This document shows, in pieces, positions 1-64,000 of a stretch of DNA of 64,000 nucleotides (positions are counted from its first letter, which is position 1; every line of letters begins with the position of its first letter). Source of the stretch: Bacteroidota bacterium (GTDB taxonomy: Bacteria; Bacteroidota; Bacteroidia; Bacteroidales; FEN-979); NCBI GenBank assembly GCA_026391795.1, contig JAPLDI010000049.1, positions 98,594 through 162,593 of the forward strand, read 5' to 3'. The notes below the pieces were generated by a model. The model searched no databases, was not told the DNA's origin, and saw only the letters and a program-made list of their open reading frames with translations. The position numbers were made by a program, and so were the translations under genes.

Positions 1-387
1 GACTGTAAAAATTTCAAAAGGAAGGACATGTTTGTCATGAATAAAAAACTTCAGGAATATAGGGTAGTAGGGCGGGTTTATCCAGAACCCGCTATAGATC
101 CTGGATTCCATATTGCCGAAGAGGATCAGAAGAAACCAGCCGAAGGCAAAACTCATATGCATGTAACCCAGCATCGGATTCCTCCGGAACATTTTGCGAT
201 GCAAAAGGCTTTCAAAAAAGATCTCCCTCAGGGCAAAAAATATTCTTGGGCTCCGAAGTCCGGACTTAAATTTCCTTTTATCTTCAACATCCATCTCATG
301 GATCCAGCTCCTGTTCTTCATGATCATTGTGAAGAACAGGAATATAAACCCGAGGCTGAAAGGAAGGACAAACAGGTTGAAGGTCAT
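1..387 (-). CDS. Integral membrane subunit, NarI/HdrE/DsrM-like (N-terminal part only; gene runs off the window start)
   Basis: Absent from the ORF track. A reverse-strand ATG at 387-385 overlaps the TGA of the upstream ferredoxin gene (ATGA junction). The frame stays open to base 1. My translation is MTFNLFVLPFSLGFIFLFFTMIM...GYMHMSFAFGWFLLILFGNMES..., which gives hydrophobic helices with His residues. Confidence 0.5.
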   Translation of the reverse strand, partial: MTFNLFVLPFSLGFIFLFFTMIMKNRSWIHEMDVEDKRKFKSGLRSPRIFFALREIFFESLLHRKMFRRNPMLGYMHMSFAFGWFLLILFGNMESRIYSGFWINPPYYPIFLKFFIHDKHVLPFEIFTV

Positions 388-719
388 AGTCCGGATTTTT
401 CCAATGCAGTGTGGATGGATAGGATCAGGTTTCTCAGATTGACACCGCGGGGACAAACAAGCTGGCATTTGCCGCAGAGCATGCATTTCATGATCTCTTT
501 TTTCAGGTGTTTCAACTCACCTCTCTGGATCAGGGTATGGATCTTCCGGATATTAAAATCTGTAAAATGCCCAGTCGTGCAGGTTGCTGTGCAGCTTCCA
601 CAGCCCATGCATAATAGGATGGAAGGTTCTATTTCATTAATGAAGACGGTCACGTTCCGGTCATTCGCATCGAAATCAATCTGACGGTCCTCGGTGATGT
701 TATATCCAAAAGATTTCAT
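384..719 (-). CDS. Small 2x[4Fe-4S] ferredoxin, HdrC/QmoC-N-terminal-like
   Basis: 111 aa with two Cys clusters, CMGCGSCTATC and CMLCGKCQLVCP. It sits 5 nt downstream of the HdrA-like gene and is translationally coupled to the membrane subunit. Confidence 0.75.
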   Translation of the reverse strand: MKSFGYNITEDRQIDFDANDRNVTVFINEIEPSILLCMGCGSCTATCTTGHFTDFNIRKIHTLIQRGELKHLKKEIMKCMLCGKCQLVCPRGVNLRNLILSIHTALEKSGL

Positions 720-724
720 CCCGG

Positions 725-1741
725 TTATTTTAAGTAATCTGCAACCTGGATTGCTGTTGCACGGGCATCTGTAATGGTATTTGCGATCCCGGCCGGACCT
801 TTCACTGTCCCTGCGAGAAAGACTCCGGGTATTTCGGTGGAGTTAGTTATGGTATGTTCATCGGCCGGGCAGAGAAACCGGTCATCTCCCTCTTTGAGTC
901 CCAGCATGGCTGCCAGCCTCCGGGTCTCTGGTGAGGGTACAAATCCGACGAGCAGGATCAGCAGGTCAACTTTCATTTTTAGCGGTAGTCCGGTCAGGGT
1001 GTCTTCAACTTTAACCAGCAAGGTATGATCTGTGTTCTCTGAAGCTTCTGAAAGTCTGCCCCGTATGAACTGGATTCCCCATTTTTCCTGTGCCTCATAG
1101 TACATTTCCTCAAAATGGCGGTCAAACATCCGGAGGTCCATGTAAAAACAGAAGATCTCAGCATCCGGCATAAGCTCTTTGATCTCGATGGCCTGCTTGA
1201 CTCCCGTAACGCAGCACAATTTTGAACAATACAGGTTTCCTGCCTTCTCGTCCCTCGAGCCCACACAATGTATGATCCCGATCCGTTTTGATGCGACTCC
1301 TTCAAGCAGGTTTTTTTGTTTATTGCTTCGGAAGAATTCTTCAAGTTCAACAGAGGTGATCACATTGTCATAGATTCCATAACCGTATTCCTCTTTTTTC
1401 CTTGCATCAAAGACCTCGTAACCGGTAGCAATAACGAGGGCATCTGACTGAAGTTCCTTGCCATCCTGTAAGGCAATTGTGAATTTCTCTTCTGATTTTC
1501 TTATGTTACTAATCTCGGCATTTAAATGCAGGGATATGCCGTCGTTCATCCCCTTCTCAAGGTAATCAAACACTTCATCGCTGTTGCGCCTGTTCGGGAA
1601 CAGACGGTCCCAGTTCTTCAGGTGCCCACCGAGGTGGGGCTGTTTTTCGATAAGGTCAACTTCAACTCCGAGCCGTGCAAGCTGAGAAGCCGTTTCCATG
1701 CCTGCAGTGCCTCCTCCGATGATAATGGCTGTTTTACTCAT
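725..1741 (-). CDS. HdrA/QmoA-like FAD-dependent oxidoreductase (short form, no ferredoxin domains)
   Basis: Has an N-terminal GGGTAG dinucleotide-binding motif. Carries the HdrA signature CVGSRDEKAGNLYCSKLCC (CxGxRDx6-8CSxxCC). It overlaps the HdrB-like gene by 4 nt. Confidence 0.8.
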   Translation of the reverse strand: MSKTAIIIGGGTAGMETASQLARLGVEVDLIEKQPHLGGHLKNWDRLFPNRRNSDEVFDYLEKGMNDGISLHLNAEISNIRKSEEKFTIALQDGKELQSDALVIATGYEVFDARKKEEYGYGIYDNVITSVELEEFFRSNKQKNLLEGVASKRIGIIHCVGSRDEKAGNLYCSKLCCVTGVKQAIEIKELMPDAEIFCFYMDLRMFDRHFEEMYYEAQEKWGIQFIRGRLSEASENTDHTLLVKVEDTLTGLPLKMKVDLLILLVGFVPSPETRRLAAMLGLKEGDDRFLCPADEHTITNSTEIPGVFLAGTVKGPAGIANTITDARATAIQVADYLK

Positions 1742-2820
1742 ACTTCTTTGGCGTAAAATTTGAGGGTTGTCGGGGCCTCCGGTTTGCCAAGATCCTGGCC
1801 GTCAGCACCCCTGAATTTCATCTCCGGATCGTAAGGAATACCCATCTTATCAAGCAGGGGCTCTGCCGGGACTTGGTGAACCTGTAAGCCAAGATCCCAG
1901 GGATTGTATCCAAGAACAAGTCCTGCCAGTTCTTCATAAGTCAGGACAGGAATTCCCTGGTTATTTTCCCCATAGGTCTTTCCCTCCATCTCGCTGATGG
2001 CATATTGCCACCGGTCGAGAAACATAGGGCATCCCGGGCAGTTTGTTAGGATCATATCGGGTTTGTAAGGTTCCATGGAATCGAATTTTTTCTTCGAGCA
2101 GGAGATGGAAAAACCACGGTTGGCCTGCACAAGATACTGCCGGAATCCGAACCCGCAGCAATGCCTTCGTTCAGGGTAATCGATCACCTCACCGCCCCAG
2201 TCTTCGATCATTCCGACAAGAACATAAGGATATTCCGCCCCGCCGATTCCTTTGCTTGGGAACATCTTTGAATAGTGACAACCAATATGTTCAACCACCC
2301 TCAATGGCTTCCCGGTATCCTTGTTCACGAGGCTGTATTTACTCTTTTCCGCAATTTCCTTACGGAATTTAAAAATAATATCGGAGGCGTGGGACACATT
2401 TGCAGGCTTTTTGAATTCTCTCCCCGTGGCTTTGCGCAGGAATTGCCTCGTTTTTTCTTCCAGTTCAGGAAAGTGATGCCATGTTTCAAGCACTTCAGAA
2501 TAGAGCCCGAAGGAGGTGATGCAGGAGGTTACCAGATTTTCGTATCCTGCTTCGGTCATCAGTGCGAACTGTCGCGCCACCATCGTCATGGAAGTCTCAA
2601 AAGGAATGATATCGGTGTGGTATCCGATCCCGGAACAGGTCGTGTGGGAAGGATTTTCAAAAAGGTCCTTCTTAAGCTCGTATTGCAGGATCCGAAGGAA
2701 AGTTTTTTCAGAGCCGGGAAAGAAGTTCTGCCTGACGCAGCTTCTCACATAAAAAAAATGATCCTCCGCGATCTCCTTCTGGTATTCCTTCCAGATATTT
2801 TGTTTCCCTTCAATCTTCAT
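1738..2820 (-). CDS. HdrB-like protein with CCG cysteine-rich domains
   Basis: 360 aa with the motifs HCCGFGF and NCPGCP, typical of CCG domains. It overlaps both neighbours, consistent with an operon. Confidence 0.8.
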   Translation of the reverse strand: MKIEGKQNIWKEYQKEIAEDHFFYVRSCVRQNFFPGSEKTFLRILQYELKKDLFENPSHTTCSGIGYHTDIIPFETSMTMVARQFALMTEAGYENLVTSCITSFGLYSEVLETWHHFPELEEKTRQFLRKATGREFKKPANVSHASDIIFKFRKEIAEKSKYSLVNKDTGKPLRVVEHIGCHYSKMFPSKGIGGAEYPYVLVGMIEDWGGEVIDYPERRHCCGFGFRQYLVQANRGFSISCSKKKFDSMEPYKPDMILTNCPGCPMFLDRWQYAISEMEGKTYGENNQGIPVLTYEELAGLVLGYNPWDLGLQVHQVPAEPLLDKMGIPYDPEMKFRGADGQDLGKPEAPTTLKFYAKEV

Positions 2821-3529
2821 TTTTTCGGGTATGATCTCCTGAATTTTCAGTATAGATAAACTTCATATAGTCGTCATTTTTCCCATCGTTCATCTCCATT
2901 CCCATCTCTGCTGCTTTTTTTCTGGAAAATTCTTCAATCTTCTCCATCCTGGAGAGTCCTCCAGTAACTTCAAAGATCCTCCGGATCTCGCCCAGTGCTT
3001 CCTCCGGTATCTTACGGAGAATCCCGCCGCCGGTACCTTTGTAGTTGGCCCCGAGCCGGTTCATAACAGCCTCCATGTTCTTATGTTCCCATTCCCATAC
3101 CGGTCCCTGTTCTGGGTGCATGTCTGGAAGGATCTCAGAAGGGTAGAGGCAATACCCATATTCAAGGATCCATTTGCCGATCGTTCTTTTGATGGCCAGC
3201 TGCTGGCGTCCTTTTTCAGATTCAGTAAAATATCCAAGTTCCTGCGAGAGTGAACGCAAGGCCTGGATCAGCAACCCCGGGGCATTTCCCCTCGGACAAC
3301 GTGTAACGCACGACATGCACTCCCCGCAGTACCAAATGGTATTGCTTTTTAACAACTCCTCAATCTGTGATTGATCCCTGGTCTGGAGGATGTCAAGAAT
3401 TCTTCGGGGCTGGTAATCGTAAAATTCGGCGGCAGGGCAGATTGCGGTACAGGTACCACAATTCAGGCAGGCTTTCAAACCTTCCCTGAACCTGACATCT
3501 TCGAATAATTTATCGTAAAGATCGGACAT
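2810..3529 (-). CDS. HdrC-like 4Fe-4S dicluster protein
   Basis: 239 aa with CLNCGTCTAICP and CGECMSCVTRCP. It is the first gene of the cluster. Confidence 0.8.
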   Translation of the reverse strand: MSDLYDKLFEDVRFREGLKACLNCGTCTAICPAAEFYDYQPRRILDILQTRDQSQIEELLKSNTIWYCGECMSCVTRCPRGNAPGLLIQALRSLSQELGYFTESEKGRQQLAIKRTIGKWILEYGYCLYPSEILPDMHPEQGPVWEWEHKNMEAVMNRLGANYKGTGGGILRKIPEEALGEIRRIFEVTGGLSRMEKIEEFSRKKAAEMGMEMNDGKNDDYMKFIYTENSGDHTRKNED

Positions 3530-3558
3530 AAGAGTTCATTGACCCGTTGCTCTATTGA

Positions 3559-3566
3559 CAAAGGTA
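3559..3566 (-). promoter_or_regulatory. Bacteroidetes-type -7 box (TACCTTTG = TAnnTTTG) upstream of the hdr-like cluster
   Basis: The reverse strand reads TACCTTTG, about 30 nt upstream of the ATG at 3529. Confidence 0.45.
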
Positions 3567-3599
3567 TGAAAAAAGCGAAAGCCAAAACGGTTTCAGAAA

Positions 3600-4316
3600 C
3601 TACCGGTTGGTAAAGACATATTGAAGCAGGTTTGCTCCCATCTGGAGGGCTTTCAATCGGGTCGGCTCGGAGTCGTGATGAACATCCTGGTCTTCCCAGC
3701 CATCACCAAGATCACATTGATAGGTATAATAAACAATGAGCCGTCCTTCATAGAACAATCCAAATCCCTGGGCAGGCAGCCCGTCGTGTTCATGGATCTT
3801 AGGCAATCCATTGGGGAAATCATACGGTTTATGATAAAACGGGAAACTTATTGGAAGTTCGACCAGGTCAAGTTCGGGGAAAACTTTTTTCAGCTGCGGC
3901 CGGATGAATTTATCCATCCCGTAATTGTCGTCGATGTGCAGAAAACCTCCTCCGATAAGATAATCCCTCAGATTTTTCTGTTCCTGGGCCGAAAAGATCA
4001 CATTCCCATGGCCTGTCATATGTACAAAAGGATAGTTAAAGATTTCAGGACTCCCTGCATCGACGGTTGGCACATCTTCACTGATATTGGTTCCCAGGTT
4101 TTTATTTGCGAATTTTACCAGGTTGGGAAGGGACGTGGGATTGGCATACCAGTCGCCTCCTCCGGCATACTTCAGCAGGGCTATCTGGAAGGATGGAGGC
4201 GGGGAGAATGAAGAGAGGAGAATGAAACTTCCAATGAGAAAGATCCATCGTTTTACATTCAAGATTCCTGTAGATGTAGTGATCATCATGAGTTTAGCAA
4301 TGAGATGGTATGACAT
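3600..4316 (-). CDS. DUF4159 domain protein
   Basis: LLKYAGGGDWYANPTSLPNL, YPFVHMTGHGNVIFS, GGFLHIDDNYG, LPKIHEHDG and CDLGDGWED match my memory of the DUF4159 family. The true start may be an internal Met (4289 or 4286). Confidence 0.7.
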   Translation of the reverse strand: MSYHLIAKLMMITTSTGILNVKRWIFLIGSFILLSSFSPPPSFQIALLKYAGGGDWYANPTSLPNLVKFANKNLGTNISEDVPTVDAGSPEIFNYPFVHMTGHGNVIFSAQEQKNLRDYLIGGGFLHIDDNYGMDKFIRPQLKKVFPELDLVELPISFPFYHKPYDFPNGLPKIHEHDGLPAQGFGLFYEGRLIVYYTYQCDLGDGWEDQDVHHDSEPTRLKALQMGANLLQYVFTNR

Positions 4317-4987
4317 GCCACAATCCCGGCAGTCTCCGTCCGTAAACGACTTTTTCCTAAACTTATTGGGAGGAAACCCTCTTTTTTTGAGAGGATGATC
4401 TCTTCCGGAGAGAAATCACCTTCAGGGCCGATCAGGATCATTGAATTTTCTCCTTTCCTGTATACTTTCTGAAGTTCATCTTCTTCGCCTGATTCGCAGT
4501 AAGCGATGAACTTTCCTCCGTTGAAATCTCCGGAGAGAACAGCTTTCAGGGGAGAAGGCTCATTCAGCTTTGGCAGGTAAGCTTTCAGCGATTGTTTCAT
4601 TGCTGCTACAATAATCTTTTGAAGACGTTCTGTCTTGATCCGGATCCGTTCAGAATGGGCACAAAAAAGGGGTGTGATCTCGTCAATTCCGATCTCCGTG
4701 GCCTTTTCAAGGAACCACTCGAAGCGATCAAGACTTTTGGTTGGTGCAATTCCAATGTGCAGATAAGTTTTTCGTTTCAGGTACTCTGTTTGAACGGAAA
4801 CTACATTTACAATGCATTTCCTGGGATCAGCAATCTGTATTACGCATTCATAGAGGTTCCCCTGACCATCTGCAAGGTGAATTATTCCTCCTTCTGCCAA
4901 TCGGAGAACACGCGTACAATGCCATGATTCCTGCTCACCCAGCAGATTGGAACCTTGTGTTACGACTGGTGAATAAAAGAGATGCAT
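4286..4987 (-). CDS. rsmE: 16S rRNA (uracil1498-N3)-methyltransferase
   Basis: The start was moved to MHLFYSP (ATG at 4987). The tracked 330-aa ORF carries an implausible N-terminal extension that overlaps the next gene. LIGPEGDFS and SLGKSRLRTETAG are RsmE-like. Confidence 0.85.
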   Translation of the reverse strand: MHLFYSPVVTQGSNLLGEQESWHCTRVLRLAEGGIIHLADGQGNLYECVIQIADPRKCIVNVVSVQTEYLKRKTYLHIGIAPTKSLDRFEWFLEKATEIGIDEITPLFCAHSERIRIKTERLQKIIVAAMKQSLKAYLPKLNEPSPLKAVLSGDFNGGKFIAYCESGEEDELQKVYRKGENSMILIGPEGDFSPEEIILSKKEGFLPISLGKSRLRTETAGIVACHTISLLNS

Positions 4988-5060
4988 CCGTTCAAATGGT
5001 AAAATGGCAAGAATGTAAAATGATAAAATGGCAATTGATGAAGAGAACCACTTTACAAAC

Positions 5061-5507
5061 TCAATCCGGTTTTGGGGTATCATTACCGCCGTCGAGTACG
5101 AACTTCCATTTTCCATTGGGAAATTTTTTCCAGATGGTAACATACGTTCCATATTCAACGGTGTCTTTCCCCTGGACCCGCAATTCCCATTTTCCGAAGG
5201 TATAACCCAGGTTGCCGGAGGCTTCAGCCAGGACAGGGACCCATTGAAGGTGGATCTGCTTGTCGGGCATGGTCTCAAGGTGTTTTTTGAGCTCTGCTTT
5301 CCCGAACAGCGGAAGCTGTCCTTGCCTGAGCATGATCACCGTATCCGCCGTATAGTTGAGAAAGGCTTCCTTCATGCCTTTTTCAATGCTCATGAGGTTG
5401 AAGTCCTGATCTGTTTTCAGGAGTTCCCTCTCCAGGAATTTTTTATCCTCGACGGGATGTATACACCCCGTAAGGATCACAAGCAGGAAGATGATTTTTT
5501 TTATCAT
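5061..5507 (-). CDS. SnoaL/DUF4440-like small lipoprotein
   Basis: 148 aa. Lipoprotein signal LLVILTGC. The NTF2-like pattern (FGKWELRV...YVTIWKK..GKWK) supports the family call. Confidence 0.55.
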   Translation of the reverse strand: MIKKIIFLLVILTGCIHPVEDKKFLERELLKTDQDFNLMSIEKGMKEAFLNYTADTVIMLRQGQLPLFGKAELKKHLETMPDKQIHLQWVPVLAEASGNLGYTFGKWELRVQGKDTVEYGTYVTIWKKFPNGKWKFVLDGGNDTPKPD

Positions 5508-5508
5508 A

Positions 5509-8500
5509 TTAATCCAGGATTACTTTCTTAACCGTTGTTGACTGATCGGACATGATACGGAAAAAATAGACTCCCTTAGCGAGACCTGAAAGGTTTAGCT
5601 TCTTTTCAAGGTTTCCGGTTTTAGCAGAAAAATGGTCGGAAAAGAGAGTTTGTCCCTGCAGGTTGACGACAGACAGATCGACGCTGGAAGAAGGATTTGC
5701 AAAAAAGATGTTAACAAAACCCGTGGTCGGGTTCGGGTAGATCCTGATCTCCTCATATTTGCTTTCCTTGTCCGAAACCCCGGTTGGTCCAGAGATAGAG
5801 ATATTATCGAGAAAAATGTTGTTTCCTCGACGGTTGTAAGATTCGAACAGGATCTTGACATTCTTCATCCCGGCCCAGGGGGAGATGTCCACCTGGTAGC
5901 AGCTCGTTCCATAAGCAGAACCGCACCAGTCGTAAGCGGATTGTGGAAAGAAGGAGGTCGACATTTTTTCATGCGTGGCGAAGACATTTGGTGTGCCATC
6001 AGGGCCGGCAGCAAGAATCCTTGTCCAGGTCGTTCCGCAGTCGCCAGAGATCTTCACGATCAGCGAATCCTTTACGGTGGCCTGTTGAGCATAAGCATGC
6101 TCAAAAGTTAACGCCAGTGAGCTGTAAGAACTGAAGTTCAGTGGCGGACTTACCAGCTGATCCCGGTTGGGCTTGGTGTAGCTGAACAGGTTGATCCAGG
6201 CAGCAAGGTGTCCGGGACTCGTTCCCGCAATGGTTATTGTATCCCAGGTTTTATCGTTGTCGGAATTAATGACGGTCCAGTGCTGATTGTTGAAACCATT
6301 CTCAAATCCCTCAGCAAATGGCAGCATGTAGCCTCCATAAATGATATAATCCAGTTTTGTCTGGGAATTGCTCCCTGTAGCGTTTGATGCAGTTAATCTG
6401 ACCGTATAATATCCCGGAACATTAAACTGAACAACAGGATTCTGGCTGCTTGCATCCGTTCCCTGGACGAAGGTCAGTGTAGCGGGTGAAAATTCCCAGC
6501 TCCAGGAAACAGGACAGTTGTCACTCTCATCCAGGAAATGAACAAGGTCACCTTCACATAAGACGGTTTTATCAGACGTGAAAGAGACGGCAGGTGCCTG
6601 TGCTGGATTTACGGTGATGTAGTTTGTTTTTGTAATTGAATCCGACCCGTTTCCGTTCCAGATCTTCATCTTTACAGAATAGGTCCCGGGAGTATTGTAC
6701 ACGATACCTGAGGGATTCTTTACTGCCGACGTGGATGGAGTCCCTCCTGTAAATGTCCATTGCCAGCTTGTTGGTGTACCGCTGGAAAGGTCTGTGAAAT
6801 TCACGCTGCAACCTGCCGGCATGGTTGTTTTGCTGGCTGTGAAATCAGCTATGGGGGCTGCATGATACATATCTGAACCCCAGAGTCCTCTTCCATAGGT
6901 ACATCCCCTGATCACATCACTGGAAACGCTGTCGTTATCATAATAGATTTCTACTTCCGTAACCTTTGCATTCGCTGGAAGCCCTTCGCTGAAAGGAACC
7001 CAGCCCGTCATTGATGAGTTTTTGTAGTAAACGCCTGCATCTGTACTCACATAAAGTCCTTCCAGGTCGTTTTTATAATAGGCGATTGAATTCATATGCA
7101 CTGCAGGAAGGTTGAGGCTGATGTTGGTCCAGGAAACACCTTTGTTAACCGATTTATAAACAGAATTTCCAGCGGTGATATAAACAGTGTTTGGATCCGT
7201 GGGGTGTGCCGTAATGTCAGTAGGAGTTGAAGCCACCGGCAGATAGGGAGTAAGGTCAACCCAGGTGGGATTGACATCCATGCAGTTGTCGGATCTGAAA
7301 AAACGCGTGTCTGATCGCGAAGCATAGAGAATGTTTGTATTGGCAGGTGAATTTTCAAGAGCAACAAGGTCGCTGCCGTTACTGCCGCCAAGGTTGTCAG
7401 AAATCTTTTGCCAGGTAGGATTACCTACCCTGATATACGTACTTCTCCAGATATTCTTGTATCCGATGAACATGGTATTCGCGTCAGTCGCATTAAAGAT
7501 GAACGGTGTCACCCATCCACCGCTTTCATTGATTCCGTTGATGCCATTTCCGGCTATATGCCTTTCAGCGGCATTGTTGTATCTGCGGTAGATGTCCCCG
7601 TAATATAATGTATAGTAGCTGTAACCGTCATTCTGGAAGTCAATGGCACATTCCATACCATCACCTCCGCCAGTTGCCACCCAATCAGCGGGAGTAAGGG
7701 TATAGGTTCCGTTATCCTGGAAGCCGTTGATTACATGGTTTTTCGATAACTGGGCCTGGCCGAGTTTATAGATCTGTCCGATGGTAACACCGGTAATCCT
7801 GTAATCCCAGGTAGTCCCCCCGTCAGAAGTGGAAAATACACCGCCGTCATTTCCTGCAAACAGATGTCCGTTGACCGGTGAATACCCGAGATAATGACAA
7901 TCTGCATGAACGGAGGGTACGCTGCATCCACCGTACCAGTGCGAATTGATGGTCCAGGTTAATCCGCCGTCCGTTGATTTCCATACATTCACACCACCAA
8001 CATAGATCGTATTTGCTGAAGTCGGGTCGGCTGCCAGTGCAAGGTCATACCAGCCTTGTCCGCCGGTACCGCTTCCGTCGCAACTCCAGTCCATGATATT
8101 CGGTGAGGTGGACCGCATACTGAAAGAGAGTCCGGAATCGGTGGAGCGGTAAACGCCACCGTACCCATTATCACCGGCTGCATAAAGAATATAAACATAA
8201 GCAGGGTTTGCAGCAGAAACAGCGATAGTTGAACGTTGTCCGCTGCCTACACCGGAGGTTATCAGGTTAAATGTCACACCGTTATCGCTTGAACGGAAAA
8301 ACTGTGAACCACCTGCAGCATAAATGATGGAATGATTTCCCGGCTTAAACTCAATACTTTTGAAGTTTCCTGATTCCGTCAGTGTCCATGTATTTCCGGC
8401 GTCAACGGTCCGGTAAACTCCTCCGCTGGTGGCTGCAAGCATGATGGAGGAATTGGTGGGATCCTGGATCATGGACCCGACGGTTTTGTCACCCATTCCG

Positions 8501-9177
8501 GTTTTCGACGCAGACCAGCTCAACCCGCCGTTGATACTTTTATATACGCCCAGACCAGTGGCATCACCTGCGTCGCGGTCGCCGGTACCGATAAAGATCC
8601 TGTTAGGATTCGAATAATCAACGATGATAGCGGAAACTCCCAGGGTAGGCATCGTGTCGGTATGGGTCACCCAGGTCAGGCCACCATCGGATGTCTGCCA
8701 CATTCCACCCGAAGGAGAGCCGATATAGAATTTATTAGGGTCGGTGGGATGATATCCAACGGTATTAACCCGTCCCAATCCTTCGTATCCGGCAGGCCCG
8801 GGCAGGGGTATGGTTGCAGGTCCCAACGATATCCAGTTTCCGTTTGTGGACGTATAGCTTTTTAAAAAGTCCTCATATGACTTCTCAGCCAGCTCAGGTG
8901 CCGGGCGGTCGCCATTGGGTAAAACACGGCTCTGCATCATGTATTCCCAACGTTTGAATACTTTCCAACCGCATCCTTTCGTGATCGGCCGGTTCTGCCA
9001 GTAAATGTTGAAGGCTCTTTGTACCTTAAAGAAGTTTACGTTCGGATCCTGCATCATCTGAACCCAATAGGGGTAATTGGCAGTATCCTTCGAAACATCA
9101 TTTGACGTGTTTTGTTGAGCGCTGGCGGAAATAACCCGCAGGCAAAGAAAGACCGAAATGATAATGAACTTTTTCAT
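5509..9177 (-). CDS. Large secreted BNR/Asp-box (sortilin-like) + PKD + MAM-like protein with a T9SS C-terminal sorting domain
   Basis: Start set at MKKFIIISVF (ATG at 9177), which gives a signal peptide. There are at least 8 SxDxGxTW-type Asp-boxes (e.g. TSDGGLTWV, KSTDGGLTWT) and two PKD-like modules. The C-terminus IRIYPNPTTGFVNI...KGVYFFRI...KKVILD is T9SS-CTD-like. Confidence 0.85.
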   Translation of the reverse strand: MKKFIIISVFLCLRVISASAQQNTSNDVSKDTANYPYWVQMMQDPNVNFFKVQRAFNIYWQNRPITKGCGWKVFKRWEYMMQSRVLPNGDRPAPELAEKSYEDFLKSYTSTNGNWISLGPATIPLPGPAGYEGLGRVNTVGYHPTDPNKFYIGSPSGGMWQTSDGGLTWVTHTDTMPTLGVSAIIVDYSNPNRIFIGTGDRDAGDATGLGVYKSINGGLSWSASKTGMGDKTVGSMIQDPTNSSIMLAATSGGVYRTVDAGNTWTLTESGNFKSIEFKPGNHSIIYAAGGSQFFRSSDNGVTFNLITSGVGSGQRSTIAVSAANPAYVYILYAAGDNGYGGVYRSTDSGLSFSMRSTSPNIMDWSCDGSGTGGQGWYDLALAADPTSANTIYVGGVNVWKSTDGGLTWTINSHWYGGCSVPSVHADCHYLGYSPVNGHLFAGNDGGVFSTSDGGTTWDYRITGVTIGQIYKLGQAQLSKNHVINGFQDNGTYTLTPADWVATGGGDGMECAIDFQNDGYSYYTLYYGDIYRRYNNAAERHIAGNGINGINESGGWVTPFIFNATDANTMFIGYKNIWRSTYIRVGNPTWQKISDNLGGSNGSDLVALENSPANTNILYASRSDTRFFRSDNCMDVNPTWVDLTPYLPVASTPTDITAHPTDPNTVYITAGNSVYKSVNKGVSWTNISLNLPAVHMNSIAYYKNDLEGLYVSTDAGVYYKNSSMTGWVPFSEGLPANAKVTEVEIYYDNDSVSSDVIRGCTYGRGLWGSDMYHAAPIADFTASKTTMPAGCSVNFTDLSSGTPTSWQWTFTGGTPSTSAVKNPSGIVYNTPGTYSVKMKIWNGNGSDSITKTNYITVNPAQAPAVSFTSDKTVLCEGDLVHFLDESDNCPVSWSWEFSPATLTFVQGTDASSQNPVVQFNVPGYYTVRLTASNATGSNSQTKLDYIIYGGYMLPFAEGFENGFNNQHWTVINSDNDKTWDTITIAGTSPGHLAAWINLFSYTKPNRDQLVSPPLNFSSYSSLALTFEHAYAQQATVKDSLIVKISGDCGTTWTRILAAGPDGTPNVFATHEKMSTSFFPQSAYDWCGSAYGTSCYQVDISPWAGMKNVKILFESYNRRGNNIFLDNISISGPTGVSDKESKYEEIRIYPNPTTGFVNIFFANPSSSVDLSVVNLQGQTLFSDHFSAKTGNLEKKLNLSGLAKGVYFFRIMSDQSTTVKKVILD

Positions 9178-9252
9178 AGTGGAATCAGGTTGGTGTTTTC
9201 GACAGACAAATGTACCCTTTTTTTTCTTTTTGCCGGCCCCCAATTCAACCTC

Positions 9253-10116
9253 TCAGGAAATAGTTTTTTCCAGGATCAACATCAGGAGGACCAGGAGCAG
9301 GAAGGTGTTCATAAGAATGAATAAAAGTTTATACCGCGGAATCTTGACGAAATAGAACTGATAGAAGAACAGCGAAAGGATGATCAGGTTCATTCCCGGG
9401 ATCATCAATTTTGAAAATAATAACATCCAGAACCCTGAGAGGACAAGCAGCAGGGAAGTTCCCGTTGCCCCGATCATCCATGCAAAAATGATATTCCGGA
9501 ATTGAAATTCATTGAAAACATCCGTCATCACCGGAAATCCTGCCAAACGGTACTCATTCCCGTACTTGATCATAAGAAGCCAGAAATGAGGGATTTGCCA
9601 CATGAAGAGGAAAAATGCCAGCAGGAAAACCGGGTGATCAGACAGCGATCCTCCGGCAGCTGACCATCCCATGTATACAGGAATCACACCCGACAGGGCT
9701 CCCGGAACAACAGCAAAAGCCGTCTTCTTTTTCAACCATGTGTAAAAACCATTGTACCACAAGATATTCAATAACCCCAGAACCACACATGTCCAAAAGG
9801 CGCCGGATGCAAGAAACGTCAAACCTGAAAGAAGCAGAAGGAAGGCAAAGAAAGAAGCATTTTTTGAACTGATTTTGCCGGAAGGAACGGGGCGGTGTTT
9901 TGTCCTTTCCATCTTTGCATCCTGTTCTTTTTCCTGCACCTGATTAAATGCAGATGCTCCGGAGGCCAGCAAAAAAATTCCCGCCAGGGGTACTATGGCT
10001 TTTGGGGATACTGTTCCGGATGCCGCACACCAGGCCGCAAAAGCAGATAAGGTTACAGAGAGCGAGACCCGAATCCGGATCAATTCCGGGAAGATCCGGG
10101 ATGCGAACGAAAGCAA
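9253..10116 (-). CDS. cyoE: Protoheme IX farnesyltransferase (heme O synthase)
   Basis: Polytopic UbiA-family protein with NQVQEKEQDAKMERTKHRPVPSG. It is the last gene of the cox cluster. Confidence 0.85.
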   Translation of the reverse strand: MLSFASRIFPELIRIRVSLSVTLSAFAAWCAASGTVSPKAIVPLAGIFLLASGASAFNQVQEKEQDAKMERTKHRPVPSGKISSKNASFFAFLLLLSGLTFLASGAFWTCVVLGLLNILWYNGFYTWLKKKTAFAVVPGALSGVIPVYMGWSAAGGSLSDHPVFLLAFFLFMWQIPHFWLLMIKYGNEYRLAGFPVMTDVFNEFQFRNIIFAWMIGATGTSLLLVLSGFWMLLFSKLMIPGMNLIILSLFFYQFYFVKIPRYKLLFILMNTFLLLVLLMLILEKTIS

Positions 10117-10117
10117 G

Positions 10118-11026
10118 TTATTTTAGGGTTTTCAAGTATTCAATTATTTTCTTGACCTCATCCTCTTTTACAGTACCCTTGTATGGTTTCATCACTCCTT
10201 TTGAGAAACCTGCAACGATATCCTTGTCGGGATCAAAAATGGAAGTTGTGATGTATTCATCATCTACCTTTACCTTTCGCTCAACTCCATTCGTGGTAAC
10301 GTTTTCAGTTTTTCCGTAAAGACCTTTAAAGCTGACACTGACCAGTCGCGAACCGTCGAGGGAATGGCAGCCGATGCATGCATTCTTCTTCAGGATCATG
10401 AGTCCTTCAGGCTCTGCAGAAGAAACTTTCAATGCCTTTAGCCAGAGGGAAAACTGCATCGGTGTGACAACTCTGACTTTCGTTCCCATATAGGAATGCC
10501 GGACGCCGCAGTAAGCTGTACAAAAGATCTCATAATCACCGATCTGCTGCGGGGTAAACCACATATAATTGTTTTTTCCCGGAACCACATCTTCCTTAAC
10601 CCGGAATGCCGGAATTGAGAATCCATGAATAACATCTTCGGAATGAAGGTTGAGTTTGACAGGGTTGTTCAGCGGCAGAACCAGCTCGTTTGCAACCTTT
10701 GAACCTGGATATTCAAAACTCCACTGCCACATCCTGCCAATCACTTTTACCTGCATGGCATCTTTTGGCACCCAGATCATCGGTTGAAAAGCAGCATATC
10801 CGTAATAAAACAGAAACAGAACAATGATGATCGGGATCGTGATCCAGGTGATCTCAAGTGCCGTGCTGTCCTTTACCTGTACCGCTTTTGGATGCCTTTT
10901 GCGGTTGTACCTGACCACAAAAAAGAGCATTGTCGCCGTAATGACCAGTAAAAAGAAAAAACTGATTCCGAAAAGTAGTTTAAAAACCCAATCTACTCCT
11001 TCAACAAAATTTGATGCACCGTTCAT
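10118..11026 (-). CDS. coxB: Cytochrome c oxidase subunit II with fused C-terminal cytochrome c domain (caa3-type)
   Basis: CuA site CTAYCGVRHSYM. C-terminal CIGCHS heme c motif. Two N-terminal TM helices. Confidence 0.9.
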   Translation of the reverse strand: MNGASNFVEGVDWVFKLLFGISFFFLLVITATMLFFVVRYNRKRHPKAVQVKDSTALEITWITIPIIIVLFLFYYGYAAFQPMIWVPKDAMQVKVIGRMWQWSFEYPGSKVANELVLPLNNPVKLNLHSEDVIHGFSIPAFRVKEDVVPGKNNYMWFTPQQIGDYEIFCTAYCGVRHSYMGTKVRVVTPMQFSLWLKALKVSSAEPEGLMILKKNACIGCHSLDGSRLVSVSFKGLYGKTENVTTNGVERKVKVDDEYITTSIFDPDKDIVAGFSKGVMKPYKGTVKEDEVKKIIEYLKTLK

Positions 11027-11034
11027 AAAATAGT

Positions 11035-11069
11035 AATTACGGATTACGAATTAAGAATTAATAATTGAG
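11035..11069. repeat. Tandem heptamers, AATTACG family (5 units: aattacg gattacg aattaag aattaat aattgag)
   Basis: Read directly from the sequence. Lies between the coxB start and the coxIV stop. Confidence 0.85.
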
Positions 11070-11123
11070 TTCATAAAGGTTATAAAGTTCATAAAGTTTT
11101 TAAAGTTCATAAAATCATAAAAT
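11070..11123. repeat. Tandem nonamers, TTCATAAAG family (6 units)
   Basis: ttcataaag gttataaag ttcataaag tttttaaag ttcataaaa tcataaaat, read directly. Confidence 0.85.
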
Positions 11124-11159
11124 GTTCTCATTCTTTGTTATCACAACTTCACCACATGT

Positions 11160-11444
11160 CTATCTGAAGATATAATCCGAGAATGTAAGAAGAATAACCG
11201 AAACATAGATCGCAAGAACCATTACCACGAGTATTCTGAGCAGGAGGTTTTCCAGCTTCAGGTGCATGAAATAGGCAAGTACGATTGCTGCCTTTGTAGA
11301 AGCCAGCAGTAACGCTATCAGTACTGTAAATGCCGTAAGGTCGAGCCAGGGGACCAGGATGGTAAGCGTTGTAAGTACCAACAACCCGATCAGAACTTTC
11401 CCGTATAGCGGATAACCTGTAATGTGTGCAGCTTCTGTTGACAT
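11160..11444 (-). CDS. Cytochrome c oxidase subunit IV-like small membrane protein
   Basis: Three hydrophobic helices. Position is between subunit III and subunit II. Start moved to the ATG (MSTEAAH) in place of the tracked TTG. Confidence 0.6.
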   Translation of the reverse strand: MSTEAAHITGYPLYGKVLIGLLVLTTLTILVPWLDLTAFTVLIALLLASTKAAIVLAYFMHLKLENLLLRILVVMVLAIYVSVILLTFSDYIFR

Positions 11445-11513
11445 ACTTTTTAACAATTACGCATTATAAATTATGATATAAACTACTCGCTCTCTTGTGA
11501 CCCAATCGCCAAT

Positions 11514-12119
11514 TTATGTTACCAGATACAGGAGCGGAAAGAGAAATATCCAGATCAGGTCAACCAGGTGCCAGTAAAGTCCACCATTCTCGAGCAGTAC
11601 ATAATGTTCATCGGTGATCAGTCCCATTCTGACTTTGACGAGGGCAACCACCAGGATAACCGCTCCGATGACTAGGTGAAGCATGTGTAACCCCGTCATA
11701 AAGAAATAGAGACTGAAGAAAAGAATGTAACCATGCCTGAGTGTCTGCATCAGTTCTGTCCCCGGATACAACGTGATGGATATTTTGTGCCCCCATTCAA
11801 AATATTTATCCACCAGGAAAATGACAGCACAAAGGAGGGTTATGCAGAGAAGAATTGTGGCCATCCGCTTATCTTTTTTCTGAACCGCCGAGATCGACAT
11901 GGCGACCGTCATACTGCTGATTAGGAGAACCACTGTATTCAAAGCCCCAATGAATGTGTTTAGCTGAAGGGAGGCCTGGTGAAAGTCATCCGGGTATCGA
12001 TGCCTCATAACGGCATAAACAAGGAATAACCCACCGAACAGCAAGATTTCGGTAAAAATAAATACCCACATTCCCAGTTTTGCGCCCACATCGTCACGTG
12101 GCATTTCTATATGATCCAT
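11514..12119 (-). CDS. coxC: Cytochrome c oxidase subunit III
   Basis: 201 aa polytopic protein. FFMTGLHMLHLVIG and GLYWHLVDLIWIFLFPLLY are typical of the subunit III C-terminus. Confidence 0.85.
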   Translation of the reverse strand: MDHIEMPRDDVGAKLGMWVFIFTEILLFGGLFLVYAVMRHRYPDDFHQASLQLNTFIGALNTVVLLISSMTVAMSISAVQKKDKRMATILLCITLLCAVIFLVDKYFEWGHKISITLYPGTELMQTLRHGYILFFSLYFFMTGLHMLHLVIGAVILVVALVKVRMGLITDEHYVLLENGGLYWHLVDLIWIFLFPLLYLVT

Positions 12120-12126
12120 CTTTTTA

Positions 12127-12161
12127 AATTACGAATTACGAAGTACGAATTACGAATATGT
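12127..12161. repeat. Tandem heptamers, AATTACG family (aattacg aattacg aagtacg aattacg aatatgt)
   Basis: Read directly. Lies between the coxA stop and the coxC start. Confidence 0.85.
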
Positions 12162-12164
12162 TAA

Positions 12165-12180
12165 CTCACCAATTCACCAG
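12165..12180. repeat. Two 8-mers of the TTCACCAG family abutting the coxA stop codon
   Basis: ctcaccaa ttcaccag, immediately followed by tta (the TAA of coxA on the minus strand). Confidence 0.7.
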
Positions 12181-13785
12181 TTAATCATAGTCATACGGCT
12201 TATCCGGTACAGCAGGTGGAGTGGCGAAATTTTCCATTGAAGGGGGCGAAGGCAGCTGCCATTCAAGGGTTTTTCCACCCCAGGGGTTGTCACCCGCTTT
12301 GGCTCCGTTTTTCCTAAATAGATTTATAACCATGATAATGAATCCGATTCCAAGAATATATCCTCCGATGGTCGAAATCTGCTGTGCCCAGGTAAACTGG
12401 GGGAGATAATCAAAATACCTTCTGGGCATTCCTTCAAGGCCAATGATGAATTGCGGGAAATAGAGAAGGTTGAACCCGATAAAAAGAAAACCCCAGGCAA
12501 TATTGGCAACCCTGAAATTGTAAAGTCGTCCGAACATCTTGGGATACCAGTAATGAACCGCACCGAGGAAAGCAAACCCGACACCTCCGAATATGATGTA
12601 ATGGAAATGGGCAACAATAAAAGAAGTATCATGAACCTGGATATCAGTTGCAAGTGCCCCCTGGACAAGTCCGGTCAATCCCCCGATGCAGAACAAAAAG
12701 ATAAAAGCGATTGCGAAGAGCAGAGGAGGTTTCAGGTCGATAGAGCCTTTGTACATGGTGGCTACCCAGTTGAAAACCTTAATAGCGCTGGGAACTGCCA
12801 CAAGGAAGGTGAGAAGTGAAAATGTCCAGATGGCTTCCTTGCTCATGCCAGAGGTGAACATATGGTGTCCCCAAACAAAATACCCGACCCCAGCTATGGC
12901 GAGGCTGGAAATTGCAATCGCTTTGTAGCCGTAAATCTGTTTCTGGCAGAAGGTAGGGATGATCTCGGTGATTACACCCATGGCTGGCAGGATCATTATG
13001 TACACTGCCGGATGTGAATAGATCCAGAACAGGTGCTGGTAAAGAACGGGATCGCCGCCAAGCGCCGGATCAAAGAATCCGATATGGAACAACCTTTCGG
13101 CGATAATCATCAATAAGGTGATACCGATAACCGGTGTTGCAAGGATCTGGATCCAGGCAGTGGCATAAATTGCCCAGGGTAATAAAGGCATTTTGAAGAA
13201 ACTCATTCCCGGCGCACGAAGGCGGTGAATCGTAACGATGAAATTGATGCCGGTCAGAATAGAGGAAAACCCAAGGATGAAAGCCCCGCTCACCGCTGCG
13301 ATCACATTGGTCTGCGTCTGCGTGCTGTAAGGCGCGTAAAACGTCCAGCCGGTATCGGGCGGGCCGTTGCCTGTAAACTGCGATACGACCACGACCGCTG
13401 CACCCAGAATATAAAGGTACCAGGCGAAAAGGTTGAGTCGTGGAAATGCGACATCATTGGCGCCTATCATAATGGGCATGACGAAGTTGCCGAAAACGAC
13501 AGTCAGTCCGGGGATCACGATCAGGAAGATCATGATCAGTCCGTGAAGCGTAAAGATCGCGTTGTAGGTTTGAGGTCCGTAGAACTGTTGCCCGGGCTTA
13601 AAAAGCTCGGTTCGCAACGTTTCCCCGAGGATGCCCCCAACGATAAAGAAAACCAGGATAGACCATAGGTAGAGGAGTCCAATCCTCTTGTGATCAGTAG
13701 TGGTAAGCCAGGCCTTAAGTCCTTTCCGCTTCCCGGTATCGGTCAGATAACTCGGTTCTTCATGAAGATCTGTGTTTCCAGTCAT
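12181..13785 (-). CDS. coxA: Cytochrome c oxidase subunit I
   Basis: 534 aa with 12 or more TM helices. Contains the heme-copper oxidase motifs WFFGHPEVY-like (LFWIYSHPAVYIMILP) and HHMFTSG. Confidence 0.95.
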   Translation of the reverse strand: MTGNTDLHEEPSYLTDTGKRKGLKAWLTTTDHKRIGLLYLWSILVFFIVGGILGETLRTELFKPGQQFYGPQTYNAIFTLHGLIMIFLIVIPGLTVVFGNFVMPIMIGANDVAFPRLNLFAWYLYILGAAVVVVSQFTGNGPPDTGWTFYAPYSTQTQTNVIAAVSGAFILGFSSILTGINFIVTIHRLRAPGMSFFKMPLLPWAIYATAWIQILATPVIGITLLMIIAERLFHIGFFDPALGGDPVLYQHLFWIYSHPAVYIMILPAMGVITEIIPTFCQKQIYGYKAIAISSLAIAGVGYFVWGHHMFTSGMSKEAIWTFSLLTFLVAVPSAIKVFNWVATMYKGSIDLKPPLLFAIAFIFLFCIGGLTGLVQGALATDIQVHDTSFIVAHFHYIIFGGVGFAFLGAVHYWYPKMFGRLYNFRVANIAWGFLFIGFNLLYFPQFIIGLEGMPRRYFDYLPQFTWAQQISTIGGYILGIGFIIMVINLFRKNGAKAGDNPWGGKTLEWQLPSPPSMENFATPPAVPDKPYDYD

Positions 13786-13801
13786 GGATTGAAAGTCTTA
13801 A

Positions 13802-14614
13802 CTATGAATTGGATGGTTTGATTGTTTCTTTTGGTTTTGTTTTTTTCCGGGATGAACGTATAAGCAGGGAGATGGACAAGACAACTACAATAAAAATGAT
13901 GATGGTTGCGATCACCTTGGTCACAGCCAGACTGTAACGTCTGCCTGCCGGGTCGTAAGTAAAGCAAAAATCCATAATCCGGTTTATGGTGGGCCTTGAG
14001 ATCCCTTTCTGTGCCTCGATCACGGCCATTTTTACATCGAACGGCAGAAAGGTCGTTCCATAAAGATAGCGGGTTATCTTTCCTTCCGGACTAAGGATCA
14101 TGATGCAACTCGGGTGGATGAAGTCGTTCCCGGCCTGGATGAATTTATATCCGACAGCATTGGTAAGCGCATGAATGTTCGCACTGTCACCCGTAAGATA
14201 GTTCCAGTACTGCCCGTTCGGCCTGCTTTTCTTGTCAAGAAAACTGTTTTTCTTGTCAAGGGCCTTTTCAGGAGTATCCAGAGGGTTGAAAGAGACACTG
14301 ATGATCTGGTATTCCTTACCCAATTGCATGTCCGTTTTTTTTACAACATTCGCTATTCCGGCAAGAAGTTGCGGGCATATCCCCGGGCAATCAAAGTAAA
14401 TCAGCGAGAGTATGGTTGGGCGCTTGATAATTTCTTTCAGGAGTACAGGCTTGTTCGTTTCATCCCTGAATGACAATCCATCCGGTATAATTCGGTCGAG
14501 GTGCTCGACGATACCTACTTCGACAGTGTCAGCAGTGTCCTGGGCCAGGGAACGCAGCGTGCCTGAAACCATGACTAAAACTGCTGTGACCAGGAAAGCT
14601 GTTTTGAAATTCAT
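13802..14614 (-). CDS. SCO1/SenC family copper chaperone
   Basis: Thioredoxin-like fold with the FDCPGICP motif. A C-terminal TM segment is present. Sits adjacent to coxA. Confidence 0.85.
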   Translation of the reverse strand: MNFKTAFLVTAVLVMVSGTLRSLAQDTADTVEVGIVEHLDRIIPDGLSFRDETNKPVLLKEIIKRPTILSLIYFDCPGICPQLLAGIANVVKKTDMQLGKEYQIISVSFNPLDTPEKALDKKNSFLDKKSRPNGQYWNYLTGDSANIHALTNAVGYKFIQAGNDFIHPSCIMILSPEGKITRYLYGTTFLPFDVKMAVIEAQKGISRPTINRIMDFCFTYDPAGRRYSLAVTKVIATIIIFIVVVLSISLLIRSSRKKTKPKETIKPSNS

Positions 14615-14649
14615 ACTGCTGAATGTTAATTATATAGTGCCTCTGATGC

Positions 14650-15057
14650 TCATGTTGCAGATTTCTCTTCCCTGTAAATTCCTGCGATCATCAGGGCACC
14701 CCCCATCAGAGCAGTATCTTTCAGCAACTCGATCAATGCCAATGTCGAAACTTTCGTATGCACCTGGAGAATGGTTACTTCGGTCGGGTCAAAAAGTGAC
14801 GGAACATGGATCGTAAGGATAAAAATGAAAAGAAGGAGTGCCAGCAAAAGACAGGATAGCTGAATGTATTTTTTTGCAATGATGGAGATGCAGGCTGCAA
14901 TCAATGCAAGTCCTGTGATAATAATAGTGTATCCCCCTCCTGGAATGAAGGTGCTGACCATTCCTGTATAATAACTTGTCATGAGAAAATGGTTCAGTCC
15001 AAGGATTCCAAATGGCAGGGCAAACAAGATTCTTCCTATGGTTGTCAGGTGTTTCAT
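14650..15057 (-). CDS. DoxX-like membrane protein
   Basis: Start moved to MKHLTTIGRILFALPFGILGLNHF (ATG at 15057). Four hydrophobic helices. Confidence 0.6.
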   Translation of the reverse strand: MKHLTTIGRILFALPFGILGLNHFLMTSYYTGMVSTFIPGGGYTIIITGLALIAACISIIAKKYIQLSCLLLALLLFIFILTIHVPSLFDPTEVTILQVHTKVSTLALIELLKDTALMGGALMIAGIYREEKSAT

Positions 15058-15068
15058 AGTTGATTTTA

Positions 15069-15977
15069 TTAATTTATTTGTTTTAATTTTATTAAGGAGA
15101 CGAGGATATAAAAGATGAATCCCCAGACTGTGATCAATGAAAACGAAAATGTGAGAATAAGCCATAGAGGGGCCTTTGAGCGTACCGACCACATGGCGCG
15201 GGCATCGGTCAGGCTTTTTAAGATAACCGGTTTGCCAATGGCCAGTGATGCCTTTGCCTCATTTGCGTTCAGGTTCCCTGTTTCATCCTTAACCCTTGCA
15301 GCGAGGTCCAGGATCCCGAATTCGCCACCGGGAAGATCGGCCGGGAAGTCGAAAAATGCAAATCCGGCGGCATTAGTGCTCTTCGGTTCTCCTGTTTTCA
15401 GCCAGCCAAAATACCTTTTAACATTGAGTTGTATTTCGATCCCTTTTGCAGGGATATCCTTTTTGTCTTTCAGGATCTCAGTGCAGAGAACATAGAGTTT
15501 TTGTTGCCTGTAATTGCAGTAGATATGGAGTCTCAGATTCTTGTAACCCATTCCTGCTCTGACCAGCGGTGCAGGCTGCATATAACCGGAATTAAAGCTC
15601 CTGAGATAGGAGATCACCTGCCAGCGTTCTTCTACCGAAAGGATATTTCCAAACTGGGGCATGGGAGTTTTGCCGGTAGTGACCTTGAAAAATATTTCCC
15701 CGTCGGCTTGCTTTTGAAATTTGGCAGAAGCAGGATCTCCCGGGGGGGGGGCGATTTTGGCCCAATTCTGTTTACCCGGATCTCCATGGCACGACTTGCA
15801 GTTTTTCTGAAACAGGCTCTCACCGCTTTTTACCGTCTCAACGGTAAATATGAAAGGAGCCACCTTCTCTTTTGCTTCCTCAGGGATTACCCATGCAGTC
15901 GGGGGCGACTGTGCGAAAACACTGATCCTCAGCAAAAGTAAAATGAAAGCCAAAAGGAATACGTATTTCTTCGTCAT
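15069..15977 (-). CDS. Membrane-anchored monoheme cytochrome c (ActE-like role?)
   Basis: Has a signal peptide, a single CKSCHG heme motif with a downstream Met (TPMPQF), an extra ~150-aa domain and a C-terminal TM helix. Contains a C10/G10 tract at 15742-15751. Confidence 0.75.
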   Translation of the reverse strand: MTKKYVFLLAFILLLLRISVFAQSPPTAWVIPEEAKEKVAPFIFTVETVKSGESLFQKNCKSCHGDPGKQNWAKIAPPPGDPASAKFQKQADGEIFFKVTTGKTPMPQFGNILSVEERWQVISYLRSFNSGYMQPAPLVRAGMGYKNLRLHIYCNYRQQKLYVLCTEILKDKKDIPAKGIEIQLNVKRYFGWLKTGEPKSTNAAGFAFFDFPADLPGGEFGILDLAARVKDETGNLNANEAKASLAIGKPVILKSLTDARAMWSVRSKAPLWLILTFSFSLITVWGFIFYILVSLIKLKQIN

Positions 15978-16030
15978 ATTATTCTATGTTTTCAATCACA
16001 TTCAATTCTGCATCTCTGATACGACATACT

Positions 16031-17359
16031 TCATTCCTTCTCCTCCACCAGCCCTTTTTCCACTGCTGTTTCACGGATCGGAACCACCGGGAAAAATTTG
16101 GATAACATCGTGATCAGGATAAGTACCATAAAGAAGGATGACAGGGTAATGGCAATCTCAATCAGTGTTGGTGTATATACTTTAAAATTGTAAGGTACGT
16201 ATTGAATGGGGAGGTATGGGTGTTCCTGCACCGGGACCACAATGATGTACCGCTTGAACCAGGAGCCGATAAAAACAGCCAGGGCAATGATCAGCAGAGG
16301 AAGAGGGGCCCGCATCTTCCTGAACAGGATCAGGATGATGGGAAGAAGGAGTCCGCCGACCTGGACAGCCCAGAACATGACCGAAAACCGTCCCGAAAAA
16401 AGATCATGAAGGTTGATGGCTTCGGCGGTTTTTAATTTATATACGGGGACCAGAAATTCGTTGATGTTAAAATAGAGGTATACCAGCATTACCAAGACGA
16501 GAAGTTTTCCCATGTTGTTGAAATGCCGTTCGGTGATATACTCGTGAAGTTTGTAATTTTTCTGGAAGAAAAACATTGCGATGATCACGGCTGAGGCGCC
16601 GGAGACAAAGGCCCCAGTAACAAAATAGGGACCGAAGAGAGTGCTGTCCCAACCGGCACGTGTTGTCATGGCGAAGAGCCAGGAGGTAACCGTATGAATG
16701 GCCAGGGCGCAGGGGATGATTAGGGTCAGAAGAATCCTGACACTCCGTTGGATGATGCGGTTCTTCTCCGGTGTGTCTGTCCAGTTGAGGGATAGCACCG
16801 CATACGATTTTTTTACCCATCCGGGGAGATGATCCGTCTTTTTATGGATCCATGCGATATCGGAGATCATGGTCACGAACAGCAAAAGTGCACTCAGGAT
16901 AAAATACGTAGTCACGACAGTTACATCCCACAGAATGGGCGACTGAAATCTTCCGTAAATAAACACATTGGCCAGCCTGTCGGGACGTCCCATATCCATG
17001 ACGATAACCAATCCTGCCAGCGCAGCGAAAGCAACCGCAATGATCTCTGCGATCCGGGTAATGGGAGTGATCCATTTGATCCCGATCAGCCCGAGAACTC
17101 CGCTTATCAGCATTCCGATCAGGCTCGTTGCAACGAAGAATACAAAGTTGGAAAGGTACATGCCCCAGGAAACATAGTCGCGGATCCCGGCTACTCCCAG
17201 GCCAAACCTGAGCTGAAGAGTATATGCGTAAAGGCAGATGCAGAGACCTATGACCAGGAACCCCATCCATATTTTAAATCCACGCGTGATCCGTATATGG
17301 GAGGTGAGATCTTCAGTTATTTTTTTAAGTGCAGCGTTGTTTTCATCCATGGTTTTCAT
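16031..17359 (-). CDS. NrfD/PsrC-family quinone-interacting membrane protein
   Basis: 442 aa with about 10 TM helices. It overlaps the FeS gene by 4 nt, which is the classical FeS + NrfD pairing. Confidence 0.85.
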   Translation of the reverse strand: MKTMDENNAALKKITEDLTSHIRITRGFKIWMGFLVIGLCICLYAYTLQLRFGLGVAGIRDYVSWGMYLSNFVFFVATSLIGMLISGVLGLIGIKWITPITRIAEIIAVAFAALAGLVIVMDMGRPDRLANVFIYGRFQSPILWDVTVVTTYFILSALLLFVTMISDIAWIHKKTDHLPGWVKKSYAVLSLNWTDTPEKNRIIQRSVRILLTLIIPCALAIHTVTSWLFAMTTRAGWDSTLFGPYFVTGAFVSGASAVIIAMFFFQKNYKLHEYITERHFNNMGKLLVLVMLVYLYFNINEFLVPVYKLKTAEAINLHDLFSGRFSVMFWAVQVGGLLLPIILILFRKMRAPLPLLIIALAVFIGSWFKRYIIVVPVQEHPYLPIQYVPYNFKVYTPTLIEIAITLSSFFMVLILITMLSKFFPVVPIRETAVEKGLVEEKE

Positions 17360-18360
17360 GCTTTTTTCGGTTCTGCATCCTTTGAGGGTTCAAACGGGAA
17401 TAACCTGTTCTTAGGTGGAAGATAATAAACCCTGGGTTTTGTTCCCAGTTCAGGAAGAAGCTGGTAGGCTCCGTTTTCACTGAGCAGGGTACTGAGCCTG
17501 ACGGTCTCTTTTGTTGTTCCATTTGTCACGGAATCTTCGTTTTCATCTCCGAAATAATAAACGCCGTTAGGACAGGCGGAGACGCAATAGGGCAGTTTCC
17601 CTTCACGCAGCCTGTCGGAGCTCATCAGGCATTTTGTAATGGTTCCGATGCGTTGAGGAATGTTGAGCTCAACATTATAGGGAAGATCTTTGTCGTGTTC
17701 ATCATACTTCGGTTTGCTCCAGTTCAGCATTCTGGCGGAATAGGGACAGGCTGCAATGCAGAATCGGCAACCGATGCAGCGTGTATTATCAATTAATACG
17801 GGGCCATCCGGTCGTTTAAAGGTGGCATCAACAGGGCATACGGCTACGCAGGGAGGATTGTCGCAATGCTGGCATGGCTTTGGCATATGGAATGCGGGTG
17901 TATGCGGATTCTCCTGCATCTGCAACGTATTCAGATGAAACTGGTCATGGCGGAGATGATGGGCAGACTGGCAGGCATTAATACACTGACGTGCATTCCG
18001 GCACTTTGAAAGGTCGATCACCCAGATCCAGCGACGCCCCGGGATGCCCTCCCGTCCTCTCAGGACCATCTGCTCTTCCGGAGATTTCTCCAGGGCTTTC
18101 ATCTCAAGAGAATCCACTTCAACAAGTTTGTTGTCCTGTGTCAGCAAAACGCTCTTCTTTCCTCCTTTCTTCTTCTCCTTTTCAAAGAGGTCTCCTGAAA
18201 AAAGGGCAGCAGTTCCAGCAGCAGCTCCAGCTCCTATCAAACCGAGGTTGCGTATGAACTTTCGCCGGGAGGCCTGTTTTGAATTATTTGTTTCAGGATG
18301 GGTAAGTTTGTGCTGATTATCCTGATTATTTTCATTCTTTGGAGTTTCTTCCATAGTCAT
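17356..18360 (-). CDS. Tat-exported 4Fe-4S cluster protein (PsrB/NrfC/DsrO/ActB-C-terminal-like)
   Basis: Twin-arginine signal SRRKFIRNLGLIGAGAAAG. Cys clusters CQHCDNPPCVAVCP, CIGCRFCIAACP and CVSACP. Confidence 0.85.
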   Translation of the reverse strand: MTMEETPKNENNQDNQHKLTHPETNNSKQASRRKFIRNLGLIGAGAAAGTAALFSGDLFEKEKKKGGKKSVLLTQDNKLVEVDSLEMKALEKSPEEQMVLRGREGIPGRRWIWVIDLSKCRNARQCINACQSAHHLRHDQFHLNTLQMQENPHTPAFHMPKPCQHCDNPPCVAVCPVDATFKRPDGPVLIDNTRCIGCRFCIAACPYSARMLNWSKPKYDEHDKDLPYNVELNIPQRIGTITKCLMSSDRLREGKLPYCVSACPNGVYYFGDENEDSVTNGTTKETVRLSTLLSENGAYQLLPELGTKPRVYYLPPKNRLFPFEPSKDAEPKKA

Positions 18361-18384
18361 TTCATCTTCCGGGTATCATATTTG

Positions 18385-18392
18385 CAAATATA
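18385..18392 (-). promoter_or_regulatory. -7 box TATATTTG for the respiratory operon
   Basis: The reverse strand reads TATATTTG, 25 nt upstream of the ATG at 18360. It is embedded in the palindrome atatttgcaaatat. Confidence 0.45.
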
Positions 18393-18433
18393 GAAAAATA
18401 TTTATGTGTCAAAATTTAAAATCATGAACTCAG

Positions 18434-18466
18434 AAAAAAAAGCTGTCTCAAAAGGAGACAGCTTTT
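18434..18466 (-). terminator. Rho-independent terminator (9-bp perfect stem, 5-nt loop, T-run on the minus strand)
   Basis: agctgtctc-aaaag-gagacagct, flanked by A7 and T3-4. On the minus strand the stem is followed by T9. Lies downstream of the gene at 18509-20113. Confidence 0.7.
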
Positions 18467-18508
18467 AATAATCCTGCCCGGACTTCCGTCCAGTATGGGA
18501 AAGAACAA

Positions 18509-20113
18509 TTACTGGATAACGACCTTTTTATTGATTGTGCCGTTTTCCAATGTGGCTTTAAGGTTGTAGATGCCTGTGGTCAAACCGGAGGTATTTACAT
18601 TCACGGTTTTTGCATTCACAGTTTCGCTGATCACAAGCTGTCCGGCTGCATTGTAAACCTGGATTTCCTTAATGTTATTGACAGACTGAATTGTCATCAC
18701 ATCTTTTACAGGATTCGGGAATACAGAAACAACGTTTGCATTGAGATTGTTAACGCCAACACCGCCAACATGGATGTAACCGGTTTTGGTTAAGGTGTTT
18801 GATCCGTTTGCATTTGTCACGATCAGTTTTACATCGTGGTCTCCTGGAAGATTGTATGTGATCGCAGGCGGAGTCTGTAAAGCTGACGTTGACGGGGTCC
18901 CGTCGGTGAATGTCCAGGCCCAGGAGGTCGGACTTCCGGTTGATTCATTAACAAATGTAGCAGTTCCGCCAAGAGGAAGAAGGGTATCTGGTGTCATGAA
19001 AGCAGCAACGGGTAGTGTCGGGGGAACAAGAACGCCATGGAATCTGAAAATACCGTCTGTTGCATCGGTGTTAAATCCGCCGATCCATCCGGTTGAATCA
19101 TTCAACCATTTGCTGGTGGTTACCTGTGTACCGTTGATCGTTGGTTCGGGGCTCCAAGAAGCACCACCGTCATAGGAAAAAGAAACCCCTAAACGGTCGG
19201 GCTGATTAGTAAAGTCAACACCGCTTGTAACGTAGGTGCCGGTTGTGCCGGGAACAAACTGAATTTCACCAGCAAAGGGAGCACCGGTGTATGTCCTGTT
19301 TGTAAAGGTTGCTCCGCCATCCGAAGTTTTCTGGAGAAGGAGGGTGGTATCTGTTGTAGCCTGATATTTCAGGGCAAGTCCGTTTGTTCCGTCGCTGGTG
19401 GCCGGAAAGGAGTTCTTTGTCGTTGCAAAAGGAGCAGCAACGATCCAGTTGTGACCCTTGTCTGTGGAAGCAAAAATCCTTCCATGGTTTGTGCCAAACC
19501 AGATATTGTCGCCGTTTACACAAACATTTGAAGTGTATCCGTATTCACCAGACAATGGATTCGGGATCTGTGCACCAGGAACAGCAGTCCAGGTAGTTCC
19601 GCCATTGGTTGTTGTATAAATTTCAAATTCGCCATTGATGGGGTCGCCGAGAACGGTTCCGGTATTATCATCCCAGAAATAGATCCAATCCGGGAAAGAA
19701 TTGGCATTGGAAAATGGGGCAGTTGTCTGACGGGTCCAGGTGGTTCCGCCATTAGTTGTTTTATAAACACCGGCGAGGTTGCTGCCGGTTGCCTTATACA
19801 TGGCGGCATATGCCGTGGTTCCGCTGGTTGCGGAAAGCATAGATATCTGGAGTCCGGTTGTTGCGTTAACGATGCCAGCTGTCCATAAGGTTCCGCCATT
19901 GAGGGTCTTACTGAAATCCTGAACACCGTTGGTTCCACCCGTGCCATCATAGGCTGAAGCCCATACGATCTGATTGGAAACAATGGAGATGTTCATTACA
20001 CCTCTGGAAGCGGTTGTAAATCCAAGTCCCTGCTGGATCCATGTCTGTGAAAATAACTGGAAAGACAACAAGGTCAAACAAATAACTGATAGTAATGTTT
20101 TTTTCATGATCAA
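18509..20113 (-). CDS. Secreted BNR/Ycf48-like beta-propeller + PKD protein with T9SS C-terminal domain
   Basis: Signal peptide present. Asp-box-like repeats (TTNGGTTWT, TLNGGTLWT, TSDGGATF), one PKD module, and the C-terminus VFPNPVKDVMTI...GIYNLKA...KKVVIQ. Confidence 0.8.
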   Translation of the reverse strand: MIMKKTLLSVICLTLLSFQLFSQTWIQQGLGFTTASRGVMNISIVSNQIVWASAYDGTGGTNGVQDFSKTLNGGTLWTAGIVNATTGLQISMLSATSGTTAYAAMYKATGSNLAGVYKTTNGGTTWTRQTTAPFSNANSFPDWIYFWDDNTGTVLGDPINGEFEIYTTTNGGTTWTAVPGAQIPNPLSGEYGYTSNVCVNGDNIWFGTNHGRIFASTDKGHNWIVAAPFATTKNSFPATSDGTNGLALKYQATTDTTLLLQKTSDGGATFTNRTYTGAPFAGEIQFVPGTTGTYVTSGVDFTNQPDRLGVSFSYDGGASWSPEPTINGTQVTTSKWLNDSTGWIGGFNTDATDGIFRFHGVLVPPTLPVAAFMTPDTLLPLGGTATFVNESTGSPTSWAWTFTDGTPSTSALQTPPAITYNLPGDHDVKLIVTNANGSNTLTKTGYIHVGGVGVNNLNANVVSVFPNPVKDVMTIQSVNNIKEIQVYNAAGQLVISETVNAKTVNVNTSGLTTGIYNLKATLENGTINKKVVIQ

Positions 20114-20269
20114 TGGTTTTTAATGAACGTTTCTGCAAACTTACATAAATTTTTTAAAAAAGCAACAGGGAAAGCAAAAAATCAGATACGCTTGTATCAA
20201 AAAAAAATTAACGTTTAAGGATTCCCTGATCCTGCGTTCTCCATCAGGAATGATGAACCAATTTTTTAG

Positions 20270-20277
20270 TACTTTTG
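20270..20277 (+). promoter_or_regulatory. -7 box TACTTTTG upstream of ffh
   Basis: Matches TAnnTTTG, 45 nt before the ATG at 20322. Confidence 0.45.
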
Positions 20278-20321
20278 CAAAGGATTTTTGAAAAGAAATT
20301 TTACAATTAAGGGAACGATCT

Positions 20322-21659
20322 ATGTTTGAAGGTTTGACCGATAAGCTCGACAGAGCGTTTAAAGTACTCAAGGGACAAGGGCATATAACGGAAATCAATG
20401 TTGCCGAGACCCTGAAGGATGTCAGGAAAGCACTCCTGGATGCTGACGTCAGTTTCAAGATTGCCAAGCAATTTACTGATACCGTCAAAGAAAAGGCCCT
20501 TGGACAGAATGTACTTACTTCAGTGTCCCCTGCACAACTGATGGTAAAGATCGTTCATGACGAACTTACCGGACTGATGGGGGGCATGAAAACCGACCTT
20601 AACCTGAAAGGTGACCTGACCATCATTTTAATTGCGGGTTTGCAGGGATCTGGTAAAACTACCTTTTCTGCAAAACTGGCCAACTACCTCAAAACCAAAA
20701 AAGGAAAAAGCCCGATGCTGGTCGCAGGTGACGTTTACCGTCCTGCCGCCATTGAACAACTGAAAATTCTCGGACAGCAAATCGACATTGAGGTCTATTC
20801 CGAGGATGAGAACAAGGATCCCGTCAAGATCGCTAAGCATGCCGTTGCGAATGCCCGTGACCGGGGATTCAATGTGGTGATCATCGATACGGCAGGCCGC
20901 CTGGCCATCGATGAGGAGATGATGAACGAGATAGCGAATGTGAAAAAGGCAACGAACCCCCAGGAAACATTGTTCGTCGTCGATTCCATGACGGGTCAGG
21001 ATGCTGTGAATACAGCAAAAGCATTCAATGACCGCCTTGATTTTGAAGGTGTGATCCTTACCAAACTTGATGGCGATACCCGTGGTGGCGCTGCATTGAC
21101 CATCCGGGCTGTGGTTGAAAAACCCATCAAATTTGTAGGGATCGGTGAAAAAATGGAAGCCATCGACATCTTCTACCCCGAACGAATGGCAGACCGTATC
21201 CTGGGTATGGGCGACATCGTTTCTCTTGTGGAAAGAGCACAGGAGCAGTTTGATGAAGTGGAAGCCCAGAAACTGCAGAAAAAAATTGCAAAGAACCAGT
21301 TCAACTTCAACGATTTTCTTTCCCAGATCAAACAGATCAAGAAAATGGGCAATGTCAAAGACCTGATGGGAATGCTGCCGGGAATGGGAAAAGCCGTAAA
21401 AGATCTCGATATCGACGACAATGCATTCAAAGGAATAGAAGCCATCATCCAGTCAATGACGCCGGAAGAGCGGGAGGATCCCACCGTAATCAACGGAAGC
21501 AGGCGAAAACGGATTGCAGGCGGAAGCGGCACAACCATACAGGAAGTCAACCGGCTCATCAAACAGTTTGATGATACCCGGCGCATGATGAAAATGGTGA
21601 CTGCCAGCAAAGGAAGAGGGATGGCTAACATGATGCGGAACATGAAAAGTATGAATTAA
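20322..21659 (+). CDS. ffh: Signal recognition particle protein
   Basis: GLQGSGKTT P-loop, DTAGRL, TKLDGD, and a Met-rich C-terminal M domain. Confidence 0.95.
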   Translation: MFEGLTDKLDRAFKVLKGQGHITEINVAETLKDVRKALLDADVSFKIAKQFTDTVKEKALGQNVLTSVSPAQLMVKIVHDELTGLMGGMKTDLNLKGDLTIILIAGLQGSGKTTFSAKLANYLKTKKGKSPMLVAGDVYRPAAIEQLKILGQQIDIEVYSEDENKDPVKIAKHAVANARDRGFNVVIIDTAGRLAIDEEMMNEIANVKKATNPQETLFVVDSMTGQDAVNTAKAFNDRLDFEGVILTKLDGDTRGGAALTIRAVVEKPIKFVGIGEKMEAIDIFYPERMADRILGMGDIVSLVERAQEQFDEVEAQKLQKKIAKNQFNFNDFLSQIKQIKKMGNVKDLMGMLPGMGKAVKDLDIDDNAFKGIEAIIQSMTPEEREDPTVINGSRRKRIAGGSGTTIQEVNRLIKQFDDTRRMMKMVTASKGRGMANMMRNMKSMN

Positions 21660-21673
21660 CAGAAAATATCATC

Positions 21674-22558
21674 ATGAATTTACTGGACGGGAAACTGGTT
21701 GCTGAGAAAATAAAGGCGGAAATTGCAACAGAGGTGAAAACAAAGATGCTGGACGCAGGCAGGGAAGCGCCTCACCTTGCTGCCATCCTGGTCGGTGATG
21801 ATCCTGCAAGCCAGACCTACGTTGCATCAAAAGAGAAAGATTGCCTGGAAGTCGGGTTTATCTCCTCGGTTTACCGGTATCCTGCAAATATAACCCAGGA
21901 TAAACTGCTTGAGTCCATCCGGTTTCTTAATGCCGACCCTGAGGTTGATGGTTTCATTGTACAACTCCCGCTTCCGAAACATCTGGACGAACATACTATT
22001 ATTGAATCGATTCATCCGGCAAAAGATGTGGATGGCTTTCATCCGGTCAATGTCGGACGAATGGTCCTTAACATTCCTTCCTACCTTCCTGCAACTCCTT
22101 ACGGGATTGTCACTCTGCTTGAACATTATAAAATTGAGACCGAGGGAAAACATTGTGTTGTTCTCGGGAGAAGCAATATAGTTGGTACTCCTATAAGTAT
22201 TCTGCTTTCCCGGAAGAGTAAAACAGGAAATGCAACCGTAACCCTTTGTCACAGCCATACATCTGACATCAAGGCCATCGCTGCCTCCGCAGATATCCTC
22301 ATTGTTGCTATGGGGAAAAAAGGGTTTGTGACTGCTGACATGGTTAAAAAAGATGCAGTCGTTGTCGATGTCGGCATTCACCGTATTCCTGCCAAAGAAA
22401 CGAAATCGGGCTACCGGCTGGTCGGTGATGTTGACTTCCAGGAAGTAGCAAAAAAATGCAGCTACATTACGCCTGTGCCCGGCGGAGTGGGACCGATGAC
22501 CCGTGTCTCTCTGCTGCTCAATACACTAAAGGCGGCAAAAAAGGAAATTAAATTCTGA
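21674..22558 (+). CDS. folD: Bifunctional methylenetetrahydrofolate dehydrogenase/cyclohydrolase
   Basis: LVGDDPASQTYV, VQLPLP, GRSNIVGTP and TPVPGGVGPMT motifs. Confidence 0.95.
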   Translation: MNLLDGKLVAEKIKAEIATEVKTKMLDAGREAPHLAAILVGDDPASQTYVASKEKDCLEVGFISSVYRYPANITQDKLLESIRFLNADPEVDGFIVQLPLPKHLDEHTIIESIHPAKDVDGFHPVNVGRMVLNIPSYLPATPYGIVTLLEHYKIETEGKHCVVLGRSNIVGTPISILLSRKSKTGNATVTLCHSHTSDIKAIAASADILIVAMGKKGFVTADMVKKDAVVVDVGIHRIPAKETKSGYRLVGDVDFQEVAKKCSYITPVPGGVGPMTRVSLLLNTLKAAKKEIKF

Positions 22559-22562
22559 CCGG

Positions 22563-23195
22563 TTGAACCCTCATGATGACATACTTTTGAAAGAAGGGAA
22601 AGTGCTTCCCTTAATGGAAGAATTTTATTCCATCCAGGGTGAAGGATATCACACCGGGAGACCTTCCTATTTCGCACGCATCGGAGGTTGCGATGTCGGA
22701 TGCAAATGGTGCGACGTCAAGGAATCATGGAATGCAGCAAAATATCCCCCTGTATCCACCGATACGATCATCCGGCATGCGGCCCTGTACCCTGCAAAGG
22801 CAATTGTTGTTACCGGAGGAGAACCCCTTCTTTATAACATGGATTATCTTTGTCAGGAGCTACACCGTCAAGGAATATCCACATTCCTTGAGACCTCGGG
22901 TTCTTCAAAGCTCAGCGGAGATTGGGACTGGATCTGTCTGTCACCGAAAAAAGACGGACCGCCCTTGCCAGTTATCTTTGAGAAAGCAAATGAATTAAAA
23001 GTAATCATTGAAAACATTCAGGATTTTTCCTGGGCTGAGGAAAATGCAGGGAAGGTTTTGCCCTCCTGTATTCTTTATCTTCAGCCCGAATGGAGTCAGC
23101 GTGCAACTATAATTCCGGAGATCGTAAAATACATCCAGGCAAATCCGAAATGGAAGATCTCCATCCAGGCACATAAATACATGAGGATACCCTAA
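22563..23195 (+). CDS. queE: 7-carboxy-7-deazaguanine synthase (radical SAM)
   Basis: FYSIQGEGYHTGRPSYFARIGGCDVGCKWCD motif. The TTG start is tracked; the start position is uncertain. Confidence 0.85.
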   Translation: MNPHDDILLKEGKVLPLMEEFYSIQGEGYHTGRPSYFARIGGCDVGCKWCDVKESWNAAKYPPVSTDTIIRHAALYPAKAIVVTGGEPLLYNMDYLCQELHRQGISTFLETSGSSKLSGDWDWICLSPKKDGPPLPVIFEKANELKVIIENIQDFSWAEENAGKVLPSCILYLQPEWSQRATIIPEIVKYIQANPKWKISIQAHKYMRIP

Positions 23196-23201
23196 GTTTT
23201 A

Positions 23202-23229
23202 ACTTACGAATTACGAATTACGAATGATT
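23202..23229. repeat. Tandem heptamers, AATTACG family (4 units), just after the queE stop
   Basis: acttacg aattacg aattacg aatgatt. Confidence 0.8.
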
Positions 23230-23252
23230 TGAAACTATTTTTCATGAAGTAA

Positions 23253-23293
23253 CATCCAGCATCCAGTATCCAGCATCCAGCATCCAGCATCAG
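23253..23293. repeat. Tandem heptamers, CATCCAG x6 (last unit 6 nt), ending 5 nt before the ATG at 23299
   Basis: catccag catccag tatccag catccag catccag catcag, read directly. Confidence 0.9.
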
Positions 23294-23298
23294 TTACC

Positions 23299-25161
23299 AT
23301 GACACCGAAATCCATTCTGTTCCCAATTGCATTCTTCCTTTTGCTGGTTACAACATGCGTGACTGCACAGACTGCCCCGCTTTCAACGAAGTCGAAAAAG
23401 GCTGCCGCACTGTTCACGGAGGCAATCAACTTTTACGACCAGAAAGACTACATGAAAGCCATAAGGAACCTCGATCGGGCAATAAAGGAAGATTCGGCCT
23501 TTGTCGAAGCCTTTATCCTGAAAGGGGATATCTTGTCGGATCAGCAGTATCCCCATGAGGCGATCGTACAATATAAAATGGGAATTGCAGCAAACCCCGA
23601 TTATTCTCCAGTCCTTTATTATATTGTTGCCAATGTGGAGTTGATGACAGGCCGGTATGAAGATGCCCGGAGAGATTATGAAAAATTCCTTGGTTATCCT
23701 GACCAACAGAAGGAAAAACAGGCGAAAGCCCGGAAGAATATCAATTCCTGCAGCTTTGGAATATCCTCGATGGCCCATCCGGTTCCTTTTAAACCGGTAA
23801 ATCTGGGGGATAGTATCAATTCCCCATATGACGACTTTGTCAATGCCGTAACAGCAGATGAACGGCAATTGTTTCTGACCCGTAAACTTCCAAAACCACA
23901 CCCTTCTTCCAATGAATCAACTGAGTTTAACGAGGATTTTTACAAGGCGGTAAAACCCGACAGTATCTGGCACAAAGCATTAAATATCGGCCCCCCCGTC
24001 AACACCGAAGAAAATGAAGGAGCCTTGTGTATCTCGCCTGATGGAAAATATATATTTTTTGCAGCCTGCAACCGTGCAGATGGATTCGGCAGTTGTGACC
24101 TCTATTGGTCAAAACTGACTGGTAGCGACTGGTCGGCTCCCGAAAACCTGGGGCCGGCAGTAAATTCTTCATCCTGGAAAACAGAGCTGGAGCCGGATGC
24201 AACCTGGAGTATCCCCGTTAATCTCGGGGACTCTATAAATACGCGGTATGAAGAGATGGCACCGTTTATCCATCCCGATAACCGGACTTTGTATTTTTCC
24301 TCAAGAGGTCACCAGGGGATGGGTGGCTACGATCTGTATTATTCAAGGATGGATGCAGATGGAAAATGGACACTCCCGGTAGACCTGGGATATCCTATAA
24401 ATACCTATGCCGACGAGATCACCCTGGTGGTGAATGCAAAAGGGGATCTGGCCTATATTTCAAGTGACAAACTTGGTGGTAAGGGAGGAATGGACATCTA
24501 TTCCTTTAAATTATACAAAGAAGCACAGCCTGTACTGGTTACTTATTTTAGAGGAATTGTTTTTGATAAGGATACGAAAAAGCGCCTGGAAGCAAAGTTT
24601 GAACTGGTTGATCTGTCCTCTGGAAAAACCGTCTCCAGATCCTCTTCCGACCCGGTCAGCGGGGAATTCCTGCTGTCCTTGCCAACAGAGAAAGAGTATG
24701 GCTTGAGTGTTTCAAGACCGGGATATCTGTTCTATTCTGATCATTTTGAATTGCGGGGCGAAAGTTCAAAAGCCAAACCCTTTATCTACAATGTTCCACT
24801 GCAACCCATCAGGGTAGGAGAGACCGTGATCCTGAAAAATATTTTCTTTGATACCGACAAATATGACCTGAAGGAGGAATCCAGGAGTGAACTTGCAAAG
24901 CTGATGCAGTTGTTGCGAGGCAATCCCTTGATTCATATTGAGATCAGCGGGCATACTGACAATCAGGGTTCTTCCGACCACAACATGGTCCTTTCCCGTA
25001 ACAGGGCACAGGCTGTCTATGATTATCTTATCCTCAACGGGATTCCGAAAGACCGGCTGACCTATACGGGTTACGGCCTTACCCGTCCAATCGACACCAA
25101 CGATACCGAACAGGGCCGGGCAAATAACAGGAGAACAGAGTTTAAGGTAATTTCTCAGTGA
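23299..25161 (+). CDS. OmpA-family protein with TPR, TolB-like (PD40) repeats and C-terminal OmpA peptidoglycan-binding domain
   Basis: Has a signal peptide and TPR-like helices. Repeated xPxNLGxxINS...SPDG..(I/L)(F/Y)F modules. C-terminus is NIFFDTDKYDL...LSRNRAQAVYDYL...NRRTEF. Confidence 0.85.
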   Translation: MTPKSILFPIAFFLLLVTTCVTAQTAPLSTKSKKAAALFTEAINFYDQKDYMKAIRNLDRAIKEDSAFVEAFILKGDILSDQQYPHEAIVQYKMGIAANPDYSPVLYYIVANVELMTGRYEDARRDYEKFLGYPDQQKEKQAKARKNINSCSFGISSMAHPVPFKPVNLGDSINSPYDDFVNAVTADERQLFLTRKLPKPHPSSNESTEFNEDFYKAVKPDSIWHKALNIGPPVNTEENEGALCISPDGKYIFFAACNRADGFGSCDLYWSKLTGSDWSAPENLGPAVNSSSWKTELEPDATWSIPVNLGDSINTRYEEMAPFIHPDNRTLYFSSRGHQGMGGYDLYYSRMDADGKWTLPVDLGYPINTYADEITLVVNAKGDLAYISSDKLGGKGGMDIYSFKLYKEAQPVLVTYFRGIVFDKDTKKRLEAKFELVDLSSGKTVSRSSSDPVSGEFLLSLPTEKEYGLSVSRPGYLFYSDHFELRGESSKAKPFIYNVPLQPIRVGETVILKNIFFDTDKYDLKEESRSELAKLMQLLRGNPLIHIEISGHTDNQGSSDHNMVLSRNRAQAVYDYLILNGIPKDRLTYTGYGLTRPIDTNDTEQGRANNRRTEFKVISQ

Positions 25162-25173
25162 CGGCAGGGGATG

Positions 25174-25201
25174 GAAGATCGAGAATCGAAAATCGGGCAT
25201 C
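25174..25201. repeat. Tandem heptamers, GARAATC family (4 units), after the OmpA-family stop
   Basis: gaagatc gagaatc gaaaatc gggcatc, followed by a single catccag unit at about 25210. Confidence 0.7.
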
Positions 25202-25287
25202 ACCAGAGACATCCAGCCTTATTCTATCCCCATCCTCAATCTTCCACCTTCAGATATCTTTTATTTGTAACTCTGATTCTTAATAAC

Positions 25288-25295
25288 TACCTTTG
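25288..25295 (+). promoter_or_regulatory. -7 box TACCTTTG upstream of thrS
   Basis: Matches TAnnTTTG. A TTTG lies 20 nt upstream. The box is 30 nt before the ATG at 25325. Confidence 0.5.
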
Positions 25296-25324
25296 CACCC
25301 CTAAATTTTCAGGAGAATTCCAGA

Positions 25325-27268
25325 ATGATAAACATAACGCTACCCGATAATTCCGTGAGGCAATATGCCGAAGGCATTACCGGAATGGAAATCGCAAAAA
25401 GCATCAGTGAAGGGCTTGCACGCAATGTGCTCTCGGTAAAGGTGAATGATGAGGTCTGGGATGCCACACGTCCGATCACCACTGATGCAAGAGTTCGGTT
25501 GCTTACCTGGAACGATGAAGAAGGCAAAGGCACATTCTGGCACTCATCTGCCCACCTCATGGCAGAAGCAGTTGAGTTTCTTTACCCCGGAGCCAAGTTT
25601 GGCATAGGCCCTCATATTGAGAGCGGATTTTACTATGATATTGATTTTGGTGATAAAGCCATCTCATCGGAGGACTTTCCGAAGATAGAAGCCAAGATGA
25701 TGGAACTGGCAAAAGCCAACCAGACATTTGTCCGGAAAGAAGTTCCGAAAGCTGATGCACTGGATTATTTTACCAGAAAACAGGATGAATACAAGATCGA
25801 ACTGATCAGGGACCTTGAAGACGGGCAGATTACTTTTTATGAATCCGGACATTTTACGGATCTATGCCGTGGGCCTCACCTTCCGGATACTTCATCCATC
25901 AAGGCCGTCAAATTGCTGAATACAGCCGGTGCATACTGGAGGGGGGATGAAACCCGCCGCCAGCTTACCCGTATCTATGGCATCACCTTCCCAAAGCAAA
26001 AGGAACTTACAGACTATCTGACTCTTCTTGAAGAGGCAAAAAAACGCGACCATCGCAAGATCGGCAGGGAAATGGAGCTTTTCACCTTCTCTCAGAGAGT
26101 CGGCCAGGGTCTCCCTTTATGGCTTCCCAAAGGTGCACTGCTAAGAGAACGCCTCGAAATGTTCCTTAAAAAAGTACAGAAGAAAGCCGGATATCAGCAG
26201 GTCATTTGCCCGCATATCGGAAATGTGGAGCTGTACAAAACATCAGGGCATTATCAGAAATACGGAGAAAGCTCTTTCCGGCCTATCACAACCCCGGTTC
26301 CTGGGGAAGAATTTTTTCTCAAACCAATGAATTGCCCTCACCATTGCGAAATTTATTCATCCAAGCCGAGATCCTATAAGGAGCTTCCTGTCCGCATCGC
26401 AGAATTCGGTACCGTTTACCGGTATGAACAGAGCGGGGAACTTCACGGACTGACCCGCGTTCGCGGATTTACACAGGATGATGCGCATATATTCTGTACT
26501 CCCGAACAGGTGAAAGACGAGTTTAAAGGTGTGATTGATATCGTCATGCTGATTTTCAAAGCACTCGACTTTAAAGATTTTATTACCCAGATATCCTTCC
26601 GCGACAAGAACAACAAAGAGAAATACATTGGAACGGACGAAAACTGGGAAAAGGCCGAACAGGCCATCCTGGAAGTGGCACAGGAACGGAACTTGAATTA
26701 TGTTGTGGTTCCCGGCGAGGCCGCATTCTATGGCCCTAAGATGGATTTCATGGTGAAAGACGCCCTCGGAAGAAAATGGCAGCTGGGAACGATTCAGGTT
26801 GATTATAATCTTCCCGATCGTTTTGAGCTCGAATACATTGGAAGCGACAACCAGAAACACCGGCCTGTAATGATTCACCGGGCACCGTTCGGTTCGATGG
26901 AACGGTTCGTGGCTGTGCTGATCGAGCATACGGCAGGACAATTTCCGCTCTGGCTTACTCCCGATCAGGTTATCATCTTGCCTATCAGTGAAAAATATCA
27001 GAATTACGCAGAAAAAGTTTTACAATTCCTGAATAATTCCGATATTCGCGCCCAAATTGACGACAGGAACGAGAAGGCAGGGAAGAAAATCAGGGATGCC
27101 GAGCTGGCAAAGATCCCTTTTATGCTGGTCGTAGGAGAGAGAGAAGAACTGGAAGGGACCGTTTCTGTCAGAAAGCATGGCCAGGGAGATCTCGGTCCGC
27201 AAAAAATGGAAGATTTTGCCCTGTTCATTCAGGATGAAGTCGCAAAAGAACTTGGAGAGATTAACTGA
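25325..27268 (+). CDS. thrS: Threonine--tRNA ligase
   Basis: 647 aa. N-terminal TGS domain. HSSAHLMA editing-domain motif. Class II motifs FRPITTP..., [26 protein letters not shown] and the anticodon-binding C-terminus. Confidence 0.95.
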
Positions 27269-27343
27269 TAATTGACAATTGATAATTGATAATTTTGGAA
27301 GTCGGAAAACAGAAATCAGAAAACAGAAGTCAACTATCTGACC
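27267..27343. repeat. Tandem heptamers GATAATT x4, then a period-7/14 block (ttggaag tcggaaa acagaaa tcagaaa acagaag tcaacta tctgacc)
   Basis: Starts inside the thrS TGA (27266-27268). Read directly. Confidence 0.85.
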
Positions 27344-27388
27344 TGCGACCCCAGGCTTCATCAGTAATAACTAAACATAGGAGAACGA

Positions 27389-27955
27389 ATTATAGCACTT
27401 CCGTTTAATAGCAATTTTAACAGGGGCGGCCGCCGACCTTTCGTAAAAAAAGAAGATCCTCACAAGATCAATGAACACATAAAAGCTTCTGTTGTTCGGG
27501 TGGTTGGAGAAAATGTTGAACCGGGTATTTACAACCTGCGTGAAGCATTGGTAATGGCAGAAACCAGAGGTCTCGACCTGGTCGAAATTTCACCTACCGC
27601 GAACCCGCCGGTTTGCAGGGTAATAGATTATAAAAAGTTCCTTTACGAACTGAAGCGGAAACAGAAGGAGATGAAGGCAAAGACGGCGAAAATCGTAGTA
27701 AAGGAAATCCGTCTGGGGCCCAATACGGATGACCATGATTTCAACTTTAAGCTGAATCATGCGATCAAATTCCTGAAGGATGGAGCCAAGGTGAAAGTGG
27801 ATGTGTTTTTTAAAGGAAGATCTATTATATATAAGGAACAGGGAGAACTGATCCTGCTGAAGTTTGCGCAGAGCATTGTGGATTATGGGAAAATTGAGCA
27901 ACTGCCGCGACTGGAAGGAAAAAGAATGATCATGATCATTGCTCCCAAGAAATAA
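27389..27955 (+). CDS. infC: Translation initiation factor IF-3, with non-canonical (ATT/ATA) start
   Basis: The tracked ORF starts at GTG 27500, but the frame is open from 27371. The upstream part encodes ...[35 protein letters not shown], a conserved IF-3 N-terminus. That stretch has no ATG, GTG or TTG. ATT at 27389 follows AGGAG (27379-27383). Confidence 0.8.
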
Positions 27956-28009
27956 TGAATAGTATTTTTTAAAGAAGAAATCAATAATCACAACTATAAA
28001 AACAACCCA

Positions 28010-28204
28010 ATGCCAAAAATGAAATCAAAATCCGGCGCCAAGAAAAGATTTGACGTTACAGGTACCGGAAAAATCAAACGGAAGCATGCTTACAAAAGTC
28101 ACATCCTCACAAAAAAATCAACCAAAAGGAAACGTAACCTAACCTATTCCACTTTGGTCGATAAAGCCGATGTAGCCAATGTCAAGGAAATGATTCAACG
28201 TTAA
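28010..28204 (+). CDS. rpmI: 50S ribosomal protein L35
   Basis: [14 protein letters not shown]...[14 protein letters not shown]. Confidence 0.9.
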
Positions 28205-28274
28205 TTCATCATTGTTTAACTTACCGCAGCTTTAAGGACCCGTTAAGGGACGCTCAGGTAGAAAAATCGTAAAA

Positions 28275-28622
28275 ATGCCAAGATCAGTAAATGCAGTAGC
28301 TTCAAGAACCAGAAGGAAGAAGCTTCTGAAACAGACCAAAGGGCAATTCGGACGCAGGAAAAATGTCCTGACCGTTGCCAAAAATTCACTGGAAAAAGGT
28401 TTAACCTACGCATACCGCGACCGCAGGACCAAGAAAAGAAACTTTCGTGGCCTGTGGATCACCCGTATCAATGCTGGGGCCCGTGAACATGGAATGTCCT
28501 ATTCGGTTTTTATGGGTAAATTGCTGGAGAAGAACATAACACTGAACCGCAAGAGCCTGGCCGATCTCGCAATGAACCATCCGGAAGCTTTTAAGGCTGT
28601 CGTTGATTCGTTGAAGGATTAA
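28275..28622 (+). CDS. rplT: 50S ribosomal protein L20
   Basis: [16 protein letters not shown]...[22 protein letters not shown]. Confidence 0.95.
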
Positions 28623-28840
28623 GCTTTCATAAAACAATTTCTTAGATTGCCATGACGCATCAGAATTGTTGCGTCGATGTGTCTTTTACGCGTTGCGTGT
28701 AATTGGTATTTCCGTTAGAGTTCTTTCCCAGAGATAGAAAGTATTCTTATTTGAAGAATATACATTGAATGCCTTTTGTACAACTGTTAATAACTATATT
28801 CTAAAAATCTCTCCTGTTTTTTTTATTACACTGAAAAATC

Positions 28841-28848
28841 TATATTTG
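28841..28848 (+). promoter_or_regulatory. -7 box TATATTTG upstream of the beta-barrel gene
   Basis: Matches TAnnTTTG, 25 nt before the ATG at 28873. Confidence 0.5.
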
Positions 28849-28872
28849 CACAAATAAATTAAACCCTTACCT

Positions 28873-29601
28873 ATGAAAAAATTCTATTTCGCCATTGTGG
28901 CTTCCCTGTTGCTTGCAAGCTTTCCTACATTCGCACAAAAAGGATTGTACTTGGGAGTTGCCGTCTCTGCCAATTCCGTCTGGATCACAAACCAGAACAA
29001 TTACGGCCTTCCTGAAATGGATTATTCCACCACTTTCGGAATGGCAGAAAATATCAATGTGGGATATGATTTTACTAATCATCTCGGTTTAAAGATTGAA
29101 TTCGGTCTCAACCGGATCGGTGAGAAATATCACGATACAAAAGACACTATTACCGGCATGGAAACCTTTGCCCGGGAAGTCAAACTGGATTATTTTAACA
29201 TTCCCGTATTGTTCAAGTACAGGACAGGAGGAAAAATTGTAAAGTTCTATGTAGCTGTGGGTCCCCAGTTCAATTTCCTGCGCACGGCAACCCAGACCTA
29301 TACGAAGGATGGGGTGCCTTTTTCAACAGTGTTGACTAATCTTGCAGGAAAAAAATTCGATGCCGGCGCAGAGGATATCAAGGATCGTTATAACGCAATG
29401 GACATTGTCGCAAGAATGGATCTCGGGATTAACATTATGATCATCCAGCACCTGATGATCGACTTCGGATTTACCTGCGGTTATGGCTTAAAGGACTTGA
29501 ACGCATCCGATTACAAGATGGGTGATTTCTCTTCGGGTGTTTATCATCCTTCACACAGCGTTTTTGGTGGTCTTACCCTTGGAGTAGGATGGCATTTCTA
29601 A
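28873..29601 (+). CDS. Outer-membrane beta-barrel protein (OmpW/PorT-like porin family)
   Basis: Signal peptide present. Alternating amphipathic strands. Terminal aromatic residue (GVGWHF). Confidence 0.65.
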   Translation: MKKFYFAIVASLLLASFPTFAQKGLYLGVAVSANSVWITNQNNYGLPEMDYSTTFGMAENINVGYDFTNHLGLKIEFGLNRIGEKYHDTKDTITGMETFAREVKLDYFNIPVLFKYRTGGKIVKFYVAVGPQFNFLRTATQTYTKDGVPFSTVLTNLAGKKFDAGAEDIKDRYNAMDIVARMDLGINIMIIQHLMIDFGFTCGYGLKDLNASDYKMGDFSSGVYHPSHSVFGGLTLGVGWHF

Positions 29602-29624
29602 GAGATTGTGAAAATCAATTATAA

Positions 29625-29657
29625 AAAAGAGGTAGCCGAAAGCTGCCTCTTTTTTTA
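29625..29657 (+). terminator. Rho-independent terminator between convergent genes
   Basis: agaggtagc-cgaaa-gctgcctct stem with one G-U pair, followed by T7 and preceded by A6. It could act in both directions. Confidence 0.6.
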
Positions 29658-29721
29658 TCCTTCCCTGAACCATTAATAAAATCAGATAATACAGAAGTTT
29701 TTGTTTTATCTCAGGGCTGGA

Positions 29722-31185
29722 TCACCGGTTCAGTCCCATTTTGAAATAATTCAGGAAAAACTGGGGAAGCTGTTCTGGCCCAAGTCGTTTTGCGATGATC
29801 TCTTTCCGGCTGTTGAGGATATACATTACCGGAGTAGTGGAAACATCGTACTGATCATGATAGTCGCCGGTCAGCGTGCGGGGACCATCAACATTGATCC
29901 AGTCCATCTTTTTCTTCCTGATGGATGTTTTCCATTTGACGAGTGATGAATCGATGCAGATGGAAAATATCTTCAACCCCAGGGAATCCTTTTGTTTTTC
30001 ATAGAAATCCTTCATTTTTGGTATCTCTTCCTCGCAATGCCCGCAATCGGGCGACCAGAAAAAGATGATCAGGTAATTTGATTTGACCGAATACATTGAT
30101 ACTGGCTGGTTGTTTGTATCAAGCATAACCATGTTCGGGGCGATCTGTCCGATCAGCAGAGGCCTGAGGCGGTTGGCCTTTTTTATCAGGTTCTCCACAA
30201 CCACCGGCCGTTCCCAGGTCGCCTGATGCATGAGGTAATAGGTGTCGACTACATGTACGAAAATTTTATCAAACCCCATGATCTCTGAATTTTCTGAGTG
30301 ATAGGTGGCATACCAGACCAGGTATTTGAACATCTCCGGGTTAGGACGGGCCTTTTCAATCAGGATGTCGGTTTCCTTTATCAGGGTATCAGGGTTCTGG
30401 TAAAGGATTTTATCAAAATATTTCTTCAGTTTATTGTCAAATACCGGTGTCCGCAAAAGCCGGTCATCGGTGAAATCGGTTCCATCCCAGAAGTGTGCTT
30501 TGATGTAATGGTAAGCAAAGGTTGAATCCTTCCTCCCGTTTGGAAGTATGGGAATCTCCGGTACTTCCGGTTCACGCATGGCATTGATAAGAAATGCCAC
30601 AAAAGTAGAAGGCTGTTTCTCGGCAATATCCAGTTTGTAGCGAATAATATCCTTGCTGATGGCTTCCGACTGTTCATTGATAAGCTTGATGGAATCATTG
30701 CTGGTTTTTCCCCGGACAATGCGCTTTTGCAATGCCTGGATCTCATTGTATCTGGTTTTGTTGTATTTCAGGTAGTCATAAAACAGACGGTTATCGGGAG
30801 AACCTGTAATCACCATCTTTCCGGAAAGGTCCATCCGGTCAGTTTCCATGCTGAATTTCCTGTCGTTATTGATAATGAATTCAAAATAACTCTTATCGTT
30901 GATCACCGCCAGGTATATTCCTTTAGGGTAATCAGCACTGGCTTTAAAAGAGAACCTTCCCGCTGCGTCCACCTTTACCGTGTCTTTTACATAAGTCCCG
31001 CTGCCGTAATAAGTGGCGATAAGGCAGATCGTATCTTTCATCCCCTTTACCTGGAACCTGATCAGGTATCCGTCATTTGCCGCTTTCACCAATGTGAAAA
31101 TTGCCGGCCACAGGGTTAGAAAAAGAAGGAGAAGGACTCGTTTAAAAATTCTGATACTATTGATGTTCATCACGGAGAAGGTCAT
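29722..31185 (-). CDS. TlpA/ResA-like thiol:disulfide oxidoreductase with long N-terminal domains
   Basis: Signal/anchor sequence present. C-terminal thioredoxin fold with FFWSPDCGHCEEE (CxxC). Confidence 0.7.
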   Translation of the reverse strand: MTFSVMNINSIRIFKRVLLLLFLTLWPAIFTLVKAANDGYLIRFQVKGMKDTICLIATYYGSGTYVKDTVKVDAAGRFSFKASADYPKGIYLAVINDKSYFEFIINNDRKFSMETDRMDLSGKMVITGSPDNRLFYDYLKYNKTRYNEIQALQKRIVRGKTSNDSIKLINEQSEAISKDIIRYKLDIAEKQPSTFVAFLINAMREPEVPEIPILPNGRKDSTFAYHYIKAHFWDGTDFTDDRLLRTPVFDNKLKKYFDKILYQNPDTLIKETDILIEKARPNPEMFKYLVWYATYHSENSEIMGFDKIFVHVVDTYYLMHQATWERPVVVENLIKKANRLRPLLIGQIAPNMVMLDTNNQPVSMYSVKSNYLIIFFWSPDCGHCEEEIPKMKDFYEKQKDSLGLKIFSICIDSSLVKWKTSIRKKKMDWINVDGPRTLTGDYHDQYDVSTTPVMYILNSRKEIIAKRLGPEQLPQFFLNYFKMGLNR

Positions 31186-32704
31186 TGATTGTTTTTACAG
31201 GGTTGAAGGTTGCCAGGGGAACTTCAACAAACAGGGTGATCCATCCCGCCATTGATCCGTTCCACAGACCAGGCAGCTCCTGGGCTTTTAATGTCCGGCC
31301 GCCACTCGATTTAACGGAGATAAAACCGGTTGTGTTATCTACAAATTCATAAAGGTTGAAAGGGTTGCCTTTATAATCCGTTGTACAGCAGACAAGGTCA
31401 ACCGGGTTGAAATGTGTGGAAGCTCCGAATACCGAGGTTTGTGCTTTATTGCTCATGTCTACCTGCGAAGATTCCACGATCTGCAGGGAGGGTGAACCAT
31501 CAGGTCCGGCAACCCAGAAAGGTCCTCCACCAGGTTCTCCTGCATTCTTTACCATGCCGCATATACGTATCGGACGATTCAGTTCAGCAGCAAGAATCCT
31601 GCATTGAGTCTCTTCAGGTTGTTTTTCAAACCCTGGCGGAAGTGATACCAGGTTGTCTGAACCTGTAAGAGTTGTTATTTCCCGGATCTCTTCTCCGGTA
31701 ATTTTTCCGGATTCACATTTCCTGAGAAAATCGAAAATAATCCTTCGTATCTGAAGCAGGTAACCGCCGATGAGCTTTTTGTTTTCCAGGGTTGCTGCTT
31801 TGATATGGTCGGGTACAATGTTGTCAATGTTTTTAATAAATATCACATCAGCCTCCAAGTCATTCAGGTTTGACAGGAGTGCCCCGTGTCCGGCAGGCCT
31901 GAAAAGAAGTTTTCCATCAGGGTTCCTGAAGGGAGTGTTGGCTTCATCAACTGCGAGGGTATCGGTTGATGATTTTTGAACAGAATGGCTGATGTTGAGA
32001 CGAGTATGGAAGCGGGACTCATATTTTTCCCTGACAGAAAGGACCTTTTCATTAAACTTTTCAATGTGCTCGGGGGAGATGGTGAAATGAATTTTTGAAA
32101 CTTCATTCCGGTCGCGGGTGTAGTTTGCTGATTCAACCAGGTGCTCTTCCAGTGCAGTTCTCGGACCGTCTTCATAAGCATGAAACAGGAGCAAGGCCTT
32201 TGGCAATGAGGCATAGTTCAATCCTTTTCCTGTGAGTAGATGATCGAGGATTGGGGCCAGTTCCCGCTTTGCCAAGAGGGTTTCAATCTCAGTTCCGCCG
32301 CTCTTAACAGAGTGCGCAAGGTCATTAAAAAATGCAAAACGGGTAAGGTTCAGAAAAAAGTTAGAGGCTGAATTGAAGCCTGTGTCAGACAAGCACACTT
32401 CAGCAAGTTCATTGTTATCTCTCATTGCCTCCCGCAATTCGAACAGATGCTTGAACATCCTGCTGGCAGCTCCTGAAGCAGGAACAAATTTTAAGACCCG
32501 CAGGTCAGGGGATTGCTCCTCATAGAGTTTTACCAGCTCATTTTTTTTCTCCAGGCTGAATGTGATGATCCCGTCATTCAATATGGCTGGCCGGATAAGC
32601 CGGATAAAAGGAAATCCCGTCCGAAAATTATTCAACTGGTTTTCAATCATTTTCAGCGGTATTCCTTTTTCTTCGATCTGATAAAGATCGGCCGGTTGCA
32701 ACAT
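31157..32704 (-). CDS. DUF4301-like protein (sugar-1-phosphate nucleotidylyltransferase-like motifs)
   Basis: 515 aa. The N-terminus ...IEEKGIPLKMIENQLNNFRTGFPF, PASGAASRMFK and FRPAGHGALL resemble what I recall of DUF4301 and UGPase-like proteins. Confidence 0.5.
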   Translation of the reverse strand: MLQPADLYQIEEKGIPLKMIENQLNNFRTGFPFIRLIRPAILNDGIITFSLEKKNELVKLYEEQSPDLRVLKFVPASGAASRMFKHLFELREAMRDNNELAEVCLSDTGFNSASNFFLNLTRFAFFNDLAHSVKSGGTEIETLLAKRELAPILDHLLTGKGLNYASLPKALLLFHAYEDGPRTALEEHLVESANYTRDRNEVSKIHFTISPEHIEKFNEKVLSVREKYESRFHTRLNISHSVQKSSTDTLAVDEANTPFRNPDGKLLFRPAGHGALLSNLNDLEADVIFIKNIDNIVPDHIKAATLENKKLIGGYLLQIRRIIFDFLRKCESGKITGEEIREITTLTGSDNLVSLPPGFEKQPEETQCRILAAELNRPIRICGMVKNAGEPGGGPFWVAGPDGSPSLQIVESSQVDMSNKAQTSVFGASTHFNPVDLVCCTTDYKGNPFNLYEFVDNTTGFISVKSSGGRTLKAQELPGLWNGSMAGWITLFVEVPLATFNPVKTINDLLRDEHQ

Positions 32705-32720
32705 GACCCTGAATTTTTAA

Positions 32721-32728
32721 TAACTTTG
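32721..32728 (+). promoter_or_regulatory. -7 box TAACTTTG upstream of the S8 peptidase gene
   Basis: Matches TAnnTTTG, 19 nt before the ATG at 32747. Confidence 0.5.
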
Positions 32729-32746
32729 ACAAAATTATCGTAAAAA

Positions 32747-34420
32747 ATGAAGCAGATTGTAACCACGGTATTATTTTTCCTTGTGATTATGGGTTTTTCA
32801 CAGATACCACAGAAATATTTCGTTGCTTTCACTGATAAAAACGGAACTCCTTATTCAATCAATAATCCGCAGGCTTTCCTTACGCAAAGGGCCATCGATA
32901 GGAGGGCAGCTCAGGGAATTGCGGTTGTTGAAGAGGATTTACCGGTAAACCCGGCCTATGTGAATGCAGTCGCAGCTACGGGTGTCCAGGTTTTTACAGT
33001 GAGCAAATGGTTTAACGGAGTCACCATTAGGGTTGTCGACACTGCGGTATTGGCTTCGATAAGGGCACTTCCGTATGTTCAAAACATCCTGAGGGTTTCT
33101 TCCTACAATTCGAAAAAATCCACAGTGGGTGACTGGAAATTCAGACAGGAAGAAGGATTAAACGCGTCAGGAGGGAAGAACGGCAGCAAGTCTCCAAATA
33201 CTCCAACCTCCTATGATTACGGCCCCTCCTATAATCAGATCCATATGCTTAACGGGGATGTCCTGCATAACCTTGGATACCGCGGACAAGGTAAGGTCAT
33301 TGCAGTTCTGGATGCAGGGTTTCTTGATGCCGATAACAATGCTACTTTCGATAGTCTCAGGGCATTTAGCCAGATTCTTGGTACCCGTGATTTCGTTAAC
33401 CCGGGTGGCAATGTCTACTTAGAGCATTACCATGGAGCTGCTGTATTGTCTACGATGGGAGGAAATACGCCCGGCGAACTGATCGGAACCGCCCCTAAGG
33501 CATCTTACTGGTTGATCAGGACTGAAGATGCAAATACAGAAAATATTGTCGAAGAATATAACTGGGTTGTGGGAGCGGAAATGGCCGACAGCGTTGGTGC
33601 TGATATTATCAACTCATCACTCGGATATACCTTGTTTGACAACGACTGGATGGATCATTCCTTTGCTGATATGAACGGACATACTACTCCCTCGGCAAGG
33701 GGTGCCAACATAGCAGCCAGCAAAGGAATGGCGCTCAGTATCAGTGCCGGAAATGAAGGCGGTTCAGCCTGGATCACTATAAGCGCACCATCCGATGCGC
33801 TGGATGCATTGAGCATTGGCGCTGTTGATGAGTTTGGCAATTATGCCTCTTTCAGTTCTGCTGGTACCGTCAACGGAGGTTTTGTGAAGCCCAATATCGC
33901 TACCCAGGGTATGAATTGTTACGTGGGTTATCCCGGCGGTTCTTTTGGGTATGGCAGCGGGACTTCGTTTGCTTCGCCTATTAATGCAGGCATGATGGCC
34001 TGTTTATGGCAGGCAAAACCCAACTTTAACCAGTCTGTCCTCAGGATGGTCATTCAGCAGAGTGCAAGCCAATTTACACATCCGGATTCCCTTCTGGGAT
34101 ATGGAATTCCTGATTATTCGTATGCGCTCCTTCTAACTTCAGCGGGCACTCGCGGAAAATCCAGCTGTATGGCGTATCCGAATCCTTTTACAGATGCCTT
34201 TAAAATAAGCTTTGATGGCAATACAACGGGTACTGCAGAAATCACCCTTTTTTCTCTGACCGGAGACATCGTCCTGAGAACAAACAGGTTAGTTAACACA
34301 GAGGCAGGAGATAGCATTACCATAAATGATCTTGTTAACCTTGCACCGGGTATGTATATCATAAGAATCACTTCGGGAAATAACACAGAGTATCTTCACC
34401 TTGTGAAAGTCGCGAAATAG
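32747..34420 (+). CDS. S8 (subtilisin-like) serine peptidase with T9SS C-terminal domain
   Basis: Catalytic triad contexts VIAVLDAGF, HGAAVLS and GTSFASP. C-terminus is AYPNPFTDAFKI...GMYIIRI...HLVKVAK. Confidence 0.9.
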   Translation: MKQIVTTVLFFLVIMGFSQIPQKYFVAFTDKNGTPYSINNPQAFLTQRAIDRRAAQGIAVVEEDLPVNPAYVNAVAATGVQVFTVSKWFNGVTIRVVDTAVLASIRALPYVQNILRVSSYNSKKSTVGDWKFRQEEGLNASGGKNGSKSPNTPTSYDYGPSYNQIHMLNGDVLHNLGYRGQGKVIAVLDAGFLDADNNATFDSLRAFSQILGTRDFVNPGGNVYLEHYHGAAVLSTMGGNTPGELIGTAPKASYWLIRTEDANTENIVEEYNWVVGAEMADSVGADIINSSLGYTLFDNDWMDHSFADMNGHTTPSARGANIAASKGMALSISAGNEGGSAWITISAPSDALDALSIGAVDEFGNYASFSSAGTVNGGFVKPNIATQGMNCYVGYPGGSFGYGSGTSFASPINAGMMACLWQAKPNFNQSVLRMVIQQSASQFTHPDSLLGYGIPDYSYALLLTSAGTRGKSSCMAYPNPFTDAFKISFDGNTTGTAEITLFSLTGDIVLRTNRLVNTEAGDSITINDLVNLAPGMYIIRITSGNNTEYLHLVKVAK

Positions 34421-34423
34421 GAA

Positions 34424-34450
34424 AAACGGCTGGTGAAAGAGCCGCTTTTC
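34424..34450 (+). terminator. Weak hairpin + T-rich tail after the S8 gene
   Basis: cggct-ggtgaaag-agccg, followed by cttttcc. The stem is only 5 bp. Confidence 0.3.
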
Positions 34451-34474
34451 CTGCTTTCAGATAATACCTCAAAC

Positions 34475-35229
34475 TTAATTGTTGCACACGAGTGTACCAT
34501 CTTCCTTGAGCCTGACATATTTATGCTTTGGTCATTGAACAGGTAGATTGTATACTGCAGCCTTGTATCGGCCATGGTAAAGAGTTCACCCCTGTCGCAA
34601 ACCTGGTAGGCAGCGAAGTTAGCGGTAATGTAATCTTTTACTGCTTGCAGTACTTCAGTATACCGGATTCTTTGTGCCCATAACAGCTAATTGTTGAAAA
34701 CATCGAAAACCGCTTTCTTTGGTTCCGCTCCCAGCATCCCAGGCATTACCACAATCATGGGACCTTCCGGACAAATTGAATCCGGTACAGCGTGCCGGAT
34801 CGTATACCCCGGAAATTTGTTGTGTTAAGGAAGTAATCGTTACAGACATGGAATCAATCGGGGTCCCATGTCCGGGGCCGCCGTTATGACCTCCTCCATG
34901 ATGACCGTGACCTCATGTGTGGTATCCCCGCAGATGGTGTTACCATCAGGTGGCCCTCCATTGAAATTCAATCCGTCGCCGAGAAAATCACCATTCTGCG
35001 TAAAAGCAAGTTCTTCAGCAGTATTTAGTGTCACAATATACCTGGCGTTGCTGTTTTTCAGCACCACAACGTAATCAATGCTTGCGTCAGGATAATTGCT
35101 GTCGATGTAAGCAGTAGCCATCAGCGGAAGGCTTACTGACGATGTCGACTGTGTTGATGTGGTTTGATCCTTTTTACAGGCAGTCATTCCTGCAACAATG
35201 ACCAGCATAAAAATCATGATCTTCTTCAT
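34475..35229 (-). pseudogene. Frame-disrupted lipoprotein gene (PepSY-like repeats, tentative) with a His/Gly-rich tract
   Basis: The intact 5' part is MKKIMIFMLVIVAGMTAC... (35229 down to ~34915). Plausible coding then switches frame (GHGHHGGGHNGGPGHGTPIDSMSVTITSLTQ) and returns to the first frame (NKFPGYTIRHAV..., then ..EVLQAVKDYITANFAAYQV...GTLVCNN*). In-frame TAA/TAG stops lie between these pieces. Confidence 0.45.
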
Positions 35230-35289
35230 AAGTACCTGTATTTTTGTTTTTACCTGCATTATCGCATTCCGGTATTGCGTCCTTCTCAC

Positions 35290-36168
35290 TCAGGATTAAA
35301 AAAACGGAAGTACAGTTTTTTCAAAAGCAGTTTATTATTACTCTTTTTCTAAAATCCAGTTTCTGACAATTGATTGCCTGATGAGAAAATTATTTTGTAA
35401 TTCATTTCTACCCAGAGGAGGGGCGACCGGTTTTGAAGAATCTGTCCTTATACACAATTCATCTCCCGTTTATCTTCTGAATTGGATACAATTAAAAAAT
35501 CATTTCCAATAATACAAATGTTACAAATGTCAATTGTAAACAATTCGAATTACAGAAGTAATATATACATCATTCCGGATTAATATTAACTCCCAGATTC
35601 ATTTGAACTTAAACATAGATCTTTGTAATACATTGTTTTAATGATACTTTTAAAAAAATCGTTCATTGTCCTGGTTAGCTATAATAGATCATTAAAGGAA
35701 GGTCTAAATGGAGTAAGGATGATTTGCTACAACGATAAACCCAAAGTGTAATCACTTATGGTTACAAATGTAATTACTATTGTAACCATAATTATTTCCA
35801 ATGAAGTCAGGGGATGGAGTCAATAATTAATTATTAACACTTTTAATTTTAAGGAGTTAAATATATTTTGACTTCAACTGCAAGAGGTACAATCTAATTA
35901 GCAGGGATAGGAGTGTTAGGCAGCCTTATTATAGAATAACCTGCCTGAAAAGGTCAATGAGCAGATAAGCAAATGGATAGAGCATGTTTTGTCGGAAATG
36001 GACGGATGTAAACAAAGATTATTAATTATTTATAAATAATTTATAACCAAATCAATACCATGATTATTTAAAGTAATAGTTTAATAATTTAAATTTGTAT
36101 ACATTATTAAATGTAAACTTGAGTATTTCGGTTTAGTTTGTTACTTTTGTTATCTTATTTTTCCAAAA
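35290..36168. other. ~880-bp AT-rich non-coding region with several palindromes (no ORF of 60 aa or more on either strand)
   Basis: No tracked ORF. Inverted repeats at 35521-35539, 35758-35789, 35822-35835 and 36025-36040. The 10-mer ttacaaatgt occurs twice. Confidence 0.8.
36142..36149 (+). promoter_or_regulatory. -7 box TACTTTTG upstream of the HTH gene
   Basis: Matches TAnnTTTG, 20 nt before the ATG at 36169. Confidence 0.5.
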
Positions 36169-36684
36169 ATGACTGACAGGATTCTTTCCATAATTAAATA
36201 CTTTAACTTGTCACCCTCTGATTTTGCAGAAGAAATCGGGGTACAACGATCGAGTATATCCCACCTCATATCAGGACGAAATAAACCGAGTCTTGAATTC
36301 ATTCAGAAAATATTGCAACGTTTTCCTGAGATCAATTCTGAGTGGATGCTGAGTGGAAATGGTGAAATGGTTAAAGCCGGACTGTCCCCGCAACCGGGTA
36401 CTCTGCCCTTTGAAAGCTTATCTGGGAAATTAAATGAAGAAACGGAACCTGTGAAACGTGAATTTATCAAGCCTCCTGCACGAAAAAAACTTGCCGAGAC
36501 GGAAGAAAGACAGGTCGAAAAGAGGACAGTTCCAGGCTTGAGAAGAAGAAGTTTCCTTCAATCGCGGCATTTTCATTGCTATCTGAACCATGAACGGCAT
36601 TCTCCTGAACATTTTTTGCATACTTTTTCCGGATGGTTCCTTCCGCCGCCTTTGCAGGATCTGTCGCCCCAATTAAGGTTCTGA
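36169..36684 (+). CDS. XRE-type helix-turn-helix protein (3' end doubtful)
   Basis: The N-terminus [49 protein letters not shown] is a clear HTH. The last ~70 codons run antisense through ndk and look like non-protein sequence. Confidence 0.65.
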
Positions 36685-36940
36685 AATCCTCCACTGCATT
36701 GTTCTTTTCGAGGATGGCAGCAATGATAGGTCCAGAGGACATAAAGCCTACCAGGTCATTATAGAACGGACGCTCCTTATGCACTTCATAAAATTTACCA
36801 GCCTGTTGCGCGGTCAGTTGTGTCATCTTCATGGCAACGATCCGGAATCCTGCTTCCTGGATCATTGCAAGGATGGCTCCTGCAACTCCATCGGCCACAG
36901 TACTGGGTTTGATCATCGTAAAAGTTCTCATTTCAGACAT
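36467..36940 (-). CDS. ndk: Nucleoside-diphosphate kinase
   Basis: [13 protein letters not shown] and NAVHGSDS (active-site His) motifs. It has a C-terminal extension of roughly 20 aa compared with the typical ~140-aa Ndk. Confidence 0.9.
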
Positions 36941-37002
36941 GGTTGAGATGTTAATTATTTCCTGTTTTGGAGCGCAAAATTACGAAATACCGATGAATTC
37001 TT

Positions 37003-37010
37003 TAACTTTG
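37003..37010 (+). promoter_or_regulatory. -7 box TAACTTTG upstream of nrnA-like gene
   Basis: Matches TAnnTTTG, 24 nt before the TTG start at 37034. Confidence 0.45.
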
Positions 37011-37033
37011 TTGCCTTATCTGAAATAAAGCAC

Positions 37034-38053
37034 TTGCAAAAAGAAGAACTCACTAACATTATCAACCTTCTCTCTACACCAAGGAAGATTGTAATTACTG
37101 CACATACCAATCCCGACGGGGATGCAATCGGTTCCGGACTGGCCATGTATGGTTATCTTCAAAAGAAAGGACATGATGTCATGTTCATGATACCGGATCC
37201 GGATCCTGAATTTCTGCACTGGATGCCTTTTCACTCCTTGATCATGGTTTACCGCGATCAGCAGGAGTTGTGCCTTGAAGCTATAAAAAAGGCGGAGGTC
37301 ATATTTTGTCTGGATTATAATAGTCTTGGGCGCCTGGGCAGAGCCGAAGAACCTGTTCGAAACAGCAACGCTGCTAAGATCCTGATTGATCATCACCGGG
37401 ATCCTGCTCCTGATTTTGATTATATTCTTTCAATTATTGAAACCTCCTCGACCAGTGAGCTTGTCTATGATTTTATTTCGGCATGCGGGGATGCAGAAAT
37501 GATCGATCAAGATATTGCTGCTTGTATCTATGCGGGTATCATCACCGATACAGGATCATTCAGTTATTCCTGCAACTACGAGAAAACCTACCTGATCACT
37601 GCCGATCTTTACCGTAAAGGCATTGATGGAGAACACATCCACCGGCATGTTTACGATACATACTCCGAAGGCCGGCTCAGGCTACTGGGGTATTCTATCA
37701 GTGAAAAACTTGTTGTTCTGAAGGAATATCACACGGCTTACATTTATCTTTCCAAGGAGGATCTCGACCGGTTTAACTACCAGGTTGGTGACACCGAAGA
37801 CATTGTAAACTATGGCCTGTCAGTGGCCGGGATAAATCTTGCCGCACTTTTCACTGAGCGGGATGGTGTCGTAAGGATTTCACTTCGTTCAAAGGGAAAT
37901 TTCTCTGTGAATGATATTGCCCGTAAGTATTTTAACGGCGGGGGGCATGTCAACGCTGCCGGTGCCAACAGTACAATATCCCTGGAAGAGACTGTGCGCA
38001 TCTTCGTGGAAATGCTGCCGGATTACAAGGAAAAGCTAACGTCAGTGTATTGA
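37034..38053 (+). CDS. nrnA: DHH-family phosphoesterase (oligoribonuclease/pAp phosphatase NrnA-like)
   Basis: HTNPDGDAIGS, LIDHHRD and GGGHVNAAG (DHHA1) motifs. Confidence 0.8.
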   Translation: MQKEELTNIINLLSTPRKIVITAHTNPDGDAIGSGLAMYGYLQKKGHDVMFMIPDPDPEFLHWMPFHSLIMVYRDQQELCLEAIKKAEVIFCLDYNSLGRLGRAEEPVRNSNAAKILIDHHRDPAPDFDYILSIIETSSTSELVYDFISACGDAEMIDQDIAACIYAGIITDTGSFSYSCNYEKTYLITADLYRKGIDGEHIHRHVYDTYSEGRLRLLGYSISEKLVVLKEYHTAYIYLSKEDLDRFNYQVGDTEDIVNYGLSVAGINLAALFTERDGVVRISLRSKGNFSVNDIARKYFNGGGHVNAAGANSTISLEETVRIFVEMLPDYKEKLTSVY

Positions 38054-38604
38054 TGTCTCCTTTAGTTTGCATTCAAAAGTATTCACCAGCCCGGGCGATC
38101 TTTATTTTGCTGTCGCTGCTGTTGATTTCATGCAGTGAACAACCACAGCCATCGAGATCCACCAGGAATCTTAGCATGATGAGTGACAGCCTGGTAAATT
38201 TCAATCGTGCGGTCATTTTATCAGAGAATCAGCAGATCGAGGATTTTGTTGGCCGCTATGGGTGGAAGATGCAAAAAACGGGTACAGGCCTCCGATACCT
38301 TATTTTCAAAAAAGGAGAGGGAATAAAGGCGGAAAAAGGGAAAGTGGCCGTGATCAGGTATACTTTGCGTCTACTGAATGGAAATCTAATTTATAGTTCT
38401 GAAAAAAGTGGATTGAAGGAATTCAAGATCGGCTATGGTGGCGTCGAAAGTGGGGTAGAGGAAGGAATTTTGTTTATGCAGGTTGGTGACCGAGCGAAAT
38501 TTATAGTACCTTCGCACCTCGCTTTCGGGTTACTGGGCGATCAGAACAAGATTCCACAACGTGCAACTCTTGTCTATGATATCGAACTGGTAAAATTAAA
38601 ATAA
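38053..38604 (+). CDS. FKBP-type peptidyl-prolyl isomerase, lipoprotein
   Basis: The ATG overlaps the nrnA TGA. Lipobox LLLISC. FKBP core GGVESGVEEGILFMQVGDRAKFIVPSHLAFG. Confidence 0.8.
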   Translation: MSPLVCIQKYSPARAIFILLSLLLISCSEQPQPSRSTRNLSMMSDSLVNFNRAVILSENQQIEDFVGRYGWKMQKTGTGLRYLIFKKGEGIKAEKGKVAVIRYTLRLLNGNLIYSSEKSGLKEFKIGYGGVESGVEEGILFMQVGDRAKFIVPSHLAFGLLGDQNKIPQRATLVYDIELVKLK

Positions 38605-38629
38605 CGTTAACAAAAACAATTTATTCATT

Positions 38630-39946
38630 ATGAAAAAAACATTCTTCAAGCTGTTGGCACTGGTAATGATTGTTGCAGTTGCTGGATCATGTACCTCAAA
38701 GTATCCCGGGTTCAAGAAATCTGATTCCGGGCTATACTATAAACTATACAGCGTAAGCAAAGACACCGTAAAACCGAAACTTAAGGATTGGATCGCTATG
38801 GAGTACAAGCTGGTGGTTAAATCCAAAGGAAAGGACAGCACTTTTATTGATAGCAGGAAATCCCAGCAAGGACCTTTACGGATGCAGTTACCTCCTTCCG
38901 ATTACAAAGGCGATATTTATGAGGGTATGCGTATGCTTGCTGCAGGCGATAGTGGTGAGTTCATCGTCAATGCTGACTCGCTTTTCAGGAAAACGTTCCG
39001 TCAGGGAGCCCGTCCCCCTTATATCGACAGCAATTCAGTAGCGACGTTCTTCATTCATATGGTTAGCGTTAGTTCTCCGGAAGCAATGCAGAAGAAGGAA
39101 AAGGAGACATTGGCTAAATTTATTGCCGATAACAAGATCACAGTGACACCAAAAGCTTCCGGACTCTATTATATTCCGGAAACGGAAGGAAAAGGAGTTA
39201 AAATTGATTCCGGATGCCAAGTCGTTTATAATGTGAAGATCTCTACCATCGAAGGTAAGCAGGTATTTGCCCAGGACAGTATGAAATTTGTGTTTGGCAA
39301 ACGCCCGGATATGCGCGGTTTCGTTGAAGGAATCCAATTGATGACAAAAGGAGGGAAAGCCCGCCTGATCCTTCCGTCAGAACTTGCTTTCGGGGAACGC
39401 GGATACCGAGAAATTCCTCCCTATACTTCGATCATTTATGATATTAAGGTGCTTGATGTGAAATCAAAAGCTGATTATTCCAAGATTGAAGCGGCCGAGA
39501 AGAAGAAACAGGAAGCTGAGAAAAAGAAGCAGGATGAAAAGAAAGCAGGCGCAAAAAAAGCAGAGGCAGGTCTTCGACAGAAATACCTGAAAGATCATAA
39601 AATCACTGCAACGCCCACCGCCAGTGGCCTGTATTATATTGAGACCGCAAAAGGAACCGGCCCTAAGGTAAAAGCAGGCAGCAAAGTAAGTGTTCATTAT
39701 ACAGGAACCTTGCTTGACGGAAAGAAATTTGATTCTTCCCGCGACCATGGTGGAAAGCCTTTCGAACTCGAAGTAGGGAAAGGAAATGTGATCAAAGGTT
39801 GGGATGAAGGACTTCAGTTGATGAGCAAAGGCGGAAAGGCTATCCTTATCGTTCCGTCATCGATCGGCTATGGTGCGCAGGACATGGGCTCCATACCGGC
39901 ATATTCAACACTGGTATTCGACATTGAAGTGCTGGATGTAAAATAG
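38630..39946 (+). CDS. Multi-domain FKBP-type peptidyl-prolyl isomerase (three FKBP-like modules, Lys/Glu-rich linker)
   Basis: Lipoprotein signal VAGSC. The final domain is canonical (VHYTGTLLDGKKFDSS...VIKGWDEGLQLMSKGGKAILIVPSSIGYG). Linker is EAAEKKKQEAEKKKQDEKKAGAKKAE. Confidence 0.8.
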   Translation: MKKTFFKLLALVMIVAVAGSCTSKYPGFKKSDSGLYYKLYSVSKDTVKPKLKDWIAMEYKLVVKSKGKDSTFIDSRKSQQGPLRMQLPPSDYKGDIYEGMRMLAAGDSGEFIVNADSLFRKTFRQGARPPYIDSNSVATFFIHMVSVSSPEAMQKKEKETLAKFIADNKITVTPKASGLYYIPETEGKGVKIDSGCQVVYNVKISTIEGKQVFAQDSMKFVFGKRPDMRGFVEGIQLMTKGGKARLILPSELAFGERGYREIPPYTSIIYDIKVLDVKSKADYSKIEAAEKKKQEAEKKKQDEKKAGAKKAEAGLRQKYLKDHKITATPTASGLYYIETAKGTGPKVKAGSKVSVHYTGTLLDGKKFDSSRDHGGKPFELEVGKGNVIKGWDEGLQLMSKGGKAILIVPSSIGYGAQDMGSIPAYSTLVFDIEVLDVK

Positions 39947-39957
39947 TCCGCAGAAAA

Positions 39958-41979
39958 TTATTTTGACTCCAGGAGCTTTTCCAGTGCAAAGAGTTCATCT
40001 CTGAACCTGGCAGCCTCCAGGAAATCCAGCTCCTTTACGGCAGATTCCATGGATTTCCGGGTTTTGGCAACAAGCTTCTGGAGTTTTTCTTTTGTCATGT
40101 ACCGGATCACAGGATCTGCTGCAACATCCACTTCTTCCTTCTCGTAGTATGTGGCGGATGATTGTCCCTTTGTTCCGGCTATTGCAGTCTGACCGAGGAT
40201 ATCGGTCATTGACTTTACAATCTGCGCAGGGATGATATTATTCTCCAGGTTATAACTGATCTGTTTTTCCCTCCGGCGGTTTGTTTCGTTGATCATCCGC
40301 TGCATCGAATCAGTCATTTTGTCTGCATACATGATCACCCTGCTGTTGATGTTTCTGGCAGCTCTTCCTGCTGTCTGGGTGAGAGAACGCTCGGAACGCA
40401 GAAATCCCTCCTTGTCTGCATCCAGGATGGCAACCAGAGAAACTTCCGGAAGGTCAAGTCCTTCCCTAAGCAGGTTTACCCCTACCAGTACGTCAAATGT
40501 TCCCATTCGCAGGTCGCGCAGGATCTCAACCCGTTCAAGCGTATCCACATCCGAATGTATGTATCTGCATTTCACATCCATCCGGGTGAGGTATTTTGCC
40601 AGCTCCTCAGCCATCCTTTTCGTCAGTGTAGTCACAAGGGTCCGTTCATTCTTTTTAATACGCTGATCGATCTCTTCCATCAGGTCATCGATCTGATTCA
40701 GGCTGGGCCTGACCTCGACTATGGGGTCGAGTAAACCGGTCGGCCGGATGACCTGTTCGACGATCACACCCTGGCATTTTTGCAATTCATAATCGGCTGG
40801 GGTCGCACTCACAAAGAGTGCCTGGTTTACCATCACTTCGAATTCATCAAATTTGAGGGGACGGTTGTCCATGGCGGAAGGAAGCCGGAACCCATATTCA
40901 ACGAGGTTCTGCTTGCGTGAACGGTCCCCTCCGAACATCGCCCTGATCTGGGGAATCGTGACATGGCTCTCGTCAATGATCATCAGGTAATCGTCCGGAA
41001 AATAATCGAGCAAGCAGAAGGGCCTGGAACCCGAAGCACGGCCGTCAAAATAACGGGAATAATTCTCAATTCCCGAACAGTATCCAAGTTCCCGCATCAT
41101 CTCGATGTCATAGCTTACGCGCTCTTCCAGTCGTTTTGCCTCATAGTCCTTGCCGATCTCATGAAAATAGGTAACTTGTTTCATCATGTCATCCTGTATC
41201 TCGTAGATCGCCTGTTGCATCTTGTCCTTGGAAGTCACAAAAATATTGGCAGGATAGATGGAGAGTTTCTGAACAGAATCCATTCTCGAGCCGTTTACAG
41301 GGTCGATCGATTCAATGGATTCAATCTCATCTCCATAAAAGATGATCCTGAATGCATAATCCAGGTAAGCTGGAAAGATATCGACCGTATCACCTTTCAC
41401 CCTGAATTTTCCCCGTGTAAAATCTGTTTCTGTTCTTGAATAGAGGCTGCTGACCAGGGCATGAAGGAAGTTATTCCGGCTGATCTTTTCCTTTACCTCA
41501 AAGTGGATGATGTTTTGCGCGAAGTCATCCGGATTGCCGATGCCATAGATGCATGAAACCGAGGAAACGATGATCACATCGCGCCGGCCGGAGAGCAAGG
41601 CAGAGGAGGCACTGAGCCGGAGTTTCTCGATCTCTTCGTTGATGGAAAGGTCTTTCTCTATGTAAGTATTCGTTACCGGAATAAATGCTTCCGGCTGGTA
41701 ATAATCATAATAGGAAACAAAAAATTCCACGGCATTCTCTGGAAAGAACTGTTTGAATTCTCCGTAAAGTTGTGCTGCCAGTGTCTTGTTGTGACTCAGT
41801 ACGAGAGCCGGCCGCTGGACCTGCTGAAGCACATTTGCGATCGTGAAGGTCTTCCCCGACCCGGTAACACCCAGCAGTACCTGGGCAGGGTCGCCGCGTT
41901 CAACTCCTTCCACGAGTTGCCGTATTGCTTCCGGCTGGTCGCCGGTTGGTTTGAATTCTGATGTCAGTTTGAACTCCAT
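39958..41979 (-). CDS. uvrB: Excinuclease ABC subunit B
   Basis: GVTGSGKTFT, DESHVT, helicase motifs and the C-terminal UVR domain (EAARFRDEL). Confidence 0.97.
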   Translation of the reverse strand: MEFKLTSEFKPTGDQPEAIRQLVEGVERGDPAQVLLGVTGSGKTFTIANVLQQVQRPALVLSHNKTLAAQLYGEFKQFFPENAVEFFVSYYDYYQPEAFIPVTNTYIEKDLSINEEIEKLRLSASSALLSGRRDVIIVSSVSCIYGIGNPDDFAQNIIHFEVKEKISRNNFLHALVSSLYSRTETDFTRGKFRVKGDTVDIFPAYLDYAFRIIFYGDEIESIESIDPVNGSRMDSVQKLSIYPANIFVTSKDKMQQAIYEIQDDMMKQVTYFHEIGKDYEAKRLEERVSYDIEMMRELGYCSGIENYSRYFDGRASGSRPFCLLDYFPDDYLMIIDESHVTIPQIRAMFGGDRSRKQNLVEYGFRLPSAMDNRPLKFDEFEVMVNQALFVSATPADYELQKCQGVIVEQVIRPTGLLDPIVEVRPSLNQIDDLMEEIDQRIKKNERTLVTTLTKRMAEELAKYLTRMDVKCRYIHSDVDTLERVEILRDLRMGTFDVLVGVNLLREGLDLPEVSLVAILDADKEGFLRSERSLTQTAGRAARNINSRVIMYADKMTDSMQRMINETNRRREKQISYNLENNIIPAQIVKSMTDILGQTAIAGTKGQSSATYYEKEEVDVAADPVIRYMTKEKLQKLVAKTRKSMESAVKELDFLEAARFRDELFALEKLLESK

Positions 41980-42053
41980 GATTTGAGAATAACACTACAA
42001 ACGGGGATACGTTTACCCTCTAATTAATTTTACCCCTGAGGGTCAATGAGCAT

Positions 42054-42085
42054 TATTTTCGCTATTTCGCCAATTCACCATTTCG
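42054..42085. repeat. Four 8-mers (tattttcg ctatttcg ccaattca ccatttcg) abutting the stop codon at 42086
   Basis: Read directly. Related to the TTCACCAG family. Confidence 0.65.
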
Positions 42086-43240
42086 TTACCTCTTTTTCAG
42101 GAATACCTGGATCGGGTAATGATCCGAAAGATTAACGCTGTTTCTGCTGTAATTGTATGCCGAAAATGCATCATCATAGAGAATGTAATCGATCCTGAAG
42201 GAAGGGAAGCTGCCTGCATAGGTACTACCAAGGAAACCCGTTCCGGCATTACAGAATGAATCGTGAAAACCGGATGTCATTTGCTGATAAGTATAAGAGG
42301 CAGGAGTATCGTTGAAGTCACCGCAGATGATAACCGGAAAGTGTGAGTTTTTTATGTTTTCTTTCAAAATATCCACCTGCTTTGCCCGGATCTCAAAAGC
42401 CTTTCTCAATTTTGAAAAGATGATGAAAGAGCCTTCCCCGAGATCAAAATTGTCATCCGGCTCTTTGGCCTGGTCAGTGAGCTGCGCATAAAATGAATAG
42501 TCATTCTTTCCGAAACGGATAGATTCCAGGTGGATGTTGAATACGCGGACCGTGTCTTTCCCAATGGCAAGGTCCGTATAAACAGCAAAGATGTTCCGTT
42601 TGCTGATCCTGAGGTGCCCGACAGCGACGATTGGAAAACGGGAAAAAGTGGCGATTGCAAAAATCTTTCGTTTGTCTTTTATTTCCACGTAGTTTTTGAT
42701 GAACGAATAGTTTGTGTGCAGTCCTCCCGTGAATTTTTGCAGAACCTTAAGGCTGTCTTCGCTTCTCAGAAAAAATTCCTGTATGCAAAGGATGTCGGGA
42801 TTTTGCTGAACCAGGAAATCAGTTACTTTGGAAAGCATCCGGCCTCTTGCCTTTCCCTTTTCATGTGGTTGATGGATCTCGTAAAGGCTGTGTACATTGT
42901 ATGAAATGATTTTTATGCCTCCGGAGGCGATTGCCTGAGTTGATGGTTTCCTGTACTGAACGATGGAAAGTATGTGGTTTATCCCCAGCGAAATTACAAT
43001 GATGGAGATCCAGATGAACCGTTTCCAGAAGAGAAGCCAGAGCAGGACGAAAAACAGGTTCAGCGCCAGCAGGAATGGATAGGCAAGTCCGAAGAACGAA
43101 AAAATCCAGTAACGGGCAGGGCTGATATATGATGCAGCATAAGCAAGGAGAAGTGCAATTGCAGCCAGGATATTGAGCACCAGCATCACTCTGCGCAGGA
43201 ATGGATGTCCTTTACCTTTTTTCTTTGCAGTCATGATCAA
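42086..43240 (-). CDS. Membrane-anchored endonuclease/exonuclease/phosphatase (EEP) family protein
   Basis: N-terminal TM helices. EEP motifs ISYNVHS, CIQEF, GDFNDTP and SDHYPI. Confidence 0.75.
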   Translation of the reverse strand: MIMTAKKKGKGHPFLRRVMLVLNILAAIALLLAYAASYISPARYWIFSFFGLAYPFLLALNLFFVLLWLLFWKRFIWISIIVISLGINHILSIVQYRKPSTQAIASGGIKIISYNVHSLYEIHQPHEKGKARGRMLSKVTDFLVQQNPDILCIQEFFLRSEDSLKVLQKFTGGLHTNYSFIKNYVEIKDKRKIFAIATFSRFPIVAVGHLRISKRNIFAVYTDLAIGKDTVRVFNIHLESIRFGKNDYSFYAQLTDQAKEPDDNFDLGEGSFIIFSKLRKAFEIRAKQVDILKENIKNSHFPVIICGDFNDTPASYTYQQMTSGFHDSFCNAGTGFLGSTYAGSFPSFRIDYILYDDAFSAYNYSRNSVNLSDHYPIQVFLKKR

Positions 43241-44157
43241 CTGTTTTTACCGGATGACCGGAAGAGAAAATCCTTTTCTTCTTTTGTCAGGCTGTCATAG
43301 CCTCCCCTGGAGATTTTTTCCAGGATGGTATCGATTTTTTTCTGATGGAAATTCTTTTCCACATTGTAATCCTCATCCGTTTTAGGCCTTTCGGAATAGG
43401 GTGTTCCGGACGAAACGCGGGGACGGGGTCTGAAAAGTTTTCCGATGTTATTCATAAGGGAAGAAAATACACCCGCCGAATATGTATAATTTGTTTTGCG
43501 CATCCACAAAGAAATGAAGTATCCGAAAACTGCACCGCCAATGTGGGCAATATGACCACCGGCATTCCCGGTGGGAATGGCAAAGAAATCAAAAATGAAA
43601 AGTAGAATGGCAAGGTAAAGAATCCTGATCCTGCCGATAAAAATCAATTGGATCGAATAGTTCGGGACAAAGAATGAGATGGCCGTCACGATTGCCATGA
43701 CCGATGCTGAGGCTCCCAGCGCTACGCTGACATCAATCGATTCCTGGAATTTAGGAAAAATATTAAAGGCAAGGATGTAAAGCAATCCGCCGGCAAGGCC
43801 GCCGGCAATGTAAGTGAATAGCAACTGCCGTGAAGTGAGGTATTCCATAAATATCTTGCCGAACCAGAACAGCCACATCATATTGAAGAGGATGTGCCAG
43901 AAGTCGAGGTGGAGGAACATATATGTAAAGAGCGTCCAGGGACGCGATGCCAGTTCAGAAAGGTTGGCGGGTAAGGCGAAGTAGTCAAGGATCAGCTTGT
44001 CAAGTGCAATTTCCGGATGGTTGTATAGATAAAAGAAAACGGTAAGTGCTTTTGCCAGGATCCAGACACCGATATTTATGAAGATGAGGATGGAAAGAAC
44101 AGAGCCTCCCCTGAAGAAGTGCCTGATCTCATCCGACAGATTGCGTGAATAGTTCAT
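43237..44157 (-). CDS. Rhomboid-family intramembrane serine protease
   Basis: Polytopic protein with HLDFWHILFNM, GASASV and HIAHIGGAVFG motifs, plus a C-terminal soluble tail. Confidence 0.75.
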   Translation of the reverse strand: MNYSRNLSDEIRHFFRGGSVLSILIFINIGVWILAKALTVFFYLYNHPEIALDKLILDYFALPANLSELASRPWTLFTYMFLHLDFWHILFNMMWLFWFGKIFMEYLTSRQLLFTYIAGGLAGGLLYILAFNIFPKFQESIDVSVALGASASVMAIVTAISFFVPNYSIQLIFIGRIRILYLAILLFIFDFFAIPTGNAGGHIAHIGGAVFGYFISLWMRKTNYTYSAGVFSSLMNNIGKLFRPRPRVSSGTPYSERPKTDEDYNVEKNFHQKKIDTILEKISRGGYDSLTKEEKDFLFRSSGKNS

Positions 44158-44171
44158 CGTCCTTTCCTGGG

Positions 44172-45032
44172 TTATCTTGAAAACGGTCTTTTCTTCCAGT
44201 ATAGTATTAAAAGCAAACCAAAAACCATTCCCCCCAGATGTGCAAAGTGAGCCACATTATCCGTTGGATTATTCCGGAGGCCTGAAAAAAGTTCAAGTGC
44301 TCCAAAGCCTAAAACAGCCCACTTCGCTTTGATCGGGACCAGGAAATAGAGGTAGATAAGCATGTTTGGAAACGTCATTCCAAAGGCGAGAAGTATTCCA
44401 TATATTGCGCCTGAAGCGCCAACAGTCGGGACAGAAAGGTAAATACCCTGAAGGTCGGCAATGTATTTAAACGATTGCTGTACCAGATTCTGGCTCTCCG
44501 GATGCTGCTGCCAGCCTGCTATAAAGCCAATCACCTGTTCCGAATAATTTGGGAAATGGGCGCTTACAAAACCATTGAAGGCAGCCGGAGATGGATTTTT
44601 CATATAAATTTCGGCAGCTGACTGGATTGAAGAGTAATCAAGCCAGTGTACGAAGGTTTGTGTGAAAGCAGCACCGATTCCACAAAACATATAAAAAATA
44701 AGGAAGCGTTTTGATCCCCAGTAGTTTTCAAGGAGATATCCGAACATCCAGAGCGCAAATAAATTGAAGAAGATGTGACCGAAGTTCGCGTGGATGAACA
44801 TATATGTTACAAACTGGTAAGGCTGGAAGAGAGGAGATTTGATATAGTAAAGGCCACAAATTTTTTCCAGGTCAATCCCATACTTGGACAGGGAGATCGT
44901 TGCCAGAAAAAACAAGCCGTTGATGATCAGCAAGTTTTTAACGACAGGGGGAAGCAGGGTGAACCCAGTGGGGCTGTATTGCTGGTCGCTCATTTGTTCT
45001 TTCTTATTTGAATTTTTTATCGAGGTCATCAA
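44172..45032 (-). CDS. Rhomboid-family intramembrane serine protease
   Basis: HANFGHIFFNL, GASGAIYG and HFAHLGGMVFG motifs. The start may be the internal Met at 44993, which would remove the overlap with mutL. Confidence 0.8.
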   Translation of the reverse strand: MMTSIKNSNKKEQMSDQQYSPTGFTLLPPVVKNLLIINGLFFLATISLSKYGIDLEKICGLYYIKSPLFQPYQFVTYMFIHANFGHIFFNLFALWMFGYLLENYWGSKRFLIFYMFCGIGAAFTQTFVHWLDYSSIQSAAEIYMKNPSPAAFNGFVSAHFPNYSEQVIGFIAGWQQHPESQNLVQQSFKYIADLQGIYLSVPTVGASGAIYGILLAFGMTFPNMLIYLYFLVPIKAKWAVLGFGALELFSGLRNNPTDNVAHFAHLGGMVFGLLLILYWKKRPFSR

Positions 45033-46854
45033 AACTGATGAAGATCATTGTCGGGGTGCCATCGGGTGCCAGGTCAGGAAGCTGGCATGCAAAAAGCTGT
45101 TCAATGATGCCTTCCATCTCTTCCGTCTGAAGTTTCGCCTTCCGGAAGATGGACATGCTTTTTGACAATGACTTTGCGAGCCTGGTCTGCAACTTGATCT
45201 TACCATCATCCGTTCCTGATTTCAACCCTTCAAGGATACTTTCGAAAAGTCCGGTAATATTTTCTTCGATGCAGTCGGCCGGAATGGCTTCAATGAGGAT
45301 CGTATTCTTCCCGAATTCCCGGATCCCGAACCCGGCTTTTTCAAAAATATCAATCATCCCGATCGTAAGTTCGAAATCTTCCGGAGACAGTAGAATGGTT
45401 TGAGGATGAAGCTGGTGCTGCATAAATGGCTGGCTGGTCTCAAATGAGTTGACTAGTCGTTCATAGTAAATCCGTTCCCTTGCTTTCTGCGGATCGATGA
45501 TGACAACTCCGCTGGGTGTGGCGCTGACAATATACCGGTTCTGTGCCTGAAAGGGACGGATACGCCTTTTAAGGGAGGCATCTGTATCCCAGTTTGACAG
45601 GATATGCTGTGTTCCTTGTTCTTCCGATGGTTTTGGCTCCGTTTTGAAATGAACATCTTTTAAAGGATCGTAGAGAGGCTTCCATTGATCTTCGGTGATC
45701 CTGTTTCTTGGCTGCAGAGGTATCTCAAACTGGGGCCGGACCTTTTTTTCAAAAGGATTGTAATCAGGGTCAACGGTTATAGTAGGCGGTTTTACCTCTG
45801 CGCCTTCCGGCAATGGAGGGATTTCCATGCTGGGTTCAGTTTCAAAATCGAGGGAAGGGGTAAGATTGAATTTTCCAATGGATTGCCGGACCGAAGAATG
45901 CAAGATCGCATAGATGCTTTTTATATCCTGGAAGTTGACCTCTGTCTTGGTTGGATGAATGTTCACGTCTATGGTCTTGGGATCGACGGTGAGATATATG
46001 AAATAGGTAGGAAATGAGTCTTTGGGGATCAGTTGTTGAAAGGCGTTCTCGATGGCATGATGAAGGTATGGATTCTTGATGAAACGTCCGTTGGTAAAGA
46101 AATACTGTTCCCCTCTGGTTTTTTTTGCAAATTCAGGTTTCCCAATAAATCCATGGATATTGACAATCCCTGATTCCTGGCCCACCGGTATCAGTCGCTG
46201 GTTGTAAGCATTGCCCATAAGCGCGACGAGTCTTTGTTTCAGGTTTGATGCAGGGACCTGGTGCAAGATCCTCTCCTGGTTATACATTGTAAATGCTATT
46301 CCGGGGTTTACCAGGGCGACACGAAGAAATTCCTCGACAATATATTTCAGTTCAAGGGTATTGGATTTGAGAAAATTCCTGCGGGCAGGGACATTGAAAA
46401 AAAGGTTTTTTACGGAGATGCTGGTTCCTTCGGGAGTACTTATGGGCGACTGGCTTTTAAATTCCGATCCTTCGATCATGACGCAGGTGCCTACTTCATC
46501 ATCATTTCTCTTCGATTTCAACTCAACCTGAGCGATGGAAGCGATTGAGGCAAGGGCTTCGCCCCTGAACCCGAGGGTGTGGATGGCCATGAGGTCATTG
46601 GCGTTCTGGATCTTTGAAGTTGCATGGCGTTCAAAGCACATGCGGGCATCCCTCTCCGACAGACCGCAGCCATTATCGATCACCTGTATCAGAGTTTTTC
46701 CGGCATCCTTTATGATCAGTTTGATGTGGGTTGCTCCTGAGTCAACAGCATTTTCCAGCAATTCCTTCACTGCAGACGCAGGCCGCTGAACAACTTCTCC
46801 AGCTGCAATCTGGTTCGCGACAGAATCAGGTAATAAATGGATCAGGTCAGACAC
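45004..46854 (-). CDS. mutL: DNA mismatch repair protein MutL
   Basis: IAAGEVVQRPASAVKELLENAVDSGA, DNGCG and GFRGEAL motifs, plus the C-terminal dimerisation domain. Confidence 0.95.
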   Translation of the reverse strand: MSDLIHLLPDSVANQIAAGEVVQRPASAVKELLENAVDSGATHIKLIIKDAGKTLIQVIDNGCGLSERDARMCFERHATSKIQNANDLMAIHTLGFRGEALASIASIAQVELKSKRNDDEVGTCVMIEGSEFKSQSPISTPEGTSISVKNLFFNVPARRNFLKSNTLELKYIVEEFLRVALVNPGIAFTMYNQERILHQVPASNLKQRLVALMGNAYNQRLIPVGQESGIVNIHGFIGKPEFAKKTRGEQYFFTNGRFIKNPYLHHAIENAFQQLIPKDSFPTYFIYLTVDPKTIDVNIHPTKTEVNFQDIKSIYAILHSSVRQSIGKFNLTPSLDFETEPSMEIPPLPEGAEVKPPTITVDPDYNPFEKKVRPQFEIPLQPRNRITEDQWKPLYDPLKDVHFKTEPKPSEEQGTQHILSNWDTDASLKRRIRPFQAQNRYIVSATPSGVVIIDPQKARERIYYERLVNSFETSQPFMQHQLHPQTILLSPEDFELTIGMIDIFEKAGFGIREFGKNTILIEAIPADCIEENITGLFESILEGLKSGTDDGKIKLQTRLAKSLSKSMSIFRKAKLQTEEMEGIIEQLFACQLPDLAPDGTPTMIFISFDDLDKKFK

Positions 46855-47149
46855 AATAAATAGTACGAATAATTAATTATAAATGAGAGGTTATTTGTAT
46901 TGCCATCCTCTCGTTCTGGCGACAGGACAATACAAAAGTAGCAAAATTTTTATCCGGGACGAATACAGAAGTGAAGAGAACCAGAATCTTCAGCAGGAAT
47001 AAATACACACGCCATTCTCCTGCAAAAGTCGCAAAAAAAAAACTGAAAAAAGAGGCACTAAATCGTTTCTCGGAATTCCATCCGTATACAAGGAAGAACG
47101 GGCTTAATCTGGTTAAAGCTTCGTCTTGTCCAATACGGGAAAACGCATT

Positions 47150-47692
47150 TCAGTAGGATAGATAGAATGCCCCATAGAACACTGCGCTGTAGAACACGGT
47201 TCCGAGAACGTCGTTCAGGAAAAATGAAAATCCCTGCGTATAGTCGCGGAAAAATGCAAGTCCCATGGCATAACACTCGAGCAGACCGGCAAAGGTCTGC
47301 GGGTACATCGGGTGTGGATAGAGCCGGTCAACAAGCCATGAAGAAAAGTTAGTGATCAGGAAAAAGATCACAGCGGATATCAGCGAAGCCAATAACACAC
47401 TTCCAACATTCACTCGTTTTCGAATGGCCATTCCAACCAGAACAGTGATGGCAAAACCCACATAGACAGCAAGTATATTTGCATGCAGACCGATGATGAG
47501 ATCGCTCACAAACATTGCGGCGATTGGAATAGCAAAGGCATATTGCCTTTTATCAATATAGGTCCCTGCAAATAATGCCATAGCCGCAATCGGGGTCAAG
47601 TTTGGCCAATGGGGTAACAGACGCAGCACCGCTGCAACAATAATTACTGAAAGAGCAACAAAAAACCTCGGTGTAAAGGTCTTATATTTCAT
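47150..47692 (-). CDS. Polytopic membrane protein, DUF6580-like putative transporter component
   Basis: 180 aa with 5-6 helices. The family assignment is from memory only. Confidence 0.5.
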   Translation of the reverse strand: MKYKTFTPRFFVALSVIIVAAVLRLLPHWPNLTPIAAMALFAGTYIDKRQYAFAIPIAAMFVSDLIIGLHANILAVYVGFAITVLVGMAIRKRVNVGSVLLASLISAVIFFLITNFSSWLVDRLYPHPMYPQTFAGLLECYAMGLAFFRDYTQGFSFFLNDVLGTVFYSAVFYGAFYLSY

Positions 47693-47800
47693 TATATATT
47701 TTGGTTTAAGTTCTACAAAAATAATAAATCATTTTAATTTTACCATAAATAATTTAAAAATGTTTTTATTTGCCTTCTCTAACCAATTGAATGGACCCTG

Positions 47801-49447
47801 ATGAAAAAATCATGCCTTTTTGTTTTATTCTTATCAGCTTTATATTCAGCAACTAACGCCCAGGTGAAAATGAAAGCCGACCTTATCCTCATCAACGGGA
47901 AGGTTTGTACCGTCGACCAGAAATTCAACTATGCGGAAGCTTTTGCAGTTAAAAACGGGATGTTTGCTGCGATTGGAAGTACTGATCAGATCTTGAAGCA
48001 TTATAATTCCGATTCGGTTGTAGATGCCAAAGGGAACTTTGTTTACCCGGGGTTTATCGATGCACATTGCCATTTTTTTGGATATGCGCTCAGTCTTCGT
48101 GAAATCAACCTCACTGGAATCCGGTCATTCAAGGAGATAACCGGACTTCTCCTGATACAACAGGACCGTTATCCCGGAGAGTGGATTGTTGGCAGGGGAT
48201 GGGATCAGAATCTATGGGATAAAAAAGAATTTCCGGACCGAACGGAGCTGGATATTTTATTTCCGGAACGGCCGGTTGTACTGATACGGATTGACGGTCA
48301 TGCCCTGCTTGCCAATGGGGAAGCACTCAAACGGGCCGGTATCCATGAACAAAACAAATTTTCGCCAGGGGAGGTCGAAATGAAGAATGGACGGATGACC
48401 GGGATATTAAGTGAAAATGCTGCCGATCGGATGAGAAACACGATTCCTTTACCATCAAAAAAGGAACAGGTGACCCTGCTGAAGTGGGCCCAGTCGAACT
48501 GCTTTGCTGCCGGATTAACCGGGGTAGCCGATGCAGGACTCGACTTTCCGGTCGTAACCTTCATGGATTCACTTCAGCAACAGGGAACGTTGAAAATGCG
48601 GCTTTATGTCATGTTGAATCCCAATGAAGAAAACATTCAGAATTTTATCCAGGAAGGACAAGTTATTTCACCGATGCTGACCATCCGATCGATCAAAATA
48701 TACGCCGACGGAAGCTTGGGATCCCGGACAGCGCTTTTAAAATCCCCATACTCGGACGATCCACTGAAAACAGGGATCCAGGTTACATCTGCAGAGAGGA
48801 TCAGGGAAATATGTGAACTTGCTGCAAAATACGGTTACCAGGTTAATACCCATGCTATCGGCGACTCAGCAGTTGCAATGGTCCTGGGGATCTATGCAGA
48901 GTTCCTGAAAGGGAAGAATGACCTTCGCTGGCGCATTGAACATGCCCAGGTAGTCGATCCCTGGGATATTTACAGGTTTGGGAAATTTTCGATCATCCCT
49001 TCTGTACAGGCCACCCATGCTACATCCGATATGAAATGGGCGCCCGACAGGCTCGGTAAAAGCAGGATCAAGTGGGCCTACGCCTATAAGAACCTTCTTG
49101 ACCAGAACGGCTGGCTGCCCAATGGAACGGATTTTCCGATTGAGAAGATCAGTCCCCTTCTCAGTTTTTATGCTGCTGTAGCCAGGCAGGATTTATCGGG
49201 ATTCCCAGAAAAGGGGTTTCAGCCGGAGAATGCATTGAGCCGTGAAGAAGCCCTCAGATCTGTCACAATCTGGGCAGCCAGGGCAGGCTTCCAGGAACAC
49301 CTCACCGGAAGCATTGACAATGGGAAAATGGCTGATTTTGTAATTGTGGACCGTGACCTGATGACCTGCCCGGTAAAGGAAATTCCCTTGGCCAAAGTAA
49401 TAATGACGGTTGTGGGAGGAGAAAAAGTATATAAGAATGAAAAATGA
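47801..49447 (+). CDS. Amidohydrolase-family metal-dependent hydrolase (Amidohydro_3-like), secreted
   Basis: Signal peptide present. Motifs PGFIDAHCHF, IDGHA, NTHAIGD and the C-terminal ADFVIVDRD. Confidence 0.85.
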   Translation: MKKSCLFVLFLSALYSATNAQVKMKADLILINGKVCTVDQKFNYAEAFAVKNGMFAAIGSTDQILKHYNSDSVVDAKGNFVYPGFIDAHCHFFGYALSLREINLTGIRSFKEITGLLLIQQDRYPGEWIVGRGWDQNLWDKKEFPDRTELDILFPERPVVLIRIDGHALLANGEALKRAGIHEQNKFSPGEVEMKNGRMTGILSENAADRMRNTIPLPSKKEQVTLLKWAQSNCFAAGLTGVADAGLDFPVVTFMDSLQQQGTLKMRLYVMLNPNEENIQNFIQEGQVISPMLTIRSIKIYADGSLGSRTALLKSPYSDDPLKTGIQVTSAERIREICELAAKYGYQVNTHAIGDSAVAMVLGIYAEFLKGKNDLRWRIEHAQVVDPWDIYRFGKFSIIPSVQATHATSDMKWAPDRLGKSRIKWAYAYKNLLDQNGWLPNGTDFPIEKISPLLSFYAAVARQDLSGFPEKGFQPENALSREEALRSVTIWAARAGFQEHLTGSIDNGKMADFVIVDRDLMTCPVKEIPLAKVIMTVVGGEKVYKNEK

Positions 49448-49452
49448 AAGAT

Positions 49453-49485
49453 GAAAAAGCCCCGGTGAACAAATGTCACCGAGGC
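49453..49485 (-). terminator. Hairpin + T-run on the minus strand, downstream of 49512-50135
   Basis: gcc-c-cggtga / tcaccg-a-ggc stem with a 7-nt loop. On the minus strand it is followed by ttttt. Confidence 0.5.
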
Positions 49486-49511
49486 TCGATTATGAATTCC
49501 TGCAGCACTAT

Positions 49512-50135
49512 TTATTTTTTAAACACATTTTTTACCAGGAAGTCTCCAAGATTGTCTCCGGCCCTGTCATAGGCACTCTGTATCCTTGTTCCCGTATCAT
49601 AATCATATCCCATCATGTTGACACTGTCTTCCCGTTTCATGATCATGCTTGCCAGGACAGTGCCAGGGTTAGCAGTTTCAATCAGATCCACTTCTACCTT
49701 GATCCAGGCATTCTGACGGGTAATCCCGATATTATATCCAGGCTCTGTAAAAGTCGTCCGGATGATCAGGGTGTATTTTGCGTCGGAGGCATTCTCTTTA
49801 CAACTGACATTGAACTTTCCGACGACTTCATTCAGGTTTTTTTCAAAAGTGGGTTGAAATTTAGAAGTTCTGTCATTTTTCCAGGCTTCTGCCCAACGGT
49901 CTCCATCACCGGGTTTTTTCTTATTCATGTCCGCGGTACGGTCAGCAACATAATCATCTGCGTTTTTAAATTTGCCGACAGCCATTTTGGAATAATCATA
50001 TTGAAGGTTGATAACTGGCTGTCCTTTAAGGACACTCACATCTCCCGAAATCAACTTGCACTGCGCGAAAATCGCAGTTACCGGATACAGGAATGCTGTC
50101 ATTAGCAAAAGGATACTGATTTTTTTCATATACAT
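49512..50135 (-). CDS. Secreted hypothetical protein
   Basis: The signal peptide MKKISILLLMTAFLYPVTAIFA favours this strand over the antisense ORF at 49473-50105. No family recognised. Confidence 0.5.
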   Translation of the reverse strand: MYMKKISILLLMTAFLYPVTAIFAQCKLISGDVSVLKGQPVINLQYDYSKMAVGKFKNADDYVADRTADMNKKKPGDGDRWAEAWKNDRTSKFQPTFEKNLNEVVGKFNVSCKENASDAKYTLIIRTTFTEPGYNIGITRQNAWIKVEVDLIETANPGTVLASMIMKREDSVNMMGYDYDTGTRIQSAYDRAGDNLGDFLVKNVFKK

Positions 50136-50205
50136 AAATTAAGGGTTACCAAATAGATTTATCACAACAAATTTATTCCATTCATTCAGTAAAATCCAAA
50201 AAAAA

Positions 50206-51537
50206 TCAACTATTTTTTGTCTTCTCTCTTTTGTCGATGAATTTGAGGGGTTTGCGCGTTCCTTCAGGATATTGCATCCGGTGAATGTTTTCATCAGAAT
50301 CAAACCGGATCAGCGGGGCTACCCGCAACTTTGCCCGGAAATGATCTTTGATGGACGTCTCCCTGTGAGAGATCGGAGATTTACTTCCCACATGGATCAG
50401 TATTTCGTCAGTACCGATATCGTTTGTATAGACTTCAACTGCATAATTTGTGATGTAGTCCATGTCGTTGAGGATATCAAAAAGTGATGAAGGGTAGAGG
50501 CTGGTGCCTTTATACTTGATCATCTGGTTTTTTCTGCCGATCACGGGACCCAGCCGCATGGTTGTCCTTCCACATTTACAGGGGGCGGAATACCCGAAGC
50601 AGATATCCCCGGTTTTAAAGCGCAGCAATGGCATTCCTTCCACACCCAGGGTGGTGACTGTTACTTCTCCGCATTCACCCTCCTTCACGGGCTGATCCTG
50701 GTCGTTCAGCAACTCGGCAATAATCAGTTCAGGGTGATGATGTCCTCCGACGCCTTCTCCGCATTCCGTGAAAGATGTTCCCATCTCGGTGGAAGCATAG
50801 GTGGAATAGAGCCGGATCGGCCATTTTTCGAGGATCTTTCTTCCAAGAGTATTGGGAGTGAAATCGGAGTTCCTTAGCGGTTCCCCGATACAGATGGCTT
50901 TTCGGATGCTGCTCGTACGATAGTCAATCTGATTCGCTTCAGCATATTCGATTATTTTCAGGATGAAGGAAGGTACTGTAATGATGGCCGTTGGCTTGAT
51001 CCTGCGGATTGTATCCCATTGTAATTCTGGGATCCCGTTCCCGACCCTGACCACACCGGCTCCCATTTTCCGGATCCCAAGGAAATACGCGAGACCAGCC
51101 ATAAACCGTTTGTCAATGGTTGTCATAAGCTGGTAAACATCATCTGGTGAGCCGTCTGCACAGGTAAATGATATTGCCTCATTGTAGGCCAGCCGATCAA
51201 GATCTTTGTCGGTCATGGCAAAGGTCACCGGGTCTCCGAGAGTGCCTGAAGTGGTTATGTAATCGATGATGGAGCTTTTCGGAACGCAGATAAATTCATC
51301 GTTTCGTTGCTGAAGATCTTCTTTTGTGGTTGTCGGGATCGTAACCAGATCTGCAATGCTTTTAATCCGGGTGATGTCAATCCTGCTCCTGAGAAAATGC
51401 TCCGAGTAGAATTTTGAATTCTCCTTTAAGTAAATCAGCTGCTGCTGGAGCTTAATTTCCTGAAACTTCCGGATCTCTTCAACTGGTTTTCTTTCAATCT
51501 CAGGAAAAAAGGAAAGATCGTGATGCTGTCCTGTCAC
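50206..51537 (-). CDS. Phenylacetate-CoA ligase / F390-synthetase-like adenylate-forming enzyme
   Basis: 443 aa. TTSGTLGDPV (AMP-binding core), STYASTE and the PaaK-like N-terminus (EEIRKFQEIKLQQQLIYLKENSKFY). Confidence 0.8.
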   Translation of the reverse strand: MTGQHHDLSFFPEIERKPVEEIRKFQEIKLQQQLIYLKENSKFYSEHFLRSRIDITRIKSIADLVTIPTTTKEDLQQRNDEFICVPKSSIIDYITTSGTLGDPVTFAMTDKDLDRLAYNEAISFTCADGSPDDVYQLMTTIDKRFMAGLAYFLGIRKMGAGVVRVGNGIPELQWDTIRRIKPTAIITVPSFILKIIEYAEANQIDYRTSSIRKAICIGEPLRNSDFTPNTLGRKILEKWPIRLYSTYASTEMGTSFTECGEGVGGHHHPELIIAELLNDQDQPVKEGECGEVTVTTLGVEGMPLLRFKTGDICFGYSAPCKCGRTTMRLGPVIGRKNQMIKYKGTSLYPSSLFDILNDMDYITNYAVEVYTNDIGTDEILIHVGSKSPISHRETSIKDHFRAKLRVAPLIRFDSDENIHRMQYPEGTRKPLKFIDKREKTKNS

Positions 51538-51549
51538 AATATAGTCTCT

Positions 51550-52293
51550 CTAAAATTTAACCCCGACCAGAAAACGAAATGTGTCGTTGTCGACATAATG
51601 ATTGGGTTTGAGGCCGTCAAAATCATTGTAAAGGGTCTGTCCATAATTATACTGGAACGAAAATAGCATAATGGAATACCGGATGTTCATGCTGAACTCA
51701 TTCTGGAAAAGATTCATGCCCCATTCATCGTTGTACTTACCCCGGACGATATGATGAAGGTAAGCAACATAGGCATTCAGTTTATAGGAAAGATCGATAA
51801 TCAGCTTATCAACAGGGCAAATGGAGATTACCGGGCCGAATTTCTGACCACCATAATAATACCAGTATTTTGTTTTTGGACCTGCAGTCGTATCGGACTT
51901 AATGGAGTTGAAATTAAAGGAGAAGAAGGTGGCATCAAGTCCGACGCGGAGGTGGTTATTGGCAAATGCCGGTCCGAAATAGATCAGGAACCCCATGTCA
52001 ATTGCAGCACCCATTTTTGCAGGGAAATAGATGGGATCATCTTTCGGATCTGTATCATGCAATATCTGCCCAGAGGCATAGTTTCCCAGAGGGAAGACGG
52101 GGCCGATCTTAAAGTAGAAACCGGAAGTTATGGAACGGGGCATTTGTGACTGGCCGATCACAGGAGAAGCTGGCTGGGTCTGGATCTGCTCCTGTGGCTG
52201 TTGCGTCGGTGATACCGTATCTTTTACCTGTGCAGAGGAAATATATGGAAGAAGGAAAGTTATCAGGAGTATAGTCAATAAATATTTTTTCAT
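51550..52293 (-). CDS. Putative outer-membrane beta-barrel protein
   Basis: Signal peptide and a Gln/Pro-rich linker. Alternating hydrophobic strands. C-terminal VGVKF. Confidence 0.5.
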   Translation of the reverse strand: MKKYLLTILLITFLLPYISSAQVKDTVSPTQQPQEQIQTQPASPVIGQSQMPRSITSGFYFKIGPVFPLGNYASGQILHDTDPKDDPIYFPAKMGAAIDMGFLIYFGPAFANNHLRVGLDATFFSFNFNSIKSDTTAGPKTKYWYYYGGQKFGPVISICPVDKLIIDLSYKLNAYVAYLHHIVRGKYNDEWGMNLFQNEFSMNIRYSIMLFSFQYNYGQTLYNDFDGLKPNHYVDNDTFRFLVGVKF

Positions 52294-52354
52294 ATTGAAA
52301 GGATTTAGATGACGTTCTGAATGAGTTTCAAATATACAGAAAAAAGGATAACTG

Positions 52355-53437
52355 TCAATGATAATTAAAATAAACCATATGTTGGTGAAGTCGATTGTGA
52401 ATCACGGATTTTTCCTCATCGGTGATTTTAAATTCATTTTTTTTGTAATTCCTGAGACTTCCGGCGAAGGAAATTATCTTCCAGCCAAGGTCTTCATTGA
52501 AATGCATGTTGAACTTTGAATATACTTTTTTTATCTCTGTAACCGGATCTGATTCGAGGTCTTCAAATCTCATCTCGAAAAATTGTTCTTCGCGAAGATA
52601 AACCTTGTCTCTTTCAATTGTTTTCAGCACTTTATCCAAACCTTCCGTTACTTCCTCAATTCCGGGGACTGAACCTTTTTTATTCAGGCTGTTCTGTCCC
52701 ATCACAATCTTCCACATATGAATTGCCGAGGGGACTACCTCTTCCGGGTTTCGTACAATATGGATAAACCGTGCCTTCGGAAACAGGGCGGCAAGTTCTT
52801 TTATCCGCATGGAGTTGAAAGGGTTTTTGGATACAATTGTTTTTCCGTGAAAATAAAACAGTTTCTGAAAATATGACTGCAACTGCCTTTCCCATTCCTT
52901 TCGCTCAGTTTCTTCTATGGGTATAAAGGGTTCATTATCCAGCAGGAAGTATGTTGAACTTTTTGGGAATACAAGGTTTTCAATCGGGGAGAACCCGGTA
53001 ATCCGGTAGATGGCATATTCATCTTCCTGCGGTTCGTTCATCCCAATCTTCACGTTATCCATAGGCCTGTTCTCCGGCAAAAGGGCAGAAAATACAGGTA
53101 CATAATAGTTGTAAGAAGAGATAAAGCAACCGGGTTCGGCGACCTGGAAGAGGGTAGGTGCTGCGAGGTCCGGGTCGAGATTCAGAAGCTGATGCAGCAA
53201 TGTTGTACCGGTTCTCCAGTGTCCGATGATGAAGATTGGATCTTCCGGAACGGTTGAGGATGCTATCTTTGTTCCATAACGTTTCCGTTCGATCCATGAA
53301 AAGAGACCTGTCCACAGTGTGGTTTGGAATAGAAAGAGGAGGTTAACAAGATTTCTGGGATGAAAGGATATGGAGTTCTTTCGGACAAGCCGGACCAGTC
53401 TTTTGAACCCAATGCCGGCGGTCAGATAGTTCTTCAA
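52355..53437 (-). CDS. Sulfotransferase family protein
   Basis: PAPS 5'-phosphosulfate-binding loop IIGHWRTGTTLLHQLL. 3'-phosphate motif FIHIVRNPEEVVPS. Confidence 0.75.
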   Translation of the reverse strand: MKNYLTAGIGFKRLVRLVRKNSISFHPRNLVNLLFLFQTTLWTGLFSWIERKRYGTKIASSTVPEDPIFIIGHWRTGTTLLHQLLNLDPDLAAPTLFQVAEPGCFISSYNYYVPVFSALLPENRPMDNVKIGMNEPQEDEYAIYRITGFSPIENLVFPKSSTYFLLDNEPFIPIEETERKEWERQLQSYFQKLFYFHGKTIVSKNPFNSMRIKELAALFPKARFIHIVRNPEEVVPSAIHMWKIVMGQNSLNKKGSVPGIEEVTEGLDKVLKTIERDKVYLREEQFFEMRFEDLESDPVTEIKKVYSKFNMHFNEDLGWKIISFAGSLRNYKKNEFKITDEEKSVIHNRLHQHMVYFNYH

Positions 53438-53448
53438 TTTTACGGGGA

Positions 53449-53736
53449 TTACAGTTTGTTTTTTTCCTTTTCAGCAAGGATAAATTCCGCAATGCTGTTG
53501 ACAGAACGAATCACATACCGGGCAGTTGTCTGATCTGCGATCCGGATTCCGTAGGAACGTTGCAGGGCCATGATGATCTCGATTGCATCCACAGAATCAA
53601 GAGTCAGTGCATTATCGCTTCCAAAAAGAGGTTTTTCATCATCCACATCTTCAGGCCTTACATCCGTAATGTTGAGGGTCTCCATGATCATTTTCTTGAT
53701 CTCGGATTTCAGTTCGGGCGTTGCTTCCTTTGTCAT
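53449..53736 (-). CDS. Acyl carrier protein
   Basis: 95 aa with LTLDSVDAIEI (DSxD phosphopantetheine attachment site). Confidence 0.8.
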   Translation of the reverse strand: MTKEATPELKSEIKKMIMETLNITDVRPEDVDDEKPLFGSDNALTLDSVDAIEIIMALQRSYGIRIADQTTARYVIRSVNSIAEFILAEKEKNKL

Positions 53737-53749
53737 AAGAGGTAAAGAG

Positions 53750-54754
53750 TTAAATTGAATTTTTCAGTTGCCTGAAAAAACGCTCTTCCGCATCAGCGCG
53801 GCTGTTAAGCATTGTTCCAAGTTCTTCCAGCCTTTCGGGTCCGAGCTCCCGGTTTTTTCCGATCCGTGATGCAAAGAGGGAGATATTCCTCCACCCATCA
53901 CCTATCTCCATCATTTCTTTCGACTTTTCGCTCCATTCCGGTTTCCCGAGTATCACTGAAGCCTGCTGAAGAAAGCTGGCATACATAAAACGGAAACCTG
54001 CTCCTCCTGTACCCTGATCTTCCAGGAGTATATTGATTTTCATGATCTCGTGTGAAAGATGCTCAATATCCCGTGCAAACGAAGGCCATTCGGTGATCTT
54101 CCTGGCAAACTTACGGATACCTTTGATACCCAAGAATGGAATCGGGATACTGAGCATGTTGAAACAGGCTTTTTTTGTTCCTTTCAGGATCGCTTTTTTG
54201 TAATCGATATCTTTGGGTATGAATTCCGGGTAAAACAGAAATCCTTTCGGCGACATGCTTCCGCCTGCAAAACGTGCTTTACGCAGGGAGGAGGATTCCA
54301 GTTCCACAAGTTTAGGAAAATAGCTGTCGGAAACGATGTACCTGGATCCGGTTTTCCCAACTACTACAATAAAATGGACATTGATATGCACCCTTTCCCA
54401 TTCAGGGAGGTAGTCCATATAAAAGAAATCGACCTGGATAGCAACAGGAATATTCTTCCCAAGAAGTTCGTCGAGCCGATTCATTCCTGTGTCGGCAGAA
54501 CGGAATTTTTCAGTATGAAATTTTATTCCTAGACGTTTAGCGAGGTTGGTTCGAATCGAGCCGGGTTTATTCCTGACAATGAAAGTAGGGAATGCAAAAG
54601 ATTTCATCTTATGGAAGTAGCCGAAGAAAATGCCGCTGGAAATGCCAAAAACGAGGGGTTCGGTAATTTCAAGCCCGGCATTGTTCAGAAGGGAGGTCAC
54701 AGCCCCAGATTCACAATGTGCAGCCATTTTATGCTTATACGTCACAGTGCTCAT
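53750..54754 (-). CDS. BtrH-N-terminal-domain protein (papain-like ACP-dependent acyltransferase/peptidase fold) + DUF4872-like C-terminus
   Basis: The N-terminus AAHCESGAVTSLLNNAGLEITEPLVFGISSGIFF resembles BtrH_N. Its ATG shares one nt with the upstream TGA (TGATG). Confidence 0.65.
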   Translation of the reverse strand: MSTVTYKHKMAAHCESGAVTSLLNNAGLEITEPLVFGISSGIFFGYFHKMKSFAFPTFIVRNKPGSIRTNLAKRLGIKFHTEKFRSADTGMNRLDELLGKNIPVAIQVDFFYMDYLPEWERVHINVHFIVVVGKTGSRYIVSDSYFPKLVELESSSLRKARFAGGSMSPKGFLFYPEFIPKDIDYKKAILKGTKKACFNMLSIPIPFLGIKGIRKFARKITEWPSFARDIEHLSHEIMKINILLEDQGTGGAGFRFMYASFLQQASVILGKPEWSEKSKEMMEIGDGWRNISLFASRIGKNRELGPERLEELGTMLNSRADAEERFFRQLKNSI

Positions 54755-55176
54755 CAGGAACCGGTTTTTGTATTGTCAGATTCATCTGTCGTCTTAACAA
54801 GTAGTTTTAGCAGATCCTTTACAGAAATGTTGAACACATCGGCATAAAGCTGCAGCGTTTCCACAGGTAATGTCTGGAAACAGGCCGCTTCAAGGTGTTT
54901 TTTTACTTTTCTCTTCCTGAACCCTGCCCGTGATGCAAGTTCGCTAAGGGTCAGATCTTCCAGGACCATAAAATAATAGATCGGACTGACTTCGCCCGAA
55001 AGTACCTTCTTTTGTAACGATTCTTCCAGGTGACGGCGTTTCAACTCGTAATCATCCAGGAAATTCTTCGTGATGTAAGAACCGGTCTGCATGGGTTCGT
55101 ATTTCCCGTCTTCCTTCTCTACGTATAGAATCACCTGCTGCTGCGGGCAATCTATGATACCATCTTTTTCTTTCAT
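54754..55176 (-). CDS. Small HTH-like protein of unknown function
   Basis: Start moved to MKEKDGII (ATG at 55176). LTLSELASRAGFRKRKVKKHL and LQLYADVFNISVKDLL resemble an XRE-type HTH. Confidence 0.45.
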   Translation of the reverse strand: MKEKDGIIDCPQQQVILYVEKEDGKYEPMQTGSYITKNFLDDYELKRRHLEESLQKKVLSGEVSPIYYFMVLEDLTLSELASRAGFRKRKVKKHLEAACFQTLPVETLQLYADVFNISVKDLLKLLVKTTDESDNTKTGS

Positions 55177-55204
55177 GGGGTGCTTCCTGATACAGAAACG
55201 GATC

Positions 55205-56395
55205 TTACTTCCGTCTTGCAAAAATAACAATGGAAACGATCATAGCCAAGATAAAAAATGCCAACAGCCGTAAAATATTCGGGAAAATAGTGACCAGCGT
55301 ACCTTCCCGGATAAAAATATCCAGGTAATTATCGATGCCCCACCGGATAGGGGAGATGAGACTGATGTACTGGATCGCTTTTGGCATTAGATAAACGGGA
55401 AGAAAAGTTCCGCTGAGTACCCCCAGGATCACGACCATCACAGAGCCGAAAAGTGCTGCTTGTCCCTGTGAACTGGCAAATGCACCCACAAGGAGTCCGA
55501 AACCGGTGGCTGCAAGGGCGGCACAAAGCGTGGCAATAATAATTACACTGAAATGCGTACTGATTTGCAGGGCAGGCATTCCGAAAAATACCGGCAAGAC
55601 CCAGATGCCCACCATCAGCATCAGGAAGAACTGGAGTGTGCAGACACCCAGGAACAGGATCACTTTTGAGGTCAAAAGAACACCAACCCTGACCGGTAAT
55701 GTCCTTAATCGTCCGAAAGAACCTTCCATCTTTTCGGTTACCATGCTCCCCGACAAGGGGATCACGATAAAGAACATGGCAAAGAGAATAAATCCGGGAA
55801 CATTGTTTTGAATGATGGAAGGCTTGATGGTCGCATTTTCTTTTGTGGCATAGATCTCCTGAACCGGCGGCATATTCCTGATGTTCGTCTCAATCAGGCC
55901 ATCGATCCCGGAGGCCATCGAAGGTGCAAGCGTTTTCAAAAGGTTTTCAATCGCAATACGGCTTTGGGTGCCTTTGATAAAGTATGTCAGTGATCCGGTT
56001 ATTGTATTTTTATAAGATGATTGAAGAGAGGGATCCACGAGAAGCCGGATGGCAGTATCCTTTGCGGCAACCACGATCCCCACAGAAAACTCACCCTCAC
56101 CGATCATTTTGCGGGCCACGGGTTCATTCACCGGTATTCCCTGCCGAAGTGAGATCAGGTGATAAAGTCCGGAACTGTCGAGGTTTTGATGCAGGATCCT
56201 TGAAAATGCCGAATGGGACTGATCGACAAAAAGAACATCTGTCTTTATCTCCTTGGATGATTTAAGGGCATTCTGCTGGGCAAGAGTTACGATCATGATA
56301 AGCAGGACAGGCATAATGAAGAGAATAGCCAGCCCTGGAATATCGCGGATAAGGATAAGGAATTCTTTCCTGAATGCGGATAGAAGTTGATGCAT
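55205..56395 (-). CDS. ABC-2 type transporter permease
   Basis: 396 aa. One N-terminal TM helix, a large loop, then 5 C-terminal TM helices, which is typical ABC-2 topology. No ATPase gene lies adjacent in the window. Confidence 0.8.
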   Translation of the reverse strand: MHQLLSAFRKEFLILIRDIPGLAILFIMPVLLIMIVTLAQQNALKSSKEIKTDVLFVDQSHSAFSRILHQNLDSSGLYHLISLRQGIPVNEPVARKMIGEGEFSVGIVVAAKDTAIRLLVDPSLQSSYKNTITGSLTYFIKGTQSRIAIENLLKTLAPSMASGIDGLIETNIRNMPPVQEIYATKENATIKPSIIQNNVPGFILFAMFFIVIPLSGSMVTEKMEGSFGRLRTLPVRVGVLLTSKVILFLGVCTLQFFLMLMVGIWVLPVFFGMPALQISTHFSVIIIATLCAALAATGFGLLVGAFASSQGQAALFGSVMVVILGVLSGTFLPVYLMPKAIQYISLISPIRWGIDNYLDIFIREGTLVTIFPNILRLLAFFILAMIVSIVIFARRK

Positions 56396-56399
56396 AGTG

Positions 56400-56407
56400 C
56401 AAAGATA
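56400..56407 (-). promoter_or_regulatory. -7 box TATCTTTG only 4 nt upstream of the ABC-2 start codon
   Basis: The reverse strand reads TATCTTTGCACT-ATG. Confidence 0.35.
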
Positions 56408-56426
56408 GGAAAAGACGGCTTTGAAA

Positions 56427-56454
56427 AATTACGAATTACAAATTACGAATTATG
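56427..56454. repeat. Tandem heptamers, AATTACG family (aattacg aattaca aattacg aattatg), in a divergent intergenic region
   Basis: Read directly. Confidence 0.8.
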
Positions 56455-56483
56455 GATTTAAAATGAAATAGAGACAGAAAAAG

Positions 56484-56491
56484 TACGTTTG
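56484..56491 (+). promoter_or_regulatory. -7 box TACGTTTG upstream of the lipoprotein gene
   Basis: Matches TAnnTTTG. It overlaps the tracked TTG start at 56489, which argues for the ATG at 56552 as the true start. Confidence 0.45.
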
Positions 56492-56551
56492 AGTAAGGTT
56501 GTAAATTCTGAAGAAATCCATGTGGATTTCAAACCTCAAAGAAGAAATAGC

Positions 56552-57811
56552 ATGACGAAATATTCCCTTTTTCTTGTATCTGTTATAGCAGTGATCATGA
56601 CTTCTCTGATTTCGTGCAAAAAAAACAAAACAATACCTGACACTTCACAAACCTTGTTTACGGTAGAGCTTGCAGATAATTTTATAAAGAAAGACCTGTA
56701 TGGATTTATCCTTGTATCTGATCCTCAGGGAAATTACCTGGGGGACACCCTGTGCCAGGCCAATGGAAGATATCCAGTTTTCCTGAAAAGTGCATACCCG
56801 GTCCCGTCACAGGTTGCAATTACGGTCGGGTACGTCGAGATAATTATGCACACGCTGACAGTTCATCTCAATACCTACACGGGGGTTGCGCCTTATGGTG
56901 AGTGGAAGATGAAGGGCAACCGGCCGGATACACTGGGAAATGCAGTAGTATCGCTTACGAACCTGCCTGTTCTTACAGGTCCTGTGATCTATTCAAATTC
57001 AGGATACACGAACATGACATTTAAGACAACGGATAAGGAACAGATGATGTATGTGTCGCCGGATGACCTTTACATAAAGATTATGACACTGACAGGCGAT
57101 AAATTCAAGATTGTTCCGGGGATCACCTTGTCAGGAAACTATTCTGTCGATATGGCCGATGCAGTTGAACCAGCGAATCATACGATTTCATTTCCGATGA
57201 TGGTCCTGGATTATGATATCTCCGTTTCGGGATATAAGGGCGCCAACCTGGAAACGTCAATTCCTTTCCTTACTGACAGGATCATCAGTGACGGGAGTCT
57301 CATCAACAAAGTGGATCTTGACTATCCGCCCTCGGTCTTCACAGGGTTTATTACGGAAATGATGATCCGCGAATCCTATACCTCTGACCTCCAATGGTTC
57401 AACCATGCTGACGGAGATATCCCGGATCAGTTCCTAAAGATTAATGCGGTCATAAATTCTGTCAGCGCCAACTCAGGACAATCCTCAATCAATGCCTCGG
57501 GTACATTTATGATGTTTGTGACCAACTGGCAATATACGGATAAAGACAACACTCTTTTTGACTGGAATATTTTCGGGCCTGAAACTTCCATGGCAATATC
57601 CCTGCCCTCACTTTCGCCAAATCTTCAAAAGTCGCTGCCGACCCTGATGGCGGATTCAATGCAATACACTAGTACTGAACTCCGTTTTTATCCCAATCTT
57701 AAGAATTACCAGGATATCTTGGGGGTGCTCTACGACAAGGATCGTAACCGTCAACCGGGAGATTTTGAGATGCGGTCTGTCAGAAAGAATGCTGTGAGCA
57801 AAAGGTATTAG
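56552..57811 (+). CDS. Hypothetical lipoprotein
   Basis: Start at MTKYSLFLVSVIAVIMTSLISC (lipobox). No family recognised. Confidence 0.55.
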   Translation: MTKYSLFLVSVIAVIMTSLISCKKNKTIPDTSQTLFTVELADNFIKKDLYGFILVSDPQGNYLGDTLCQANGRYPVFLKSAYPVPSQVAITVGYVEIIMHTLTVHLNTYTGVAPYGEWKMKGNRPDTLGNAVVSLTNLPVLTGPVIYSNSGYTNMTFKTTDKEQMMYVSPDDLYIKIMTLTGDKFKIVPGITLSGNYSVDMADAVEPANHTISFPMMVLDYDISVSGYKGANLETSIPFLTDRIISDGSLINKVDLDYPPSVFTGFITEMMIRESYTSDLQWFNHADGDIPDQFLKINAVINSVSANSGQSSINASGTFMMFVTNWQYTDKDNTLFDWNIFGPETSMAISLPSLSPNLQKSLPTLMADSMQYTSTELRFYPNLKNYQDILGVLYDKDRNRQPGDFEMRSVRKNAVSKRY

Positions 57812-57896
57812 TTGTATGAGTTGAGATTCGATTGCCTTAAAGTCATCCCGTTGATAATTGAACAATCTTTCGCCAATTTGCTATCCCGCAACTTTT

Positions 57897-58997
57897 CTAT
57901 TTAATTACCGCTTCAATAACACGGATCGGCGCGACCGTCTGGATAATCTTGTTGAGTCTTAGTCCTGCCTGATCGAAAAGAGATTCAAACTCCTTTCGCG
58001 TACGTTCTTTCCCATGTTCCATGAAGAGCATCATCTGGAGATCGATGAGTTTCCCGAATGAGGAATGATTTTTTTCATCGATTACCATCTCGAGGATCAG
58101 GATTTTTCCCCGGGCGGGGAGGACCTCAACAATATTCTTAAGGATTTTCAGGCATTCTTCATCGCTCCAATTGTGCAGGATGTTTTTAAGGATGTATGCA
58201 TCTGCTCCTGCAGGAGCTGTATCAAAAAAAGTACCTTCCATTACCTTGACTCGGTTGGCTACACCGTATTTGTTGAGGATTATTCCGGAACGGGTCAATC
58301 CTTCCGGCAGATCGAAGAGGATACCGCTCGAGCTTTTGTGCTGGTAAAGGATACTTGACAGGAGCAACCCTTCTCCGCCGCCGATATCTGCTATCACAGG
58401 ATAGTTGCTGAAGTCCATAGCACTGAGAACAGGTTCAATGGATATCTCTGACAGATTGGTCATTGACCGGTCGAACAGCTCGGATTCATGGGGATGCCCA
58501 GAAAGATAATCATAGATTTTCTGCCCGTAAACCATAGAGAAAGCAGATTTTCCGGTTTTAATCGTATGGGGGAACTCGCTGAACAGGTTCCAGTTCAGGC
58601 TTCCCAGGTGCTGCATCATTGCGAATCGGAGCGATCCTTTGCCATCGGATAGAACTCTTGAGAGGGATGTGTTTTTGTATTGTCCGGTTTTGTTTTTTTT
58701 GAAGATGCCTTCACTCGATAGGGCGCGCATCATCCGGGACAACGATCCGGGATTTGAATCTGTCCGTACAGCAAGTTGTTCAATCGTCATCGGTTCTTTC
58801 TCCAGGATGCCGGCAATATCCAGCTCTGCCGCTACGCGGATTGCGGGAAGGATCCAGAAAGCCGTGAAACGCTCATACATCACGACATTGGCTGGAAATG
58901 ATCTGCTATAAAGACGGAAAAGCCCGGAACGGAATGCATTGAGGGCTCTGATGAATCTGATGGGAGGAAGTTTCCGGATGACAATTGAATCGGCCAT
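57897..58997 (-). CDS. Class I SAM-dependent O-methyltransferase (methyltransferase-2 family with N-terminal dimerisation/wHTH domain)
   Basis: SAM motif VADIGGGEGLL. Motif YILKNILHNWSDEECLKILKN. Confidence 0.8.
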   Translation of the reverse strand: MADSIVIRKLPPIRFIRALNAFRSGLFRLYSRSFPANVVMYERFTAFWILPAIRVAAELDIAGILEKEPMTIEQLAVRTDSNPGSLSRMMRALSSEGIFKKNKTGQYKNTSLSRVLSDGKGSLRFAMMQHLGSLNWNLFSEFPHTIKTGKSAFSMVYGQKIYDYLSGHPHESELFDRSMTNLSEISIEPVLSAMDFSNYPVIADIGGGEGLLLSSILYQHKSSSGILFDLPEGLTRSGIILNKYGVANRVKVMEGTFFDTAPAGADAYILKNILHNWSDEECLKILKNIVEVLPARGKILILEMVIDEKNHSSFGKLIDLQMMLFMEHGKERTRKEFESLFDQAGLRLNKIIQTVAPIRVIEAVIK

Positions 58998-59039
58998 TGT
59001 GCAATATTTGTACTGCGAAAGTACGAATTACACCGGATA

Positions 59040-59717
59040 TTATTTAGTCCCGACGAAGCTGATGGAAGTGATGGGGTGAATCTCCCAGCAGGTATAGGAT
59101 TTCATTTTTTCATTGACAGAATTCTGTTTTCCCCTTGGCGGTGTATTTACATGGAAGGCGTCGAAAAAAAGTTGTCCCGTAATCTTAACATAGGGAGAAG
59201 TATGATTTTTATTGCCAAAACAGACTTTCTTCCTGCCTTTCAAAATGAAGTGATCAAAAAAATCGCGCACCTTCCTGCAGGAATCCTGGAGGGTAACGTT
59301 CCCTTTTATAAAAGGCGGGTAAGCAGCTTCGACGACCAGGCAGGAATCCGCCCATTCGGATGTGGTCCGGATCTGGATATGATAATCGGCATCTGCTCCT
59401 TTCGAATCCTTTTCCAGGGCTGCCAGAAGGATGTATCCTGATGTTATTACAATATCCCCCTCCTTCAGATGATGGGTTCCGATAACCTCGGAAAACCGCT
59501 GATCCTGGTATTCTTCCTGTTCTTCTTTCGTGTACGAAAGAATGGGGGAGCGAAGCCCCATTAATTCCGCAAGACTCACCTCTTTCACAGGAAGGAAATG
59601 GGTAACACTTGTCTTTACCGGCCACCGCTCTTTCCCCGGAGAAAACCCTTGTCCGCAAAGAAAACCGGCAACTGGAAGAAAGAATGTAAGTAACAGAATC
59701 AATTTTGTCTTCATCAA
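59040..59717 (-). CDS. Secreted hypothetical protein
   Basis: Signal peptide present. Motifs ERWPVKT, DADYHIQI and CWEIHPI. No family name I can support. Confidence 0.5.
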   Translation of the reverse strand: MMKTKLILLLTFFLPVAGFLCGQGFSPGKERWPVKTSVTHFLPVKEVSLAELMGLRSPILSYTKEEQEEYQDQRFSEVIGTHHLKEGDIVITSGYILLAALEKDSKGADADYHIQIRTTSEWADSCLVVEAAYPPFIKGNVTLQDSCRKVRDFFDHFILKGRKKVCFGNKNHTSPYVKITGQLFFDAFHVNTPPRGKQNSVNEKMKSYTCWEIHPITSISFVGTK

Positions 59718-59767
59718 ATCCTGGTTATCGCGGTTGAAAACAATCTGTTTACAGAGAACAGGAAGGA

Positions 59768-59802
59768 GGTATTGGGTAATGGGTATTAGGTATTATGTAT
59801 TG
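59768..59802. repeat. Tandem heptamers, GGTATTG family (5 units)
   Basis: ggtattg ggtaatg ggtatta ggtatta tgtattg. Confidence 0.85.
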
Positions 59803-59823
59803 AATCCTTGATAGAGGTCCTCG

Positions 59824-59855
59824 CCAGTTCACCAGTTCATCAAATCATCAGCTCA
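59824..59855. repeat. Four 8-mers of the TTCACCAG family abutting the stop codon at 59856
   Basis: ccagttca ccagttca tcaaatca tcagctca, followed by tta. Confidence 0.8.
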
Positions 59856-60071
59856 TTAACAATGGCGATACTTTTTCCACATGTCTTTGATCCAGTGAAA
59901 CAGGAGAGGGGGGAAGTAAAGAACAGAAAGAATCAAAGAAAGGAGGGCAAGGATAGCCAGAACCATGATCTGGCCATCACTGGGACCGCCCGTCCCGGCG
60001 AATGCTTGTCCGCATAAAAGAAGAAAGGCTATCAGGATTGATCCGGATAGAAACATCCATTTTGTCCTCAT
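59856..60071 (-). CDS. Small (71 aa) two-helix membrane protein, hypothetical
   Basis: Two hydrophobic segments. It has its own TAnnTTTG box 20 nt upstream and is flanked by matching repeat modules. Confidence 0.4.
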   Translation of the reverse strand: MRTKWMFLSGSILIAFLLLCGQAFAGTGGPSDGQIMVLAILALLSLILSVLYFPPLLFHWIKDMWKKYRHC

Positions 60072-60091
60072 GGCATCTAAATTTAAAGGAT

Positions 60092-60099
60092 CAAATATA
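60092..60099 (-). promoter_or_regulatory. -7 box TATATTTG upstream of the 71-aa ORF
   Basis: The reverse strand reads TATATTTG, 20 nt before the ATG at 60071. Confidence 0.45.
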
Positions 60100-60137
60100 A
60101 TTCATTTTCCTGAATAAGGCAATAGCAGCAAGGAGTT

Positions 60138-60172
60138 GGGAAATGGTATTGGGTATTGGATGTTGGATGCTG
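60138..60172. repeat. Tandem heptamers, GGTATTG / TTGGATG families (5 units)
   Basis: ggaaatg ggtattg ggtattg gatgttg gatgctg. The last two units are the reverse complement of the CATCCA(G/A) unit. Confidence 0.85.
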
Positions 60173-60175
60173 TTA

Positions 60176-60207
60176 CTCACCAGGTCACCAGTTCACCAGT
60201 TCACAAG
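60176..60207. repeat. Four 8-mers of the TTCACCAG family abutting the TonB-dependent receptor stop codon
   Basis: ctcaccag gtcaccag ttcaccag ttcacaag, followed by tta. Confidence 0.9.
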
Positions 60208-62643
60208 TTAAAACTGTATCCTCCAGGTTGCCATTGGAAAGAAACCCATATTGAAGAAATTACGGATCTCCCCGGTCTGCGGATCAATGCGCTGAAGATA
60301 AACATTTGTATAGTTTGTACGGTACTGAAGGTCGAGCATAAATTCAAGGTTATACCCGGGAAGATTCCTTTTGATCCCGAACCGGAGGGAGATCCGTTTA
60401 TAATCCGGGTACCGCACCTGGTAGGCCTGCTGCCAGTCAGGAACCGGTTCCCCGGTTGCAACGGAGGCATTCACATCAAAAGGAATATAGGGGTTTCCAC
60501 CAGCCCAGGTTGCCCTTAATCCAAACGACATCACTCCCCATTTCCGTTTTCCCATGACGAATTCATAACCGCCAACGGCATTGAATGCATAATTCACATT
60601 GAATGCGGAATTTCGTGGTACATTATCATAACCGTGATAGGTGGAGCTGAAAAGAGAGGAGGTCAGCAGGAAATAATAATTTTTATTCAGGAACCGCTCA
60701 AAGGTAAATTCCAGTCCATAATTGTCGCCAATGCCCAGGTTTAACAGGCTGTCGGCATATTGACGGTCGAGGAAGAATTCATGACCCTGGTTGCTCAGGG
60801 CATATTCCGGAATGGACCGCTTAACCGGGATGTCGTAAAGGTGCTGGTAATAGAGTTCCGTTTTAAAATGAAGGTTCTCATTCAGCAGGTAATTATAATC
60901 CACTGCCACCTGCCAGCAACGGGAGAAATCAAGGTTGCGGTTCGTCTGCTGTATAGTGCCATCCGGCAGATGGGAAAGGATGAAGTAAATGACCCTGGGC
61001 TGCATCTGACTGTACATTCCTGCCCCGAAGTGGACGATATGTTCCTTCCGGATGATCCATTCAAGACCGGCTCGCGGTTCGACGGCCCACGTAGAATTCA
61101 TAAACAGCCGGGATCCGAACAATCCTGTTGTGGTCCTGAATTTCTCGGAGAAACGGTGCTGCCATTGTGCATATCCCCTGAGAAAAAACATGGTCTCATG
61201 GGACCCTGTATTTACCATGAAGGTTCCTTTATTCATGACGCTGTCGGCGTAGTCCAGCCAGAAATAATCCGCAATCATTCCCGTTTCCAGTAGATTCTGT
61301 ACCGTGAACTTTTTGTATAAACCAAAGGAATAGGAAAGTTTTTTTTCAGTTGATCGTTCCCCGGCCCAGGGTGATGGTGTTTGTGCAACATACGAAAATG
61401 AATCGATCTTCGTATAGACCTGGGAAGCGACAAAGTACATCTGATTTTTCAGTCGCAGTGAGGGGTCTGTAAACAGCTGGTTGGTGATGCCGATGGCCCC
61501 GAGGTTGGATCCGTTGGAAAGGTCTTCACCGTAATCCGGAAACATCCATCTCGAAGGATCCTTCTTGCTGTCAAAGATCTGGATATAACTTAATCCCCCG
61601 ATGCCTTCAATCGCAAAGATACCTGCTTTCCGGGCCGGAATCGTTATCTTGAAATTCAGATCCTGGTAATAGGGAACCAGATTGAGTTTTATCCCGGCCC
61701 GTTTGAGGAGATCCAGCAGGGAATATCGGTAAGAGAAAATATAGGAGGCTTTCGATTTTTTTGAAAACGGGCCTTCCGTTCCGAATTCAATTCCGTTCCA
61801 GCCGATCCCGAACCAGTATTCATGTTTTTCAGTATTGCCGGTGCGCATCCGCATGTCGAAGACCCCCGAAAGTGCATTTCCAAAGCTGGCAGGATAGGCC
61901 CCAGTATAAAAGTCGGAATTGGTCAGAAGGTTGTTGTTAAGGATGGTTACAGGTCCTCCGGTAGTTCCAACTGCAGCAAAATGGTTTGGATTCGGGATCT
62001 CCATGCCGTCGATCTGCCACTGCAACCCTAACGGGGAATTTCCCCTGACAATGATGTCGTTGCGGTTGTCTATGCCGGAAGTGACGCCGGCATAATTTGC
62101 AGCCATCCTTGCCGGGTCGTTGTATGTGCCTGCAAACCTTGATGTTTCATCAACGGTGAAGGAACGGACGCTCACCGTTGCCATCTTGTTGATGGCTTCA
62201 TATTTCCGGTAATCGCTGATGATCTCCGTTTCAGTACCGGTGATCATCGTCTCTTCAAGGGAGATCAACACGGATGTCTCCTTTCCGCTGCTCACAGTGA
62301 GCTCGTCCGTGATAAACGGAGTGTATCCGATATATGTCACCTTTAGTCTTCTTTTTCCAATGGGGATACCTGTCAGTTTGAAATTCCCGTCAGGTCCTGA
62401 AGTTGTGCCGACCAGGGGATCTGAATCAAGGACGATAACAGCAGCTCCCGCAAGCGGCACCTGTGTTGACCGGTCGGTAATCGTGCCACGGATGGTGGAA
62501 TGCAGGATGGGTTGTGAAAAGAGGATAACCGGCAGGCCTGCAAAGGTGAAGAGAATGAGTGTCAGTATCGTTTTTCCGGATAATGCCTTTGGCGCTATTC
62601 TTCCATTAAAAAATCGACTTCTTCCCGGCTCAGGCGTTTCCAT
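60208..62643 (-). CDS. TonB-dependent receptor-like outer-membrane protein with N-terminal carboxypeptidase-regulatory-like domain
   Basis: CarbopepD_reg-like segment IRGTITDRSTQVPLAGAAVIVLD...PDGNFKL. A plug region and a long beta-barrel follow, ending in ATWRIQF. Confidence 0.8.
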   Translation of the reverse strand: METPEPGRSRFFNGRIAPKALSGKTILTLILFTFAGLPVILFSQPILHSTIRGTITDRSTQVPLAGAAVIVLDSDPLVGTTSGPDGNFKLTGIPIGKRRLKVTYIGYTPFITDELTVSSGKETSVLISLEETMITGTETEIISDYRKYEAINKMATVSVRSFTVDETSRFAGTYNDPARMAANYAGVTSGIDNRNDIIVRGNSPLGLQWQIDGMEIPNPNHFAAVGTTGGPVTILNNNLLTNSDFYTGAYPASFGNALSGVFDMRMRTGNTEKHEYWFGIGWNGIEFGTEGPFSKKSKASYIFSYRYSLLDLLKRAGIKLNLVPYYQDLNFKITIPARKAGIFAIEGIGGLSYIQIFDSKKDPSRWMFPDYGEDLSNGSNLGAIGITNQLFTDPSLRLKNQMYFVASQVYTKIDSFSYVAQTPSPWAGERSTEKKLSYSFGLYKKFTVQNLLETGMIADYFWLDYADSVMNKGTFMVNTGSHETMFFLRGYAQWQHRFSEKFRTTTGLFGSRLFMNSTWAVEPRAGLEWIIRKEHIVHFGAGMYSQMQPRVIYFILSHLPDGTIQQTNRNLDFSRCWQVAVDYNYLLNENLHFKTELYYQHLYDIPVKRSIPEYALSNQGHEFFLDRQYADSLLNLGIGDNYGLEFTFERFLNKNYYFLLTSSLFSSTYHGYDNVPRNSAFNVNYAFNAVGGYEFVMGKRKWGVMSFGLRATWAGGNPYIPFDVNASVATGEPVPDWQQAYQVRYPDYKRISLRFGIKRNLPGYNLEFMLDLQYRTNYTNVYLQRIDPQTGEIRNFFNMGFFPMATWRIQF

Positions 62644-62981
62644 TGAGGATGATCATATTTTGTTCCGTCCCAGTCAAAAGATACGAGGTCAAAAGTCTCC
62701 CCGTAGAAACTGAGTTTGCTTTTAAGGTCAGGAGTATGTTCAACAAAGATAAAATTTTCCGGAATTTCTCCAACTTCTGACAAGATCTGGCTGGCGAGCG
62801 GGGCGCACCATTCTGTTACAGGTGTTCCAGGATTTTGCCGGTAAATCTCAGTAACAATGGCGAGCACTTTTCCGTCTTTTCGGTTCACGATCTTCAATCC
62901 ACACTTCGATGGACTTTCCCATTGTCCATTGTAATCGAAATAGCGATCCATGTATTGGTTGAATTCCGTTTTGATTTCCAT
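62595..62981 (-). CDS. Hypothetical cytoplasmic protein (128 aa)
   Basis: Clean ORF between the radical SAM gene and the receptor. No family recognised. Confidence 0.45.
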   Translation of the reverse strand: MEIKTEFNQYMDRYFDYNGQWESPSKCGLKIVNRKDGKVLAIVTEIYRQNPGTPVTEWCAPLASQILSEVGEIPENFIFVEHTPDLKSKLSFYGETFDLVSFDWDGTKYDHPQWKRLSREEVDFLMEE

Positions 62982-63030
62982 GTGCGGTTGTTGAGCAACT
63001 GACTTAGTAAATTGGAGTTAGGGGTGTTTA

Positions 63031-64000
63031 TTATTCTGTGGTGCTGACTTGTTTTCCGAAACTCTGGTTCAGGAGGTCGCGGCGACGGGGTGTGTAAGTT
63101 CCATCCTCCTGTTCCCGCTGAATAACAGTAGCAAGGAGATTGAACATTTTCTGTGTTTGAGGTTCATCCTTGTAGAAAGTGTCCCAGGCGTAATGGTACA
63201 ATTCCTGCAGCCGTTCGGCTGTCATGTGTTTCGGATGATAAACCACCCTCCCTGCATTGTAATGGTCCCAGTCGTGATCAAAAATCCTGTTCTGTTTTAA
63301 AAGATCGCTGTATGCCTTTGTATGCGGAAAAGGAGCAAGTACGGTGAATTCAGCCAGGTCGAGGTCGATTTCAAGAAGAAAATCGATCAGCCTTTTGATG
63401 TCGTCTTCCGTCTGGTTGTCGAGTCCGAGAAGAATGGTTCCTTCAACAGCGATTCCATAATCGTGGTACTGTTTGATCCGGTTACGGATATAATCTGACC
63501 GATCGAATACGGCCTGGTAAACATACCATGCTCCGGCCTGTGCTGCTAAGTCGAGAACATCATCTTTATCCTCGATGGTATGGCTTACCCATTTTTTCTT
63601 TAGTGGGATCATGGCTTTGAAAAGCTCTTTTTCCCACTTGGTATCCAGTGCCAATGAGTTATCAACGATGAAAAGACGGTTGTTTTCCATTTGTGAAAGT
63701 TCTTCCACCACGCGTTCAATGGGACGGGGTCTGAATCCCCGGCCTCCAAGGTACCGTACTGCACAGGGATAGCAATCGTAAACGCATCCTCGTGATGCAT
63801 GGAACAGGTCGACCATCCGGAAACCCTTGTGGAAATAAAGATCCTTTTTCAGGATATCACGCCGGGCAGGACCTACAAGGTTCAGGTCGGGCGGGTTGGT
63901 AAGGAAATTATAAACTTTCTTCAGTTCGTTCTTCCGGAAGTCTTCAAAGACAGCGGCCAGTCTTCCTTCTACTTCTCCAAGGAAAACGGAATCTGCATGC
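63031..64000 (-). CDS. B12-binding-domain radical SAM protein (C-terminal ~320 aa; gene continues beyond the window end)
   Basis: ASRGCVYDCYPC (CxxxCxxC). The frame stays open upstream of the tracked ATG to base 64000 (...ADSVFLGEVEGRLAAVFEDFRKNELKKVYNF...), which is typical of the B12-binding/radical SAM junction. Confidence 0.8.
   Translation of the reverse strand, partial: HADSVFLGEVEGRLAAVFEDFRKNELKKVYNFLTNPPDLNLVGPARRDILKKDLYFHKGFRMVDLFHASRGCVYDCYPCAVRYLGGRGFRPRPIERVVEELSQMENNRLFIVDNSLALDTKWEKELFKAMIPLKKKWVSHTIEDKDDVLDLAAQAGAWYVYQAVFDRSDYIRNRIKQYHDYGIAVEGTILLGLDNQTEDDIKRLIDFLLEIDLDLAEFTVLAPFPHTKAYSDLLKQNRIFDHDWDHYNAGRVVYHPKHMTAERLQELYHYAWDTFYKDEPQTQKMFNLLATVIQREQEDGTYTPRRRDLLNQSFGKQVSTTE

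Follow-up and report, generated by a model that had tools for sequence, protein, structure and literature searches.

Dispersed tandem heptanucleotides of heterocystous cyanobacteria are known as STRR sequences, whose canonical units we take to be CCCCAGT, TTGGTCA and CAACAGT. They have been known from Calothrix PCC 7601, as cited in PMC4692102 (ref. 39 therein). Direct repeats of the intergenic heptamer TAACTGA have been described in Beggiatoaceae, cyanobacteria and five Bacteroidetes, with other heptamers noted in the same Bacteroidetes spacers, and they have been suggested to regulate translation by way of a protein that binds single-stranded RNA (S1, Csp or CsrA) (MacGregor 2015, PMC4679880); the statement of the initial annotation that no equivalent had been described in Bacteroidota was therefore wrong. 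The heptamers GGGAATC of Xanthomonas and GGGGAYT of Nostoc are 89-93% intergenic (Rehm 2015, PMC4692102). The arrays discussed here are of a type already reported, which constitutes a poorly understood class of bacterial repeats.

The window, i.e., the whole stretch of 64,000 nucleotides analysed, comes from an uncultured Bacteroidota lineage, relatives of which are labelled Bacteroidales MAGs. TRF identified 17 intergenic loci of period 7, 8 or 9, where 0.95 are expected from 100 dinucleotide-preserving shuffles (maximum 4), and the arrays listed initially are indeed present (Table 1); coding sequence has 8 such loci against 3.8 expected in the same test. Intergenic DNA makes up 9.5% of the window, and arrays cover 10.4% of its bases as compared to 1.4% of the coding bases. 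The arrays are short, with 2-6 copies of units of 7, 8 or 9 nt, and the AATTACG family is present in 5-6 spacers. To describe the spacers as consisting largely of repeats was an overstatement, given a coverage of 41-66% in six of them and 13-29% in three, with only degenerate copies in the spacers 11457-11513 and 58998-59039; likewise, the same annotation lists a 9-mer, which contradicts its claim that no period is a multiple of 3. In every other assembly covering them (five Logan assemblies for the cox spacers and three for the thrS-flanking spacers; six sequencing runs in total), the arrays are identical and show no copy-number difference, and hence they are neither artefacts of assembly, as had been considered, nor visibly phase-variable. 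The window arrays belong to the STRR/LSSR type of intergenic tandem arrays, which populate the genome as a whole.

Table 1. Tandem arrays of the window and their position relative to neighbouring genes
Array	Coordinates	Strand	Units and position
AATTACG heptamers, ~4.6 copies	11035..11066	-	mRNA sense CGUAAUU; right end degenerates (+ strand); 8 nt upstream of coxII-cytochrome c start codon (11026)
9-mers, ~6 copies	11068..11123	-	+ strand AGTTCATAA, mRNA sense AACUUUAUG, with in-frame AUGs; middle of coxIV-coxII spacer
Weak degenerate 8-mer pair	11138..11159	-	TCACAACT/TCACCACA on + strand; 3 nt from coxIV stop (TAG, 11160-11162)
AATTACG heptamers, 4.4 copies	12127..12157	-	mRNA sense CGUAAUU; 7 nt upstream of coxIII ATG (12119)
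8-mer block	12165..12180	-	mRNA sense CUGGUGAA UUGGUGAG, then UUAAC; first base directly after coxI TAA (12181-12183)
TTACGAA (AATTACG family) x3.1	23204..23225	+	starts 8 nt past queE-like TAA (23195); zero stop codons in all frames in this orientation
CATCCAG x5.6	23253..23291	+	ends 7 nt ahead of TPR/PD40/OmpA gene ATG (23299)
GARAATC x3, then single TCACCAG and CATCCAG units	25174..25216	+	12 nt past OmpA-family TGA
TAATTGA/TGATAAT x4.7	27262..27294	+	thrS stop TGA (27266-27268) falls inside array
GAAAACA/GAAATCA, period 7 or 14 x2	27305..27332	+	thrS-infC spacer
8-mers	42057..42085	-	mRNA sense (C)GAAAUGG UGAAUUGG CGAAAUAG CGAAAAUA; joins TGGTGA and TAGCGA variants; first base directly after EEP-family TAA (42086)
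AATTACG x3.7	56427..56452	.	divergent spacer; 31 nt to minus-strand ABC-2 gene start, 36 nt to plus-strand gene start
AATTACG-family remnant, ~1.5 copies	59019..59033	-	AAGTACGAATTAC; 42-nt spacer between two minus-strand genes
GGTATTG x5	59768..59802	-	mRNA sense CAAUACC, G-free
8-mers	59825..59856	-	mRNA sense UGAGCUGA UGAUUUGA UGAACUGG UGAACUGG; adjoins TAA of 71-aa membrane ORF
GGTATTG x2, then GGATGTT GGATGCT	60145..60175	-	last two units are reverse complement of CATCCAG family
8-mers x4	60177..60209	-	mRNA sense CUUGUGAA CUGGUGAA CUGGUGAC CUGGUGAG, then UAAC; first base directly after TonB-type receptor TAA (60208-60210)

The cox cluster (SCO1, coxI, coxIII, coxIV, coxII, UbiA) is co-directional and tightly spaced, with arrays between its cistrons. 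An 8-mer block had been reported immediately after the stop codons of five minus-strand genes, which is true of coxI, the EEP-family gene, the 71-aa ORF and the TonB-type receptor, but not of coxIV, where the pair is degenerate and offset by 3 nt. The succession of stop codon and 8-mer is general and orientation-specific: among metagenome arrays that follow a gene on the same strand, the stop of that gene is <=15 nt away for 33 of 46 arrays reading CTGGTGAA in sense orientation as compared to 3 of 31 arrays of the reverse orientation (p = 4e-8), and a co-directional gene follows within ~100 nt in 20 of the 27 stop-abutting 8-mer arrays for which a downstream neighbour was called. It also recurs in orthologous cox spacers with arrays in relatives at 94% (L248), 85% (L250) and 84% (L251) CoxI identity, where the layout is similar, with the stop-bearing 8-mer family following most stops and several ATGs preceded by CGTAAWT heptamers; one of the three post-stop arrays of L251 uses an unrelated heptamer. 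The 9-mer family of the coxIV-coxII spacer is seen after 8-mers in L161, L199 and L248 as well, and the CATCCAG array before the OmpA-family gene is kept in L125 (x3.4) and L127 (x2.6). Downstream of the units that follow the OmpA-family gene lies the sequence ACCTTTGCACCCCTAAATTTTCAGGA, conserved in relatives, within which TACCTTTG could represent a candidate promoter element of the TAnnTTTG type. The same spacer holds different units in different relatives, with copy numbers from 2 to ~23. The arrays are dispensable, as none were found in the cox spacers of L249 or in the queE, OmpA-family and thrS spacers of L124 and L126.

The heptamers show orientation preferences of their own. At Bacteroidota loci, AATTACG follows stops in sense orientation in 8/13 cases versus 1/12, starts are preceded by CGUAAUU in 6/10 versus 0/11, and the 5' end of AATTACG adjoins the neighbouring gene regardless of gene direction. 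The preference at stops is reversed in cyanobacteria, where CGTAATT abuts 18/34 and AATTACG 4/36, a reversal that is hard to fit to one RNA-level role for AATTACG. AATTACG arrays occur between convergent genes (31) more often than between divergent ones (11), and their orientation was unrelated to GC skew. The G fraction is 0.28 in post-stop arrays as compared to 0.13 in pre-start arrays (p = 2e-4), and period 8 is found in 7/15 of the former versus 2/17 of the latter; the G-poverty ahead of starts could stem from a passive filter rather than from a function of the arrays, which would speak against punctuation at the RNA level.

Within 8-mer units, the TGGTGA positions are kept in 81-97% of variants and the two linker positions in 46-69%, and within heptamer units the AATTA positions in 78-100% and the last two in 19-66%, a contrast that may be inflated since variant units of one array are non-independent events. 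Arrays decay towards one end, the right flank matching the unit at 4.3/7 positions and the left flank at 2.9/7. mRNA-sense stop codons are present in ~60% of arrays, equally after stops and before starts, which disagrees with a read-through trap as a general role, as suggested initially, and also counts against a punctuation role in RNA. The related claim that the units place stops in all three frames applies to some units and orientations and not to others, such as the stop-free (AATTACG)n after queE. The predicted folding of the array spacers of the window is no more stable than that of shuffles (z from -0.6 to +1.9), and the arrays form no hairpins; the mean z is +0.45 for array spacers versus -1.40 for spacers without arrays (p = 0.016), and this lower predicted structure differs only weakly from that of shuffles (one-sample p = 0.10). 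Intrinsic termination by hairpins, one form of the termination contemplated earlier, was rejected for the window arrays because they lack hairpins and lie between cistrons, those of cox among them.

Beyond the window, at least 120 genome stretches from different phyla, mostly of Nostocales and Bacteroidota, contain (AATTACG)x3, and many genomes of Nostoc, Calothrix and Anabaena carry (AATTACG)n itself, which strengthens the analogy to STRR drawn initially. Window units are also present in isolate genomes of Chitinophaga, Flavobacterium, Algoriphagus and Nostoc. Among viral contigs, 64 stretches contain (AATTACG)x3, while three control heptamers matched in composition occur in 5-7 (~10x), and other units are seen in 63 (TAATTGA), 28 (GGTATTG) and 16 (CATCCAG) stretches. 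The units belong to a small, privileged vocabulary common to cyanobacteria, other phyla and phage-like contigs. AT-rich AATTACG arrays are found even in GC-rich contigs such as L273, where an array lies directly ahead of a GC-rich hairpin, and in other genomes the same units form inverted pairs, giving long hairpins after genes (L013, L033, L068, L105, L135, L156).

Based on these sequence comparisons, we tentatively hypothesize that the arrays are transcribed and serve in RNA to punctuate successive cistrons, or are at least under constraint there. Slipped-strand expansion and contraction together with block duplication likely generate and reshape the arrays, which appear to turn over fast between species while being stable within the sampled population. 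Carried within mRNAs, as seems probable, the family with a TRRYGA core and a 2-nt linker (UGGUGA-NN, UAGUGA-NN, UAGCGA-NN) would stand in sense orientation at the stop codon and supply UGA or UAG in every frame. The G-poor, AU-rich heptamers CGUAAUU/CGUAAAU, CAUCCAG and CAAUACC, a few nt ahead of the following start codon, would perhaps keep a Shine-Dalgarno-independent initiation region unstructured. A constant core with a variable linker may permit an oligomeric single-strand-binding factor to recognize multiple sites; RNA-binding-protein sites, as raised earlier, are possible, and the conservation pattern of core and linker lends them mild support.

The arrays could instead be neutral by-products, function-free 'junk' minisatellites made by slippage, which selection clears from coding sequence, promoters and initiation regions and deletion bias pushes to gene boundaries, the common vocabulary being the units that slip and persist most easily. 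The array-free spacers of L249, L124 and L126, the turnover of units and copy number at orthologous positions, the one-ended decay, the excess between convergent genes and the stop content without position specificity are all in line with this, as is the polymerase-slippage idea of Mrazek for heptamers as cited in PMC4679880 and PMC4692102. A passive filter would however hardly cause a single 8-mer to abut stops in 72% of cases in one orientation and in 10% in the other, and it leaves unexplained the uneven conservation within units; the family-level layout of cox spacers kept across species, the ~10-fold excess of AATTACG over composition-matched heptamers and its arrays in GC-rich contigs also argue against it, and we regard a wholly neutral origin as somewhat unlikely. 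Punctuation at the level of transcription, by pause sites, Rho-dependent termination or anti-termination, or insulators between transcription units, would agree with arrays directly after stops, the convergent bias of AATTACG, the inverted-pair hairpins after genes and the array ahead of a hairpin in L273, and G-poor, C-containing arrays resemble, in our view, Rho-loading RNA in composition. This is nevertheless improbable, as the window arrays lack hairpins, measure 15-55 nt, shorter than a typical Rho-loading site, and lie inside the co-directional cox cluster, where termination would be harmful; the co-directional genes following most stop-abutting 8-mer arrays point the same way.

Constant cores with variable linkers could also be read on DNA, as a platform for a nucleoid-associated or regulatory protein recognizing AATTA or TGGTGA, and the 5' end of AATTACG adjoining a gene whatever its direction, a rule shared by the G-rich heptamers (PMC4692102), and the changed reporter regulation upon deletion of a heptamer repeat in Nostoc (bioRxiv 10.1101/2022.06.06.494920) favour such a platform. 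We consider it quite improbable, since repeat periods of 7 and 8 bp do not keep step with the helical turn of DNA, the 8-mers go by the coding sense of the gene before them and not by a mere boundary, orientation is unlinked to GC skew, and no candidate protein is known. Phase-variable contingency loci, assembly artefacts or fragments of mobile elements (MITE, REP) might be suspected from the dispersal of the units over the genome and from the short-read contigs L253, L254 and L256, which end within the 9-mer array. These are largely refuted and have a very slight probability, as copy number is constant wherever other assemblies cover the arrays, the flanking genes are housekeeping (cox, thrS, queE-like, uvrB), isolate genomes carry the same units, and a search around the window arrays found no shared flanks, terminal inverted repeats or larger dispersed element.

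The RNA targets of TRAP and HutP in Bacillus consist of periodic (G/U)AG or NAG triplets with short variable spacers, which are bound by ring-shaped oligomers. The window arrays resemble them in having a short conserved core, a fixed period (7 in HutP sites) and a variable linker on the mRNA sense strand, but they have no known cognate protein and lie at many unrelated genes instead of one regulon, so that the likeness is a mechanistic analogy only. With phase-variable simple sequence repeats they share short tandem units able to slip, but they show no length polymorphism in independent assemblies, have housekeeping neighbours and lie outside ORFs and core promoters. Like STRR, they are tandem heptamers of few copies dispersed over many non-coding spacers, with few dominant unit families per genome, and many genomes of Nostocales contain arrays of AATTACG, the main unit of the window; unlike STRR, they reside in a Bacteroidota host, lack the canonical units as tandems in the window, and include 8-mer and 9-mer families whose location and direction with respect to stop and start codons are fixed. 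As with TAACTGA, one privileged heptamer extends across phyla in intergenic arrays of 2-6 copies, often a few nucleotides upstream of start codons; the units are different, however, with no TAACTGA tandem in the window (the nearest is TAATTGA), and several families share a spacer in recurrent order. The GGGAATC and GGGGAYT repeats likewise lie much closer to one flanking ORF than to the other depending on orientation, and differ in length between close relatives at conserved positions, but those are G-rich and quadruplex-forming, whereas the window has AT-rich units and units of the TGGTGA type. The positional rule, initially thought new, was partly anticipated by the boundary-abutting heptamers of Rehm 2015 (PMC4692102), which ignore ORF orientation; the 8-mer of the window follows the sense strand after a stop, and this orientation-specific post-stop module, not described in PMC4679880, appears to be undescribed so far.

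Tandem Repeats Finder, combined with direct reading of the window sequence, confirmed the tandem arrays that the initial annotation had located in the intergenic spacers. The intergenic DNA holds 17 arrays with a period of 7, 8 or 9 nt as compared to a mean of 0.95 and a maximum of 4 expected from 100 dinucleotide-preserving shuffles, and the coding DNA holds eight as compared to 3.8 in the shuffles. Ten of the 17 intergenic arrays are of period 7, with 8-mers and 9-mers also present. On the gene map used for the coding/intergenic split, which is crude and designates 90.5% of the window as coding, arrays cover 10.4% of the intergenic bases versus 1.4% of the coding bases. The same units are dispersed within the 64 kb: AATTACG appears in 5-6 spacers, members of the 8-mer family appear in 4-5, and GGTATTG and CATCCAG in 2-3 each. 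The description of these spacers as consisting largely of repeats was generous; arrays make up 41-66% of six spacers but 13-29% of three others. Similarly, some units do supply stop codons in all three frames, as had been suggested, but (AATTACG)n as it follows queE has none, and the 9-mer array contradicts the statement that the periods are never multiples of 3.

Tandem arrays and other features of the window (z, folding relative to shuffles)
Feature	Position (nt)	Strand	Remarks
SCO1, coxI, coxIII, coxIV, coxII-cytochrome c, UbiA prenyltransferase cluster	9253-14614	minus	assigned by Pfam
8-, 9- and 7-mer blocks	11027-11159, 12120-12180		between cistrons of the cox cluster
AATTACG arrays	11035, 12127, 23204, 56427; remnant 59019	plus (all copies)	
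8-mer family	12165, 42057, 59825, 60177		TTCACCAG on the plus strand
9-mer array	11068		
CATCCAG array	23253		5.6 copies
GARAATC array	25174		
TAATTGA array	27262		
GGTATTG arrays	59768, 60145		
Spacer without array	5279-5508		z -4.9; 230 nt; no Rfam family at gathering threshold
Spacer without array	18361-18508		z -3.9
Spacer without array	29602-29721		z -5.4; between convergent genes; looks like a bidirectional terminator

The cox cluster is, from its spacing and co-orientation, almost certainly one operon, and further arrays adjoin a queE-like gene, a TPR/PD40/OmpA gene, thrS, uvrB and an ABC-2 transporter. On the coding strand the arrangement reads TAA-CTGGTGAA, the 8-mer block beginning at the base after the stop codon in four genes, namely coxI, an EEP-family gene, a 71-aa membrane ORF and a TonB-type receptor; these four of the five genes claimed earlier stand, while the case of coxIV is weak. 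Upstream of start codons, CGTAATT arrays lie 7-8 nt from the ATGs of coxIII and coxII, and the CATCCAG array lies 7 nt from that of the OmpA-family gene. The best-matching public proteins come from MAGs labelled Bacteroidetes or Bacteroidales, and a relative with a closed 5.27-Mb chromosome (OY820914.1) is 85% identical in ThrS and likewise in CoxI.

Two observations on reading frames were made in these spacers. As mRNA, the 9-mer array on the minus strand (11027-11123) reads (AACUUUAUG)n with its AUGs in a single frame, open up to a UAA ~24 nt upstream of the coxII start, and could, judging by its sequence, constitute a small upstream ORF; 9-mers of this family also follow 8-mer arrays in three comparison loci (L161, L199 and L248). 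For infC, called from 27500, the IF3_N profile was matched only from position 17, and the thrS-infC spacer (window ~27379-27500 and the relatives' loci L124-L127) has a conserved AGGAG(G)A box, then ATAGCACTTCCG, upstream of the gene, which suggests a putative non-AUG start with a Shine-Dalgarno-like box, unusual for Bacteroidota.

At least 120 contigs were found when metagenomes were scanned for 2.25 units of the 8-mer, and abutment was counted for arrays with a same-strand gene as upstream neighbour. Among the matches listed, 33 of the 46 arrays with the reading CTGGTGAA are no more than 15 nt from a same-strand stop codon (median 7 nt) versus 3 of the 31 arrays in the opposite orientation (median 81 nt; Fisher p = 4e-8), in agreement with the stop-then-8-mer placement, in coding-strand sense, that was initially noted. 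Often, among these listed arrays, it is a TGA within the array itself or a degenerate first unit that provides the stop codon, and a comparable abutment to start codons was not found. A downstream neighbour was called for 27 of the listed stop-abutting arrays, and in 20 of these it is a co-directional gene. The genes sampled upstream are varied, mostly housekeeping or envelope, and of Bacteroidota flavour. Twenty of the listed arrays end in TGAGTT(AAAA), and the window's end likewise (GGTGAGTTAAC, GGTGAGTAAC); several lead into AATTACG/CGTAATT heptamers or the AACTTTATG 9-mer, reproducing the block order of the window. AATTACG is also placed by orientation among the listed Bacteroidota loci, where the sense form lies within 10 nt after a stop in 8/13 versus 1/12, and the antisense form, CGUAAUU in the mRNA, lies within 50 nt before a start in 6/10 versus 0/11. 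This rule, sense after stops and antisense before starts, accounts for the AATTACG copies of the window all being on the plus strand, where the strand ratio is 14:1 and the GC skew is positive throughout. Replication-strand polarity was rejected, given that orientation is unrelated to GC skew in 132 arrays of other genomes among the matches listed. Among those from cyanobacteria, the orientation preference of AATTACG after stops is reversed.

The units are not conserved evenly along their length. In 135 variant 8-mer units the TGGTGA positions are kept at 81-97% and the two positions between cores at 46-69%, with a chi-square for non-uniform mismatch of ~120 (7 df) that is indicative only, since the units of any one array are not independent of each other. 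The 8-mer variants of relatives conform to T-R-R-Y-G-A followed by two free bases (TGGTGA, TAGTGA, TAGCGA, TGATGA). Variant AATTACG units keep AATTA at 78-100% and the last two bases at 19-66%, and array decay is biased to one side. Both families thus present a conserved core and a variable spacer at fixed period (TGGTGA+NN, AATTA+NN), the 8-mer being sense-strand specific.

Synteny near thrS and cox is kept in relatives. The CATCCAG array before the OmpA-family gene (5.6 copies in the window) has 3.4 copies in L125 and 2.6 in L127; L124 and L126 lack it. The thrS-infC spacer carries different units in each genome: TAATTGA then GAAAACA in the window, TAGTTTG then AAATCGT in L125, and CATAATT in L127. 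In the cox spacers, L248 (94% CoxI identity) has TAA followed by ~23 units of GTGGTGAA/ATGGTGAC, ending in GGTGAGTAAAAA, and nine CTTTACAAA 9-mers after these; L250 (85%) has the 8-mers ATAGTGAG, ATAATGAG, xTAGCGAA and TTGATGAC after coxI and CGAAGTAG/CGAAATAG after coxIII; and in L251 (84%) coxI is followed by TCAGAGG heptamers, coxIII by CGAAAAG and coxIV by the ATAGCGAA family, and AAATCGT-type heptamers come before the ATGs. The cox spacers of L249 (86%) have no arrays; its coxIII and coxII calls (5603-7170) are fragmented into 72-, 114- and 123-aa pieces, which could be assembly indels or real operon decay. In the 57 intergenic arrays pooled over the window and seven relatives' loci, post-stop arrays (n=15) have a G fraction of 0.28 and a purine fraction of 0.64, versus 0.13 and 0.50 for pre-start arrays (n=17; p = 2e-4 for the G fraction). 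A strict rule of 8-mers after stops and 7-mers before starts does not hold; period 8 accounts for 7/15 post-stop versus 2/17 pre-start arrays (p = 0.049), a tendency, and heptamers too occur after stops. The layout outlasts species divergence, with turnover of the exact units and of their copy number.

The units of the window recur well outside this lineage. A genome scan for (AATTACG)x3 with one genome per species found at least 120 stretches; among the matches listed, about half belong to heterocystous cyanobacteria (Nostoc, Calothrix, Anabaena, Fortiea), many of the others to Bacteroidota (Saprospiraceae, Chitinophaga, Flavobacterium, Algoriphagus, Pontibacter, Bacteroidales, Lentimicrobiaceae) and some to Ignavibacteria, Acidobacteria, Chloroflexi and Planctomycetes. 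The 890 kb of these listed loci gave 449 Tandem Repeats Finder rows of period 7, 73 of period 8 and 80 of period 9, and those from Bacteroidota often hold mixed arrays as in the window and sometimes inverted pairs, (AATTACG)n...(CGTAATT)n, from which a hairpin would form. Such pairs, giving long hairpins of which both arms are tandem repeats, were seen in genome loci L013, L033, L068 and L105, in metagenome loci L135, L156, L190 and L234, and in L125 (9845-9932), usually just 3' of a gene; the window has none. In viral contigs, three exact tandem copies were found in 64 stretches for AATTACG, 63 for TAATTGA, 28 for GGTATTG and 16 for CATCCAG, as compared to 6, 7 and 5 for the composition-matched controls ATATACG, AATACTG and ATAATCG, and the sharing of the unit families is therefore far above chance, extending even to GC-rich contigs (L273). 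The phage-like contigs IMGVR_UViG_3300009868_000138 (L273/L281) and IMGVR_UViG_3300020045_012626 (L286) have 5-6 separate AATTACG arrays within 10-18 kb, those of L273 in locally GC-rich flanks and one of them directly before a GC-rich hairpin.

Contigs from six sequencing runs, assembled independently, match the ThrS and CoxIII proteins exactly, and the array spacers are base-for-base as in the window in five assemblies for cox and in three for the thrS-flanking spacers. These identical arrays contradict an assembly artefact, the possibility raised with the original observation, and no copy-number polymorphism was found at the consensus level in the arrays covered by the other assemblies. Phase-variable contingency SSRs were likewise rejected, as the arrays that other assemblies cover are identical there, and the arrays lie outside ORFs, next to cox, thrS, queE-like, uvrB and ABC-2 genes. 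The flanks are unrelated and there is no larger dispersed element, which argues against a MITE/REP or bigger mobile element; no 13-mer other than array units is common to at least three spacers, and one AT-rich palindrome occurs twice. Contingency loci, artefacts and MITEs are thus essentially excluded. The Logan contigs L253, L254 and L256, independent assemblies of the window lineage, end inside the 9-mer array of the coxIV-coxII spacer, as happens with dispersed repeats in short-read assemblies, and the arrays are evidently a practical source of assembly breaks in the lineage. The Logan assembly SRR25046533 (L002, 916-995) has an extra 81 nt, an in-frame length, at window ~24173 in the TPR/PD40/OmpA gene (23299-25161); this insertion, seen neither in the window nor in the other assemblies, probably reflects one repeat unit of the PD40 region gained or lost at strain level.

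The ten array-bearing spacers, folded in transcribed orientation, do no better than their own shuffles (z -0.57 to +1.86, mean +0.45), as compared to z of -3.9 to -5.4 for three array-less spacers, and an Rfam scan of the window at gathering thresholds found no RNA family. An intrinsic hairpin terminator was hence rejected for the window arrays, and with it the termination role proposed initially in so far as it involves hairpins. The read-through trap, another early suggestion, fails as a general function, given that stop content is equal before starts and after stops and that (AATTACG)n has no stops.

The placement of the arrays is orientation- and position-specific, and they change fast between species while being stable in the sampled population. 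We infer that they arise and change through slippage and block duplication, and that they are transcribed within mRNAs. The explanation we prefer, tentatively and at somewhat less than even probability, is that the arrays act as punctuation at the RNA level: the TRRYGA-NN family at the stop codon would supply stops in every frame, the G-poor, AU-rich heptamers would keep a Shine-Dalgarno-independent initiation region open, and the core-and-linker design hints, by analogy with TRAP/HutP targets, at a possible oligomeric reader that binds single strands. In the main rival explanation the arrays are neutral and confined to spacers merely by selection and deletion bias. Their dispensability and turnover would fit this, but the orientation asymmetry at stops among the listed metagenome arrays (72% versus 10%), the conserved cores within units and the tenfold excess over control heptamers speak against it, and we consider it unlikely, though a serious contender.

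A transcription-level role, such as pausing or Rho, appears improbable, and a role as DNA-binding platforms highly improbable. Three likenesses are no more than resemblances: GGTG at period 8 would fit the G-10 Y-1 G+1 pause consensus, CTGGTG forms the core of E. coli Chi (GCTGGTGG), and GGUGA would be complementary to the 16S 3' tail. RNA-level punctuation could also be extended into a bolder proposition, which taken jointly is doubtful, that Bacteroidota, and possibly other lineages and their phages, punctuate polycistronic mRNAs with a genuine code drawn from a small set of cross-phylum tandem single-strand motifs. In such a code, either the ribosome or dedicated oligomeric RNA-binding factors would recognize a UGGUGA-NN (TRRYGA-NN) array exactly at the stop together with G-poor, AU-rich heptamer arrays just ahead of the following start, and the arrays would set termination fidelity, ribosome release/re-initiation and cistron stoichiometry without Shine-Dalgarno pairing. 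Placement, layout and cross-phylum recurrence turn the vague notion of repeats enriched in spacers into testable hypotheses on post-stop and pre-start cis-elements in bacteria without Shine-Dalgarno initiation. If neutral, the arrays would still offer a striking bacterial example of minisatellite dynamics that are polar and sequence-specific.

Cyanobacteria have been known since 1990 to carry heptamer arrays between their genes, and a few other groups were added later, the canonical units of STRR1-3 (short tandemly repeated repetitive sequences) being CCCCAGT, TTGGTCA and CAACAGT. The targets of TRAP and HutP are RNAs read by an oligomeric binding protein, and the core and variable-spacer design of the arrays is alike, as a mechanistic analogy and not as membership. 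As with STRRs, the window has tandem heptamers whose units recur at many separate non-coding loci, and AATTACG forms arrays in Nostocales too; unlike them, it has no tandem STRR1-3 units, and its host is a member of Bacteroidota, not a heterocystous cyanobacterium. Tandem TAACTGA and GGGAATC are also absent from the window. Mrazek (2007), as represented in PMC4679880, described heptamers as the dominant class of long-unit SSRs and hypothesized slippage; compared with the 5-11-nt LSSRs (long simple sequence repeats) as conveyed there, the window arrays are similarly above chance and mainly intergenic, and heptamers are commonest also in the 890 kb of loci among the matches listed. MacGregor (2015; PMC4679880) reported that Beggiatoaceae, cyanobacteria and five Bacteroidetes carry TAACTGA repeats, with "other heptamer direct repeats" in spacers with TAACTGA, and the initial annotation was therefore incorrect in holding that no equivalent had been described in Bacteroidota. 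The window arrays resemble these in having 2-6 copies a few nt upstream of starts, though the units differ, the nearest being TAATTGA at 27262. Rehm (2015; PMC4692102) found G-rich heptamers in Xanthomonas and Nostoc nearer to one neighbouring ORF, and in Nostoc heptamers occur near start codons, where deletion has reporter effects (bioRxiv 10.1101/2022.06.06.494920). In view of these earlier reports (PMC4679880, PMC4692102, bioRxiv 10.1101/2022.06.06.494920) the phenomenon is of a known kind. Our literature search found the exact tandem strings of the window in no paper, and no Bacteroidota-specific description beyond MacGregor (2015). The window arrays are intergenic tandem arrays of the STRR/LSSR type with a privileged vocabulary of units that crosses phyla. 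What appears to be new is the post-stop 8-mer module with its sense-strand specificity, the ordering of several families within a spacer and the wide spread of the AATTACG family.

Follow-up and report, generated by a model that had tools for sequence, protein, structure and literature searches.

A conserved FeS–NrfD–cytochrome c trio heading a caa3 oxidase operon in Bacteroidales is predicted to be a minimal menaquinol:cytochrome c oxidoreductase

How are electrons passed from quinol to the cytochrome c oxidase encoded in the 64-kb stretch of DNA analysed here (the window)? CoxB, its subunit II, combines a CuA motif with a fused cytochrome c domain, and the enzyme is therefore a cytochrome c oxidase rather than a quinol oxidase, in need of a cytochrome c donor. 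A gene-by-gene listing of the window revealed no Rieske/cytochrome b gene and no second NrfD gene, the operon contains neither ActD nor ActF, and only two proteins encoded in the window carry a CxxCH motif, a 302-aa monoheme cytochrome and CoxB itself. The absence of Rieske/bc1, ActA, ActD and ActF from the block, as claimed in an original prediction for this locus, was thus borne out. We propose that three genes at the head of the operon encode a minimal menaquinol:cytochrome c oxidoreductase that would feed the co-transcribed oxidase, and we put the probability of this reading, which draws on gene content and sequence comparison, at roughly 70%.

The trio lies within 15069–18360 on the minus strand, its ORFs coinciding exactly with those of the original prediction, and the start codon of the NrfD gene overlaps the stop codon of the FeS gene by 4 nt (ATGA). 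It comes first in an operon of 11 genes (10 named; Table 1); the downstream genes share its orientation and are spaced -4 to 133 nt apart. The Bacteroidetes -7 promoter consensus, known from Bacteroides promoters, is TAnnTTTG; the TAtaTTTG box upstream of the FeS gene matches it and is a putative promoter. Because this box and a terminator-like hairpin precede the FeS gene, the module appears to head a transcription unit, and together with the gene identities and small gaps these elements uphold the claim that the trio heads a caa3 oxidase block on one strand. The start of the next gene is placed at about 15057 and not at 15192, and the gene was found in 43 of 80 related loci. It had been called DoxX, a name that we do not retain: the Pfam scan gave no DoxX match for the window protein, and the matches seen in seven of the eight family proteins scanned (the window protein and seven relatives) had E values of 0.0017 to 2.2, all below the Pfam cut-off.

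Table 1. Features of the oxidase operon and its upstream region, in the order of transcription (window positions)
Feature	Position	Strand	Size or basis
Intrinsic-terminator-like hairpin closing the upstream gene; stem of 12 bp, then a T run	18438..18466	(-)	scan and sequence
TAtaTTTG box, 25 nt 5' of the FeS start codon; TTTG another 17 nt upstream	18385..18392	(-)	read from sequence
FeS subunit, DsrO/NrfC/ActB2-like, Tat-exported, four-cluster-type	17356..18360	(-)	334 aa
NrfD-family membrane subunit, putatively quinol-binding, 10-helix	16031..17359	(-)	442 aa, or 439 aa from Met4
Monoheme cytochrome c, membrane-anchored	15069..15977	(-)	302 aa
Four-helix membrane protein, distantly DoxX/MauE-like	14650..15057	(-)	135 aa; sub-threshold matches only
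SCO1/SenC-family copper chaperone, C-terminal membrane helix	13802..14614	(-)	
CoxA, heme-copper oxidase subunit I, A2-type; YSHPAVY replaces GHPEV; HHMF	12181..13785	(-)	
CoxC, oxidase subunit III	11514..12119	(-)	
caa3-type oxidase subunit IV	11160..11456	(-)	94-98 aa
CoxB, oxidase subunit II; CuA site CTAYCGVRHSYM, fused C-terminal cytochrome c domain (CIGCH)	10118..11026	(-)	
CyoE/CtaB, heme O synthase	9253..10116	(-)	

The first protein of the trio carries a Tat motif (SRRKF at residue 31) and matches Pfam Fer4_11 (E 4e-22; 78.6 bits, cut-off 26.2); its Pfam matches are exclusively Fer4-type, with no molybdopterin domain among them. The second matches Pfam NrfD (PF03916; 112.8 bits, cut-off 25.8) and has about ten hydrophobic segments. 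A Tat-exported four-cluster-type Fer4_11 protein is thus encoded side by side with a Pfam-positive NrfD protein, the combination that marks a dimeric redox module of the NrfCD/PsrBC superfamily. The FeS protein contains four cluster motifs with 14 Cys, all invariant across a Bacteroidales family of 69 sequences. Motif III is complete (CIGCRFCIAAC), and the second Cys is absent from motif I (C120-x2-A123-x2-C126-x3-C130) and motif IV (C244-x2-S247...C259-x3-C263). As only three Cys remain in each, the two distal sites are probably [3Fe-4S] or Ser-ligated, with higher potential. We take the assignment of motifs to clusters from NarH/PsrB, and cluster types and the electron exit point are likewise deduced from the Cys motifs by way of these proteins. 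Both Cys are lost in the two oxidase-linked proteins that were aligned, those of the window and of Marinifilum, and in all five aligned proteins of a sister clade described below the two motifs have their canonical four Cys; this clade-specific loss fits retuning toward a high-potential acceptor.

The NrfD protein can be aligned over its full length with the ActC subunit in each of four solved structures of alternative complex III (ACIII; E 1e-47 to 1e-40), and it matches ActC in fold and length. A putative quinol-site triad, D122/S140/D145, and a conserved mid-membrane residue, R370, were located; these four residues and K369 are invariant in 81/81 family members, and other mapped positions differ in at most a few. 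The counterparts of ActC S164/D169 and R395 are retained, as are many channel residues.

The third protein, the 302-aa cytochrome, has a signal peptide (residues 1-22), a class I cytochrome c domain (~33-126) with a single CKSCH motif, a beta-sandwich (Ig-like) domain (~146-245) and a C-terminal membrane helix (~271-300). C60, C63, H64 and M106, the likely axial ligand, are all invariant. In structure, its cytochrome domain comes closest to ActE (top Foldseek matches include 6lod_E and 6f0k_E), the direct electron donor to caa3 in R. marinus (PMC5928083); the anchoring is unlike that of ActE, and the protein contains no lipobox. Rosetta-stone fusions link the NrfD protein to the cytochrome subunit: one chain (P0425/L087) unites NrfD, cytochrome c, Ig-like domain and membrane helix, and NrfD is fused to an Ig-like domain plus helix in 7 of the 150 best representatives, further relatives giving weak Ig-domain matches. 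An NrfD–FeS fusion was also found (P0265). ORFs, Pfam matches and motifs agree with the composition proposed at the outset, namely a 334-aa Tat-exported FeS protein lacking a molybdopterin domain, an NrfD protein and a 302-aa monoheme cytochrome c.

Relatives of the NrfD protein are encoded in at least 590 stretches of species-representative genomes, and synteny was counted in the 80 best of these loci, where all named organisms are Bacteroidota, mostly Bacteroidales. The FeS gene adjoins NrfD in 67/74 and the cytochrome gene in 77/79 of them, with no extra genes inside the module at any of the 80 loci. Three loci (L031, L061 and L063) have NrfD and cytochrome genes and no neighbouring FeS gene, and lone NrfD paralogues occur at L064 and, following nar genes, at L072 and L079. 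In 61 of the 65 informative species-level loci, an operon for a cytochrome c oxidase follows the module directly, the oxidase being A-type in 59 of them and cbb3-type in Marinifilum and Ancylomarina. Two cultured species, Marinifilum flexuosum and Ancylomarina euxinus, have ccoI-ccoNO-ccoP-ccoG-ccoH downstream of the trio. Since it precedes cbb3 as well as A-type operons, its association is with cytochrome c oxidases as a class and not with one operon. The co-occurrence with cox operons on which the original prediction turned is therefore widespread, and its comparison of the trio to DsrOP, or to NrfCD plus a cytochrome c, proved accurate. From synteny and homology, it is most likely that in many Bacteroidales this conserved, uncharacterised trio fills the complex III role of other bacteria.

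The sister clade comprises Niastella, Flavitalea, Cytophagaceae and metagenome-assembled genomes (MAGs) of Planctomycetes, Verrucomicrobia and Acidobacteria. It shares with the window module the NrfD type with a D-S-D quinol site, a homologous FeS protein, and homologous cytochrome c and Ig-like domains, the latter with a membrane helix. In contrast to the window module, the Ig-like anchor is either encoded apart from the cytochrome or fused to NrfD, and all motifs of the FeS protein are canonical four-Cys ones (16 Cys). Genes for a beta-barrel-like protein of the outer membrane and for a small lipoprotein cytochrome c follow, and no oxidase genes adjoin. Without the oxidase link in this clade, the ancestral role may be electron export rather than O2 respiration. 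A 380-476-aa gene of these loci was considered as ActF and rejected.

Could the trio be a true reduced ACIII, a descendant of actABCDEF that has shed ActA, the B1 domain, ActD and ActF and would hence count as an ACIII subtype? The solved structures that match the NrfD protein at E <= 1e-10 are ActC chains only, the FeS protein aligns to ActB over its whole FeS domain (B2; residues 796-1023 only), ActE tops the structural matches of the cytochrome domain, and the linkage to oxidase genes is as in ACIII. However, ActC His139 is replaced by Asp, invariant in 81 sequences, and ActC Asp253 by Leu. The replacing residue, D122, is the equivalent of the strictly conserved Asp107 of A. fulgidus DsrP, and the spacing of D122/S140/D145 (18 and 5 residues) is the same as that of Asp106/Ser124/Asp129 in D. 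vulgaris DsrP. Among full-length proteins (>=380 aa) in the 150 closest cluster representatives, nearly all of the first ~38 by similarity are Asp-type, and the ActC-like His-type is frequent only lower down. On the DsrP model, the window NrfD and its relatives score 116-149 bits, twice the 58-63 bits of real ActC. The NrfD protein stands between ActC and DsrP, with a quinol site bearing the DsrP-type Asp. In addition, the second Cys is missing from motif III in ActB (CIGTRYC) and from motifs I and IV here, the sister clade combines a 16-Cys FeS protein with loci devoid of Act genes, and the Ig-like anchor is without counterpart in ActD, which consists of two membrane helices and a cytoplasmic beta-sheet (PMC5928083). 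We consider descent from ACIII unlikely; the trio is best read as a new form within the NrfCD/DsrOP/ACIII group of systems. The description of the trio as a stripped-down ACIII holds as a functional analogy and probably fails as history, given the DsrP-type Asp, an FeS pattern unlike ActB, and nearest relatives in a non-ACIII sister clade.

A role in oxidase biogenesis, in which the trio would act as a quinol-driven periplasmic cupric reductase or thiol reductant for SCO/CuA or CuB assembly and not carry respiratory flux, is comparably improbable. FeS membrane proteins are known as cupric reductases in oxidase assembly, CcoG being the precedent; the trio is followed in the window by genes for a DoxX-like protein and for SCO, a copper chaperone, and in Marinifilum by that for the copper ATPase CcoI, and sister loci L085 and L086 adjoin genes for copper ATPases, a multicopper oxidase and an HMA chaperone. 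Against this, the Marinifilum cbb3 operon has its own ccoG and no SCO and still keeps the trio, and sister loci L088-L090 have no copper context. The ActE-like cytochrome domain has the His/Met ligation typical of carriers to oxidases, and a three-subunit NrfD complex with putative proton-path residues exceeds what an assembly reductase would need.

Electrons might also run in another direction, the trio acting as a Qrc-like cytochrome c:menaquinone reductase or as a general hub for periplasmic quinol oxidation that mainly serves partners other than the oxidase. QrcCD, which is related, runs towards quinone reduction, the trio at one locus (L078) is coupled to an adjoining Nap-like molybdoenzyme with NapG/H-like genes, and the beta-barrel-like protein and small lipoprotein cytochrome c of the sister clade suggest electron export. 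The oxidase link at 61/65 loci speaks against such a role, the NrfD protein scores just 46 bits on the QrcD model, the operon encodes no periplasmic dehydrogenase, and a His/Met monoheme class I cytochrome ahead of a cytochrome c oxidase argues for electrons running downhill, from quinol to O2. We regard these alternatives as less probable still than the two preceding ones. That the pair is a genuine DsrOP, working in a complex of dissimilatory sulfur metabolism, is very improbable: of the NCBIfam models, DsrO scores best for the FeS protein and DsrP for the NrfD protein, yet both scores fall under the curated cut-offs (171.7 vs 200; 115.7 vs 350), no dsrMKJ-like genes occur in the window or in the flanks examined at the 80 loci, and the FeS protein has 14 Cys against the 16 that accompany four [4Fe-4S] clusters in DsrO (bioRxiv 10.64898/2026.08.25.746951). 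With these sub-cut-off scores, and with ActC chains as its solved relatives, the module lies outside any characterised family with an unrelated function.

For a menaquinol:cytochrome c oxidoreductase, the path that we infer from these motifs would perform the complex III job without Rieske/cytochrome b and without ActA, ActB1, ActD or ActF. Electrons would enter the Tat-exported FeS subunit via the membrane-proximal [4Fe-4S] cluster (motif III), travel along the cluster wire to the two distal three-Cys sites, and from there reach the His/Met heme in the anchored cytochrome c, which the beta-sandwich domain and C-terminal helix would dock onto NrfD. They would continue to the cytochrome c domain of CoxB, CuA, the heme-copper site and O2, and quinol protons would be released into the periplasm. 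Because most residues of the putative ActC proton path are kept, NrfD may also pump protons. Bacteroidales are usually regarded as fermenters or nanaerobes. A bolder reading, which we hold to be possible though somewhat doubtful, is a third, structurally minimal class of complex III, with three subunits and no b hemes, Rieske protein or multiheme cytochrome. Many Bacteroidales would then depend on it as their sole quinol:cytochrome c oxidoreductase; electrons would run through the entire FeS wire and exit via two retuned three-Cys clusters to an Ig-stalked cytochrome, and a single NrfD would conserve energy. If so, it would be the simplest natural system for asking whether ActC/DsrP-type subunits pump protons. 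The module could also be one among several respiratory branches of its host genomes.

Among known systems, the ACIII of Rhodothermus, Flavobacterium, Roseiflexus and Chloroflexus resembles the module in its proposed route from menaquinol via cytochrome c to a caa3/aa3 oxidase and in the position of its genes upstream of oxidase genes; R. marinus also shares the A2-type oxidase with subunit II fused to cytochrome c. ACIII differs in having pentaheme ActA, a ~1000-aa ActB with a molybdopterin-like B1 domain, ActD and ActF, in a membrane-proximal [3Fe-4S] cluster that serves as primary acceptor at motif III, which is whole in the module, where sites I and IV are the three-Cys ones, in the quinol-site His139, and in a lipid-anchored cytochrome, whereas the cytochrome of the module is held by a C-terminal helix and Ig-like domain.

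In DsrOP of DsrMKJOP, too, the FeS protein is Tat-exported and has four clusters, its NrfD partner has 10 helices and a quinol-site Asp, and the pair passes electrons to a c-type cytochrome. In DsrMKJOP, menadiol is bound to DsrP less than 8 Å from a DsrO cluster, and its authors proposed that electrons flow from DsrP via DsrO to the DsrJ hemes (bioRxiv 10.64898/2026.08.25.746951). Cable bacteria have 'DsrOhPh-tetrahaem' complexes, which have been put forward as a 'candidate alternative complex III' and also link an FeS/NrfD pair to a c-type cytochrome. The partner in these systems is triheme DsrJ or a tetrahaem cytochrome, in contrast to the monoheme His/Met cytochrome with an Ig-like membrane anchor found here, and the module, unlike DsrMKJOP, has no DsrMK genes and is tied genomically to O2 reductases.

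The concept of an NrfD and FeS pair feeding periplasmic cytochromes is already present in genome papers. Dimeric NrfCD-type modules without a molybdopterin subunit (NrfBCD; Melioribacter and MBNT15 clusters) resemble the trio in joining a quinol-oxidising NrfD and an FeS protein to periplasmic c-type cytochromes; those systems have multiheme cytochromes and are assigned to nitrite or metal reduction, whereas the module described here has one anchored monoheme cytochrome and a consistent link to heme-copper oxidases.

We assign to the three minus-strand genes at 15069-18360, which encode an iron-sulfur (FeS) protein, an NrfD-family protein and a membrane-anchored monoheme cytochrome c, a probable role (about 70%) as a quinol:cytochrome c oxidoreductase serving the oxidase of the same operon. 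The three ORFs match their description in the original prediction exactly (see table), and Pfam matches of the FeS protein were solely ferredoxin-type (Fer4_11, E 4e-22), with no molybdopterin domain, as had been stated. The ATG of the NrfD gene and the stop codon of the FeS gene overlap by 4 nt, and downstream on the same strand, at gaps of 1-133 nt, lie genes for a 135-aa membrane protein, SCO, CoxA, CoxC, a caa3-type subunit IV, CoxB and CyoE. The 135-aa protein had been labeled DoxX; it gave no match itself and its relatives gave only sub-threshold ones, and we keep it as "DoxX-like, weak". A terminator hairpin and a TAtaTTTG box, which we take to fit the Bacteroidetes -7 consensus, precede the FeS gene, indicating that this gene is the first of the transcription unit. 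A sigma-70 promoter scan of the window was uninformative (16 sites against 15.9 expected), and tRNA and Rfam scans of the window returned none. The 64-kb window contains no Rieske/cytochrome b gene, second NrfD gene or further c-type cytochrome besides the operon's own. The cytochrome is 100% identical to P0121, a protein record from a Bacteroidota MAG representing the same region, and an exact look-up of the NrfD protein found no identical protein on record; the source annotation gives the two proteins generic names, "NrfD/PsrC family molybdoenzyme membrane anchor subunit" for NrfD and "cytochrome c" for the cytochrome.

Coordinates of the three genes, their surroundings and the related loci discussed in the text
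Locus	Feature	Position	Strand	Details
Window	FeS protein, 334 aa	17356-18360	minus	SRRKF twin-arginine motif at residue 31, then hydrophobic stretch
Window	NrfD-family protein, 442 aa	16031-17359	minus	112.8 bits against cut-off of 25.8; ~10 hydrophobic segments
Window	Cytochrome c, 302 aa	15069-15977	minus	One CKSCH; Cytochrome_CBB3/Cytochrom_C domain, residues 48-127
Window	Strong terminator hairpin	18466-18438	minus	Closes gene upstream of FeS gene
Window	TAtaTTTG box	18392-18385	minus	5' of FeS gene
Window	Oxidase	9253-13785		
Window	Large flanking protein	5509-9243		
Window	Large flanking protein	18509-20113		
Window	Hdr-like gene set	725-3529	minus	
L001	1224-aa flanking homolog	17860-21326		
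L059	Cytochrome bd oxidase subunit I	6578-8131		
L032	Insertion	8272-10284		
L054	Insertion	6091-8048		
L012	Insertion	12190-13413		
L078	Trio with molybdopterin oxidoreductase	4759-12296		
L031	NrfD and cytochrome	6314-8577		
L063	NrfD and cytochrome	4745-7007		
L061	NrfD and cytochrome	6425-8740		
L064	NrfD by itself	9971-11302		
L072	Lone NrfD paralog	5450-6772		
L079	Lone NrfD paralog	10004-11308		
L087	P0425, 798 aa	4704-7100		
L085	Sister-clade cluster	6693-11964		
L086	Sister-clade cluster	7046-11884		
L088	Sister-clade cluster	7016-12941		
L089	Sister-clade cluster	123-4499		
L090	Sister-clade cluster	7105-11886		

CoxB carries a CuA motif (CTAYCGVRHSYM) and a fused cytochrome domain with CIGCH, and CoxA carries YSHPAVY and HHMF, identifying an A2-type heme-copper oxidase; a cytochrome c is therefore required as its electron donor. 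It had been called a caa3 oxidase, and is of the A2 type (YSHPAV); its heme may be of type a or of type o/b and the caa3 identity is not established, because the operon carries cyoE but lacks a gene for heme A synthase. Across the family, the genes keep the order I-III-IV-II-cyoE. The cox-encoded cytochrome c oxidase of Desulfovibrio vulgaris is of the cc(b/o)o3 type and receives electrons from the monoheme cytochrome c553. Large proteins flank the window operon on both sides; a 1224-aa homolog, bearing a Por secretion tail as well as Sortilin/PKD domains, follows cyoE in L001, whose genome encodes an NrfD 75% identical to that of the window, and the upstream flanking protein of L083 has PKD and Por_Secre_tail domains. 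Elsewhere in the window, three adjoining genes form a heterodisulfide-reductase-like set, comprising an HdrA-like pyridine nucleotide-disulphide oxidoreductase, an HdrB-like protein with a CCG domain and an HdrC-like protein with two 4Fe-4S motifs.

To examine the prevalence of the trio, one genome per species was scanned, yielding at least 590 stretches encoding NrfD relatives, and the NrfD gene with 10 kb on either side was surveyed in the best 80 of these, using tblastn with ten window proteins. The best 80 loci bear Bacteroidota-type names wherever a taxon is given (one MAG is named "bacterium", one "uncultured bacterium" and one "metagenome"), and are mostly from Bacteroidales, including Prolixibacteraceae, Paludibacter, Draconibacterium, Marinilabiliaceae, Rikenellaceae, Marinifilum and Ancylomarina. 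Among these loci, FeS, NrfD, cytochrome, (DoxX-like), SCO, CoxA, CoxC, CoxIV, CoxB and CyoE recur in this order on one strand. The cytochrome gene adjoins NrfD in 77/79 loci, and the FeS gene does so in 67 of the 74 having enough upstream sequence. The expected co-occurrence with oxidase operons was borne out: of the 65 loci whose downstream sequence spans 4.5 kb or more, 59 have an A-type oxidase and 2 another oxidase. These two belong to cultured species, Marinifilum flexuosum (DSM 21950) and Ancylomarina euxinus, in which the trio is followed by ccoI, fused ccoNO, ccoP, ccoG and ccoH, which constitute a cbb3 operon. This association with two different cytochrome c oxidase families is the strongest argument for reduced cytochrome c as the product. 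In M. flexuosum (L059), the gene immediately 5' of the trio, on the opposite strand, encodes cytochrome bd oxidase subunit I, and L033 also has a CydA match. Insertions of ~1.2-2 kb, located either 5' of SCO, after the cytochrome gene, or 3' of it, ahead of coxA, interrupt the otherwise fixed order in L032, L054 and L012.

Four of the 65 informative loci are exceptions to oxidase linkage. In L078, from a Marinilabiliaceae MAG, the full trio precedes a Tat-exported 929-aa NapA-like molybdopterin oxidoreductase, accompanied by genes for NapG- and NapH-like FeS proteins, with no oxidase. L031 and L063 contain NrfD and the cytochrome without an adjoining FeS gene or oxidase, and L064 contains NrfD by itself; L061, too short downstream to be counted among the 65, also has NrfD and the cytochrome without FeS. 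Divergent from NrfD in L061, L063 and L064 is a gene for a 974-aa FAD-linked oxidase/FeS fusion protein. These FeS-less loci raise the question of whether NrfD and the cytochrome work without an FeS protein or borrow one from another locus. In L072 and L079, a lone NrfD paralog (~61% identical, with the quinol-site triad intact and no adjoining FeS or cytochrome partner) follows narH-narJ-narI and two MFS (NarK-like) genes, and the same MAGs also carry complete trio-plus-cox loci (L036 and L041, respectively).

In a PDB search with NrfD, the only matches at E <= 1e-10 were the ActC chains of four structures of alternative complex III (ACIII, ActABCDEF; E 8e-47 to 3e-40; residues 13-431). The single other match at E <= 1 was a marginal one to ActF (E 0.43), and PsrC gave no match even at E 1. 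Functional residues of ActC, as described by Calisto and Pereira (PMC8076601), were transferred to NrfD via the 6f0k_C alignment. Ser164, Asp169, Arg395, Glu326, Tyr270, His247, Asp191, Tyr176, Ser180, Arg119 and Glu122 of ActC are kept, and His139, Asp253 and Glu394 are changed to Asp122, Leu228 and Lys369, respectively. D122, S140, D145, K369 and R370 are invariant in 81/81 NrfD family members, while the remaining mapped positions differ in at most a few of the 81, position 313 being Asp or Glu. Asp106/Ser124/Asp129 in D. vulgaris DsrP show the same spacing as D122/S140/D145 (18 and 5 residues; PMC8076601). In the structure of DsrMKJOP, which includes the FeS/NrfD pair DsrOP, menadiol in DsrP is reported to lie <8 Å from a DsrO cluster, DsrP Asp107 is strictly conserved where ActC has His, and electrons are proposed to leave DsrP via DsrO for the DsrJ hemes (bioRxiv 10.64898/2026.08.25.746951). 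The NCBIfam DsrP model (cut-off 350) gave 115.7 bits for the window NrfD and 118-149 for its relatives, against 58-63 for genuine ActC. Among full-length (>=380 aa) sequences from the 150 closest 50%-identity cluster representatives, the first ~38 by similarity nearly all have an Asp-type quinol site, and the His-type, ActC-like site is frequent only lower down. These model-score controls, the type of quinol site down the ranking and the homology to ActC together put NrfD in the ActC/DsrP branch; by sequence, it is closer to the DsrP-like side and in neither equivalog.

The top-scoring model for the FeS protein was DsrO (171.7 bits, below its cut-off of 200), followed by TtrB, QrcC and NrfC, and the best PDB matches were PsrB, ArrB and ActB across its B2 domain. 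Exactly 14 Cys residues are invariant in the 69 sequences of the Bacteroidales FeS family. Motif II (C163-x2-C-x4-C-x3-C175) and motif III (C195-x2-C-x2-C-x3-C205) are complete, and the second Cys is absent from motif I (C120-x2-A123-x2-C126-x3-C130) and motif IV (C244-x2-S247...C259-x3-C263). If the motif-to-cluster assignment of NarH/PsrB holds, as we assume, these three-Cys sites would hold the two clusters most distant from the membrane. In ACIII, by contrast, it is motif III of ActB that has no second Cys (CIGTRYC), and the membrane-proximal [3Fe-4S] cluster formed by this three-Cys motif (+140 mV) is the primary acceptor (PMC5928083). The A and S substitutions occur in both oxidase-linked FeS proteins aligned (from the window and the cbb3-linked Marinifilum locus), whereas five aligned FeS proteins of a sister clade have the canonical four-Cys form of both motifs (KCDGCGKC..., KCDFCPH...). 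The Cys loss is thus predicted to be derived and to go with oxidase linkage. With one Cys gone from each of two motifs in this clade but not in the sister clade, the FeS family would be a natural case of redox tuning in a four-cluster wire.

An AlphaFold2 model of the cytochrome (44 sequences, mean pLDDT 84.4) begins with a signal helix, followed by a class I cytochrome c domain at residues 33-126, an all-beta sandwich at residues 146-245 that matches Ig-like domains, and a long C-terminal helix (271-300); C60, C63, H64 and M106 are invariant in the family. A Foldseek search of the PDB ranked ActE of Roseiflexus first and that of Rhodothermus fifth. ActE has a His/Met heme (+165 mV) and is the direct donor to caa3 in R. 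marinus (PMC5928083). Many NrfD relatives in the representative search are 600-765 aa long. A profile of cytochrome residues 140-302 matched the tails of P0245, P0250, P0254, P0263, P0275 and P0317 (E 1e-19 to 1e-28) and, more weakly, that of P0266 (E 3e-5), none of the seven having a heme motif; further long relatives gave weak Big_1 or Big_3_5 matches. The fusions carry one or two Ig-like domains (P0245, P0250, P0254, P0263, P0275), and P0265 is an NrfD-FeS fusion. P0425, encoded directly 3' of an FeS gene, is one chain running from NrfD through a cytochrome c domain (CASCH) and a beta domain to a terminal helix, in the domain order of the window cytochrome. These fusions argue that the beta-sandwich and helix would be the part docking on NrfD, and that all three proteins would form one complex.

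The sister clade, which is unfused, includes Niastella vici, Flavitalea flava and MAGs of Cytophagaceae, Planctomycetes, Verrucomicrobia and Terriglobales. Its gene order is FeS (16 Cys), NrfD, an Ig-like anchor (150-197 aa with a membrane helix; E ~1e-26 against the C-terminal half of the window cytochrome), a cytochrome c (128-155 aa; E ~1e-30 against its heme domain), a 380-476-aa protein and lastly a small gene, which in L086 and L090 encodes an 87-90-aa monoheme cytochrome c with a lipoprotein-like N-terminus. Since the anchor and the cytochrome are encoded separately here, the window cytochrome is presumably a fusion of two ancestral subunits. The 380-476-aa protein, for which ActF was ruled out (no PDB, Pfam or NCBIfam match), looks like an outer-membrane beta-barrel. 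No oxidase genes adjoin the clusters in the loci examined, and L085 and L086 adjoin copper ATPases and a multicopper oxidase. The sister-clade cluster looks like a quinol-to-outer-membrane electron conduit, and the Bacteroidales clade like a quinol-dehydrogenase module recruited to oxidases.

From the observed gene content, synteny, homologies, motifs and fusions, we infer a direction of electron flow in which menaquinol would be oxidized at a periplasmic pocket of NrfD, and the motif III cluster of the FeS subunit would receive the electrons, which would then pass along the cluster wire, of putative cluster types, to the two three-Cys sites. From this likely exit point, the His/Met heme of the anchored cytochrome would be reduced, and electrons would continue through the CoxB cytochrome domain (or CcoP/CcoO) to O2. 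The Ig-like domain may be a stalk that lets the heme domain reach the FeS subunit at its distal end. As for energy coupling, the kept channel residues of NrfD would allow proton pumping without showing it.

Several isolates of Marinilabiliales and other Bacteroidales are reported to have cbb3 and cox oxidases with the source of reduced cytochrome c unstated, and the Labilibaculum paper describes both oxidases in the group without mentioning a cytochrome c reductase. The trio is the obvious candidate for this step, and would alter the inference of O2 respiration from genomes and MAGs of Bacteroidales from sediments, peat, lakes and guts. Having three subunits with a single NrfD and being available in cultured strains, the predicted complex would also be a much simpler system than ACIII or DsrMKJOP for testing whether and how NrfD-type subunits (ActC, DsrP, PsrC, QrcD) couple quinol chemistry to proton translocation. 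A full-text literature search, whose coverage did not extend to the NrfD-family survey of Duarte et al. 2021, found no paper describing a monoheme, oxidase-linked module in Bacteroidales.

Among known systems, PSRLC3-type complexes were discarded as relatives, being molybdoenzyme systems of Chlorobi with unrelated composition. The original picture of a stripped-down, ACIII-like module suits the trio as an analogy of function but probably not as its origin. The trio is not an ACIII in the strict sense: it lacks ActA, B1, ActD and ActF, has its putative 3Fe sites elsewhere and has Asp in place of the ActC His. Nor is it a DsrOP pair, its scores falling below the cut-offs, with 14 Cys and no dsrMKJ alongside. 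For cable bacteria, a "DsrOhPh-tetrahaem" complex of unknown function has been put forward as a candidate ACIII. The trio fits the general NrfD/four-cluster module, in agreement with the proposed likeness to NrfCD-type pairs plus a cytochrome; such pairs without a molybdopterin subunit have already been described as donors to periplasmic cytochromes in Melioribacter and MBNT15.
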